Assembly: GCA_047495785.1 (NCBI GenBank)
Contig: JBLDXI010000007.1
Coordinates: 868,001 to 932,000, forward strand
Direction of reading: 5' to 3'
Length of the DNA: 64,000 nucleotides
From: Lepidodermella squamata
Taxonomy: Eukaryota; Animalia; Gastrotricha
Shown: one piece after another, positions 1 to 64,000 of the stretch
Position numbering within the stretch: the first letter of the stretch is position 1
Layout: every line of letters begins with the position of its first letter
The notes under the pieces: generated by a model
Databases searched by the model: none
What the model was told of the DNA's origin: nothing
The model's input: the letters and a program-made list of their open reading frames with translations, nothing else
Translations under genes and position numbers: made by a program

Positions 1-1407
1 AAAGTCCTTGGCTCAACAGAGACAGCCCATCAATAGCTCGAGCATTAGGATCGCCGCCATTTTTCAAATAAATTCTCACGACTTCGGTCGAATTGCGCCG
101 AAGCGCATAAGCGGCAGCATTTGGGGTGATAACTCCGCCATGATTGCATATGGACTCGAGAATTCTGTAGTTATTCCGCCAAACTGCATGAGCTACAGGG
201 CCGTGATTAAAGCTGAAATCGCCATGAGATTCAAGGTTGAAATCGTAAAATGGCTCCAAGCCATAAGCAACAACAATTTCAGGGTCTTGCTGAAGGATTT
301 CATTAACACCATTCTCGAATCCGCGAGAAATATTTTTACACAAATTAAATCTCTGCAAAATGAAAAACGTAAAAAAATATGAAAAATGGGTTCATTACAT
401 ACCATTGAGTTAATTCGAAACAGACTTGGGAGAACAAATCGCAGAGAGAGTCCTATTAAATCGTGGCTCCAGGCTATGAATCGAACGCCAGTTGGATAGT
501 CAGTAACGCCTCGGAACAAATTTAGAGCGTAACGCTGAGCTGTATCGCTTAATGGAAACTACGTTTCACGAAAAATTGAAATTTCCTCGAAATTTAGAAA
601 AAATGACAATTACCGTGATTTTTTGAAGTTCGCGCAAATCTTTATCAAGTAAATAAATTGACCGATCGCTACCCATGACCATCAAAACTTTGATTTGCAT
701 AGGAATTCGCAGGTCATCAATAGCCTTAAATATTCTGTTCTTGAAAAATATTTCTGAAATAAAAATGCAAACCTGATATAGACCAGATGGGATTTTGTAG
801 AGCCACCAGCAATTGAAGTGTTCTTTATTGCTGACAAATAGCTGGTTGATATCAGCATCATCTCGCGTTGTATGTGGAAATGTTTCAACGGTGACGCGCA
901 AAAATTCAGCCAAGCTCGGGTCACTAGACCCATCGGTGTCTTCGGCGGTGTCACGGTAATTCTGTGACGCGAAAACTACGGTTGCTTGCTTTTTCGAGGC
1001 TTTGTCCAAGAAATTGGGCCGAAAAACTGCCCCGAATTGCAACTTGGATCTCAACTGATGAAGAGCAGTTGCTGATGACAGAAATGTCCTAGCCCTAGCC
1101 GAATCAAATTCTCTAAAAACCAGGTCTTGAAAAAAGTAATCGCTGGCTAGATAGGCGCTCCATCTAAAATCGAAAATTCATTTCGAATAATTTTGAAAAT
1201 TTGTGCAGAAAATACTTACGCTTTACAGACCAACGAACAGTTGAGGTACAAATCAGAATTTCGGACCAGCAAAAATATGTGCTTTCTCAATTCCGGAGGT
1301 AGAGCGAATAAAATATCGAACGATTCCGAATGATCAAAATTTGACGACTTTGAAGGCGGAGAATCAGGGTGACAAGCATTCGAGATGCTACGCTTTCTAT
1401 TTTCCAT
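1..1407 (-). CDS. F-box/FBA-like/ankyrin family gene copy #1 (5 exons; 3' end runs off the window)
   Basis: Exon1 MENRKR..FDILFALPPELRKHIFLLVRNSDLYLNCSLVCKA; 56-bp GT-AG intron at 1164-1219; exon4 has TDYPTGVRF..RFVLPSL; exon5 from ~352 reads RFNLCK..QDPEIV..GGDPNAR (ankyrin start). Confidence 0.85.
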
Positions 1408-1575
1408 CAATTTCAGTTCAGTGGTAAAAATCAGTTCGTCATTTAAAATCAATCTAGGCATAGGTAGAGAGTGAGCGCTTTATTCAAATTATAACATCGA
1501 AATGAGCATATTATGATAAAAATTCTTCGATTGCACAAGAAAGCTCAACAATTGATTTGAAAAAGTAAAAAATGA

Positions 1576-4500
1576 TTACTGGTTAGTATGAGATTGCAAA
1601 AGCTTCCGAATTTCATCCTCAGGATCCCACTTAATCGCGTAGTCCAACGCGGTGCAACCATCCGAATCCTTGACATTCACATCAGCTTTGCGTTTCAACA
1701 AAACCTTGATCGCTTCTGCATTACGTCGCCTCGTGGCGATGATCAGCGCAGTTGATGTAGCTCCTTTGCCAAGACTACACACCGTATTCGGATCGAGACC
1801 AGCTTCAAAAATGGCAGCGTATCGGGAAACAGGAGCAAAATTAAGCATGTTTTTTCCTTTCTTGTTGACGCGGCTCAAATCAGCCCCGTGGGACATTAGC
1901 GCCCGTAACGGGTCAATTATCGAATAATCCGCAGCTTTCATAGCCAAAGTATCGCCATTTACATCAGTCTCATTAACGTCAGCCCCAGCAGATATCAGAG
2001 CTGATATAGCGCCTATCCGAAACCCACAACCTCTTGGCCTCACTTGTTCGAACAAGGCGTATTTCAAGTAAGAAGTGCCTGGCTCGAACTCGCCCTTCAC
2101 ATCACCACCCAGAGATGCATACACCTTGACAACTTCACCCAAGCCGTGTTTAAGCGCGTAAGCTAGGTACGTCCGATCGAATGGAGCCCCGTGTTTCATT
2201 AATTTTTCGATAATCCTTCGGTTATTGACACGGACTGCGTGAAACATTGGCCCATCACCGTAGCAATGATTCGGCCCGTCCGAAGCAAATTCAAGCCTCG
2301 TTTCGGCCTCTGATCCACGCAGCAAATCAGGGTCTTGTTTAAAAACATTATTGATAGCATTGTTCGCTTTCAGGCAAATGGCTTGGTTAAGCTCCAATCG
2401 CTATATATAAGAATAAATTTAAATAGCTCCAGAATTCAGGCATCGCAACTTACTCTCTCATTAATCCTACAAAGACTGGGAAATACCAGTCGAATGTACA
2501 CTTCCCCGATATAGCTATTCCAGGCAAAATACCGAACGCCAGGCGGGTAGTCCCAGAGGCTTATTAGGTCACCGCTTGTCTTGCTGGAAAAACTCGCGGT
2601 TCGCGCGAACTTGATATAGAAAAATTAATTATACAAAACATAATAAGGGGGTTATAATTTCTGAAATCGATCAGTGAATCGTCATCGACCCCACCAAAAT
2701 TGTTGACCCCTGTTTTTATGGCAGATTCAGATGAATTAGGCTACCCCTTCCAAACCGTTTTGTTTGAACGCTGAAATTTCGATCTCACCTGGGCAAAAAG
2801 TAACTTGACGCAAATTGTTGAGCTCTTAATGGAGCATTTCGTTTTTCAAAAATTCCGAGCTTCCAGTTGATCTATTCTCTTCCCTAAACAAATTGACATG
2901 TTGCCCATGATATGGCGAATCTTTTGACACCAAGCTCGTCTACATCGGGCACAGGTGAGATTTTTCGGCCTAAAAAGGGACATTCACTCACCTGGCTCGC
3001 ACACCTGGGTCAAGGTTTCAAAAATCGGTTTCAATTTTCAGTTTCGTAACCTTCGAACTCTTAGCGGGCCAATAAATGTTTTCGAAACAGCTACTAAATC
3101 AAATATGGAGAACAGCACCAGGATATTCCCCGCTCAGCAGCTGCTAACAAAAATTCTGCAAACATGAATGACGGTTCGTTATTAGAAATTTTTTTCGTAC
3201 GGAAATTTATGTTAGCTTTTAGCCACTTCGACTTCTTTGCCGCCGCCAACGCTTCGTGTTGAACGTAATTCAGTTGTCCGCAGTAACGCAGGTTCGATCG
3301 AACTACCGGGAAATCGAGATATCCCATGTCGTGAATCTCCATCGGTCAGTAACGTCGAAAACTCGCCTGCAGAAAAGCAATGCCGCCAGCTCAATAACTT
3401 TCAGCAGTGGCCATTGATGGTGGTTGGCTTGTTTTTGAACAATCTCGTATATATTCAAGTCTAGGATTTTTTAGATTCTTCAACGCCCCCGGTCATTGCT
3501 TCTGAAAGTAATGAGCATGCCGATAGCGTTGAACGCAGGGCAGTTGGTGCTGATCGTGATCGACTTCCAAGTTCCATGAAAATCTACCTCCATCTACTCC
3601 GGCGTCAATCGCGGTTTCTGATCGCGAAACTGGTCCCGATGGCAATGTGGTTTCTGGTCGTGATGCTGCACCCGATCGAAGCGTGGTTGTTTCCAGTCGC
3701 GAAACTGCTCCCGATCGAAGTGTGGTTCCTGGTCGTGAAATTGGACCCGATCGAAGCGTGGTTGTTTCGAGTCATGAAACTGGTGCCGTTGGAAGTGTGG
3801 TTTCTCATCGCGAAACTGATCTCGATCGTAGCTTGGTTTCTAGTCGTGGAATCGGACACTATCGAAGTGTGGCTACTAGTCGCGAGGCTCATCCGGAGCG
3901 AAGCGTGGATTCTCGTCAGAGCCCAGTTGTGCACGGCCGCGTGAAGGCAGAAATCGTGGTTGATGATGATGAAGATTGTTTCATAGTCGAATCGAACGTT
4001 AAAGCTGAGCCCTTCTCTACTAGTGTTGGGCGCATTGTAACGGCTTTGAGATCCAGTGGGAGTAAAAACGTTACCATAAATCTGAATTTTCATAATTGTA
4101 CATTCCATTAGAATCGATTTATATGCCAAATGTATAACTACTTGAAGTTTTGTTTTTATTTTTGATGTTTCATGTGCAATGAAAAAAATGTGATATTTGG
4201 GTTGTGATATATTTATTATTCGCTACATATTCTGAGGCTATTTATCGTTTGCACTGTTGATTGCTTGATAAAATGAACAAAAAAATGAAAAAAATGGAAA
4301 AACCAAAAATCGCAAACATCAACTTAAAACTTTAATGTAAATACAAAATGTACAAGTTCAATTTTGTTTTGTCGTTTAGAATGATTATACGATATTTCCA
4401 CTTCTCGTGACGACGAACGAAAGCGTGTTGATCCCAACAACCGCGTCACTTTTAGCTACTTCTACCAATTGTGACGGTGGTTCTCTGTAAGATTTTTTTG

Positions 4501-5756
4501 AACCATAAAAAACAGTGAAATTTCATAATTGATCGCAATAGCTATGAGAAAACGGTGTTATTTCATAGTTAAATTTTGTTCTATTCTTTGTTTTGTCAAC
4601 TATGAAATACCACAGATAATTCATAGTTTCATGTTCATGGCTGGTTAGAAATGTTATCAACCATGAAATATCACTGATAATACGCGTTTGATGAGTAAAA
4701 ACTAGCGTCATATCAACCATGAATTACCGCATTTTTGCTTCATTCTGGAAATTTTCTTAAATATTAATAAATTTTCTCAAGTATGAAAGAACACATGGCG
4801 TTTACCGTTTGAAAATTGACTTAGGTGCGCGAGCCAGGAGCCAGGTGAGTGAATGTCCCGCTTCAAGGCCGAAAAATCTCAACAATTTTGGTGAGATCGA
4901 TGACGGTCGATTTCTATCGCCCAAGGATCATTTCTTAACTCAAACCTGCAATGTTTGTATGATCATAAGATCCGAATTTAGCAGATGAAGCGTTCTATCC
5001 TCGTGCATCGGCCAAGTTGCAAACACTTGTATCGGAATGCGCAGTTTTTCAATAGCCTGGCATAACAAAATATTGAGGGCAAAATAAGCGGTTAAATCAA
5101 CATACTGTTTTACATAAAGCCGGAATTTTAACAAGCCTGCATTCGTGTCCCGGATGATCTGTGCTCGATATACAGCAATCTGGGTCGGCATCGTGGATTT
5201 CATCGACGTAGTTTTGAAAATCAGTTTTTACTGCACTCAAAAATTCAGGCAAATCAAGCTGCGCCAAACGAAATCGTCCGCAATAACCAGGTCGTATTTC
5301 ATGGCCATATTCATCGGGAACAAAAATACTGATAACGTTTTTCCCCGTGGGAAATCTTTCGGGGAAAATTGTTCGAAATACGAGCCGCGTTTTCATGACG
5401 GATCTGAGCTGCTCTACAGCTCCACTTATCCTCAGGAAAGATGAGCTCCTATCAGCTGGGAATTCGCGAAGAATCAAGCCTTCCCATAACGAATCGCTCT
5501 CGAAAAACGCATTCCACCTTATAAAAAAAGTAAAATATAACACTACATGGGAAGTTGTTATTTTAACCGACATTTTGCAAACCAGTGAGCAACGGAGAAA
5601 CAAGTCGCGATTTCTCAAATAAAGAAATATTTGCCTCCGGATTTCTGGCGGCAAAGCAAAAAGTAAATCGAACGGCTCAGGGCCTTCGGAATTCGGAAAT
5701 TTCGCGCTGGGTGCGCCGGCAGCGGGGTCAAAATTCTTCCTCTTTCGAGGAGGCAT
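1576..5756 (-). CDS. F-box/FBA-like/ankyrin gene copy #2 (intron 3 expanded to ~2.3 kb by a transposon)
   Basis: Exon1 MPPRKRK..LPPEIRRQIFLYLRNRDLFLRCSLVCK; exon3 ~4945-5057; exon4 ~2454-2609 (WDYPPGVRY..RLVFPSL); ankyrin exon 1576-2400 with GADVNETD..GDTLAM and KADVNVKDSDGCTALDYA. Confidence 0.88.
2707..2955. mobile_element. 249-bp nested MITE-like insertion with TGA target-site duplication
   Basis: TGA at 2704-2706 and 2956-2958 flanks cccctgt...acagg; removing the insert restores the sequence seen in the intact right TIR (ttgttgagatttttcgg). Confidence 0.7.
3605..3915 (+). repeat. Degenerate 33-36 bp minisatellite (~9 units) encoding SRETxPDRSVV repeats
   Basis: Repeated gtcgcgaaactg..cccgatcgaag(c/t)gtggtt units; ORF 3647-4111 shows the repeated peptide. 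Confidence 0.8.
4503..4748. repeat. Cluster of direct and inverted TCAAC(C/T)ATGAA motifs, possibly a nested MITE or subterminal repeats
   Basis: tcaactatgaa and tcaaccatgaa (x2), with inverted ttcatagtt and ttcataattga copies. Confidence 0.45.
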
Positions 5757-6022
5757 TAAAATCTTTAAAAATCCTGGAATTAAAATGTTTTAATTTTCAA
5801 TATGTAATGCGATTGAGTTTTAATAAACGTTTTCGGCCATAGAAGTTACAGGTCCGATCTCAGATTCAGACAAAACCATGAACAAAAATGTAATTTTTCA
5901 AACAAAAAACAAACAAAAATCAAAATAATCAAAATCCAATCAGAATATGCTGGTGAATCTGGCACTGGAAAATTTAAAAAAATTAAGCAGTTCAACACAT
6001 TGGTAGTTGGTAGCCGGGTCAC

Positions 6023-7914
6023 TCAGTCGGAGTTCTTTAGCAATTTGAGAATAGCCCCCGTCGCGTCGTTTTTCACATGATCAAACGCATTCAGCCCATT
6101 CGAATCTTTGATAGTAGGATCCGCTTTGAATTTCATGAAAAGCTTGATCATATCAGTTTGGCGCTTTTTCACGGCAGCGATCAGTCCAGTAGCAGTCGAG
6201 CCGTCCGTATCAACAAAACAGCTGTTCGGATCGATCCCAGCGTCGAGCAGGCGCTTCACATGGCTCGAATTAGCGTGCGTAAGAACGCTCTCCCCCTTCT
6301 TGTTGGTCAATTTGAAATCAGGGCCATGAGGCAATAAAGCTTTGAATGAATCGTAGTCGCGTTTAACAGCCTCCATCAACAACGTATTACCCTCTTCGTC
6401 TGTTTCATTGATATTCGCCCCGGCTGCGACGAGAGCATTAATGACAGACTTTCCGCAAGGCAAACCGAGCGGCCTGCCAAACAGAGCGTGTCTCAACAAG
6501 GAAATGCCACTCGGTGTTTTCCTGTTCGCATCACCACCGCGAGAATTGTAGAATGTGATAACATCACCCAAGCCATTTTCCAACGCGTATAGGACGTGGC
6601 TGATATCGAAAGGAGCTCCGTGCTCAACTAATGTCTCTAGTATTGCCTTGTTATCTCTACGTAAAGCATGAATCATAGGACCATATGGGCACGTGTAGCT
6701 GTCAGGAGTGTGACAGTCAAATAACTCGAGATTTTCCGTTGATTCCGCATCAGTGCCCAACAGAAGTTCTGGATCTGATTTGAAAATGTTTTCAATACCT
6801 TCACGAGATTTTTCGCAGATACGTTTGCACAACTTAACTCTCTTTGGTAGAAAACAATTTTAATAATAGCGCTAAGAGAAACTAAGATGATACAAACCAA
6901 TTGATTGATTTTAGCCAAAGAGGGCAGGACGAATCGTATTGAAATTGGTCCAAGCAAAGTACAATTGGAGGACATGAAGCGAATCCCGCGCGGATAGTCA
7001 GTGATTGTTTTCACTGGGATCTGAAGCCGTGGCATTGAATTGAACGAATTCAACAGAAACTAGCGCATCTTACCTTGATCGTATGAATCACCTGCAAAGT
7101 TGCGTCAAGAAGAAGGATAGTGCGATCTTCATCGCAGGCCCAGATAGAATCAAACATGCTGCAACAAGTTATTTCGAAGGGCATTCGGAGATAGTCAAAT
7201 GCCTGTGTATCGGGGAAAAGCCTTGAAAAGCTATCATCGCTTAAATTGAACACTCACTTCATAGCATCCAACAGGTAGCTTTAAAAGCCAGAACTTTTCA
7301 AAATGACCTCGGTAAATTACAACGGGCGAAAAATCTGCGTCAGAAACCGTAATTTCAGGGACAGCGGCGTGAACTGCTTCGAAAAACTGTTTCATTTCAA
7401 TTTCTTCAAAAGTTTCTCGCTGGGCGGAATGGGATCGAATGACTTTCCCTGTTTCAGCTAAGATGTTGCTAGGCTCCGTGATTGAGAGTCGAATCAGGTC
7501 TTCATCACGACGATTGACGCCAACATTACGGCGGAAAATGGCATAAGACTTCAGAGATTCTTTCAAGCTAGAAATCGCGTTTACTGACGAGCAAAAAAAC
7601 GCGCGAGCCCGGTCCGTAGGAAATTCGCGAAGAATCAATCCTTCCCAGAAAAAGTCACTGTCCAGAAAATTCTTCCATCTGTAAAACGGAAATTTTTTGG
7701 ATAATTCAAATGAATTTGCTCGATTGACCTACTCTTTGCAAACCAGAGAACAACGGAGAAAAATGTCACGATTTCTAAGGTGGAGAAATATCGTTTTTCT
7801 CAGATTCAGTGGAAGTTTGAACAACAAATCAAATGGATTAGGTTCTATCAAAGGCAGCTTCGAGAGAGGTCCATTTGAATCAGAATACGCATTCACTCGT
7901 TTTCGTGACGCCAT
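6023..7914 (-). CDS. F-box/FBA-like/ankyrin gene copy #3
   Basis: MASRKR..LPLNLRKTIFLHLRNRDIFLRCSLVCK; four short GT-AG introns; TDYPRGIRF..RFVLPSLAKIN; ankyrin exon 6023-6842. Confidence 0.9.
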
Positions 7915-7975
7915 GTTACAAAATTGAAGTATAATATATGGCTCACTCTATAAAAAACGCGATTTTTCAAGACAT

Positions 7976-10439
7976 TTAACTTTTTAAAAGTTTCCTGTAA
8001 TTCCTGAAATGTTCAAACAGCATATGAATGAATTTTTCTGAAGTCAATCGCAAGGCAGTTTCGCCTTCGTTATTTTTCACGTCCAAGTCGGCCCCCCTAG
8101 TCAGCAGAAAAACTAGAGGATTCATAGCAGAATTCATCACTGCTCGCATCAACAACGTGTTGCCGCGAGCATCGACTTCATTCAAATTCGCGCCAGCGCT
8201 CACCAGCAGATCCAAACACCTGTCACTGATGTAAGGATAAAAACCATGATTGAGCAAAGAACGTTCAGAGTAAGAGGAACGAGCATTCGGATCGCCACCA
8301 TTAGCCAGGTAAAGCTTCAAGATTTCATCACGGTCATGCTGCATAGCGACAGCAGCGCAGTTAGCAGTGATGACACCGCCGTATCGGCAAATTATTTCGA
8401 GAAATGAGGCTCTGTTCCAGAGTACTGCGCAAGATACGAGGCCATTACTGTAATCGACATACTCAGGGCGAGAATCTTTATCTGGATCGGCCACATCATC
8501 ATCGCCATGAGCTTTTATCAACAGCGGGTCTTGACTTAGATTCGATTCGAATTCTACCGGCGATCCTAGAACAATCATCTTCGCCAAATTTGCACGCTGT
8601 TGTAAAATTATAACATTTATTTAATTGCAATAGCCCTGACGTGAGGGCAACTGTGGACAGGAATTGAAGTGATAACGAATTTTTGAAAAATAATGTAAGG
8701 AGTGTCATTACGGATGCCGTTGGGACCGTTGAACGAATTTTAATAAAGATTTACTGTTTTAAATAGAGCAATGCGCCCTAAATTCGGACACTTTTTGGGT
8801 TTTTTCTACATTGCCACCCAGGTGAATTTTTGGAAAATAATTGGTAAAAGCAGGAATACAGAGAAGTTCTCGGGCTATCGAATGCCGGTTTCCACAAGTC
8901 CGGACGTTTTACCTTGATTTATGGCTAATTTAGTTGTAACCTGGACTCCTGGCCGGACTCCGAGTGCCCTAATTTCAGCCACCTTATCCAGTTAAGCTAA
9001 TACCTAAAGTTTGTTACCTATGAAACAGATTGAAACAGAGAATGCAAATTTCTTGAATTTCGTGCACAAGAACTGCTGCACACCACTTTGTGTCCATATT
9101 TTATTCGAAAATTAGGTCGCAGCGGCCGAATTTAGGAACTGGCCGAAATTAGGGATTTCTGCTCCAACTAAAATCGGACGATTGGGTTTAGCAGTGCATC
9201 CATGAATAAAATTGGCAAAATTAGGAATTAACAGGAATTTAAATAATTTTCACAAATTAAAAAAAAACAGTGGATGTCCTAAATTTTGTTTTTAAAATCT
9301 GCCCTAAATTGTCTTCAATCGCGTATAATGAGGAAAAACACAGAAAAATTCGCAAAATTGACTTTGAAACTTTGAAAAAACATGGTTCAATTCAATGTTG
9401 GCCCGCGTTACAGAAATTCAATCAAATAAATCAATACCATTTCGTTGATTCGGAGCAAGCTTGGAAAAACGAGACGTAACGACATGCCGCATAAACTGCT
9501 GCTCCACATAATGTATGTCGCACCGCGTGGAATACGCGCCTTGCCTTCAAAATGCACGAACTGTACCCGCTCATGAGTTACCTGATTGCCGAAATATCAA
9601 AATCTGAGATGGGAGAAATTTTTAAAACAAACTTCATTCCTTTCAACAACTCGCAGCTCTCTATCCAAAAAATAGTACGCGCGATCTTGCCCAAGTGCAA
9701 GGCAGACTTTGACTTGTAGTGGTAGACAAAGTTTGTCAGTAATCTGAAATGGAGTGAAGTTGAATCAATTCAAGGTGATTCAATCAACTTTTAATAAATT
9801 ATCCGGAAATCTGATCAACCACCAGCGGGTTTTGCATCTCTTCCAGGTGACAAAATACTGTTCCACGTTCGCATTCACTTCGACATTTTTCGGAAAGTTG
9901 TTGCCAAGAAATTCAATGAAGTCCGCAAATGTCGGATTTTCTATCGCCATTTTGCAGCGGAACACCATATCATTATCGCCCACATGAATGTCTGTTCCAA
10001 GTACACGGGAAGCAGTTTCTCGATCAATATTGAATTTTCCAATCGCTCTTTCCAAATAGCTTTCTCGAAACAAATTGCGAGACTTCATCAGCGACTTCAG
10101 TTGAGCAACTGAATTTTTATCTTCCAGGAAATTTCTCGCATGTTTAGGGCCAAATTCTTGCGCGATGAGATTTTCCCAAAAGTAGTCACTGTCGAGAAAT
10201 GCGCACCACCTTAGGCAATAAAAACTAATTCCAATAGCTCAGCGGTAAATTAATCTAACATACTTCGAGCAGACTAGGGAACAGCGTAAGAACAGATCCG
10301 AATTCCTTAAAGATAAGAAAATCGTTGTTCGCAGTTCGATTGGAACAGCTGTGATCAAGTCGAAAGGTTCCGAGCTGCCAATTTTTACATGATTTGATCT
10401 GGGGCTAACCAGAAGATTAGTGCGACGATGCATTGGCAT
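7976..10439 (-). CDS. F-box/FBA-like/ankyrin gene copy #4 (short ankyrin array)
   Basis: F-box VPIELRTTIFLSLRNSDLFLRCSLVCSK; exons 3-4 ITDKLCLPLQV..RIPRGATYI..RLVFPSL; ankyrin exon 7976-8597; intron 4 ~840 bp containing a MITE. Confidence 0.88.
8766..9164. mobile_element. MITE with imperfect TIRs in intron 4 of copy #4
   Basis: gagcaatgcgccctaaattcgg at left; reverse complement of the right end is gagcagaaatccctaatttcgg; the CCTAA(A/T)TTC motif recurs internally. Confidence 0.6.
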
Positions 10440-11011
10440 TTAAAATTCATCAATCTATTTATTAAGAGGTGATCGTCATAAAAAGGGAGTACGGAGTGAA
10501 CTGGATAATACATTGCCCCTTCAAAATTAAGGAAAATTTAAAAAATCACAATTTCAGAAACAAAATAGTTTGAGATAAATCTGAACATTTTCTTTTTATT
10601 TTCGACCTCCGGATCCAGCAATCGCTTGGTCCAAAGTGTTGAAACCCTTGAAATTTGCGATATTCACATTAACTTTGAATTTAAAAAACACATAAACAGC
10701 TTGCGAATTACGGCGCTTGAACTGTCATTTTCAAAGCAACATGTGCTGCGGTCTAGAGCTCAGCTTCGAATAGGGTACCATATACGGAGAGGAGTGGCAA
10801 TTTAATAATATTTTAAAAATCTAAAAATGTTTAATAAGCTGGAATGTTTAATATGAATTAATGGGCACATAATATAAATAATTTGGACATGATTCAAGTA
10901 TTATAAAGGTGAACCTCATAGGCGAACAAAGTAAAATATCTTAACAAATTCGAATTACAATAGGTATGCATCATTCGACCCCCATGTCATCAATAAATCG
11001 ATGCCAGAACT

Positions 11012-12846
11012 TCAACTTCTCACAAATAGCCTGCATTGTTTGAAATGGTTGAAAAGCTCGATCACATAACTTCTGCGATTCAACTGCAGTGCCGTTCGGC
11101 CTTCATTGTTTTTCACGTCCAAATCAGCGCCTCTAGTCAGAAGAAACACCAAAGGATCCATGGCGGATTCCGTCTCAACAACTCGCATCAGCAGTGAATT
11201 GCCGCTCGAATCCACGTCGTTCAAATTTGCGCCCGAACCTAGCAGCAGATCCAGGCATCTGTAGCTGAATCCATTACAGGTGGTTTGAAAAAGGCCATGG
11301 CTAATCAAGGAACGCTTAGAATAAGACGAACGAGCGTTCGGATCGCCGCCATTTGCAAGGTAGAGCGACAAAATTTCGATGTAATCGTTGCGCAGGGCAA
11401 GAGCGGCGCAATTAGGCGTGATGACACCGCCGTATCGGCAAATAATTTCCAAAAACGAAGCGCCCCTCCAACAAATGGATGACGACACGAGACCGTCGTT
11501 GAAATCTCGATACTCGCTGTAAACTCGTTCGTCCAGATCGTTAACTTCATCAGGGCCGTAGGCAATTATCAAGAGCGGGTCTTGGCGTAAAATCGATTCA
11601 AACTCATCTGGCGACCCACTGCCGATCATTCTCATCAATTTCACACGCTGTAGTAAAAAATATCCATATTGCTCCAGTTAAATTAAATAAACTTAATATT
11701 TAATTAATTTAAATAATTTAAAATTTAAATTAATTTAAATATTAAATAAATAATTTAATTAATTTAATTATTAATATTAATCATTAATTAATTTATATGA
11801 ATATGAATATTAATTTATATGAAAAATACCATCTCATTGATTCGGAACAGGCTTGGAAAAACGAAGCGAAATGAAATTCCGGATAAATCGCTACTCCACA
11901 CAATGTATTTCACGGCACGTGGAACGTGAGACACGACCTCGAAATGCCAAAAGTTGCTCTGCCTATGAGCCACCTGATCATCGTAAAAAATCATTAAAGC
12001 GAGCTAGAATTTCATGAACAAACTTCGTTTCTTTCTAAAACTTGGAGGCTTCTGTCCAAGAAATAGAAAGCGCAATCTTGCCCTCTTGCAAAGCTGACTT
12101 TGACCTGCAACGGTAGGCAGAGCTTGTCGGTGATCTAATGGCGAGAATACAAAAAAGTATCAACCAAGAAAAAATTATAAAAAAACTTCTATCAAATTTT
12201 CCGGCAGTTTGATCAGCCACCAACGGGTACGACAATTTTTCCACGTGACGTAATACTGTTCCACATTTGCTTCATCTCCAACTACAGGATATTTGCTGGC
12301 AACGAATTCAAGGAATTCCGTAAGCGTCGGAATTTCTTCAGCAATTTTGCACAGGAAAACCTTTTCGTAGTTACCAACATGCAGCTCTTCCTCGCAAATG
12401 TCGTACGGTGGCTGGTCAATTTTGAACTTTCCAATGGCTCGATCCAAATAGTTGGCGCGAAAGTAGTTGCGCGACTTCATCAGCGATTTCAATCGATCGA
12501 TCGCATCTGCACTCACGAGAAATTTATTGGCATTATTGCGACCGAACTCTTGAATTAGCAGATGCTCCCAATAATAGTTGCTGTCCAGGAATGTGCGCCA
12601 CCTTAAAGCATGAAGCGACTCAATTAGGACGATATAACATGGGGCTAATCAAACATACTTTGAGCACACTAGGGAACAGCGCAAGAACATATCCGAGTTC
12701 CGCAAATTTAGGAAAATTTTTGTTCTCAGTTCGATTGGAAGATCTGTGATCCCGTCAAAAGGTTCCGGATGGCCTGGTTTGACAAGCTTTGCTGACGACT
12801 CGCAGGTAACATTGACAGCGTCTTCGGTAGAGCCTCGTTTTGACAT
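11012..12846 (-). CDS. F-box/FBA-like/ankyrin gene copy #5 (close paralog of #4)
   Basis: LPIELRTKIFLNLRNSDMFLRCSLVCSK; shares ANVEQYxVTWKxCxTRWWLI and ANGGDPNARSSYS with #4; ankyrin exon 11012-11648. Confidence 0.9.
11675..11830. repeat. Nearly pure A/T low-complexity tract in intron 4 of copy #5
   Basis: taattaatttaaataatttaaaatttaaatt..., with almost no G/C over ~150 bp. Confidence 0.8.
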
Positions 12847-12974
12847 TAATAATTCTTCTAGATAGAAAATGCTGGGTCCATCAATTTACATAAAAAGCCG
12901 GTTATTAATCATGATATTAAGGGACAATAATTGCAATAAAAATAAGACGATGGGCACAATTATTTCGAAATAAA

Positions 12975-13363
12975 GGTTCTACGATATTTGAGCAACCGAG
13001 AAAAAGAAAAGGACTTTACAGCAACGATATAAGAGCAAAAGAAAAATAGAGAAAATAGACGCGTTTTCATGCTATGAAAAATTGGAGAAACGCCGTATGA
13101 AAAAGGTCTGTTGCGTCACACAATTGGGTCGACTACGCACTAATAAATATAACTGAACAATCGACTTTAAAAAATATTACCCAGCTTGGATAAAAGGCCT
13201 TTTTCATACGGCGTGTCTCAATTGTCTCTTCTGTCGTGAATTCGTGCTGCTCCTTTTTTCGTTGCGGAATTATCACTTTGAGATTAACTGTTAAATTTGC
13301 TCTTATGTCTTTGCTATCAAGTCCTTACTCTATTCACATGGATTGTGCAAATAGCGTAGAACC
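12975..13363. mobile_element. Foldback-type MITE with long imperfect inverted arms (intergenic)
   Basis: ggttctacgatatttg..aaggactt..ataagagcaaa pairs with the reverse complement of 13296-13363; internal gagaaacgccgtatgaaaaagg pairs with cctttttcatacggcgtgtctc. Confidence 0.75.
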
Positions 13364-15099
13364 GATATAAAATCGCAACAATTAAACAGTTCATATATAT
13401 TGAAAATGATCATTTTTTGTCCTCTGGTTGTAAAAGCCGTCGAATTTCGTACTCAGGATCCATCTTCATTGCATAATCCACAGCGCTGAGACCCTTCGAA
13501 TCTTTGGCATTCACATCAGCCTTGTATTTCAACAAAACCTTGACCGCGTTTATATCACCACCTCTAACAGACACGATGAGCGCAGTTGAGGCCGATCCGT
13601 CCTTATTAATATAAGCCGTATCTGGATTCAGACCAGCTTCCAAAAGAATGGCGAACCGAGTCGGATGAGCGAAATTAAGAATGCTTTGGCCTTTTTTGTT
13701 GACACGGCTCAAATCAGCCCCGTGAGAAATCAATGCTCGCAACGGGTCGATAATCGACATTCCGGCCGCTCTCATAGCTAAGGTATTGCCATCTTTATCG
13801 GTTTCATTCACGTCTGCTCCGGCGGCGATCAGGGCTGAAATAGCTCCCTTTCGGTAGCAAAGACTAGGCCCCTTCTCTTGATGAAACAGGGTATACGCTA
13901 AGTAAGAGATACCCATTCGCAACTTCGCCGTTCCCATCGCCGCCTAGCGACATGTAAACCTTGACGATCTCGCCAAAGCCGTATCTCAACGCAAGAACTA
14001 GGTAAGACCGATCGAATGGCGCGCCATGAAGCATCAAAGTTTCAACAATTCCTCGGTTATTAGCACGAATAGCGTGATACATTGGCCCTTGGCCATGGCG
14101 ATAACGTGTTTCGTATAGGATATAGTCAAGATGGCCGGTTTCAACCTCCGACCCACGCAACAAATCAGGATCTTGCTTAAAAATAGGATCGATTAAAGAG
14201 GCCATTTTCATGCAAATCCTTTGGCACAGAGCAAGTCGCTGTAAAATAATAAAATTCAACGGTAAAAAAAAAATCAAAATTTTAAGCTTACCAGCTCATT
14301 GATCTTGCAAAGGCTGGGAAAGACCAGTCGAATGAACACGTCCCCGATATAGCAATTCCAGGCTAGATATCGCACGTTTGGTGGATAGTTTTGCAAGCTG
14401 ATCAAGTCACCGCTTACTTTCGAGTCGTAATCAGTTTCAGCGAACTAATTAAGACGAAAATAAAACATATTGCATCCATTGATAAGACTAAAAAACGATA
14501 GGAGTTCCGTTTAGTTTACTACGGTGTTGCCTGCTTAGTATTTTTAGGAAATTTTGTCAAAGGTTCATTTTCCGAAAATGCAATAGACGAACGAATTAAC
14601 AAACTAGGAAATGTATCAAAAAAGAAGAAAGGAAGATCGGCAGTTCTACGGCAAAATTTTGAAGCAGCTCATCAATTGGAAAATATAATCGCTGAAGTTT
14701 CGAGATCTGATATCAATTTTCATCGTTGCGAGAATTCAAAAGCTTGTAGCTGAAACAATTCGACTGGAAGTTACGGCCGCTCATGTCACACATTTTCTGA
14801 CTACTCAAGGTGTTTTAATCGACCTAAGGGCCGTCCCACCAAATCACGGTCTAATATATTTTCCGCCGGCCGCCGGTCGCGTAGTGTCAACTCGTGGTTA
14901 CTCGCGGTTGTAGGCTACTCAAATAGGATAGCTTTATCTGCCGAATTCAGCAGAGAAAGCAAACGGTTTGCCGCGAACTTGACATGTTAATTGCCGATTC
15001 TTCTATTTTCATACAGCGAATTCGTTCCAAATTTGCAGTGAAGCTGAATCAACGTGAAATGACGCCCATCTCTATTAGTAGCCCATTTTTAGGATTTTT

Positions 15100-15490
15100 A
15101 GGGCACAATTTACACATTGGCGGCGCGTGTTGAAGATAACGCAGGCATGTTTGCCGTTGGTCTCAAAATAAAGGGGCACCGTATTACTTGACCCCGAACA
15201 TCGAGCGGCGGGATTGGAAACCAAGCGTCGGTGGTGCCAATAATTCCGATTGGGAAAACACGCCTGGATTTGCTGTTAAAATCGATGCTACAACGATTTG
15301 CCCTGAGATTCGAGCATCATCTCTATACAAACTACTCGCTACGCAGATTCACAGTTAATCGTTTGTGTGCTTCGATGCACATCCCGGATTGCGATGCATA
15401 TCGGACTCGACAACGCCGCAACATCGATCAACCCATACGTCGGTATCAGCTTGGAGTTACAGTTGCGTATACAAGAAATTGCTATTTGAG
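15100..15490 (+). mobile_element. Decayed Crypton-like (DUF3504-type) tyrosine recombinase C-terminal fragment inside intron 3 of copy #6
   Basis: Across frameshifts: GAPYYLTPN...PIGKTRLDLLLKSM...YTNYSLRRFTVNRL...HIP...MHIGLDNAATSINPYVGISLELQ. This resembles the Crypton consensus PFYL..W..PIGxNxL..M..YTNHSLRxT..L..TGH..S..Y. Confidence 0.6.
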
Positions 15491-15934
15491 GCTGCCCTCT
15501 TCGATAATGAGGCCTCAGATGCGGAGATCGATGAACAGAGCGACGAACAGGCGGAATTTGACGACGTTGGTGAAACCAGCTCCAGCTTGCCAAAAACAGG
15601 TAAGCGCACGGCCGCGTCACAAAAGATAACCGGAAAACGTCCAAGGAAGCTTAGTAATGAAACTGTCAGCAAACATGTCGTTGACGAATGTTCACAGACC
15701 TCAGCCGCGACTGACGACCTCGCGATCGAATCGAGCGCAGGTTGTTTCGTCTTCGTTGGTTTTCGAATTATAACTCTGTTTTTTATAACTTTATATAGAT
15801 GATTCGCTACCTTCATCGGAAATAGCTGACACTAATAAAGATTTTTCACGTTTTTCATGTTACACCTAGAGATATAGTTAGACGAATAGACGGCGCCGAG
15901 TAGATTAGAATGGGACCTAGGCGCTGAACCCTGT

Positions 15935-16054
15935 CAAGGACCTAGTAAGATCCTACTGAGATCTCATGAGAACTTGTTAAGACGATACTACAATCTTAGT
16001 AAGAAGGCACCAAAGAGTCGTAGTAGGATCTTAGTAAGTCAGTTTTTCTTTGGG
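15935..16054. repeat. Subterminal-type repeats (CTAGTAAGAT/ATCTTAGTAAG) ending in TTTGGG; probable right end of a DNA element
   Basis: ctagtaagatcctact, atcttagtaagaag and tagtaggatcttagtaag, followed by agtttttctttggg near the intron boundary. Confidence 0.45.
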
Positions 16055-16998
16055 CATAAAAACCGATAAAATTGTAGTACAAACAGTAAAACCTACCGCA
16101 ATTTCTTGAACGACCTTGAAATTGGAATCCATCAGAAAGAGGGATCTGTTCTGGTGTCTCGGCCAAGTTGCAAACAATTGTATTGGTATGCAGAGTTTTT
16201 CCACAGCCTGAACACAGAAAACCGAATGATTAAGCAAATTTCCAACGAAAAATAGACTAACATTTCGGCACGAAGATGGAATCTTGACTAGATGGCAGTT
16301 GCCTCTGCAGCTGCTAACAATCGTGCTATCCGGATCAGCATCGCGGACCTCGTCGACGTACTCCGGGCAAACAATAGCAACAGATCGTACAAATTCAGGT
16401 AAATCCAATGCAGAAGCCCGCGTTTCGCTGTGGGCAGGATCACGCGTCGGAACTTTAATCTTGCAATTGTCATCAGGAACGAATATTGAAATTGTGAAAT
16501 CATTTTTAACTGGAGATTTGTGTGGAAAGTAAGGGCGAAAAATGCGCCGAACTTTCATGGCAGACCGAAGTTGGCTTAGGGCGCCTTCCGTTCGCAGAAA
16601 TGAAAAGCTCTTTTCAGCCGGGAATTCACGGAGAATCAGGCCCTCCCAAAATGAATCACTCCCCAAGAACGCTTTCCACCTTAAAATGAATTTTTTCAAC
16701 ATTTAATAACAAATCCTCATTGACCAACTTTCTGCAGACAAGTGCGCACCGGAGAAATAAGTCGCGATTTCTCAAGTAGAGAAATATTTTTCTTCGAATT
16801 TCAGGCGGCAAAGCGAACAGCAAATCGAACGGATCGGGATCGTCATAATTCGGAAATTTCGCGTACGGAGCACCTACAGAAGGATCGAAATGTTTCCTCT
16901 TTCGAGGCGGCATTCAATCCTCAAGTTAAATTCTAGAAAACCCAAGAGAATTAGATTGAAAAATTTATGGCAGAGCAAAAAACAACAACAATATTTTT

Positions 16999-19147
16999 TC
17001 AAGATTTTTTCAATTCATCGAGCAACTTGATAAATTCGTCAGATTTTTTCGATTGTTTCGCGTAGTCCATGGCAGTCAATCCCGCTGAATCTTTGGCATT
17101 CAAATTAATTTCGTAATTCTGCAGAATTTTAAATGGCCACTTGGCACCACGTTTCACAGCCGAAATCAAAACTGTGGTCTTCACGCCATCGGTATCTACA
17201 AATTGGGTGTTCGGATTCGCGCCAGCTTGTAATAAGATTCCAAGACCTCGAGAGCAAGCAAAAGTGATGGCAGTTTGGCCCTTTTTGTTGGCCAAGTTCG
17301 GATTCGCTCCAAAAGCCAAAAGCAGTCTAATGAAATTAATATATTTATTTTTGGCAGCTTTCATCAGCGGGGTGTTTCCATCTTCGTCGGCTTCATTCAC
17401 ATTCGCCCCAGAATTGACCAGGACCATTACTGGCGAACTTGAAGGTGGATCGCGTTTTTGATGACACAAAGCCAATTCCAGGAGCGATATACCAGCGGGC
17501 GTTTTCGCATTTGGGTCGCCGCCCCGATTGATGTAAACCTGGACAACTTCATCCAAACCGTATTGAATAGCCAAGATCACGTGACTTAAATCGAACGGAG
17601 CGCCATTCAGCAACAGCAGTTGGATGAGGTTTTTGTTATTACTTTGAACAGCATTGATCATTGGCCCATTCGACCGAATAAATTTACAATTTTGGCTGCC
17701 GAATCCATCGGGATCCGTCAATTTATCAATTTCCGAATCTCTCAACAAATCAGGGTCCTGTTTGAAGATAAGTCTGATTTCATCGGCAGACTGCCGGTAG
17801 ATAGCTTCCCCCAAGTCAGCACGCTGAAATAACAACAAAGTTGAACAAATGAATAACTAAATTTGAGTTTTAACCATATCGTTGATAATTGCTAATTTCG
17901 GAAACGCGAATCGAAGTGTAAGCTTGTAACTTGAACAGCTGGCAGCGAGGAAACGAGCTCCGGCTGGATATTTCTCGATGATTTTCAATTCTGGAGTGTC
18001 ACTTCCCCGATAAGCTGGAAACTGTGTTTGAACAGCTTACAAGAAAATCGAAAAGATGTATTAAAATAAATGAATAACCTCGTAAATTGATAACGCCTTT
18101 AAATTCGAGTCGAGGAAGAAAAGGTAACCAGAAGAGAAGCCAGAAAAGTTGTCGATCCACACTTCGAGGGGAATTTGCAGTTGATCCAGTGCCTTAATAT
18201 TAAGCAATTCGAAGCTTGTAAGTCATAAAGGAGGCCGAATATTTGCCCCACTGAAAATGAGGTTCCAGCATTAAAATTGAGCGATTACTCAAAGTTCCCC
18301 CCTGAACAGTTCGCGATGTATGATCCGCGAACTAGGAGGTATTTTGCGGAGCTCAGAACAGCAGATAAAAATTCTGGACCTGAGTGAACACGCGAAACCC
18401 GAAAAAACCCTAATCTGGGGAAATCTAGGGCTCGAGTTTCAAATTTAGTGCCGGAGACTTAATTTCAGGGTGCGTTCCAGGCGCATACATCTCAATTACA
18501 TACTTCTCGAAAAATAATCGGTAATTTGATTAGCCAATGGTTGTCAGAAACACCATCATGGCGGTATTCAACAACTGCGTCATAGTCTTGCTCCGGGTTC
18601 ATAATTTCCGGAATAGCAACCGGCACAGCCAGCAAGAACTCATCGAGCGGCAAAGCTTGGCAGCTTATCTCCTCTGCGGGATCGATTATTCTAGGCTTCG
18701 AAGACTGATCTGTGTCACTCGGAATGTAAATTGACACTGACTTGGTGCTGCGGCGAAGAGGCATGTAATTCGGCTTGAAAAGTGGCTCATTTTTCAAAGT
18801 CGTTCGCAAGTTGGCCAGAAAATTTTCCGAGCGAACAGCGGGCCAAATATCATCCCCTGAGAATTCGCGAAGAATCAAACCCTCCCAGAAGTGATCGCTA
18901 TTCAAATAATTGTTCCAGCTTAAAAATAATAGAAATAGAAAATTACTCGACCATATCGAAAAACTTACGCTTTGTTGACTAGACAGCATCTCCGAAAAAT
19001 GTCTCTCGTCCTCAGATAGAGGAATATTGACCGCTTGATCTCGGGCGGTAGCAGAAATAACAGATCAAAGCATTCATCTTCGGTGTTTGCTGTTTTTGAA
19101 TGCGAGTTCACTGAAACATTATCAAGTTTCCGTTTCCGTGGGGTCAT
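16999..19147 (-). CDS. F-box/FBA-like/ankyrin gene copy #7
   Basis: MTPRKRK..LPPEIKRSIFLYLRTRDIFRRCCLVNKA; exon4 EKYPAGARF..RFAFPKL; ankyrin exon 16999-17824. Confidence 0.88.
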
Positions 19148-19491
19148 GAAATTTATCGGGAAACGCAAAGGCCGTCGGTCGAATAACCAGATTTTAGGAA
19201 GGAATTTAGCCAATTAAAAACTATTTGTTGTCCGAGCGGGAAACCGCAACCTAAAAAATTAATAACGAAATAAAAAATGTTGGTAAATAAGGTGAGTTTG
19301 AGATGGTGATAAGTGCAATTTCGGAACTTTCGACTTCCGCCGATATAAAAATTATCAAGCCAGATATAAAAAAATTATCAAATTTCAATTTTTCAAAGCA
19401 ATTGAAAAATCAAATAATCAAACGCAAGGCAAATAGCAAATCAAGTTTTGTCAAATAACCACAACAATTCCTTCAGATCTCAATTCGGCTT

Positions 19492-21454
19492 TCAGCATTT
19501 CATATCAGTGGCTTGTTCCGCTTGAAGTTTCATTAACTCGCGAAGTAACTGCACAACGATAATCGACTTTCCCGGACGTCTAGCGTAGTCAATCACAGTA
19601 AATCCGTTCGAATCTTTGACATCGATTAGAGGCCTGCACTTCATTAAAGCTTTGATAGGCCAAATGACATTCCTTTTCACAGCCGAGATCAAAACGGTTG
19701 TCTCAGTGCCATCGGCGCTGTCAAGAAATCGCGTATTTGGGTCCATCCCACAACTCAACAACAACTTCAGATGCTCTGAGTCAACAAATGCTAGCACATT
19801 TTCACCATTTTTGTTCTTAAAATCGAAATTAGCTCCATTAAGCAGCAACAATTTGAAGGTTTCAATCGAATAAGATTTAGCAGCCTTTAGCAATAAGGTG
19901 TCACCATTCTCATCCACGTGATTGACATCAGCTCCGCCATCTATCAAGGCAGTAGCTGTTGTCATGCAAGCTGTTTCACCTTTCTGATGGAATAGCGCAA
20001 GCTCTAACAAAGATTTTCCGTCAGATGTTTCCGCATTTGGGTCTCCGCCTTTAGAAAGGTACAGTCTTACAACTTCTGTCAATCCAGCTTGAATAGCAAG
20101 GATCGCGTGGCTAATATCGAATGGAGTGCCGAATTTTATGAGGAGTTCCAGAATGCTGTGGTTGTTCTTCTGAATCGCGCTTATCATAGGCCCATTCGCA
20201 CGGACGTATTTGTCACGCATTCCGCAGTAGATTTTACGCGGATCCGATTCGGCGTAGAATCCCTTTGGATCTTTCAGCTGTTCAACCTCAGAGCCCCTCA
20301 TTAAATCCGGGTCTTGCTTGAAAACTGCTCCGATTTCATAGAACGAACGGCGGCAGATTGCGTCTCCGAGTTTAATCCGCTGAAATTTAAAAATAAAATT
20401 ATGAAGAAAAAAAATCGTTTTTGAACCACAAACCAGGTCGTTAATCTTAGCAAGATTTGGAAACACAAATCGGAGATTCTTGTGAGAAAAGTAGCTATTC
20501 GAGACCAAGAAGCGAACTCCAGGCGGGTAGTTATCGATGAATTTCAACGTTTTGTAAATTTGTCCATCGTGAAGTCGGCGGTCATTCAAAGATTCCTTCA
20601 ACTGCTATAAAGCACCAAACTGGCGATGATGGAATTTTCAAATTAGAACATAGTGTATACCTCCATGGTTGTCATGACATTTAATGTAGCATCGAGGAAG
20701 TAGATATTTTTCCGAACCTCTTCCCTGCCTAGCTCAAGGGGAATTTTCAAGCAATCAAACAACTAAAATATACAATTTTCAGAATTTCTAGTCGTCAAAT
20801 TTCAAGTGGTTTACCTCAAAACACCCAGTCGGTAGTTTCAACAGCCGAAATTCGCGGCATTCAACGCCGCAATCAAAGTCTTCGTTAGGTTCAAGAATTT
20901 CGGGAATGGCTATGGGCACAGCTTTCAAGAATTTCTCAAGATCAACATCAAAGGAATACAGCGATGAAGCTTCAGATTCAGTTAAAACTCTTGGGGCATT
21001 CGAGGAGTCGAACTTCATGGGGATATAAATCGAAACTGATTTCAATGGCCCAGATAAATTCGGTCGAAAAATTTCTTTAGTCTTCAGCGTCAAGCGCAAA
21101 TCGGACAGGAAGCCTTCACGCCTAACAAGGGACCGGTTCTCAGGATTTGGGAATTCACGAAGAATGAAGTCTTCCCAAAAGAAATCGCTATTCAAAAATT
21201 GATTCCACCTGAAGAAAATGGTAATTGAAACCATCAAATTGAAGCAAAGGAACTCACGATTTACAGACAACGATGCAATACCGAAAGATGTCTCTATTCC
21301 TCAAAAACAGGAAAATTGACTATTTTATTTCAGGTGGCAGTAGGTTAAAATGGTCAACTAGTTGCTTGTTGCTAGATTCGTTCGCTTTCAAGTCACTCAA
21401 ATCGATCATCAACCCATCATTAGCACCGCCGCTCTTTCGTTCACATGAAGCCAT
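19492..21454 (-). pseudogene. F-box/FBA-like/ankyrin gene copy #8 with an in-frame TAG inside the F-box
   Basis: Exon1 reads MASCERK..LLPPEIK*SIFLFLRNRDIFRYCIVVCKS (TAG at 21320-21322; paralogs have R). The remaining exons are open. Confidence 0.8.
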
Positions 21455-21515
21455 AAAATGTATCTATACACCTAACCTAAAAGTCAAAAGATTGTGAAAT
21501 TCAAACCAACATTTG

Positions 21516-21650
21516 AGACCCACAAAGCGATTCGTGTTGCGTTTTCTTGTCAAACAGAATGAGAAGTTACGCAATAGTGATTATGCGTCAAATTTCGTCT
21601 TTTCATTCGACAGCAAATAAAAAGTGAAACCCGAATCGCTTTGTGGATCT
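21516..21650. repeat. ~135-bp imperfect palindrome (hairpin or mini-MITE) upstream of copy #8
   Basis: agacccacaaagcgattcg ... cgaatcgctttgtggatct, with further pairing inward. Confidence 0.7.
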
Positions 21651-21971
21651 TCTTTATTTATTCATTTATACTTCCGAGTCTTTCGATTATTAATTGGAAA
21701 ACTGCAAAAATTCAGAAAATTCGCCTTGAGATTACAATAGAAAGCAACGCATGATAAAACCCTTGACAAAGTGTACAAAAAATTGGGAATTATTCGAAAT
21801 ATTTTTCAGTAATCAAGATCATAGAGGTTAACCATAAATTTACGTAAAAAATCTCCTCTCATAATTACAACAAAAAATGAGAAAATGACAAAAAAGCCAC
21901 AACAACTTCTAAGAAAGATTGCTAAATTTGACGTAAATAAAATAATGGTTTGTAGTGAACTGACTCGAAAA

Positions 21972-23899
21972 TCAGTAGGACACCTTCAATATTTCAATAA
22001 TAGATGCGTCTTCTTTGGCATGATCAAACGCATTCAAGCCATTCGAGTCTTTGATCGAAGGATCAGCCTTGTACTGTATGTAAACTTTGATCGATTCAAT
22101 GCTCTTCTTTTTCACGGCAGCTATTAGTCCAGTCACTGATGAGCCGTCTGTGTCAGTAAAGAAACTATTAGGGTCGATCCCAGCGTCGAACAACACCTTC
22201 AAACGAACAGGAATCGCAAGGGTTAGCACAGTCTCGCCCTTCTTATTGGCTAATTTCGCATCAGCGCCACAGGACAACAGAGTTCTGAACGCATCCATTC
22301 CTCGATTAACAGCTTGCATCAACAACGTATTGCCATCTCCATCTGTCTCATTAACATTAGCCCCGCCAGCGACTAGAGCCGTAATTGCTGATTTCCGGAA
22401 CTGCCAACCTGATGGCTGGTTGAACAGGGCGAATTTCAGCAGCGAAATTCCCGCCGGGGTTTTCGCGTTCGGATCGCCGCCGCGGGAAATGTAGACTTTG
22501 ACAACATCACCTAAACCGAACTCCACAGCGTAAAGGACGTAGCTGAAATCGAAAAGAGCTCCGTGTTTGATCATCGACTCGAGTATGACTTTCTTGTTGC
22601 GGCGAAGGGCATGAAGCATGGGACCGCCTCCACCAATGTAGGCATTGGTATAATTAATAGCTACACCATAGCGAATCTTCGTTTTTTCGATCTCACAGCC
22701 ATTCAGCAAATTCGGCTCCACCTTGAAAATCGACTCAATTTCAGGTAAGGATCCTTTACAAAGAACCTCGCAAAGCTTTACTCGCTATGAAAAGATATCT
22801 CTTGATTAAGTTTGATGACGAAGAGTAAAAACAAACCAAACGATGAATTTTAGCCAGCGAAGGCAAGACAAATCGCACTGACAGAGTGTCAAGTTGACGG
22901 TTTGAGGCTATGAAGCGAATACCACGAGGGTATTCACAAATAGTTTTCAAAATGTCGCCTTCAGCTCGAGACAAGAGCGGAACTGCTGCTATCTAAAAAC
23001 GCACGAAGAAAGTGAGAATTTTGATAAACAATTCGCGTATCACCTTAACGGAGTGAATCTGCCTGAGATTCGAGTCGAGAAAGTGAATGGTTCGATCAAA
23101 ATCCGCACCACAATTAACATATATTTCGAATGGAAATTGCAAAATGTAAACCGCCTGTCCATCAAAGCATGAATATGGGACCTATCCTGTATAAATTGCT
23201 GAAATCCTCACGTTTTGGTAATCAACAGGTAGCTTAGCAAGCCAGCATCTATTGCGGGAGATTTCAAAACTTGAAACGCCGCGATTGAAATCAGCATCAG
23301 GAGTCATCATTTCTGGGACTGCAAGTTTAACCGCTTGAAGAAACTCGTCCAGTTGAACCTTGTCAACACGTTCACGCGGATCCTTGTGTTTCAGGTAACT
23401 CGGTCCCGCAGTTGACGGGTTGACAATAACCTTCACTGGTTTCATCGAGGTGTCGCCCGGCTGCGGTACAACAATCCAGATTGAATCGCCATCAGAGCTA
23501 TCGTCTACGAAATTAGGGCGAAATATCGCTTGCGATTTCATACAATTTTTTAAGGTGGAAATTGCATTAGCAGAAGAGCCCATGAAAGACCAAGCTCGTT
23601 CTTTCGGAAATTCACGAAGAATCAAACCTTCCCAGAATAAGTCACCATCCAGAAAGGTTTTCCATCTAAAAAACATGGGTTTCAATAAAATCGAATGAGG
23701 CAATTTGATTAACTAACCCTTTGCAGACGAGAGAGCAGTTTAAAAACAAATCCCGATTTCTTAGGTGGAGAAATATTTCCCGTCGCACTTCGGATGGAAG
23801 CATAGACAGCATATCGAACGGATTCGGTTCGATAAATTGAAGCTTGGAGGGAGGGTCGTTCGTAACAGGATCAGCATTCTTCCGTTTACGCGGCGGCAT
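21972..23899 (-). CDS. F-box/FBA-like/ankyrin gene copy #9
   Basis: MPPRKRK..LPSEVRREIFLHLRNRDLFLNCSLVCK; CEYPRGIRFIAS..RFVLPSLAKI; ankyrin exon 21972-22785. Confidence 0.9.
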
Positions 23900-24369
23900 T
23901 TTTCTAACGCAATCTTTCCTATAAAAAATACATCAAATACCTTCTCCATTCATTTCGACAATTCCCTCAACATTTTATTGTAAATTTGAACGAAAGTGCA
24001 AATGTTATGAAAGGCCAGAAAAGTTATTCATGCAGCTCAACATGGCATCATCAGCAATTTTGTAGACTCTTCTAAGTCTCACCTGCTAGGTAACTTACGT
24101 TGAAATTTCCTTTGAAATTTGAAAATATTTCTCTGAAATGCGACAGCTGTTTCCTAAATACCGTAATGGGCCCAAAGTTTAGCACTTTGAGGTTTAGATT
24201 TTGAGATTTCCACATTTTGGAAAAAATTTCCAAATTTAAAGGTTTCTTGTCAATTTTTAAAAAATCGGGGTGAATCAGCCCAAATTTACCAGCTGATCCA
24301 GATCCCTCGGGCAAATGTTTGGCAATTTTATTTCCTTTCTTAGGAAGAAATAATAAAAATATTGGCAAA

Positions 24370-24470
24370 AGCCGAAAAATTTCTCGAGTTCTCCGATGGA
24401 GAAATATCGACCGCCTGATTTCGGGTGGCAATGAGCTTAAAGAATCAGCAAATTGACCTGCCACCATCAA
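24370..24470 (-). pseudogene. Orphan degenerate F-box exon-1 fragment (#10)
   Basis: FADSLSSLPPEIRRSIFLHRRTREIFRLL, with no downstream exons before the next gene. Confidence 0.65.
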
Positions 24471-24600
24471 ATCACTCAATTAATAATTAGTAGGAGGTCT
24501 CAAATTCATTCGTTATATTCCTTTATACTTTCATTTTTACTAAACAGCTGTTTGAAATAGAAAACAGGTAATTAATATTGCAAAATCCACTCTTAACGTT

Positions 24601-26541
24601 TCAGACCGGCTGTAGTTTAATCAAGTCACCAAGAAGTTTTTTGACCAAGGCCGACTTTTCCGAACGTGCCGCGTAATCGACAGCAGTAAATCCATTCGAG
24701 TCTTTGACATGAACTTGAGGCCTGTAATTCATTAAAACTTCGATTGGCCAATGAATGTCTCTTTTCACAGCGGATATCAAAATAGTAGTTTCAGTGCCAT
24801 CCGCGCTGTCAAAATAACGGGTATTCGGATCCAATCCAATGAACAACATCAGATCGAGACGCTCAGCGTCAACAAAAGTCAGCACATTGTCGCCATTTTT
24901 GTTAGGAATTGCGAAATTCGCTCCATTGAACAGCAAAGTTTGAAACGTGTCATATGAGCAAGATTTCGTGGCGTTTACAAACAGGGTGTCACCATTCTCA
25001 TCCACGTGATTGACATCAGCACCGCCATCTATCAGTACAGTAACTGTTTTCAAGCTAACTGTCTCACCTTTTTGATGAAATAACGCCAATTCCAGTAACG
25101 ATTTTCGGTCCGGTGTCGTCGCATTCGGATCGCCGCCTTGAGAAATGTACAGCTTAACGGCTTCAACCAGCCCGGCTTGAATAGCCAGGATCACGTGGCT
25201 AGTTTCGAACGGAGTTCCGTATTTTACAAGGATTTTCAGGATGCCAGCATCGTTTGCTCGAATCGCGTTGATCATCGGTCCATTCACGCGGATGAACTTC
25301 TGCATCAACCGGCAGCGGGTTTTACGAGGGAAAAATCCATCGGGATCTGCGAGGCGTTCGACAAAGGATCCTCTCATGAAATCTGGATCTTGGGCGAAAG
25401 TCGCTTCGGTTCCACTGACTGAACGGCGGCAAACAGCTTGACCAAGTTTGAAACGCTAAATATTTTAATATAATTTCAGAAAAATCTGTTATTTTCAAAA
25501 ACAAACCAGTTCATTGATCTTGGCAAGGTTCGGAAAAACAAACCGTAGGTTCAGTTGGGAGAAGCTACGATTCGATGCTAAAAACCGGACTCCGGATGGG
25601 TAGTCATCAATAATTTTCAAAACTTGGTCAATTTGCCCTAAATAATAATCATTATTTGGGATAAAATCAAGCTGTCGAGTGAAAATAATATTGTTAGCAT
25701 TAACAAATGATCTTGGATTAAAACATACCTCAATTGATCTTATTACCTTTAAGTTCGAATCAAGGAAATAAATTAACCTGCGATCATCCTGAAATAGTTC
25801 TTCTTTCATACTCAGCTCAAGAGGTATTGTCATACCATCAAATAACTAGAATAAAAATTATCAAATTTGTTGAAACGGAAAATGAAAAAACTTACCTCAA
25901 AACACGCAGTTGGTAGCTTCAATAGCCAATAAGGAGACCCATAGCCTATGCATTGAATGGAACAATCAAAATCTGGTTTCACAATGTCGGGTAAGGCTTT
26001 GGGCACGGCTTTCAGGAATGTCTCGAGGTTGACATTCGACGATAGAGCTTCAGATTCGTCAATAACGTTTGGGACATTCGATGGGGTAGATTCTTCGGGG
26101 GAGTAAATTGACACCGACTTGAACGTATTGTCTCCAGTGACCGGCAAATTTGGTCGAAATATCTGTCCTGTTTTTAAGGTTAAACGTAGATCAACCAAGA
26201 AATTATTAGATCTGAACAGATGCCAGTTATCGTGATTCGGGAACTCGCGGCAAATGAAGCCCTCCCAAAAGTAATCGCTACTCAAAAACTGATTGAACCT
26301 GCGAAACCACAGTAGCTCACTGCTAAAATAGACAGAAATAGGGTAAAACTAACGATTTACAGACCAGGCAGCAACGTCGAAAAACGTCCCTAGTCCTCAA
26401 ATACAGGAAAATCGGCCGTTTTATTTCAGGTGGTAACAGATTAAAATGGTCATATGGTTGCTCGCTGCTGGCTTCGGCTACTTTCAAATCACTGAAATCC
26501 ATCTTAAAAGTACCATCAATCGTCCGTTTGCGCGAAATCAT
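24601..26541 (-). CDS. F-box/FBA-like/ankyrin gene copy #11 (paralog of #8)
   Basis: MISRKR..LPPEIKRPIFLYLRTRDVFRRCCLVCKS; DDYPSGVRF..RFVFPNLAKIN; the ankyrin exon shares DSADGTETT and ALFHQKGET with #8. Confidence 0.9.
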
Positions 26542-26924
26542 AGTTCATTTCATAGTAAACCTAAAAAATCACATATTTCGTAGACTAATATTTACGAATT
26601 TTCAAAACAATTATATTTTGCATATAAAATTAAAAAAATCGCCCTTCATCGGCGATAGAAAGCAGCGCAACATAAAACCAAGAACAAAGAAAATTATGCA
26701 TGGTGAAAAATCGAACAAAACTTGGATTACAGAGATGATAACCTCATTTGGCCTCTCTCCATCCAAAAAAATCAACAATTTCAATATGAAGCAAATTTAC
26801 ACGAAAAATCTCCATACAAATTTCATGAGGAGGTTCCACCAACTCATCAAACTGGGCAAAATACTGAATTTCACCGAAAAACTGAAAAAATAGTTCACAG
26901 AGTGAATTGAATCTGAATCTTAAG

Positions 26925-29339
26925 TCAGTAGGATGGTTTCAGAAGTTCGAGAATACCACCCGTCGCGTCTTCCTTGGCATGATCAAACGCATTCAAGCCA
27001 TTCGAATCTTTGATTGTAGGATCTGCCTCGTACTGCATGTAAATCATAATGATCTCAAATTTCTTCTTTTTCACGGCAGCTATCAGTCCAGTGACAGTCG
27101 AATCATCCTCGTCGATATAACGGCTATTCGGGTCGATTCCCGCCTCCAACAGAGCTAGTAATTTGAAATGATTCACGTGTGTTAGCACAATCTCGCCCTT
27201 CTTGTTAGCCAGGGTCAAATTAGGGCGATGTGACAGTAGAGCTTTGAACGGATCTGTCAATCCACTAACAGCCTGCATCAACAACGTATTACCCTCTTCA
27301 TCCCTTTCATTAACGTCAGCACCGGCTGCTACGAGGGCCGAAATAGCTGTTTTGCGGTAGGGCCAACGTGGCGGCTGGTTGAACACGGCGCATTTTAGCA
27401 GTGAAATACCATCAGGTGTTTTCGCATTCGGATCACCACCGCGAGATACGTAAACTTTGATAACATCCCCGAAGCCGAATTCCAACGCGTAAAGGACGTA
27501 GCTGAAATCGAAAGGAGCTCCGTGTTTGATCATAGACTCGATTATTGCTTTCTTGTTTCGACGAAGCGCATGTACCATAGGACCGGCTTGACGGATTACA
27601 GAAGTTATGTAATGCACCGCTATGTAATCGACACTTTTCGTTCTCTCGATTGCGGATCCTTTCAAAAGATCTGGGTCCAGCTTGAATATGGACTCGATGT
27701 CTTCCAGGGAACCTTTACAGAGAAGCTCGCAAAGCTTCACTCGCTGTGAAAAGAAAATTCAATTTTACGCCAACATAGCTGGGAAGTACACTTCAAGCAA
27801 TTTCACAAAATGTCGAGATTGATGGATCAAAATCCAGTCTAATCAGTCAGATCTATTAATAATTTTAAGGAGGTTAAAGGAATACGGAAAAAGCCATGCA
27901 ACTGGATAGCATCAGTCATTTTTGATGAGTGGGCCATTTTAGAGGTTTTAGACGACGTTTGAAGAAGTTTGAACACGGATAAAATTTATCCATTCGCCAA
28001 GTTGCCCAGCAAATTCATGAGCTGATTTCCAGGCTCAAACTGTCATTTTATAACTTTTTGAAAGAAATTTGTTGGCGAAGAAAACCATTCTGAATTTCAG
28101 GGCCTTGGATCAGCTAATTTTACAAATTAATAACAAACAACAATTTACGAATCGAATTTGGAAAAATTTTGGGGAAATCTTGAATTTTCTTTGAAATCGG
28201 CCATGAGGTTAGTTTCGTCTGAGGCGTCAAATAATTCAACATATTCCATGAAAACTGGTAAAATACTAACCAATCGATTTATTTTAGCCAGGGAGGGTAG
28301 GACATTCCGCACTGAAAGCTCTGTGCTAGAATACGGGCTGTTTGAGGCTATGAAGCGAATTCCAGCCGGATAGTCTGCAATTGTTATCAAAATATCGCCT
28401 TCAACCCGAGTGCGCATTTCAACTAATGGTATCTGAGCAAAAATAAAATAATGGGTATACCAAAAAATATGTTTTCATCTTTTACCGTGACCGAATGAAT
28501 TTGCTGGAAATTAGAGTCCAGAAAATGAATGATGCGATCATGTTCCGAGCTATGATGAATGAATATTTCGAAGGGAATCCGCAAAATGTCATATGCCTAT
28601 TTACCATCAGAGTATAATATTATTATGAAATTTAAAAAATTATTTTCTTACTTGTTGGCACCCTATAGGTAGCTTTGCTATCCAGCATTGATGGGGATGG
28701 GCTTCGTGACTCCTAATAAAGTTGTTGAAATCTGCATCCGGAGCCAATATTTCGGGGGCTGCAATCCGAACTGCCCGGTAAAACTCATCGAGCTCCACCT
28801 TAACCTTGCGCGCCGGAGGGAACATAGACGTATGGTAAAATCCACTATTGGAAATCGGTTGACGAATGAGCTTCAATGGTCGCGTCATGGCGTCTCTTGG
28901 CTCAGGAATTGCGAGAAGAATTGAGTCATCTGCTTTGCTTCTATCTCGGAAACCACGGCAAAATATCGCTTGTGATTTCAAAGCCTTTTTGAAGGTGGAA
29001 ATCGAATCTTCAGCCGAGCGAATAAAAGACCAAGCTTGTTCCTTTGGAAATTCACGAAGAATCAATCCTTCCCAGAAAAATTCGCCGTCTAGAAAAGCAT
29101 TCCAGCTAAAATCTCGGATTCAAAATAAGATAAAATAAATCAGTTCTAATCACATACCCCTTGGAAACAAGAGAGCAGCGGAGGAATAAATCTCGATTTC
29201 TAAGGTAGAGAAATATTTCACGCCGCACCTCTTGCGGAAGCATAGCCAGCAAATCGAACGGATCCGGCTCAATAAATTGCATCTTCGCAGGCGGCTCGTT
29301 GATAACGGGATCGACATTCTTCCGTTTGCGCGGCGGCAT
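26925..29339 (-). CDS. F-box/FBA-like/ankyrin gene copy #12 (paralog of #9)
   Basis: MPPRKRK..LPQEVRREIFLYLRNRDLFLRCSLVSK; ADYPAGIRFIAS; intron 4 ~525 bp; ankyrin exon 26925-27743. Confidence 0.9.
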
Positions 29340-29621
29340 TTCACCAAGTTACAAAGAAATTCTATAAAGAATTAAACTAATCAAGTCTTCTCTAAAAGCC
29401 ATTTCACAATTCACTGAAAATTCATTTCAAATCTGAAAAGGTATCCTTAATCTCAAGATACCATCAACAATTTATTTCAATATTGACTCTATTAGGTCTC
29501 ATCTGCTACCTTACGTTGACACTTCAGAAGTTTGAAAACTTTTCCCCAAATGCGACAGCTTTTCATAAATACACTCGATAAAAATGTACAAAAATAGTGG
29601 GAAAATTTTAAAATTCGGCTA

Positions 29622-31359
29622 TCATATTCCTGGAATAGGATGAGCCGTTAGGAAAGTTTCCCCTTTCGAGTCCAGAGCATTGATATCAGCCCCGTGTTCG
29701 ACCAATAGGTTAACAACAGCAATTTCACGCCGTGCGTACATTTGATGAAGGGGATACGTGAAATGCGGAGTCCAAGTCGAAATCTTCACATTTGGATCAG
29801 CCCCGGCCTCTAATAACGCAGCCACTCGAGCTCTCGTGCTCTGCGTGTAGCCAAGCGCGATCTCCAAAGCCGATTGTTTATCCTTATTCAATCGATTTAC
29901 ATCGGCGCCGTGAGCAATCAACACCCGTAACGTCCCAATCAAACAAGTTTTGCAGGCGATGATAAGTAGCGTATTGCCATTTTCGTCGGCCCAATCCGGA
30001 TCGAAGCCGTTGTCGAGGAAGGCTTTGACTACCCCTGCGTAAACTGAGCCATAATTTCGAAGCACATCGACAATGATTGGAATGCCTTCAGAATTGGTCG
30101 ATTGAGCGCTAACGCCATGAGATAGAAACAAACGAACAGCTGCAGCGTTCGAGCTGAATGCGGCCGTTTCTAGCGCTTCCGATCCGAAAACCGCTCCTCG
30201 ATTGACAAATTCTTGAATAAATGCAGCGCTTGCTTTTTTGGCTATCACGGCTTTCAGGAGAGACTCGCTGAATGCCGGGCCAATGGATGAATTATTAATA
30301 AAATGCGGATATCGGTCTAGCGCTTCTTTCAGCTCCGGCAAACTTTTCTGGCTCTTCGCCGCCATTTGTTCAATTTTGTTCCACTTGAAGAAAAACAAAT
30401 TTATAACACGCAATAAAAATTAACGGATTTTTACCGTTCTTAAAATGTTACAAGTGCTAGGAAAACAAAGCCGCATATATTCAGAGGAGATGTAATTGTA
30501 TGCAATATATTGCACTCCATCGGGATAACTTCGAAATGCCGCGTCCTTGCTGTCTTCCTTTATTATCTTAAATAAACCAATAAAATTGATAAAAAATTAA
30601 AATCTTGACTCACATCAAAGAAAAGGGTGCTCAATTTTGTCAGCTTAGCATCGTGGAATGTAATAATTTGACGCCACGATCGCTGAGAAATGATTGAAGG
30701 CTTCAAAATATCGACAATCTTAAAAAATAATTGTTGACGAAAGTTCATAGCAATCGCTTGAAATTACCTCTCGAATATTTGCAGGGACTTTCACCAAATA
30801 AAAACAGGGGTAGGAAGATAACCCCTCGCAAATGGCGCAAAGGCCAAGAGAGTCGTCCGTAAAAAATTGAGGCCGTTCAGTTTGAATCAACGCGATCGAA
30901 TCTTCTAATGAATTAGGGCTGTGTTTGGCACAGATAGTAGTGCTGAATGAAGAAACATGCTGGAGCGCTGGCTTTCGTAACCAGACCTTTCTAAAAATCG
31001 TCTCGTGCTTCAGGGATTTTAGTAAATTTTCCACAGCTGAAGACTTGGACAAAAATCTCCGCGCAGCTTGCGAGCCAAACTCCCGACAAATCAACTTTTC
31101 CCAAAATATTTTCGAATTCATCATATCGCACCACCTTAAAATGATAAAAACTAAATTTATTAAACTTATTACTCAGTAAATAATACCTCTTCGAAACCAA
31201 AGCGCAGGAATGAAATAGCTCTTCTAGGCGAAGATGGATTAGAATTTCGACGGCTAGTTCTGGCGGCAGGCGTTCGAGAGGGTCCGTTGAGGCACATAAT
31301 TCGAAAGAGCTGCGACATTTTTTCGCCGCGGGTTCAACATAATCAAGTTCTACTTCCAT
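29622..31359 (-). CDS. F-box/FBA-like/ankyrin gene copy #13 (divergent subfamily)
   Basis: DPLERLPPELAVEILIHLRLEELFHSCALVSKR; exon3 IVDILKPSII; exon4 RSYPDGVQYI; ankyrin exon 29622-30383. All four acceptors are AAG. Confidence 0.87.
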
Positions 31360-33134
31360 TTAAAGCCAAATTATTGTCCAAGTTTCATTTCTAGCCGAGC
31401 GTTTGGGTCGTCAGTTTCAATAATAACCCTAATTTATAGATAACCAATTTATCAAACAATCAAAACGCGAGGAAGCAATTTTCAAAGCAGCAGAATAATT
31501 TCAAGCAAAAAAAAATGTTACATGTTACAAGTTCGAAATGTACAAAAAATAGTAAAATTTATGCACAGTATAAATAAAACTCTATTAAATTTGGCACTTA
31601 ACTTTTCAATTTGTGCGTCATTTGTCGGTGATTTTATCAGCTTTTGCCTTCGTTTGACTAGGATTTGAGCTATACAACTTTAATAATGAATCGCTTCCAG
31701 GCCAATCATCTATCATTGCTAGATAGCCTTTTTCTCCCAGCCGATCGACGCTGATATCACTGCAATCTACGCCATTTTTCAGCAAGAATTGCACCCGAGC
31801 TCAGGCAATACATGTTCAAGGGCAGATGTTAGGACGGTTTGCCCTGTTTTTGACGTGCAGTTAATATCGGCTCCGATTTTGACTAGATACTTGACAGTAT
31901 CAAGAGTTTCTTTCTCCGCAGCATACATCAGCAAAGTTTTTCCATCTCTATCTGCGAAATTTACGTTCATTCCAGCTTCGATGAATGCTTCGATAATCGG
32001 TTTCGAAACTTGTTTCAATGCCATACAGCCGAGTAGTACGTTTTTGCCATTGTATGAATCATTCACAGTAGCGCCGTGTCGCAGGAACAGCTTTGCTGCA
32101 ACAGCATTACTGCTCATAACGGCAAACTGCACGGCCTCGGGTCCAATAACAGCACCTCGTTTGATAAATTCCAGCAAAATATCGCCAATGGCCTTCGACT
32201 GAACAGCGTAGAGTAGCTTTGCATTGATAAATGGGCGATTCATCAGTTCTGGCTCAGCATCGAAGACAGCTTTTATAGCTTCTAGGGACGCATTTCCATG
32301 AGCAACCAAGCACTGATGGCCCATACCATCAAACAGCCGCCGGCCCTACAAAATTAAACAGAGTTGATATTCGACCAGCAATTTCGATACCGCACTAAAA
32401 TTCTACTAAAGAATGAGTCTTTGGCCAGTTTCTTCGTGGTAGGCTTATATTTTCGACGACTGTACACACATTGAGGTACTCTTTCCCCCGAATTCCGGCT
32501 AAATCGAACTACTTCGATTGAACCTCTGAATCTACTAAATAATGCTCGCAAATAGCGAAACAAGCAAGGCCCAATAACTTTTCGAAACTCTTAACAAAAA
32601 AATGTTATTCCAAAGATCGGAAATCTAAATCTGGTATTTGTCACTGGTTTCTCGCTTCCAGTCAATAGTTTCCTGGCGACGGCGAGTAACGGAGACAACT
32701 TTCACGGTTGTTGTTGCACCGAAAACGGTTTTTCCAGCTGCAATATCCACTTTCAGCCCAACCTCTGGTTCTGTTATGTGAATAATTGTATCACCTCTGA
32801 GGTTCGTTAACGGGCGAGAAAAAGGGGGGGGGCGAGATATGGTGACAATTCGAAACCTTTGTCAGCTAGTAAATAATGCTGGCACGACCCAGACTCAGAT
32901 CGGCGGCAAAGTCCTGCCCCACAGTCGACGATTACATCAAGTCAGCGACCCCGCACAACGGAGAAAAAGCCTGTTCAGGCGTCGAGGTCATCTCACTGTT
33001 CCACGTCAACGCCCACGGCTTGATCCAGCTTCAGCCGCACTCAGCCTTCGGCTTCGTCATCCAGGTCGGCATCGTCGGGAATGCCGCCGCTCGCCTCGCC
33101 GCGAAACAGAAACTGCGTCATAGAAGCCGGTCAT

Positions 33135-34144
33135 CCCAAAGGTTGTCTAGACGACTTCGTCCCCGTCAAAAGTCTGTAGGCCTAGAGGGTTTTAGGCCCA
33201 GCATATGCCTAATTGTACCGAGCCTTGACGCGGCCCATGCCTAGCATAGGCCTAGGAAATAATCGTAAGATATAGGCTATGATGATATGTCCGCCGATTA
33301 TCCCAAATTTGCCCCGGCGCATAAAAAAGGCGAGTTGTGGTAATCGATTCTGGCAATGAACCATTGGAGGAAGCCGAGGAAGCTGAAGAAGACGAAGAAG
33401 CGGAAACCTCGGGTGATGATGACGACAATGAATGAAGCAGACGATGTTGAAGCATGGTGAATAATTAGTTCAAACTAGTGTTCTAACTTGTTGTGATTCT
33501 TCATGACATACTTTGAATACTTGACATAACTATATATACTCGGGTCCCCCACAGAGCAGCAGGCTTCAAAGCAGGGAAAACGCACTAAACAGTCCTCCCA
33601 GCAGGCGCCCAAGCTTAGCCTCTGATTTTCAAACAATGGACTAACATGATGGTCAGCTATTCTAGCTTTTCACACCAAAAATTGAGGAACATAAGTCATG
33701 AAACCTCCGTAATGTAACTCAGACCTCACTTTGGTCGAAAAAGTCGTTTTTCAAAAATTTTCCATAATTCATAAGCCGGACTCCTAAAGTTATGATGAGT
33801 CCATATTCAGAAAACTACGCAGCATTTTATCGAAATCAATTCGATTTATTGTTGCGTGGCGTTTGCACCGATTTTTGAGTTTATCCTGCTTTGAAGCCTG
33901 CTGCTCTGTGGGGGACCCTATATACTCTATTACTTATACTTGCCATATGTGCCATCTGAAATCTTAAATTAAGTCCTGGTGCTAGAAACCAGGCGTCTTT
34001 TTTCTAACGTGGGCCTAGAAAACTCTAGAGTAGTCAAGTCTGACTTCAAGTTTGCCCAAGTGGACAAATTTACGCCTGGTTTGGGCCTATAGGAAGGGGA
34101 GCCTATATAGGCCTAGTCTAGGCCAGCGGTTCCCAAACTTTGGC
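33135..34144. mobile_element. Putative CCCA-ended element with AGGCCT/CTAG subterminal repeats, hosting a nested MITE
   Basis: cccaaaggttg..(taggcctag)n at left; (ggcctag)n..caaactttggc at right. Confidence 0.4.
33542..33918. mobile_element. 377-bp Mutator-like MITE with perfect 34-bp TIR and 9-bp TSD
   Basis: TIR gggtcccccacagagcagcaggcttcaaagcagg at both ends; TSD tatatactc at 33533-33541 and 33919-33927. Confidence 0.9.
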
Positions 34145-34893
34145 TTTTGGCGTTTACTATCTCGTTTCCGGTTTCAAGTAAGCTGATTCGCATATTTCGT
34201 CGGCGGTTTCCAGCAGCTCAATTATTCAAGTTTGACCAGGTCTACAACCCGTCGAAAATCGCTTCGGAATGCTTTACATACCTGACTCTACCCGATGTAG
34301 TTTCAAATACGCACAGATTTCGATTCATTTCTCACATAATCTCCCGTCCTTCTTCAGCTATTGGATAACACCGTCATTGCAGCGGTACAAAGGCAGGGTG
34401 TCGTAGTTTCAGTTCCAAGTCGGCATAATTGGCGGTGAATCAACCCAGGCTAGTTCATCCTCTACCCGGTCAGGATTATACCGCAAGAATTCACCATTCC
34501 ACCAAGGAATGTAGCAGTTAGCGAACAAATTTCTGAATGGCCAAATGCGATCAATCTGATTCTCATTTTTGGTTATTTAGCAAAAACGCCAAAAATGTGG
34601 TCCATAAGCCAAAAATAAGTTTTGTAAGAAGTATCAGCACAAATTTGAGATAATTCGGCACGCATTTGTCCGAACAAAATCATCCAATTTGAGACCATTC
34701 CCTTCGAAAATAAAGCGTCTGAAAACTTTCAACCTTAATTGGCGTATTTTAATGAATTTTAGTGAAACCAAAATCCGGCATTGCTACGTGTGCGCGACGG
34801 CGTGCAACAATAATTGTGATGAAGTAATCTAGACGAGCATGGCGAAAGTCAAGTTGGCTTTCGCAGTATTCACGATTCACTAAAAGTTATTTT

Positions 34894-35358
34894 GTGCAAA
34901 TTCTCCTCTCAACTCGATGTCGAAAAACAACCATTCATTTGGCAACCTTTCGAGACACCGCAGAGCAAAAGCTAAAGCTCTTGCCAAAAAAAGCAACAAC
35001 CGTCGAAATCAACCCAGCGCGATCAGTGAGCCCCACAGTACGGGGAGGGCCAGCTCTTCTTCGAGCTCGGCAAACTTCTTCCTATCCAAGCAGTAGCACG
35101 CTTCCTGAAATCGAAATTCCCGGCCCTAGTTCGAGCCAAGAAGATAATGCGAATACCAGCACCCGTTTTGTATGGCCCAAAGCGAAGACGATCGAGCTTT
35201 TGGACGAATTCAAGCACTATAAGTTAGAATTCGAAACCTCAAAAGTTCTCAAAATTGCGGCGAATATTAGCGATGGTGGCTTCCAGGTGACAATCAAACA
35301 ATGTTGCAATGAGATTGATTATCTGCGTACCGAATTCACGCGAAATTTTAAGTTTTAA
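34894..35358 (+). pseudogene. Myb/SANT-like (trihelix) ORF remnant, probably a PIF/Harbinger accessory protein
   Basis: FVWPKAKTIELLDEFKHYKLEFE..KIAANISDGGFQVTIKQCCNEIDYLRTEF fits the W..T..LL..F..IA..GF..T..QC..L pattern; lies inside an intron. Confidence 0.55.
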
Positions 35359-36374
35359 ATTTATATTTCAACTTTATGCGAAAAATTACTCCTCTGTAAA
35401 TTCCCTGAAGATGTTTAGGGTCATTAAACGAAACATCGAAAGAAAACCAACTGCGCTTAATGTCATCAACCATTAAAAAAAAATGCTTCATCAAGCGAGC
35501 TTTTTCACAGTTCTCAGCTGCCCGAGTAAACCTCCGGAGCCCGGGACTACAACCCGAATTTAAATCCGTACCTTCGAAGTTTGGCTGAAAATTCGTCACT
35601 TTTCAGACAAAATCAACCACGAAATGTAGAAGTGTTGAACCTGTTGGACCTGATGAAGAAATCTGGCCAAACTCGGCATTACAAAGCGAAAGTACCGCAT
35701 CCGACATGGAAAGTTAGGGGAGATGTAAGCAATTCCCACAGGGTAGGCTTTACTCGTCCAATACGGAGTAGAAAAGAATTTGGCCTAAATCGTGGCAACA
35801 GAAAAATAAAAAAATTACGATTGACAGTAAACTGAACTTACTTCAGGTAACTTGATAGACCCAATCAATTCTAAATTAGCATCGTAGAAATTAAGCTCGC
35901 ATCGGTCGCAATCGATCATTAGTGGAGGTTTCAGTTCATCCAGCACCTGGTAAAACGCCAATTCACCAAAAACATGTTTGGAGAACAATACTGACCTTTC
36001 GACATCGATCAGGCACCATGATCAGCCAATAATGTTCGTCTGAAAGCGCGTAACGAACGCAACAGCGTTCTGGTCGGTGACGCAAATCTGCCAGACAATC
36101 GAATTTCACAAATTCACAAGCTTGCTTCCCAAATTTGTCCATAATCAGCACCGCATGATTGGAGCGAGTGAGCTTTTTTTCGATCATTAAGCAGTCCGTG
36201 CTGCATTCGCGTTGGAAAATTCGGCAGTTTTTGAGTGAAGCTTGAAGATTACTCAGTGAAGGTAATATTTGCCGAGTTTTTTCTAGTCCAAATTCTCGAG
36301 TGATCAAACATTTCCAGAATGAAGGATTTGAAATGAAAGCATGCCAGCTAAATAAAATAATACAATAAAAAAAG

Positions 36375-38786
36375 GGCCGGGCGACACAATAGAATGCGAC
36401 ACAATAGCGAGAACACCCGAAATAGCGAGGCACAAAATAGAAAGCGACCTAATAGCGAAAATTAAGGCGGGCCGAAATAGCACGCGACTTAATAGCGAAA
36501 TATTATGTTGCGACACAATAGAGAGCGACGCTATAGCGAATAGCCACGCGCGGAATAAAACACGTGCGGGTAAGGTGAGCACGCGCATCATTGCTTTTAA
36601 ACGGCAATTTGCTCGCCTTTTTTATTACGAGGCGAAAATGTTTCCGTGTCAAGTTGACGGCTGTGAATTCCAAAGCTCATCGTCCAGAGGCTTGAAAATC
36701 CATGTATCGCGAAAGCACAAAGGTATTATTATTATTATTTCTATATATGCATATTTTAGTTATTACTTTTTTAGTCGAAACTCAGCCGGCAGCCGTGAAC
36801 GATGATCAGCAGGGCAATCAACAGCAACAAAATGAGGGTCATCTGCTGGCAACTGCTGCAGTCTACGGTGTCTTCGGTGATGAGGTTGACGATGAGGATG
36901 TTGACTTCGATCTCACGCGTGCTATCGCCGAAGATCTCGAGCTGCAGGCAGCCGACGAGGAATACGAATACAGCGAGGATGAAGCGGAGGAACCATCATC
37001 GAGCTCATCATCAAGCGAAGGTGAGGTGGAACCGGCTCAGCCTCAAATCACTCGAATCGCCCCTGTGCCCATTCGTTATCGCTTTCGACCAACGACGAAA
37101 GAAATTACGGGTAATTGGAAGTGCGTCACCTCGAATTGCCGCGCGACTGCTAAAACTAGGGATGGCCCCGATGGCGCTGTACTGTCCGTTGATCGCGAAT
37201 CATGGCGAGACCACAACCACGAGCCTGACCCGCAAGCTATGGAAGCACATGACATCGTTGCGCATATGAAGGTGAGGATTTATTTTAATTCATTTTAATT
37301 GACTTTATTTGATTTGTTTATTTTAGGATAAAGCACTGGACTCAAGAGGCAACCACCGCGACATTCGTCAAGATGCTACAATTGGTGTCCCGCTCAGCGT
37401 GACCACGTGTTTACCATCGGCTAGGTCAACTCAAAAGGCACTCGAGCGCGTGCGTAAGAAGCTTAGAGCCGACGTACCAAAGGAACCCGCTGCGACTAAT
37501 GAGTTTGATGCGGTTCCGGACTCGCTTTGTATCACCTCGCGAGGGGCGCCCTTTCTACTGCATGACTCCGGCAAGGAAGATCCTGAGCGCGTCCTGGTGT
37601 TCGCCTCTATGGAGTTCATTCATCTCATGGGCGAGTTCCGCGACTGGTCGTCGGATGGCACCTTCGAGGCTTCGCCGGATATGTACTACCAGCTGTACAC
37701 AATTCACGTGTTGCTCAAGCCCCGCCCCGCTGAGTCGACTGGTTCAACGCCTCAACAAATAAGCAAGCGAACTACTACGATTCCAGTTGTCTACGCTTTG
37801 TTGAAGCGAAAAACGAAAGATGCCTACTGTCTACTGTTTAACAAGCTTCGATCAGTGTGTCCAACGTTGTCGCCTATCACCTGGATGGTCGATTTCGAGA
37901 AGGCCGTTATCGAAGCTATCATCATCGTCTTCCCTAACTGCCTCCTATCGGGTTGTGTCTTTCACCTTGCGCAATGTGTTTGGAGGCACACCTGCGTTCT
38001 TGGGCTGAAACTAGTCTACTCGGACGATGAAGAGGTGCGAGTTCGCATCAAACGCCTCGTGGCACTGGCGTTCGTCCCGACTTGCGAGGTGCCCCGTGTT
38101 TTCGCCCTTCTCGATGCCGATCTCGCGGCTGTCGTGGCTAAGTACCCGAAAATGGCAGAGCTCTACCAATACTTCGAGAAGAATTGGATCGGCGTGTGGC
38201 GACACGGCCAGCAAAGCGTCCCTCCGGAATTTGACTTCGAGCTCTGGAACATGGTGAAGCGCGTGGAAAATTCGCTACCTCGCACCGACAACTATCACGA
38301 GGCTTGGCATCAGCAATTCACGGCCAGCAATGCCAAGAACCACCCGCATCTGTGGCGCCTCATCATGGGTCTTCAAAAGGAGCAGAACCTGATGGAGGAA
38401 AGGGTAGCCGACTTTCGACTCTGCCGCGACGTCTCGCGATGCTCCGAAAAAAAATATTTGGCCGCTAACGAGGCTCTGATGAAACTTACGCCTACTTACT
38501 CTCTAAAATCGAGCATTACGTTTTTGGACGAGATATCTCGTTGGCTTAATGTTAAGCGAAACTAGCTTTTAATTTTGAAAAAATAAAAATATGGGCGCGA
38601 GATGGTTAAAATCGGTATTATGTTGTTGGCTATTTCGGTTATCTTAATATTTTCGCTATTGTGTCGCGCGCTATTTCTTGTTTGCTATTAAGTCGCTCGC
38701 TATAATGGTTACCACTATATTCTCGCTATTTAGTCGCGTGCTATTGTGGATTCGCTATTGTGGATTAGCTATTGTGTCGGCCGGCC
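36375..38786 (+). mobile_element. Full-length Mutator-like (MULE) DNA transposon, 2412 bp
   Basis: TIR ggccgg(g/c)cgacacaatag; 8-bp TSD aaaaaaag (36367-36374 and 38787-38794); arrays of AATAGCG subterminal repeats at both ends. Confidence 0.93.
36638..38565 (+). CDS. MULE transposase, 3 exons (36638-36722, 36775-37271, 37327-38565), ~606 aa
   Basis: C2H2 finger FPCQVDGC..HVSRKH; acidic tract; FLYWCH-like WKCVTSNCRA..HNH; catalytic motifs SDGTF, VDFEKA, GCVFH and TDNYHEAWH. The exons splice in frame. Confidence 0.88.
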
Positions 38787-39573
38787 AAAAAAAGACCTGA
38801 AAAATCAGAAATATGTCATATTACCGCGTGGAGACCGCGCTGCATATCATAAATATTTCTTTATTGCGGATCCGAAGGAAAATATTGGTGACAATTTCGG
38901 GTGGGAGAACATCTAGAGGATCTATGGATTCAATCCTTCGCCGCTTAGCATTCGAAAAATCGCTCTCTTCCATATTTTCGGGAAAAATTAAAATCGAACA
39001 CTAGCAAGAAATAAAATCAACAAAAATTATATTTTTTATGCATGAAAATATGTTAAACAATCAACCTTTGAAGCAAATGACCGAGATAACCCGGGAGGTT
39101 ACAGGTTAAAATTTTACAAAACTGAATTATATAATAATCTGAATTCAAATTGCACCACACATAGTCCTTTATTAAAGACAACAAATTTTAAAATTTTACA
39201 TGAAAAATAGTTCAGGAGATTTATTTGTTATATCTTCAAACAAAAATAATCTCGACTTCTTGCTATTTTCTTGTTGTTTTAGCCGCTTTATTTTTCGCCG
39301 GGCTCGCGTTGGAGTTGTACAACTTGAATAAGCGGTCGACGCCACGACGATCCCACGTCGACACTCGGTAAAGAGTTTCGCCCATCTTCTCAACGCTGAA
39401 CGCACTACCGTCAGCGCCATTTTTCAGCAAAAATTCAACGCGAGCTTCAGGTATTCGAAACATCAACGCACGATCCAGCACGGTCTGGCCGTTTCTACTC
39501 TTGCCATTTACGTCAGAGCCACTTTTTACGAGAAACTTGACAACGTCCAGTTTTTGACTTTCAGCCGCATACA

Positions 39574-42500
39574 GTACTCGAACTACCAGCAACAGCAACA
39601 ACAGCCTCCGCTCAGCATCCCACTCAACCTGTTACCGGCTCTCTTATCGGCATCACTCCAGCCGTACCTCGGTGGCTACAGCCGTTGAAAAATCGAAACG
39701 AGAAACTAACAACAATCTTTCAAACAATCGTTTTTTTAATTCTGAATCAGGAGGATGGCGATCAGCGAACCACGGAGTCAGCCAAGGTCGTAAGTGAAGA
39801 GCCTGCTAAGCGCGCGCGTTATAAACCTAAATTTGATCAAAACAATCGGCTTTTCAGGACAGTAGCCATGTGCTCTATCAATATGGAAACTCTCACTAAC
39901 AAAATTTGGGATTTTGAAGAAGAATGTTCAGAATTCGAAATTGTAGTATTTCAAGAGCACCGAATGAAAGGCCAAGGGAAAATCAATCTCAGTAACGGTA
40001 CTTTATACTATATCGGGGTGAGCAGTGGTAGAGCTCAAGCCGGGTGTGGTATCTACATCAGACGTTGTCATCAAATAAGGGTGATCAAAATTGAATTCGT
40101 AAGTGAAAGGATTCTGGTAGCTAAACTGAAAGTGTTTGGAGAAAATTTCAACATTATCGTGGTTTATGCCCCGGCAAATAACGATCTGGCAAAGCTAGAG
40201 GATTTTATTACTCAGGTTCAAGATATTTACTATAGGCTAAATACCGGAGGTGGAAAAACGATGTTGATGGGCGATTTAAACGGAAGAATCATGAGCCAGA
40301 AAAATTCCAATAATGTAGGAGACTGGGCTGATAAAGTGGAAAACCCGAAAGGGGATAAATGGCTAAAATTTGCAAGTAGCAACAATTTATGTTTCGCTAA
40401 TACTTTCTATCCTAATTGCGGATACACGTGGCGCAGCCGTGATGGTAGAAATAAAACTTTTATTGACTACATTTTAACATCTATACCCGACAGACAACAA
40501 ATCCATAAGTGCTACACTATAGAATACCCTATGCTGAAGTCTGACCATCGAATGATTGTGGCGGAATTTAAATTTTATGTCAAAAATATCAAAAAGCCTG
40601 CGGACGCAAATCCAAAGGTGAAAAATCATCTTCTACGTCAAAAACAACACATCTCGACCTTCAATGAGCACCTTGAAAAGGAAAATCTGAACCAAAATAT
40701 CAGTAAGGATCAAACTTCGTCTCTTTCACAAATTTATACTAGAGCAAAAACTGCCATACTTAGGGCAGCGAAGGTTACTTGCGGTGTAAACAACTCACGT
40801 GTAATGAAGAAACCGAAACCTCCTTGGTGGTGCCCAGAAGCAAAAGAGGCTATTCAAAAGGCCAAATATGCTTATGGGCAGTACCAAGAAGGGAAGATGA
40901 GCTCTGAGGAAAACAGAAAAGTTCTCCATTGGAAAAACAAAATTCTCGAAAAAGTAAAAAAAGATTTCGAATCCAAGCAATTCAAAGACCTGGATGACCT
41001 CCTCAAAGATGGCCAAGATTGGGAAAATCTTAAGCGGTTTTGGACTAAAATAAAAAACCTCCGAAATCCTAATTCACGAAACAAAAATATAGATAAAATT
41101 GAAACTATAAACGGAGAAATTGCTACGGAACTCGATCAAATTTTAGAAGCATTAAAAGATTATTTTATGGAATTGCTAGATGGTCAGGAAATTGATGAAC
41201 TTATCGCTATTTGTGACAAACACTTGCACCCACCAACAGAAGAACCAGATATGGAAGGAAATAGTTTACCTGTCCCGAATGAATGTATAAGCTTGGCAGA
41301 GTTAAAAAACGCTATCAAGCATATGAAAAATGGCAAAGCCGCTGGTATTGACGACATAACCCCCGAAATGATCAAGGCCCTTGATGATACAAATATTAAT
41401 TGGCTCCATGATTTATTAAATAAAGCCTGGGTGGATAAGTTAATCCCAGAGGAATGGTCAACTGCCATCATAGTCCCTCTTTATAAAAACAAAGGTGAAA
41501 AATCTCAATGCAAAAATTATAGAGGTATCTCGCTTTTAAGTATTGTTGGAAAATTATACGCCATCGTGCTAGAAAGAAAACTTAGGAATGTCATAGGGTC
41601 AAAAATTTCCAACAGACAATTCGGATTTCAACCAAGAAAAGGTACCCGAGACTGTATTTATATATTACGCCAAATTATAGAGAAAATTATTCTTCACAAC
41701 AAACAACTTCACTTAGTATTCATCGATCTAGAGAAAGCGTACGACCTTATTGATAGAGACAAAGTTTGGACAACCCTCAAAGACATGGGTGTGAAACCTG
41801 ATCTGTTGGAAGCAGTAAAAAGTTTTTATAGCTCAAATAAGGTAGCGGTTAGAGTAGGCGACAAACTCTCAAAATTTTTCCAAACACAAAAAGGTCTGAG
41901 ACAAGGTTGCCCGATGTCACCTCTCCTTTTTATAGCCGTGTTTAACAAAGTATGTGAAAAATTATACAACAGCGAAGGAGGATTTCCCCTCGATGAAAAG
42001 AAATTATTGAATCTTTTGGCTTTTGCCGACGACGGCACGCTTATAGGTATGACTGACGAGGAGATTCGAACTCTCCTTGACATTTTCAATAAGGCATGTA
42101 TAGAACTCGGACTTAAAATTAATGTTGCGAAAACCCAATACATGGTTGTAGGAGGCAAAGGAGATGAAGAACTATTTTTAGGTGATCAGAAACTCGAAAA
42201 AGTCGACTCTTTTAAATATTTAGGAAGCATAATTACTAATGACGGAAAAATGGATAAAGAACTGAACGCTCGAATCGCCAAGGCAGGGAGCTGCTTTGGG
42301 GCAATGAACAAATTTATGTGCAACAGAGGCCATATAAGTATAGAAACAAAAATGAAGGTTCTAAATTGTGTGATTATTCCTACCATCATGTATGCGTGTG
42401 AAACATGGAATCTAACAGTCGCACAAGAAAATAGCCTGAATGTAATTGAGATGCGATGGCTTCGAACAATTTTGGGCATAAAATTATTGGACTTCATACC

Positions 42501-43103
42501 TAACTACGACCTCAGATTGGTTTGCGGTGGAGTCATAGAGGTCGGAAGGTTGATAGAAAAACAAAGAATGAGATACTTAGGCCACATTATTCGAGAAGAT
42601 GAATATAACGCTAGCAGCTTGACAAACGCAATGCTAAATTGGAATAACCCCGAAAAATGGAAAAAACCCAAAGGCGCACCTAAAACTACCTGGCGTCACG
42701 CAATGAATAGAAGCCTCAAAAAAATAGGATTGGTCAAATTACAATACAAAAATATTTATGAAGGACCCCCGAAAGTTGGGAGACCGGCGAAAACAGCGGT
42801 CGTGATAAGGGTTGAAACTAAGGAAGTAGCTGATTGGGAACTGACGCAAATAGCAGCGCGAGATCGCGACGAATGGCGAATGCTAACTTTAACAATAGCG
42901 AATTTCGAATTTCATGCGAAAAGCAGGCTCTTCATGAATGTGACCGATGGCGGCACCCCGTGATCGCTGATCGTCACCCTCCCCTAAACCTTTGCGGTAA
43001 AACGGTTCCTCTTGTTGTGCGAATATTACAATCACAAGCCAACAATGAACCAGCGGAGGAGGAAAAATAAAACTTTTCATTGTTTCATTCATTGTTTTCA
43101 TTG
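39574..43103 (+). mobile_element. Non-LTR retrotransposon, RTE/RTE-X-like, 5'-truncated
   Basis: TACA duplicated at 39570-39573 and 43104-43107; the 3' end has AATAAA then a (TTTCATTG)-like microsatellite tail; encodes an APE+RT ORF. Confidence 0.9.
39685..42963 (+). CDS. LINE ORF2: apurinic endonuclease plus reverse transcriptase (first ATG at 39868)
   Basis: APE motifs FQEHR, MGDLNGR, IDYIL, SDHRM; RT motifs KAAGID, NYRGISLLS, FIDLEKAYD, GLRQGCPMSP, FADD, FKYLGS; RTE-like C-terminus RYLGHIIRE..GAPKTTW..ARDRDEWR. The frame is uninterrupted. Confidence 0.95.
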   Translation: MKNRNEKLTTIFQTIVFLILNQEDGDQRTTESAKVVSEEPAKRARYKPKFDQNNRLFRTVAMCSINMETLTNKIWDFEEECSEFEIVVFQEHRMKGQGKINLSNGTLYYIGVSSGRAQAGCGIYIRRCHQIRVIKIEFVSERILVAKLKVFGENFNIIVVYAPANNDLAKLEDFITQVQDIYYRLNTGGGKTMLMGDLNGRIMSQKNSNNVGDWADKVENPKGDKWLKFASSNNLCFANTFYPNCGYTWRSRDGRNKTFIDYILTSIPDRQQIHKCYTIEYPMLKSDHRMIVAEFKFYVKNIKKPADANPKVKNHLLRQKQHISTFNEHLEKENLNQNISKDQTSSLSQIYTRAKTAILRAAKVTCGVNNSRVMKKPKPPWWCPEAKEAIQKAKYAYGQYQEGKMSSEENRKVLHWKNKILEKVKKDFESKQFKDLDDLLKDGQDWENLKRFWTKIKNLRNPNSRNKNIDKIETINGEIATELDQILEALKDYFMELLDGQEIDELIAICDKHLHPPTEEPDMEGNSLPVPNECISLAELKNAIKHMKNGKAAGIDDITPEMIKALDDTNINWLHDLLNKAWVDKLIPEEWSTAIIVPLYKNKGEKSQCKNYRGISLLSIVGKLYAIVLERKLRNVIGSKISNRQFGFQPRKGTRDCIYILRQIIEKIILHNKQLHLVFIDLEKAYDLIDRDKVWTTLKDMGVKPDLLEAVKSFYSSNKVAVRVGDKLSKFFQTQKGLRQGCPMSPLLFIAVFNKVCEKLYNSEGGFPLDEKKLLNLLAFADDGTLIGMTDEEIRTLLDIFNKACIELGLKINVAKTQYMVVGGKGDEELFLGDQKLEKVDSFKYLGSIITNDGKMDKELNARIAKAGSCFGAMNKFMCNRGHISIETKMKVLNCVIIPTIMYACETWNLTVAQENSLNVIEMRWLRTILGIKLLDFIPNYDLRLVCGGVIEVGRLIEKQRMRYLGHIIREDEYNASSLTNAMLNWNNPEKWKKPKGAPKTTWRHAMNRSLKKIGLVKLQYKNIYEGPPKVGRPAKTAVVIRVETKEVADWELTQIAARDRDEWRMLTLTIANFEFHAKSRLFMNVTDGGTP

Positions 43104-45222
43104 TACATCAGCAGGGTTTTCCCGTCCTTGTCAGCGAAATTCACGTCCATTCCGGCTTTGATGAAGGCTTCAACAACAGGTTTCGAAAGGCTTTTTGCCT
43201 TCATGCAGCCCAGAAGCACGTTTTCACCATTGCATTCATCATTGACGCTAGCCCCATGTTGCAGGAAAAGTTTCACAGCCAGAACATTGCCGCTATTTAC
43301 GGCGCATTGCAGGGCATCAGTTCCGATGAAAGCACCTCTATTAATGAATTCCAGCAAAATATCACCACCGGCTTTGGACGTAACGGCGTGATATAGCTTA
43401 GTATCGATGAATGAATCATATGGACGATTCACGAGTTCAGGTTCAGCATTCAGGAAATACTTCACTGTTTCAAGTCTGGAATTTTCATCCGCGAAACTAT
43501 TTTGCTCCAACGCGTTAATCAGCCGCTGGCCCTGAGATTTGAAATGAGAAATTTCAAGAGATACGAATTGAGCGTGACACGAGGAATTCTTCTTGATGTG
43601 AAATCGACCAGAAGGCTACTTTAACGGCCAAGTTACACCACACCACGGTATATCTAAATATGACAGACAATAGGGCCGAAATATGGCATAGGCATTCCCG
43701 AAGCTATGCTTTCTCATTTATCGGAAGAAAAATGAAAATGACGATTGGTTTTGGCGGAAGATTCAACTGAAATTCAGTTGAAACATTTGGCAACTTGGAC
43801 TGTATAAAGCGCGTCTGCTCAAAAAATGTACTTGACTCAATTTTTTTTGAAAAGCAGATTATCTGTTCATAATATTTTTTCGAAATTTGACCCAGCAGTA
43901 TATAAAAAAAACCACAATGCCATTCTGTATGCAAATGAGCTTCCAAAATTGCCCGCTAATTATTAGTCCGACTTCATGCAAAAAAATAGGATCAGGTAAA
44001 AATCGTTAAATCAACAAAATTAGCAGATAAATCGGGAATCACCTTGAACTAATTTGCCTCAAGCATGGCAAATCTAAGAAGTTAGACTGATTATTTATCC
44101 TCGAAATGCATGGTTTTCTTCCAATTACCCTACCCTACTTATTTTCAATAATTACATTTTCGAGAATTCAATTTAAATAAACTTACTAGATGGATAAATT
44201 GTACCAAACTCGGCATAACAAAGCGCAGATAATTCAAGTCACAAGGAGCGGCCGGGGCGATATAAGCCACATCATCAGGATAGTCGACGATCGACAAGAG
44301 CTCACGTCCGTAGAACGCGGCAGAGGTCTAAAAATCGGTATACTTATTGCATGGCATCATCATTATCACTATGAAATTAAAAATACTCTTGTCAGCTGCA
44401 CTGAAGCGAGCAAATTTAAAGACCGATCGTAAAAGTTGAGTTTGCATTGGTCGCAGTCGAGGATTATAGGAGGTTTCAAAATATTGAAGGCCTGTAAACT
44501 AGATAATCTAGAAAACATTAGTGATTCATAAGAGGACCAACCCTTTGACATCGATTTGGCAGTCTGATCAGCCAATATTCGAAAATCCCGGTGCGAACGC
44601 AGTTGGGTTCAGCAGGCGCAATACAATCGACCTTGTAGTTGTACGCTTTCTTCAGGAAATCGTCCATACTAAGGTCCAACAGCTCTACAAAATCGTACCA
44701 ATTACCACCTTCGTCGAACATTAAGCAGTCGTCGCAATTCCGGCTGCGAAATATTTTACAGCACTCCAGCGCAGATTGCAGAGATTTCAAGCTGCTATCA
44801 TCTTGATGACTCAAAAAGCGGCGAGCTTTTTCGACTCCGAATTCCCGAATGATGAAACATTCCCAGAAATAATTGCTCGAAATAAACGCGTGCCAGCTTA
44901 ATAAAAATTAATTAACGCAAAAATAGCCAACAAATAGTAAAAAATAACCGTTTAGATACAACGTTGCATATCATGAAAATTTCTCTATTGCGAATTCGAA
45001 GGAAAATATTGACGACGATTTCTGGTGGTAGGAAGTCAACAGGATCCAATGATTCCATCCTTTTCCGTTTCAATAATGGACTGCCGTCCTCCTCCATGCT
45101 CTTACATTAAAATTAAAAAGTTATGATCTAGCGAAACAAAAATAAACGAATGAAGAAATGCGTAAAAATGTTGTTGAAATGTGTAAAATTACATCGAAAA
45201 TTATTGAAATTTCAAAAAAGTC

Positions 45223-47008
45223 TCATTTCGATTCGAAGGTTTCTAGCAAATTAATAATTCCATGATCGGGTTTGTCTTTGAACATTAGCTTGGCCAATTG
45301 GAGCGGAGTTTGACGTTTGCTGTTTTTCGCCTCTCTATCAGCCCCGTTTTCCAGCAGCATTCGAACAGCATCAGGCCGGGCCCGTTCAACCATGCGATGC
45401 AGCGGCCTCATTTTCCCTGATTTCCCGGCAATTTCCATATTGACGTCGATTCCATGCTCGATCAACGCCTTGAGACGCGGCTCGACCTGAGAATAATTAA
45501 TCGCTAAATCCAACACGCTTTCGCCACGCTTATTCCGCCGATTCATTACAGCCCCTTTGTCGAGAAAATACTTGACAGAATGGATGATTTGATATTTGGC
45601 AGAAATCATTAACAAAGTATTGCCATCATTATCGGCGAAATCAATATCGAAGCCACGGTCAATGAATGTGTCAAAAATGACCTTCGAAATCGTGTGGGTT
45701 ACCCTCATACTTTCAACTAGCACATTTTCACCGCGGTAAGTCGAATAAATGTCCGCTCCAAGATCGACAACCATTTTTACGGCGGTTTTGTGATTTTTGC
45801 GAATAGCCCAGTGAAGAGGGCCAGGACCAGGGCCGTACCCGGTTTTGATGAATTCAGCTAGAATGGATTTATTCAAACCGAGGGAAATCGCCTCGCTAAA
45901 TGCCGAACCATAGAACAACGTGTCGTTTCCCTGATACAGGAAGGACGGGTTTTTACTCAGAAAAGACCGAACTTCCTTGATCAGAGCAGAATTCGACAAG
46001 CCAGCCTCATTTTTACATAAGGCCATTAAATCACGGATCTGAGACAGAGTTTTTTTCAATTTGAAGCTTAACCTTTAATTTCTTACCTTGATCAACAAAT
46101 CGGCACAACTTGGAAAAATAACTCGCAAGTACTCCAGCCTGGCCCAGACACTCGAGCATATGTACCTAACGCCGTAAGGATAACTTCGAATGAAGACATA
46201 CTCATCACCCCATTCCTAAAAACAGCAATTCAAATATATTTTTTCTTCGAAATAACAAAACCTCAGTTTTAATTGTAAAGGTTTTAAGAACTTGATGATT
46301 GGAGTCCATTAGAAATAATTTGCCTGGGGTAGATCTAATCGCAATCGTCGGTTGAAACACATCGAAAACCTGCAAAATATATTGAAAAAATTAGACAGAA
46401 TTTTTTGTTGAAAAAAAACCTGTCCGCAAGACTCGGGAATTCTTGCTATCCAATAACGGCTAGAATTACCAGCGTATATTACGCAATTTCGATTCTCATT
46501 TCCAGCCATGAAAATTGGCAATTTATTACGCGCCAATTGAATGAAATTTTCGACCGAATCGGGTTCGATGTAAGCTCCCTTGAAGTCTTCAACGTCGTCG
46601 AAATGATCGGCATTTCGAGGGCTGAAGATTTGGTGAGTTGTCAAAGACCGATAAAACGATTCGACTGAACCTCCAGATTTTAAAAACTGCTGCAATCGAT
46701 CTGAGCCGAACTCAACCGCCAGCAGCCGCTCAAGAAAATATTTGCCAGTCAAATATCTATGCCAGCTAGGATAAAGAAAAATGGGGATTTCCTCAAAAAA
46801 AACGAATCGTCAGCACTACAACTCACCTTTTGCAAACGAGACAGAGACTTAGAAATATTTCCTTGTTAGGTAACCGTACAAATATTTCTGCAGCGATCTC
46901 GGGTGGGAAAATAGACAGCGGATCGGCGACCAGGTCATGCGATCGCTTGACGGGTTGATTCTCAACCGAATTAGAGGGCAAGGGACGTTTTTTGGATGAG
47001 CTTTTCAT
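45223..47008 (-). CDS. F-box/FBA-like/ankyrin gene copy #16
   Basis: DPLSIFPPEIAAEIFVRLPNKEIFLSLCLVCKR; exon3 VFDVFQPTIAI..LMDSNHQVLKTF; exon4 EWGDEYVFIRSYPYGVRYI; ankyrin exon 45223-~46038. Confidence 0.88.
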
Positions 47009-47557
47009 TCTTCATGAGCTTATTTCTAGAAAAATCTAGAAAACTAGAAAATGTTGCGACGAAAAATAACATTTTCTGGCTGGAATTATATCTCACCAAA
47101 AATCGAAAATGGAACAATTATCATCTCAGTGGTTTGAAAATGGCTCAGAAGTCATCGGGTAAGACTGCTTTGCCTCGTCTAGAAAACAAAGCAGAGCAGT
47201 GACGTCACTAATAGAAGAAATCAAAAATATTGCGCAACATTAATCACCCTCACAATGGTTTGTTTTCGGAAAATTTTAGCTCAGAAGTGTCGGTTTTTTT
47301 TTAAAAAGGAACCAAACTAACCCCGAAAAAAGATTGCTTGCAAATTGACCGATTCAGCTGGATCAAAAAATACTCAGATGTAGATTAAATGGACCCATTT
47401 TCCAAACTTCATCGGCAAAAATGTATAAACTCTAAAGATAAAATGAAATGTTAGGTTTCGTAAATTTACACTAGAAATTGCACTCAATCGTAACAAATAG
47501 TATCGCAATGTCAGCAGAATCTAAGAAAATACGATTTTAAATCTCTCGAAACTTCGA

Positions 47558-49193
47558 TCAGCTTTGATCGATTTTCTTTGCTGCAATATGATTTTCCAAC
47601 ATTGTCAAAATTCTTGGATATTGCTTCGCCAAATCAAAGGCCGTTCTTCCATGGCTATCGGTAAGATGTGGGTCAGCACCGTGCTCCAAAAGAGATTCGA
47701 CTGCGTCCAATTTAAAGCTTCGTATCATCCTATGCAACGGAGGGTCATTTCTAGGCTGATTAGGATTGGCGCCGGCCTCCAAAAGCACCCTCACCCTCGG
47801 CTCGCAACCTTTCGCGTACGACATCGCATTGGTGAGAGCTGATCCGCCACCTTTCGTTTCGCGCGAGACATCGGCGCCTTCTTTGATCAGAAGGCGAACT
47901 ATATGGATCGGCTGATAACCAGCGGCGTACATCAGTAGAGTCATGCCATTGCTATGAGTCGTTTCTACATCCAACCCAGCTTTAAGAAGTGCTTCAAGGA
48001 CTCCTTTTGAAAGCCCCTTGCCGTAGGTCATCATTTCGGAAAATAAACTGGAAATAAGTGGTTGTTCAATAATGGCACCATGGGATAGTAGGAATTTCAT
48101 CGAATTCGGGCAATTCCTTGTTAAAGCGGTCTTAAGAGCGGTGGGTCCATCGAAAACGGCACCATGCGAGTGAAACGCCGTTAAAATCTCTTTAGACGCA
48201 TTTTTCGAAATTGCTTTCAAAAATAACGAATTTTCGTATTTTGGCCCGGTGCTCTCTCGATTTATCAGACTAGGAGCAGCATCTAGCATCCAGCCAACAT
48301 CGCAGGAATTATCCGGAGTTTCATCAAGCAAGCAATTCAATCTGCATCGCTACAAATTATACTTGAAAAATCCAAGCAAAAACGAAGACCAAATATTCAA
48401 ACCATTTCGAGGAAAGCTTTCAGGCTAGGGAAACCAATTCGAAAAGACTGAATTTCGCTCGAAGTAACAGAACCGATGAATCGCGTTCCGACAGGATATT
48501 CCTCCAATACAAAGTTGTCTCCGCGACCGAAATCAACGTCCGGCTTGAGAATTAAAATCAAATTTCAAAATTATAATTTGCCATGTTCGGAAAACGGAAA
48601 AACGAACTATTATAATTTTCAGCTCCTTCATTGCCGAATCGTAAAAAGAGATTTGACATGCGGAGTTGCATTCGATGACGATAACCGGCTTCAATATATC
48701 AAATGCCTAAAATCAAGAAAAATGTAGAAAATGGCGAGGGTATTTGATTTTTTCCACCTCTTGACACCCGCCCGGTAATCCGACCAGCCACCAGTTTTCT
48801 TCGTGGTTGATAATGAACAAATTTTCGAACACTCGCTCGCGAAATGAATCGTACGAGTTACGATTTTGACTCGTGAATAGCTTCGAGGAATACATAGATT
48901 TGCGGAGCGATAGAAATCGACGAGCTTTTTGAGCCCCAAATTCATGAATGATCAAATTCTCCCAGAACAAATCGCATCTGATCAAATTATGCCAACTGAA
49001 AAAAGTGCTAGATAATTCAAGCGAATAGTAAAATTGGATACAACCTTTTTGAGACGGTATTGCAGTGGATGAACATTTCCTCCAATCGTAAATATAAAAG
49101 GATTTTGCCCATGACCTCCTTTGGCAAAACATCGATGGGATCAATAGCCAAGCCAGGCTGAGCAGAGCTCAACTTTCGCTTTCGACCGGCCAT
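47558..49193 (-). CDS. F-box/FBA-like/ankyrin gene copy #17 (shortened exon 2)
   Basis: MAGRKRK..DPIDVLPKEVMGKILLYLRLEEMFIHCNTVSKS; exon4 EEYPVGTRFI; ankyrin exon 47558-48349. Confidence 0.85.
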
Positions 49194-49394
49194 TTTTCAC
49201 GAAACCGGAAACTCAAATCTTAAGTTGCTCAAAAATAGTAAGACAGCTAAAAAAAAATTATACAACCAAAATAGCTATAAAATCGTGACAAAATGCAGAA
49301 TTAAAAAAATATAATCATAAAAAATATAAAAAATTCGCGATTTGAAATGGCGCCTAATAGCGACTATTTTCGCTTTTAAAAACGGCTCTCAGGT

Positions 49395-49912
49395 TCATTG
49401 TTCCGAATAGTTAGAAGATTCTCGGCTCAAAGTCTCTTGAAGTAACATCAGGATAAAAAGGTGCACATCTTCAGCATCAGGAATCATCGAACCTTCTTCC
49501 TCATTGATCATCATGAACAAATTATTGAATAATCGCTCGCGAATCGAATCGTAAGAACTAACATTCCAACAAGTGAATAGTTTTGAGGTGCGGATAGTAT
49601 TGCGGAGAGATTCAAGGGCGCCGGCATTTGATAAAAATCGACGGGCTTTCGCTTCCCCAAATTCACGAATGATCACATTTTCCCATAAGAAATCGCCACC
49701 GATTAGACGGTGCCAACTGAAAACAAACCAAATAAATCAGCTTTATTTCAAATTTATCTCAACCTCTCTGAGTCAATGTTGCATTGGAGAAAAATGTCCG
49801 GCAGCCGTAAATTCAACAACACTGCGATCATGACCTCTTTCGGCAAAACATTGATCGGATCAATAAAAACTGGCGGCTGATCGATTTTCAACTTTCGTTT
49901 TCGGCCTGTCAT
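49395..49912 (-). pseudogene. Truncated duplicate of copy #17 (#18): exons 1-2 only, frameshifted
   Basis: MTGRKRK..DPINVLPKEVMIAV, then a 1-bp deletion giving TGA; exon2 EFGEAKARRFLS..SYDSIRERLF matches #17; exons 3-5 are absent. Confidence 0.8.
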
Positions 49913-50227
49913 TTTTTCGAAAAATCAAAAAATTAAAGCACCGAATGTCACTAAATATGTGCTAAAAAAATCAGGAGCTGCATAACATCTGGGAAATCGG
50001 TGCGTTCCCATCTCCCCGAAAAATCTGGGACGTTCGAATTCCCTGATTTTTTTTCCATTCGTCTTTTTATTCCGTCAGGAAGGGAAATTGTTTCACTAAG
50101 GCTTTTAGAACAGAAATGAAGAGTAATTGAGCAAATGCTGAGCTGGTTTCGAAGAACATGCAATATGAGACTAGGTTAAACAAAACAAAAAATACAAGCA
50201 AAAAACGTTTCGAGCCATCTTAAAATT

Positions 50228-53200
50228 TCAATTTGATGGCTTCAACAATTCGAGAATAATAGAGTCGTTTTTGGCATGCTCAAACGCATTCAATCCATTC
50301 GAGTCTTTGATCTTAGGATCCGCTTTGAACTTCATGTAAACCTTGATCGATTCAATTTCCTTCGATTTTACAGCAGCTATAAGTCCAGTAACTGTCGAGC
50401 CGTCCGTATCAACATAACGGATGTTCGGGTCAACCTTGGCGTCAAAAATAGCCTTTAAAAAATTCGGACTCGCAATTGACAGAACAGTTTCGCCTTTTCT
50501 GTTGGCTATTTTTGCATCGGCGCCATTGGATAGGAGGACTTTGAACGAGTCCATTCCACGGTTTCTGATGCAAGCTGCTAAATCAGGGCCATGAGGCAAT
50601 AGAGCTTTGAATGAATCGTAATCGCGTTTAACAGCCTGCATCAGCAACGTATTACCCTCTTCATCAGTTTCATTGATATTCGCCCCAGCTGCGACCAGGA
50701 CTGTAATTGCTGACTTCCGGAACTCCAAACGCTGGTTGAACAGGGCGAATTTCAACAGAGAAATTCCAGCTGGGGTTTTCGCGTTCGGATCACCGCCACG
50801 AGATACGTAAACTTGGACAATATCAGCCAAGCCATATTCCAACGCGAAAAGGACGTAGCTGAAATCGAAAGGAGCTCCGTGTTTGATCAAGCTCTCGATA
50901 ATTAATTTGTTGTTACGAGCAAGCGCGTGACCCATAGGGCCGCAATCTCGCATGTAAGGATCGCCGAAATCACCCTTATTTTTCAACCTTCTTTCAACAT
51001 CGCTACCTCTTAGTAGATATGGGTCCGTCTTGAAGACGGACTCAATGTCATCAGGGGATTTCTTGCAAATGGCTTTGCACAGCTTCAGTCTCTGCAGAAG
51101 ATCGGATACAATTGATAAAGCTTCAATTTTGAAAAATCTGATGCGCTTACCATAACATTGATTTTAGCCAAAGAGGGGAAGACGATTCGAATAGACAGAC
51201 TGTCGAAGGTGCCGTCGGAAGCTATGTAGCGAATTCCACGTGGATAATCATCGACTGTTTTCAGAACATTGCCTTCGACACGGACTATCGGGCCGACCAG
51301 CGGCATCTAGGAATAGAGCATTTAAATGACCGTTAGCTACTAAAAAAACGGGGTTTGGCATATTTTCTATCGCAATTTTCAATAAAAAACTGGCAATTTT
51401 ATCATTTAATTTCTTGTAATAAGATTAGTTGACATTTAAAAAAGTTTTTCCGTTCTGCTTCCTCTGGAGGGCTTATGGGTCTGGCTCTCTGTGTCACCTA
51501 TGTAGTATAGCTTTCAGTAACAAGCGTAACACTGAGATTGCTCAGCTGACCAATTGCATCCTCAGCAACGAAAGCCTGCCTCAATTCATCGGACTTAACG
51601 CGGCAAATCATACAAGGTCTCGATCCACTAGACGTCGCGTCGTTGAAGACTAAGCTGGACATTTTCCTGAATCCATTGCTGTTTCAATTCCCCTGGAATC
51701 GACATTGACGATATACGGCTGGGTGCTTTCGAAAGTAAGACAACCGACGATGATGATTACTATTATTCTTAGAATTCTTAAATTGATTTAACTTTGGAAT
51801 TCATGCCGTAGTAATAGAATTCTAATTCTGTGCTTCAGTTCGCAAGATGAAATGTATTTACTACGAATCAATCATTTTGAGCGAACTCTTTCAAAATCAT
51901 GTCTGCGGCACCAGGAGGAGAGGCTCGGGGTGCGCTGCCATTCGAAAGGTGTACCCTGATTTCTACAGTTTTGCTTCAAGAGCAACTACCGGCGTGTCAA
52001 GGACTCGATACCGAGGCTCTGCCGGAAATACAAGTGCTCAAAAACGCGCCTGCTTCCGCTGAACCGCTGATCGTTGATGTGTCGATGATGGGCGGGTCCG
52101 ACGATGGCCGGCGAAAGCGGTGACGAGACGAAAACAGCAACGAAGAAGTTGAAAGAATAAGAAAACGACTTGCCTATACTCTCCACTGACTCGTTGAACT
52201 CAAGTCTGATCTCTGAACTAAAATCTATGATGTTCCTATGATATTACAGCTATTTCTTTTGACTCTTCGACTCGGTGGAAGATCAGTAAGCCCAAGTTTC
52301 AGCAACACAGGCACTGCGTTATAGAGTGCATAATGCGAAGGCATACCCGCCTCGAGCAGTGCAGATAAAAGACGACCCGTCGATCGAGCCGCTTATTTTA
52401 TTAGCACCATTAAGAGTGACAAGGCGCGCAATCGCGGAATGAAACTGAAAAATCGTCGTCGAAAAAGCGCAAAGCATCAGGGTTAGATTTGGCGTTAGCT
52501 TAGAACTCGGAACAAAATAAAATATTCGAATCTTACCTCAACTGAATGAATCGACTGGAGATTGGAGTCAAGAAAATGGATCGTGCGATCAGGAAATTCG
52601 GCCCTATCAACAAAAATTTCGAAGGGAATTCGCAATATGTCAAAAGTCTGGTGTAAGAAACAACAATTTAATTGTCATGCGATCGAAACGTTTAAAATCG
52701 TCATCTCACCTCTGTGCACTTTACAGGTAATTTCACTAACCAGCATTTCTTGGGGTAAGTTTCGAAAATAGTGACAATCTGGTCGAAATCGACATTGGGA
52801 TCCAATACTTCAGGCATCGAAGTTCGAATTGCATCGCAAAATTCGTCAAGCTCGACATTTACAGAACGTGAACCATTGCTATCGTGAGCAACCATCGTTT
52901 CATAAAGAGAAGAATCTGGTCGAATGACCTGCACTGCTTTCGACGAAGCGTCATACGGCTCCCAAATTATGAGGCGAATTTTAAGACAATTGTCCAAAAA
53001 ACTAGTGCGGAACAATGCATGCGTCTTCAGATAACTTTTCAAGTTAGAAATCGCATTTTTGGCCGAGCCAATGAAAGACCAAGCTCGCTCCTTCGGAAAT
53101 TCGCGGAGTATCAATCCCTCCCAGAAACAGTCACTTTCCAGAAAAGCATTCCATCTGAAATCCCACATTGAAATATTCGCGATATTTAATTAGGAAACTT

Positions 53201-53394
53201 CGATTCACGTACTTTTTGCAAACAAGAGAGCAGCGGAGGAATAAATCGCGATTTCTCAGTTTGAGGAATATCGCCCTTCTCACCTCGGGTGGGAGATTGA
53301 ACATTAAATCGAACGGGTTCGGTTCAAGGAACTGAATTCTCGAAGGGGGTTCAGTCGAAACAGCATCTGCATTTTTACGTTTCCGCGGCGGCAT
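50228..53394 (-). CDS. F-box/FBA-like/ankyrin gene copy #19 (chimeric ankyrin exon; intron 3 expanded to ~1.2 kb)
   Basis: MPPRKRK..LPPEVRRAIFLKLRNRDLFLRCSLVCK; DDYPRGIRYIAS; ankyrin exon 50228-51091. Confidence 0.88.
51339..52492. mobile_element. ~1.15-kb insertion flanked by the 8-bp direct repeat CGTTAGCT
   Basis: cgttagct at 51331-51338 and 52493-52500; excision would leave a ~68-bp intron, close to the usual size here. No clear TIR seen. Confidence 0.5.
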
Positions 53395-53650
53395 TTCCAA
53401 TAATTTGAAAAAATCTACCTTAAAATACAAAAATTGTCGAGAAATTTATTAAAATTCAATCACGTGGCGTGACTAAAAAGATCAGTGGAAAACTGAAATC
53501 ACAGAGAAAAACCACTAAAAATTACCGAAGATCACCGAAAAAGTGAAACAACGAAAGAAATGTCTTATTTAGAGCAATTGAGAAGTCAATAAAATCCAAA
53601 CAAAATCGGACGATTCAAGATTATATAGATTTTTTTTGTTTTTTAGCGTA

Positions 53651-56600
53651 TCAATGATTTCCTTTCAGCAATTCAGCAATAGTGCCTGATTTATCGCTGA
53701 TCGCATGATCGAAAGCGTTCAAACCATTCGAATCCTTAATCTCAGGATTTGCCTTGTACTCCATCAGCAATTTCACCGCATCCTTATTCTGCCGTTTCAC
53801 AGCTGAAATTAGAGCAGTAACAACTGATCCGTCTCGGTCCGTGTATGTACTGTTAGGGTCGATGCCAGCTTTGAGCAAAACAGCCATACGACTCGGGGTA
53901 GCACGTGACAGCACCGTTTCACCGTATTTATTAGCCAATTTCATATCTGCACCGAGTTCCAGGAGAAATCTGAACGGTTTGATATTTTCATTCAAAGCTT
54001 TCATCAACAGCGTATCACCGCAGTCATCCACCTCATTTATGTTGGCCCCGCCCGCGACCAGGGCTGTAATAGCCGATTTTCGAAACGGCATATCCATAGG
54101 CTGGTGGAAAAGAGCGTAGCGCAACAACGACAATTCGCCCCGTTTGAAATTTGGGTCAAAACCGCGGGATAGAAACAGCTTAACGCCCTCGGCCAGTCCG
54201 AATCTGATGGCATAAAACAGGTACTTTTCATCGAAAGGAGCTCCGTGGTCGGCGATTGTTTGCAAGATCGCCTTATTGTTCTGCCGATATGCGTGTACAA
54301 TAGGTCCGCTTTTGCGCATGTAAGGAGCGCCGATAATATCATCAGCGGTATCACCGAACGGAGTTCTCTCCAACTCGACACCTCGCACCAAATCGGGGTC
54401 CTTTCGAAAAATTGAGGCGATTTCCGAATGCGATCGGCTTATAATAGCCATGCAGAGATCCATTCGCTAAAAAAATGAAATCAATATGGGGTCACTAGCA
54501 TGCGACAATGCGGTAAAAAAATTAGAAAAAAATGAAAAAAATGGAAATATTTGAAGAAATTTAATTTTGAACGGCCAAAAACCAAAAATCTGCTGCATTT
54601 ATGTTAGAGCCAAAATTAATCGAATCGAAGCATACTACACTGTAAAAAAGTTCGATATTTAGCACTAAAACAATTTGAGAAAAAAGGACTTCGCGAAATT
54701 TTTTATTTTATGGAGAAATTTAGAATTTCCAAGCATCAATAATTTGTAATTTGTATTTTGCTATCTTCTGCTTTTTTCTAATCACTGAAATTAACCCAAT
54801 TTTTGACCAAAAATTAGAACTCGTAAATTGTTCCGAAAGGATCCGCGAATCAACCCCCCGGTTATGGTTTCGACCATCCGTGGCATTGAGGAAAATAAGA
54901 TCGTCGAAGATGAAAATGATTTCGCACTCGAAATTACGCCGAAGAAACAGTTAACAATTAAGGAAGAGATTCAGGAATATGAAGAGCCGCTGTCAAGGAA
55001 ATCGGGCGGGGCATCAAATTGCGGCCAAAATCGCGGATCCGTTTCGAACTGACCCTGAACCTGAGCGCGAAGATAAGTCAGTGATTTTCAAATTTTGAAA
55101 ATATATTCGAACCAGTTTTGTTCTTGCTAGTGTGGTTACTGACCCAGATAATGTCCTCATGTTGGCCCTGAGCAAATCATCCGACATCAAGTAGAAGAAT
55201 GTAGCGGAAGTTATAACTCGATGAAAGTTCTAATAGCTAGTAATGTAGTCCTTACTAAAACTCCTTTAGGTTTGGCGGACATTTTGTTACTGGTAGAGCA
55301 AGAGTTGGGAAGACCTTTCAAAGTTGAAATCGGCTTACCAATTACCAAACAAATTTTCGATTGATTGTAAAAGGCGGAGTTCAACTGGTGTCAATGCTGA
55401 AACCTTTGGCGTCGCAAACATGAAAAATGTGAAATATCCGAACGGAATTCTATCAGATCAATAACCTGAGCTTCCTGAGAACGATTTATGTGACTTGCTA
55501 TCCTATACAGTGTCCAAATATGCTCTCAACATTGGTAAGCTATCCTGTGTCGTCAACAAATACGGCATCGACATTCTCGAGAAGCATGAGTGCGTTCCGA
55601 CGAAAATCTTCACCGCTAATCAATGCAAAGATCAAGGTACAAAGCGGTAATGGAAGGTTTCTACTCGTCAAAGCGGCACTGGCGAATTCTCTGCGAATTC
55701 TCTGCTCCCGATTGCCTTTTATCCTGAACTCTGATCTCTTAGCAAATTCTACCGAATTATTTTCCAGCCGTCCATGCATTTGAAAAATTCAGCCAGCGTG
55801 AAGTTTTTTTTGCTGTTGGAGGTAATATTCAAGTCTTCGCTACAAAGACAACTTTTGCGCCGTTACTCTACATGCATTTGCGCTCCCAACATACCGACGC
55901 AAAAGAGTTCATTGTTATTAACGTTTCGCCTGACACTTCTGATCTGGCCTGCTGTTTTATGGAAATTTGTGCCAGCGTATACAACATTCGTGATATTTGC
56001 GTCGTCGGCGACTCTAACCTCTTTCAACTAATTATTGGGTCGAGCCGTGAAATTGTTCCAGGTCTACATGCCAAGGTGTTAATGCCTGTTTTAGTAGACG
56101 GAAAGTACAACATCAGTGATTGGCAGAAGTCGAATAAAGTCGCTGTTGATTATTATAAACATTTGATGAATACGCCGTCGGCTAATAACTTGCGCATCTG
56201 TGCCTTCTTGCTTGCAATCTTCCAGCGTAAGGAGTGTAACATTGAACATGTGCGAAATCTAGCCTTGAAAAGTTGGAGGAAACTGATATTAGTGCAAACA
56301 TTAACGCCCGTCAACTGATCGCAACTGATGGCTCTTCAAAGAAAAACAAGAGGCGAAGTCGATCGGCTGCGAAATCAAAGGCCGCCGCAGATGTGAGCTC
56401 GGAAACAACACCTGACAATAGTGACAGTGACTTCAAGCCCAGTCCTACGAAGAAACCTGACAAAAGGTCACTACAAAGCCGCTACAGTCTACGAAACAGA
56501 TCCGAACCATCCACTGTCCAATCAAAACAACCCGTGGGCAGACAGTTCCAAACAACAGTAAATCGTGACAGTAAATATTGGTTCCTTCGTTTACGACAAA

Positions 56601-58387
56601 GTCTACTAGCAGTCTATTGGCGACCAGTCCAAACCTCACGGCTACAAAAGCGGCTAATTCTGGAAATAAGGGTTGGTTGCAATTTATTGCTAAATAATAA
56701 TAAGGACTGGAATATTTATAGATTTGGTGGAGATTACACTTCGACTCTCGCAAATCAGCTCCAATGATTCTGAGACGCAGCGCTCTGTTGTTCAAATCAA
56801 TTCGCAAGATCCGACAGCAGCCGCGATTCCACTGGGCTTCACTGGTACAGAACCACAGGCGAATGAAATAAACAGCACAGGTTAGGTTCATGCAACTGGT
56901 TGGAAATGAAAAATTCCCGTGGACCTTCCAGACACCAACTAGACATTGCTTTCTGTTTATAGAATTGGACCCTCCATCGCAAAACGTGGAACTTGCCTCC
57001 AATGCTCGACTGGAACTGGACATTGCATCTACTCAGCAAGTGACAGTAGTCAACATGACAGGTAATAACATTACGGCTTAAGTCAATAGAACCGATATTT
57101 TATTCTCAAGCATCACTAAACTGAAACCCGGATTACATTGATGAAATGCATGGACAAATGCATTTGTTGAAGCTATGGAAGGAAGAGCCGCTGTCATCTC
57201 GCCTATCGTGTTCCGATCAGATTCAGAAAAGTTCGCAGAAAAGCAATTTCTAGGCTAAATAGGAGGCTCCCAACGTACTAAATACCCGAGTACATCGGAA
57301 GATAATTAGCGTCTAAATAGCAAACCTTTTTTTTAACAGTGTAGGGACATTCAAAAAATGTCGGAAAAAATTACCAGTTGATTGATTTTCGCAAGGCTCG
57401 GAAAGACGAATCGCAAATAAAGGGTGTAATTTCCACAATTGGAAGCGATGAAACGAACACCGGGAGGATAGTCGGTAACGTGAAACAAAACTTCGCCATC
57501 ATTTCGCACCGAGGGCCCAGAAATAGGCAACTGAAATATATACGTAAAATCGGCAATGAAAACTTGAAAATTTCAAAATGTCAACTGACTTTTATCGAAT
57601 GAATTGGCTTAAGATTACCGTCAAGTAAATGAATAACCCGGTCATATTTCTCAGGTTTGCTGACGTAGATTTCCAAAGGTGGTCTCAGCAGATCGAAAAC
57701 CTAAAATCAAATCGAAAAATAGGATGCAATTCAAAATATTGCATAGTAGAACCTCTCGACACTTGACGGGCAGTTTTGCTATCCATCTGTCCTTAACATT
57801 GTGCTCCTTTTGACTGGCGACAAAACTGTCAACATCTTTATTTGGCGACACAAAATCAGGAGCAACAATCGGCAAAGCTGCGAGAAATTGCCTGAAGTCG
57901 CTGGTTAACGAACACTCGTTCATCAGACCGCAATCGGGGGTCCACGGTTGCGGGGGCAATTTCGGCAGTGAAATCGTCACAGCAGCGTGCTTTCTATTCA
58001 TGAAATAGGTTCGAAAAATCGAGTGGGTTTTCAGCGCATTTCTCAACGCCTCCAAAGTGCCCATTCTGTGGACAAAAGAACAGGCTCTATCCGCCGGGAA
58101 TTCGCGGTGAATTAGCACATCCCAAAAATAATAGCTGTATAGAAAGGAGTTCCACCTAAAAATAATTCAAAATAAATCAGCTCGAAAAAAATACAATTTG
58201 CTAACTTTTTGCAGACGAGCGAGCAGCGTGAAAAAATGTCCCTGTTTCGCAGGTAGAGGAAAACCAACTTCCGTAAATCCGGTGGAAGCGCGAATAACAA
58301 ATCGAAGGGATTGCTTTCGACATCAGGAGATTTGAAAACAGGGGTTTTGACCACTTCATCGGTATTTTTCCGCTTTAGAACTGGCAT
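53651..58387 (-). CDS. F-box/FBA-like/ankyrin gene copy #20 (intron 4 expanded to ~2.9 kb)
   Basis: MPVLKRK..LPPDLRKLVFLYLRNRDIFSRCSLVCK; exon3 VFDLLRPPLEIYVS; exon4 TDYPPGVRFIAS..RFVFPSL; ankyrin exon 53651-54466. Confidence 0.88.
54638..57341. mobile_element. CACTG-terminated CMC/EnSpm-like DNA element, 2.7 kb, with decayed internal ORFs
   Basis: Left cactgtaaaaaagttcgatatttag; reverse complement of the right end is cactgttaaaaaaaaggtttgctatttag; TA on both flanks; fragmented plus-strand ORFs at 54828-57081. Confidence 0.75.
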
Positions 58388-58502
58388 TTAACAGAGTTTT
58401 GAAAAATTCTAGGCAGTTAAAAATTGGAAAAAATTGCAGCAAACTCTCACGTCAAATCATAACAAAAAATCAAGTAGAAAATTCAGAAATTTGAAAGTCT
58501 AG

Positions 58503-60433
58503 CTAATTTGCATCCAACAACTTTGAGATAGTATAGTTTGCCTTTGCGTAATCGGAAGCGGTGAACGACTCCGAACTCCAAAACCGCTTATCAGCTTTAA
58601 ATTTCAATAAAATTTCAACGCTTTCCGCATCTTGCCGTTTTGCGGCCAAGATTAAAGAGTTTGTGAAAACTCCGTCACGATCAAAGAAAAAAGTGTCAGG
58701 ATGAACACCGGCTTTTAATAGGGGTTCCAGGCAAGCTGAAGTGGCATAGGTGAGGACAGTTTCTCCCCTTTTGTTCGCAATCTTGAAATCAGCCCCCATA
58801 TCCAACAGATCTTTCAGCGGCCCGGTAATATCCTCAGAGAATTTTTCTTCTCTAAAAAATGAAAGATTTCTGAATTGCCTTTCAATCCTTTTAGTCGTCA
58901 GCATCAGGAGCGAATTCCCGTCTTCGTCAAGCTCATTAACGTTAGCTCCAGCCGCAATCAAAGCCGGAATAGCACACTTTCGATTGTACTCATAAATAGG
59001 CTGGTGATCAAGGGCAAATCGCAGTAATGAAACGCCTCCTGAGGTTTTCGAATTAGGGTCACCGCCGCGACTGACAAACACCTTCACGACATCGCCAAGA
59101 CCATGATGGAGAGCGAATTCAACGTAACTGTTATCGAAAAGAGCTCCATGATCGATCAAAGCTTTGATGATCGATTCGTTGTTGGTGCGAAGGGCGTGAG
59201 CCATAGGGCCGTTTTTCCAAAAGTACGAGTCCACCGATTTTTTCACGAAATCATAAGAATCAGCAATTTTTTCGGCATCTGAACCAGCCAGAAGATTGAC
59301 ATTGTTATCAAAAATGTCGTTTACAACATCAGAGGATTCGAAACAAATCGCTTTGATAAGCTGTTGCCTCTATAATAAATTCAGATAATTAAGTTAAATA
59401 CAAAATTCAAATTTCAAAACTCACGGCGGTGTTGATTTTCTCAAGCCCAGGCATTACGAACCGAACAGAGAGCTGAAAGAAATCGCTGCTTGAAGATAAG
59501 TAACGGACACCAGGAGGGTAGTCGGAAAACGATGTGAGAATACCAACGTTTTTGCGAGAGGTGAGTCTGCACTGAGGTAGATATGAAAGTCGAAAAATTT
59601 GATTGATGTAAAATTATAAACAAAAAATCTACCTCAATTACAGATAAAACTTCCAAATCGGAATTTAGCAGGTAAATTTGGCCTGGTCTTCGGGTCGCGC
59701 TGACAAAAACTTGAATCGGCAAGGACAGTAAATCAAAGGCCTAATGACAAAGATTTAAAGAAATACGAACAAATATCAAATTGTTTCCTACATTTGAGCA
59801 TTGCGAAGGAAGCTTCATAATCCATGCAGGAAGATCTTTTCGCTCATGACTGACGACAACAGCGTTCGAATCCCAATCAGCAGTGAGAAATTCGGGTAAA
59901 GCGATTGGAATTGCAGTGAGAAATTCTTCCATTGTGGTTTGCCAAGATCTTTTCTCAACGAGCTTTGGATCGATAACTTAAAGCGGCATTTGATTTCTTC
60001 CGTGGCAGCTGCGTGAGTCTGGAACGTAAATTGACACTGAATTTTTTATCAAATGTTCATCCATTAGAAAAGGCCGGAAAATGACATCTTTCTTCAGGCT
60101 TTGTTTCAGCTCACGCAGTGCATTTCCGGAGCTCTAGAACAGACGCCCTCTTCCATCGGGAAATTCGCGCGAAATCATGGCCTCCCAAAAATAATCACTG
60201 TCCAAAAAAGTATTCCAGCTGCAATAAAAAGTTCAATTTGTTTCCAAGTTATATAACTATTCAACGGTAACTTACGCCTTGCAAACAAGTGCACAACGAA
60301 GGAATAAAATTCGGTTTTTGAGGTGAATAAAAATCTGGAGCTTCAATTCAGGTGCTAGCAGAGCGAAATAATCGACCTCATCTTCTGTATTTTCATTTGC
60401 GTGAAAACGTCGTATTTTCTTAAAAGAATACAT
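58503..60433 (-). CDS. F-box/FBA-like/ankyrin gene copy #21
   Basis: MYSFKKIRR..FALLAPELKLQIFIHLKNRILFLRCALVCKA; exon4 TSFSDYPPGVRYL..RFVMPGL; ankyrin exon 58503-59369. Confidence 0.86.
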
Positions 60434-60546
60434 CACTAAAATATTTGAAAACAAATACCCATAAAAAAGTTTCTTTAAAAATGTAACAGCCGAAACAGGG
60501 CTAAATTACAACAGACAACAAAATTACTGGCAATAAAACTTGAAAA

Positions 60547-62889
60547 TCATATTTTTAGAAGTTCAGGGGTCTTTTTCAATAAATTAGCGATTTCGCCAAA
60601 CGGGTCGTCCAGCTCAGCGTAATTGAGAGCCATGCATCCGTCTGAATCTTTCAGATTCTTATTGGCACCGTGATTCAACAAAATTTCAACGGTTTTCAAA
60701 TCCTTTCTTTTGACAGCCGAAATAAAGGCGGTGGTCATCGATCCGTCCTGACGTAAGTAGCGCATATTCGGATCCAGACCAGCTTTGAAAAGCTTCTCCA
60801 GCCGATTACCACGACCACGCGTGTAAGTAATCACACTTCTGCCCTTCTTATCGATGCGGGAAAAATCAGCACCGTGGTCGATCAATGCGCGCAAAGGGCC
60901 TTTGGCTTCATGAGTTATAGCTCGCATCAACAGGGTTTTGCCATCGTTGTCACATTCATTAACATCAGCCCCATGCGCGACGAGGACTGAAATGGCTGAT
61001 TTGTGATAGGTTTCGTCTTTCGGTTGACAGAATAACGCGGTGTAAAGATAGGACTGGCCTTCAGGCGTTCGACCATTCGGATCGACACCGCGATCCATGA
61101 ACATTTTCACGACATAGCAGAAGTTGTACTTCAATGCGAAGATCAAGTAACTCAAATCAAACGGAGCACCATTTTTAAGGAGGATTTCGATTATCGGTAT
61201 TTTGTTATGCCGAACGGCGTGATTCATGGGGCCTTCTTCACGACAATAACATTTCGGATCGATGAAATAGTTGTCGCCAAACACTTCGACTTGAGATCCT
61301 CGCAGCAGATCTGGCTCGCGCTCAAAAATCGCGTTCATTCCCTGGGTGTTTTTACTGCAAACATTTGTGATCAGATCCTTTCTCTGAAAAATTGCATAGC
61401 GAAATATTAACAAAGGTATGTGCGACGTTATTCTCGAGACTCTTATATTCCCGATAATAAAGACTATTTTAAAGCTTTTACAGAAGACCCCGCAGAAGCT
61501 GCTGAGAATCATAGAATTAAATCACCTCTCTAGCACATTCCAAAGAATCACCAGCCTCCTGTACAAAACAGCTAGAGATTTTGCTTTCGAATTTTATTTG
61601 ATCATCGATTTTCGGAAGCAGAAGCAACAAAAACTCCCCTAAATCGACCCTTTTAATCTCCTGATACAGGTGGATTCCCTACAAAAATTACCTTAAAATT
61701 AAGCTAACGTGGAAGCTCATTAGGCAAGGTGGAATGAAATAGTTCAGTAGCCAGCAACCAAAAGGGCGTCATGAAAACAGTCAACTGACAAATCAGCTTA
61801 AGAATTTTCTGAATCATTTTTTAAATTTTACGAAAAAAGGTTTCAGTTACCAATTTGTTGATTTTGAACAAGCTAGGGAAGACAGCACGGATTTCGCGAC
61901 ACAAGATCGCGGAATTCGACGCCAAAAACCTGACACCAGCAGGGTAATCCTCGATAGCTACAAGCTCTGAGGCATCATCCTCTAAAGCAATTGGTAACTA
62001 TAAAAGTAGAAGATTTTTTTCGACAGCAAAATAAATTTAAAGCATCATACCTGAAAAGTGTGAATAATCTTAAGTTTGGAATCGAGGAAATAAACCGCTT
62101 GATCCGATTCACCACCGGACTGAAAAAACATTTGCATTGGCAGTCGCAAGATATCAAAGCTCTATACAGATGAGGTACAAATCAAAGCGAAAAGCAGCAT
62201 CCCAGTCAACAAACTTTTAAGCTGCCGATGGGTAGTTTCACAAGCCAGTAGTTTGAATCGGAATCCTCCTGAAAAGGGAAGACAATATCATCGTAGTCTA
62301 TATCGGGCTCCAAGATTTCGGGGATAGCGTCAGGTACAGCTCTCAGAAATTCGTTCAAGCCGACATCTGAGTCTCGCAAGAGTTGGTAATCGTTTATAGG
62401 GTCGATTAGCCTAGCTCGGCCAGTATCTCCAGCACGAATATCGGGAACGTAAATTAGCACAGAGCCTCTACCGAACGCCATGTCCAAAGACAGCGTCCGA
62501 AACATTCGCTTCGTTTTCAAATCATTCCGAAATCGAATTAAATTAGCACTGTCCCTCAAAAATGACTTGCACGCATCGGCATCAAATTCCATCTGCAACA
62601 GACCTTCCCAGAAGAAGTCTCTCTCAATGAAATTCCTCCACCTATAAAAATAATAACTTGCCAAAAGCTGCAATTTAATAAGACGTGTGACGATTTACTT
62701 TTTACAAACTAGAGAGCAGCGCAGAAAAATGTCCCGATTTCTTAGGCACAGAAAAATCTTCCTGGTGACCTCAGGCGGTAGAGAAAACAGAAAATCGGTC
62801 GGTTCTTCGACATGGGAGCGGCTTATCTTCGCCTGCGATGATTCTTGTTCGCTTTCAACATGATGATTATTACGTTTTTGAGGCGGCAT
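60547..62889 (-). CDS. F-box/FBA-like/ankyrin gene copy #22
   Basis: MPPQKR..LPPEVTRKIFLCLRNRDIFLRCSLVCK; EDYPAGVRFLAS; intron 4 ~465 bp; ankyrin exon 60547-61383. Confidence 0.88.
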
Positions 62890-63271
62890 AATTCAATGAT
62901 GCTCAAAATTCTAGGAGAAAGGCATTATTTGACGAAATTATAATTGAGCCAGATCACGAAGTATTCTTCATTGGAAAGCTCAGTGTTTTTCAACAAATTC
63001 ATCATCAAAAATCGAAATTTACTAAAAAAACCAGGTGAAACATCAGACAGGAAAATGGAAAGAAGAGGGAACATGATTCAATTTTGTAAAGGAATAAAAA
63101 TGAAGAAAATTATTTTTGGCGCCAAAAGAGCGAAGAGCTCGTTTCGATGCAAAAAAAATCTGTAATTTTATGATAAGAATACATCGCTACAAAATTTGGC
63201 AATGAATTACAGTGCAAACATTAACAAAACAATGGGTATGTGATGCGTTAAAAAAAAGAATAAAGATCTAT

Positions 63272-64000
63272 TCAAAATTTGGAATTATGTCTCGAAATCT
63301 TTTTCGATTTCTTATTCAACAAATGAGCGAGTTCGCTAAACGGGTCGTCCAGCTCAGCGTAATCAAGAGCCGTGTATCCGTCCGAATCTTTCAAATTCTT
63401 ATTCGCACCGTGCCTCAACAAAATTTCAACGGTTTTCAAATCCTTTCTTTTAACAGCCGAAATTAAGGCGGTCGTCATCGATCCGTCCTGGCGTATGTAA
63501 CGCATATTCGGATCGAGATCAGCCTCGAAAAGCAGTTCCAGTCGACCGCGATTAGGCGCATAATCAATAACACTTCTGCCTTGGTTATTGATGCGGGCAA
63601 AATCAGCTCCATGATCAATCAACGCCCGCAAAGGGCCCTTGGTTTCATGAGTTATAGCTCGCATCAACAGGGTTTTGCCACGACTGTCGCACTCGTTTAT
63701 ATCAGCACCATACGCCACCAGGACTGAAACTACTCCTTTTCGAAATATAGGTCCTTGACGGAAAAGAGCGGTGTAAAGATAAGACCGGCCTTCAGGGGTG
63801 TAACCATTCGGGTCAACGCCTCGTTTCATGAAAGTTTTCACGACATTTCTCAGTCCGTTTTGCAACGCGTATATGAAGTAACTCAGGTCAAAAGGAGCGC
63901 CATTCTGCAACAGGATTTCGATGATTTGCCGATTATCACGGCGAATGGCGTGCATCATTGGGCCCTCGTAGTGATGGTACGCCTTTGGATCGTCACAACG
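63272..64000 (-). CDS. Ankyrin exon of copy #23 (5' exons outside the window; close paralog of #22)
   Basis: Shares DPNMRYxRQDGSMTTAxISAVKRKDLKTVEILL and YAELDDPF with #22. Confidence 0.85.
   Translation of the reverse strand, partial: RCDDPKAYHHYEGPMMHAIRRDNRQIIEILLQNGAPFDLSYFIYALQNGLRNVVKTFMKRGVDPNGYTPEGRSYLYTALFRQGPIFRKGVVSVLVAYGADINECDSRGKTLLMRAITHETKGPLRALIDHGADFARINNQGRSVIDYAPNRGRLELLFEADLDPNMRYIRQDGSMTTALISAVKRKDLKTVEILLRHGANKNLKDSDGYTALDYAELDDPFSELAHLLNKKSKKISRHNSKF

What the first reader, a model, noticed from the sequence alone, without database searches (positions are those of the whole stretch)
1..64000. Large head-to-tail array of an apparently novel NLS-F-box-FBA-like-ankyrin gene family
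Seen: 23 co-oriented copies with the same five-exon plan (phase-2 intron inside the F-box, phase-0 introns 2-4), continuing past both window edges, strongly diverged, with pseudogenes and fragments mixed in. Established: F-box proteins bind Skp1 in SCF ubiquitin ligases; large birth-and-death F-box expansions in nematodes and plants have been proposed to act in pathogen recognition; N-terminal F-box plus ankyrin fusions are best known from amoeba-infecting bacteria (Legionella AnkB) and giant viruses. Inference: a lineage-specific bank of diversified nuclear substrate adaptors, possibly for intracellular immunity or anti-transposon degradation.
Basis: partly seen in the sequence, partly recalled or inferred. 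Interest (0 to 1): 0.85.

Follow-up and report, generated by a model that had tools for sequence, protein, structure and literature searches.

The report
F-box, remodelled FBA, ankyrin gene array
A microscopic animal (probably the gastrotrich Lepidodermella squamata) has a long row of old, diverged copies of a gene for the target-choosing subunit of a ubiquitin ligase, apparently made by adding an ankyrin-repeat arm to an FBXO44-type protein that lost its sugar-binding loop; I found this design nowhere else, but nothing shows an immune role and the test for positive selection was negative.

Summary
Observation confirmed. There are 23 minus-strand units: 14 intact, 5 damaged, 2 fragments and 2 cut by the window edges. 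All share five exons (intron phases 2,0,0,0; median 54 nt) and are 20-63% identical. F-box and ankyrin domains pass Pfam cut-offs, and 16 of 20 copies begin with a basic cluster. The middle domain is probably a remodelled FBA beta-sandwich: three individually weak signals map in register onto FBXO44, and the sugar-binding loop is about 14 residues shorter. The exon-2 profile finds nothing in 1.84 billion proteins. Copies are under purifying selection (omega 0.22; F-box 0.12, ankyrin 0.21). Site models detect no positive selection, and simulation shows a strong signal would have been seen. There is no sign of a bacterial or viral origin. Unpaired splice acceptors before the start codons and 61-170 nt gaps suggest trans-splicing, perhaps operons. 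The scan has already noted related F-box/FBA, F-box/ankyrin, TRIM-ankyrin and SOCS-ankyrin arrays elsewhere in this genome. Verdict: new variant of a known kind.

The parts
1..1407 (-). g01, cut by left edge; exons 1407-1220, 1163-773, 724-614, 558-403, 352-<1; no lesion in view
1576..5756 (-). g02 intact, 562 aa; exons 5756-5572, 5517-5106, 5056-4946, 2609-2454, 2400-1576
   Evidence: Pfam
6023..7914 (-). g03 intact, 557 aa; exons 7914-7733, 7678-7258, 7202-7074, 7020-6898, 6841-6023
7976..10439 (-). g04 open frame, 490 aa, ankyrin arm shortened at the C-terminus; exons 10439-10264, 10209-9789, 9743-9633, 9581-9438, 8596-7976
10617..10721 (-). orphan piece of the C-terminal ankyrin repeats, probably the lost end of g05
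11012..12846 (-). g05 open frame, 497 aa, shortened like g04; exons 12846-12659, 12601-12187, 12134-12024, 11973-11830, 11647-11012
13410..16913 (-). g06 damaged (frameshift near 13929 in exon 5); exons 16913-16729, 16679-16262, 16207-16097, 14444-14292, 14238-13410
16999..19147 (-). g07 intact, 559 aa; exons 19147-18969, 18918-18504, 18192-18079, 18021-17875, 17823-16999
19492..21454 (-). g08 damaged (stop at 21320-21322 inside the F-box); exons 21454-21258, 21208-20815, 20762-20661, 20601-20434, 20379-19492
21972..23899 (-). g09 intact, 571 aa; exons 23899-23718, 23665-23212, 23154-23044, 22992-22837, 22784-21972
24372..24455 (-). f10, F-box fragment
24601..26541 (-). g11 intact, 575 aa; exons 26541-26354, 26298-25896, 25845-25729, 25671-25507, 25455-24601
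26925..29339 (-). g12 intact, 575 aa; exons 29339-29158, 29105-28652, 28596-28486, 28432-28271, 27743-26925
29622..31359 (-). g13 intact, 509 aa, divergent clade B; exons 31359-31187, 31134-30768, 30718-30614, 30557-30435, 30383-29622
31700..38973 (-). g14 damaged (frameshift near 31795), clade B; exons 38973-38825, 36347-35996, 35946-35842, 35784-35650, 32345-about 31700; MULE element in intron 1
39263..45097 (-). g15 damaged, clade B; exons 45097-44949, 44896-44542, 44491-44387, 44327-44187; exon 5 split by a LINE into 43531-43106 and about 39571-39263
45223..47008 (-). g16 intact, 521 aa, clade B; exons 47008-46827, 46765-46420, 46369-46262, 46200-46087, 46038-45223
47558..49193 (-). g17 open frame, clade B, exon 2 shortened to 79 codons; exons 49193-49045, 48995-48758, 48706-48608, 48543-48403, 48349-47558
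49557..49912 (-). f18, fragment (exon 1 and the start of exon 2), close to g17
50228..53394 (-). g19 intact, 585 aa, in-frame partial repeat duplication with a g03-like tract; exons 53394-53213, 53154-52710, 52647-52537, 51306-51151, 51091-50228
53651..58387 (-). g20 intact, 555 aa; exons 58387-58206, 58155-57753, 57700-57590, 57530-57375, 54466-53651
58503..60433 (-). g21 damaged (two stops in exon 2); exons 60433-60276, 60218-59792, 59740-59633, 59571-59425, 59369-58503
60547..62889 (-). g22 intact, 570 aa; exons 62889-62699, 62641-62215, 62161-62051, 61997-61851, 61383-60547
63272..64000 (-). g23, ankyrin exon only, cut by right edge
39572..43105 (+). LINE retrotransposon with an open 1092-codon endonuclease/reverse-transcriptase frame (39685-42963), inserted in g15 exon 5
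36374..38785 (+). Mutator-like element with long inverted ends; transposase frame 37399-38565; in g14 intron 1
2956..4881 (.). inverted-repeat-bounded insertion in g02 intron 3, with a 36/75-nt tandem repeat at 3613-3917

Best explanation
A host gene family of SCF (Skp1-Cul1-Rbx1) substrate receptors, 460-585 aa. It most likely arose when an intronless ankyrin exon (an N-cap plus about 5-7 repeats) was joined through a phase-0 intron to the end of an FBXO2/6/44-type F-box/FBA gene. It then spread by tandem and two-gene block duplication, with losses, transposon hits and occasional gene conversion. Likely working: the basic N-terminus imports the protein into the nucleus (inferred); the F-box docks on Skp1 (inferred from a conserved, Pfam-positive motif); the FBA-derived sandwich has lost its glycan loop and serves as a rigid spacer or second binding surface (inferred); the ankyrin arm binds a protein target, which is then polyubiquitinated and degraded (inferred). 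The repertoire is old and maintained, not in a current arms race. The target class is open. My odds: foreign or selfish proteins about 40%, the animal's own regulatory proteins about 40%, decoy or other roles about 20%. The members are probably trans-spliced, and the tightest neighbours may be co-transcribed.
Against: No FBA signal is significant alone: no Pfam FBA hit, and unrelated sandwiches score as high or higher. The exon-2 half of the domain matched nothing and is more helical than FBA. No RNA evidence for expression or splicing. Skp1 binding, nuclear import and targets are untested.
Confidence: 0.7

Rival explanations
1. The array is a rapidly diversifying intracellular immune or anti-transposon receptor bank, like the nematode F-box/FTH families, with ankyrin binding faces driven by an arms race.
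For: Large array, birth and death, low identity, a converted tract in an ankyrin exon. Binding-face sites have higher omega than the rest, 0.34-0.36 against 0.27, p about 0.01. Nematode F-box genes show this pattern and one acts in the intracellular pathogen response (PMC12062965). Unchecked scan notes describe parallel TRIM-ankyrin and SOCS-ankyrin expansions in this genome.
Against: No site class above 1: M1a/M2a p at least 0.78 and M8a/M8 p = 1 in all four data sets. Simulation detected 10% of sites at omega 3 in 4 of 4 runs and at omega 2 in 3 of 4. Outer, non-binding surface sites have the same omega, 0.33. Even sister copies have dS near 1, so the duplications are old.
Confidence: 0.2
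2. The middle domain is not FBA-derived but an unrelated or new beta-sandwich, and the short shared motif is convergent.
Against: The same protein family appears in sequence and structure searches in the right order and register, directly after an F-box. If only F-box proteins are counted (my estimate, at most 200 chains) the exon-4 hit is about E 6e-5. An unchecked scan report reaches the same reading for a sister array without ankyrins.
Confidence: 0.2
3. The genes came from an amoeba-associated bacterium or a giant virus (AnkB-type F-box/ankyrin effectors) and were domesticated.
For: The F-box-then-ankyrin order is known from Legionella AnkB (PMC4209131), and the ankyrin exon has no introns.
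Against: Four conserved spliceosomal introns and an FBA-type middle. Only one protein reached E 1e-10 for the ankyrin exon, at 28% identity (lengths of about 150-470 aa only). The weak PRANC hits are the F-box itself.
Confidence: 0.05
4. Two separate neighbouring genes (F-box/FBA and ankyrin) repeated as a pair, or a largely neutral pile of redundant duplicates.
For: FBXO44 ends right after its last strand; there is no RNA here; about a third of the units are damaged or fragments.
Against: No stop before the exon-4 donor in any copy; donor and acceptor at homologous positions; intron 4 is only 48-59 nt in 12 copies; exon 5 has no shared start codon; omega near 0.2 in every region.
Confidence: 0.05

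Closest known systems
FBXO2/FBXO6/FBXO44 (Fbs1, Fbs2, FBG3; F-box + FBA)
   Same: N-terminal F-box, helical linker, then a beta-sandwich whose second half aligns in register, including the YPxGVR motif.
   Different: The beta9-beta10 glycan loop is about 14 residues shorter with no conserved Tyr-Trp pair; the first half is unrecognisable; an ankyrin arm is added; basic N-terminus; dozens of copies instead of a handful.
Legionella AnkB and other F-box/ankyrin proteins of amoeba-associated microbes
   Same: F-box in front of ankyrin repeats, so the same logic of target recruitment to SCF.
   Different: Host genes with introns and an intervening domain; no close sequence relative found; not secreted effectors.
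Poxvirus ANK/PRANC proteins
   Same: Ankyrin repeats plus an F-box-like motif (PMC4353913 listed; details from my own knowledge).
   Different: Opposite order: their F-box-like motif is C-terminal.
Caenorhabditis F-box A/B families (FTH, FBA2)
   Same: Lineage-specific birth-and-death expansion with a constrained F-box and transposons nearby (PMC12062965).
   Different: Different binding domains; those show positive selection in the binding domain, and this array does not.

Membership tests
F-box proteins (SCF substrate receptors) | F-box motif above Pfam cut-off | tested here: met
F-box proteins (SCF substrate receptors) | C-terminal protein-binding domain | tested here: met
   Ank_2 E 2e-22, 1e-19 and 1e-17 in three copies
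F-box proteins (SCF substrate receptors) | binds Skp1 and ubiquitinates a target | not testable with these tools
   needs co-IP and ubiquitination assays
FBXO2/6/44 (FBA) family | Pfam FBA (PF04300) match | tested here: not met
   no hit exon by exon; joined domain not searched
FBXO2/6/44 (FBA) family | ten-stranded beta-sandwich after F-box and linker | tested here: inconclusive
FBXO2/6/44 (FBA) family | glycan pocket Tyr-Trp in the beta9-beta10 loop | tested here: not met
   loop about 14 residues shorter, no conserved pair
FBXO2/6/44 (FBA) family | protein ends after the FBA domain | tested here: not met
   the frame continues through a phase-0 intron into ankyrins
AnkB-type microbial effectors | intronless microbial gene, F-box directly followed by ankyrins | tested here: not met
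   four introns and about 200 aa between the two
Arms-race F-box repertoires (nematode type) | birth and death with a constrained F-box | tested here: met
Arms-race F-box repertoires (nematode type) | positive selection in the binding domain | tested here: not met
   weak or episodic selection not excluded
Trans-spliced operon | unpaired acceptor shortly before the start codon, short same-strand gaps | tested here: met
   position-based test was post hoc, PWM-based test not significant
Trans-spliced operon | leader on the mRNA and a polycistronic precursor | not testable with these tools

The most novel reading that the evidence does not exclude
This is one arm of a phylum-specific intracellular recognition system in which ankyrin cassettes were grafted independently onto F-box, SOCS-box and TRIM ligases. 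The array is a co-transcribed, trans-spliced bank of nuclear receptors that destroy foreign or transposon proteins, held by long-term balancing of specificities and reshuffled by conversion between repeats.
Probability: 0.2. Interest if true: 0.8.

Novelty: new variant of a known kind. Interest (0 to 1): 0.5.

Why it matters
It appears to record a change of specificity in an E3 receptor: a glycan-reading F-box lectin lost its sugar loop and gained a general protein-binding arm, then multiplied. I found no paper or database protein with this three-part design, though the searches were limited. Animal F-box proteins usually carry LRR, WD40 or similar domains, and ankyrins usually go with BTB (PMC4327156). 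If the targets prove to be foreign, it would be an independent invention of ubiquitin-based surveillance in a phylum with no immune genetics. If the array is an operon, it would be an unusual case of a paralogue repertoire transcribed as a unit. On present evidence it is an unusual architecture in an ordinary type of expansion.

Full report
OBSERVATION. The window is 41-42% GC, and its long frames lie mostly on the minus strand. F-box-like starts and ankyrin frames recur about every 2-3 kb. I wrote a protein-to-genome spliced aligner, seeded it with one hand-built gene and iterated with profiles, then corrected two exon 3/4 borders by eye. Fourteen have complete open frames (g04 and g05 with a shortened ankyrin arm, g17 with a shortened exon 2). 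Five are damaged (g06, g08, g14, g15, g21), two are fragments, and two are cut by the window edges. All 20 copies with introns have phases 2,0,0,0, and the median intron is 54 nt. About 20 kb of the window lies in long intron inserts and the LINE, among them an intact-looking LINE inside g15 exon 5 and a Mutator-like element in g14 intron 1. Identity between copies is 20-63%, median 29%.

ORGANISM. Not told, and not proven here. Earlier scan notes suggest the gastrotrich Lepidodermella squamata. The scan's 1991 windows on 147 pieces fit the published 122 Mb, 157-contig, 43% GC assembly (PMC11660948). That paper does not mention F-box, ankyrin or trans-splicing. Nothing suggested human DNA.

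ANATOMY. Exon 1 holds a basic cluster (at least three K/R in six residues in 16 of 20 copies) and most of the F-box. Exon 2 holds the end of the F-box, two further helices, a variable loop region and a conserved strand. Exons 3 and 4 are beta-rich. Exon 5 holds a capping helix pair and about 5-7 ankyrin repeats. F-box and ankyrin matches pass Pfam cut-offs. That exon 5 belongs to the same gene is inferred from four things: homologous splice positions, no stop before the donor, an intron 4 of 48-59 nt in 12 copies, and matching sister pairs in trees of the two halves.

DISTRIBUTION. The exon-2 profile found nothing among 1.84 billion representatives, and one ankyrin exon found a single 28%-identical generic ankyrin protein (length-limited). 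Literature searches found no animal F-box/FBA/ankyrin protein, but the library is incomplete. Unchecked scan notes report that the array continues for 12 more genes to the right (s1-398109), a 17-gene F-box/FBA array without ankyrins (s1-398085) and an F-box/ankyrin cluster (s1-421991) on other pieces. These fit a history in which an ankyrin exon was added to an already expanding FBA-type family.

EVOLUTION. The tree has a main clade, a g04/g05 pair and a clade B (g13-g17) that is contiguous in the array. Adjacent sisters (g04-g05, g14-g15) and a two-gene block duplication (g08,g09 and g11,g12) show tandem growth. Omega is 0.22 overall: F-box 0.12-0.14, exon-2 middle 0.23-0.24, FBA-like part 0.23-0.24, ankyrin 0.21-0.22, by IQ-TREE and by my own codon code. 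Closest pairs have dS of 1.0-1.4, so the duplications are old. Site models on four data sets found no positive selection. In simulations on the fitted tree the test caught 10% of sites at omega 3 every time, 10% at omega 2 in three of four runs, and 5% at omega 3 in one of four. Strong pervasive selection is excluded; sparse or episodic selection, and selection in the gappy loops that I trimmed, is not. Ankyrin binding-face positions have omega 0.34-0.36 against 0.27 elsewhere, but outer surface positions have 0.33, so this reflects exposure. A tract of about 120 nt in the g19 ankyrin exon is 93% identical to g03, against 66% overall, at the site of an in-frame partial repeat duplication. This shows recent exchange between copies 44 kb apart.

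TRANSCRIPTION. Six stop-to-start gaps are only 61-168 nt. A TAG ends 12-35 nt before the start codon in 14 of 20 genes, against 1-5 in equal bins further upstream (shuffled mean 7.6, p 0.0035). This test was post hoc, the copies are not independent, and a PWM-based version was not significant. Only 3 of 18 such acceptors have a donor at normal intron distance, as in shuffles (3.7), against 63 of 68 real introns. Unpaired acceptors are what trans-splicing predicts. Other scan reports claim RNA evidence for a spliced leader in this genome (not checked by me). Trans-splicing of these genes is likely; operon transcription is possible.

MECHANISM AND VERDICT. Shown: structure, domains at both ends, constraint, birth and death, and the absence of strong positive selection. 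Inferred: Skp1 binding, nuclear import, target binding by the ankyrin arm, and FBA ancestry. It works like an SCF substrate receptor. It is an F-box protein, but not a member of the FBA lectin family in the strict sense and not an AnkB-type effector. The immune reading remains possible but has lost its predicted signature. Interest 0.5; new variant of a known kind.

Four queries were contiguous genomic frames that happen to read through an intron without a stop (5106-5756, 16097-16678, 19495-20601, 25507-25845). For the fold of 25507-25845 I chose single-exon rows that aligned correctly to it. Joined models existed only inside local scripts, for alignment, trees and codon models, with X or NNN at the breaks of g06, g08, g15 and g21; g14 was simply read to its premature stop.

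Noticed in passing
window 39572-43105 (+): LINE with an uninterrupted 1092-codon endonuclease/reverse-transcriptase frame and a short tandem-repeat tail, inserted in antisense into g15 exon 5; looks recent.
   Followed up: partly
window 36374-38785 (+): Mutator-like element with long imperfect inverted ends and an A-rich apparent target duplication, inside intron 1 of g14; transposase probably spliced from frames at 36702-37298 and 37399-38565.
   Followed up: partly
window 2956-4881: Insertion with 44-nt inverted ends in g02 intron 3, holding a 154-codon plus-strand frame made of a 36/75-nt tandem repeat (3613-3917); no Pfam match.
   Followed up: partly
window 14445-16096, 32346-35649, 51307-52536, 54467-57374: Long intron inserts with short acidic or low-complexity frames (15365-15802, 32876-33244, 34894-35358, 55872-56318, 56273-56767) and no Pfam match; probably decayed transposons, a nested gene not excluded.
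   Followed up: partly
window 6300-6460 and 50580-50720: Gene-conversion-like tract between g03 and g19 (93% over about 120 nt, against 66% overall). The 3' ends of g22 and g23 are also 91% identical against 77% overall.
   Followed up: yes
12-35 nt upstream of most start codons, for example 7947, 16932, 23918: Splice acceptors without a matching donor, and stop-to-start gaps as short as 61 and 85 nt: signature of trans-splicing and possible operons.
   Followed up: partly
window 13076-13228, 21516-21650, 33533-33924: Short inverted-repeat pairs, MITE-like, between or inside genes.
   Followed up: no
window 7976-12846: g04 and g05 both end after about five repeats, and an orphan C-terminal repeat piece lies between them (10617-10721).
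   Followed up: partly
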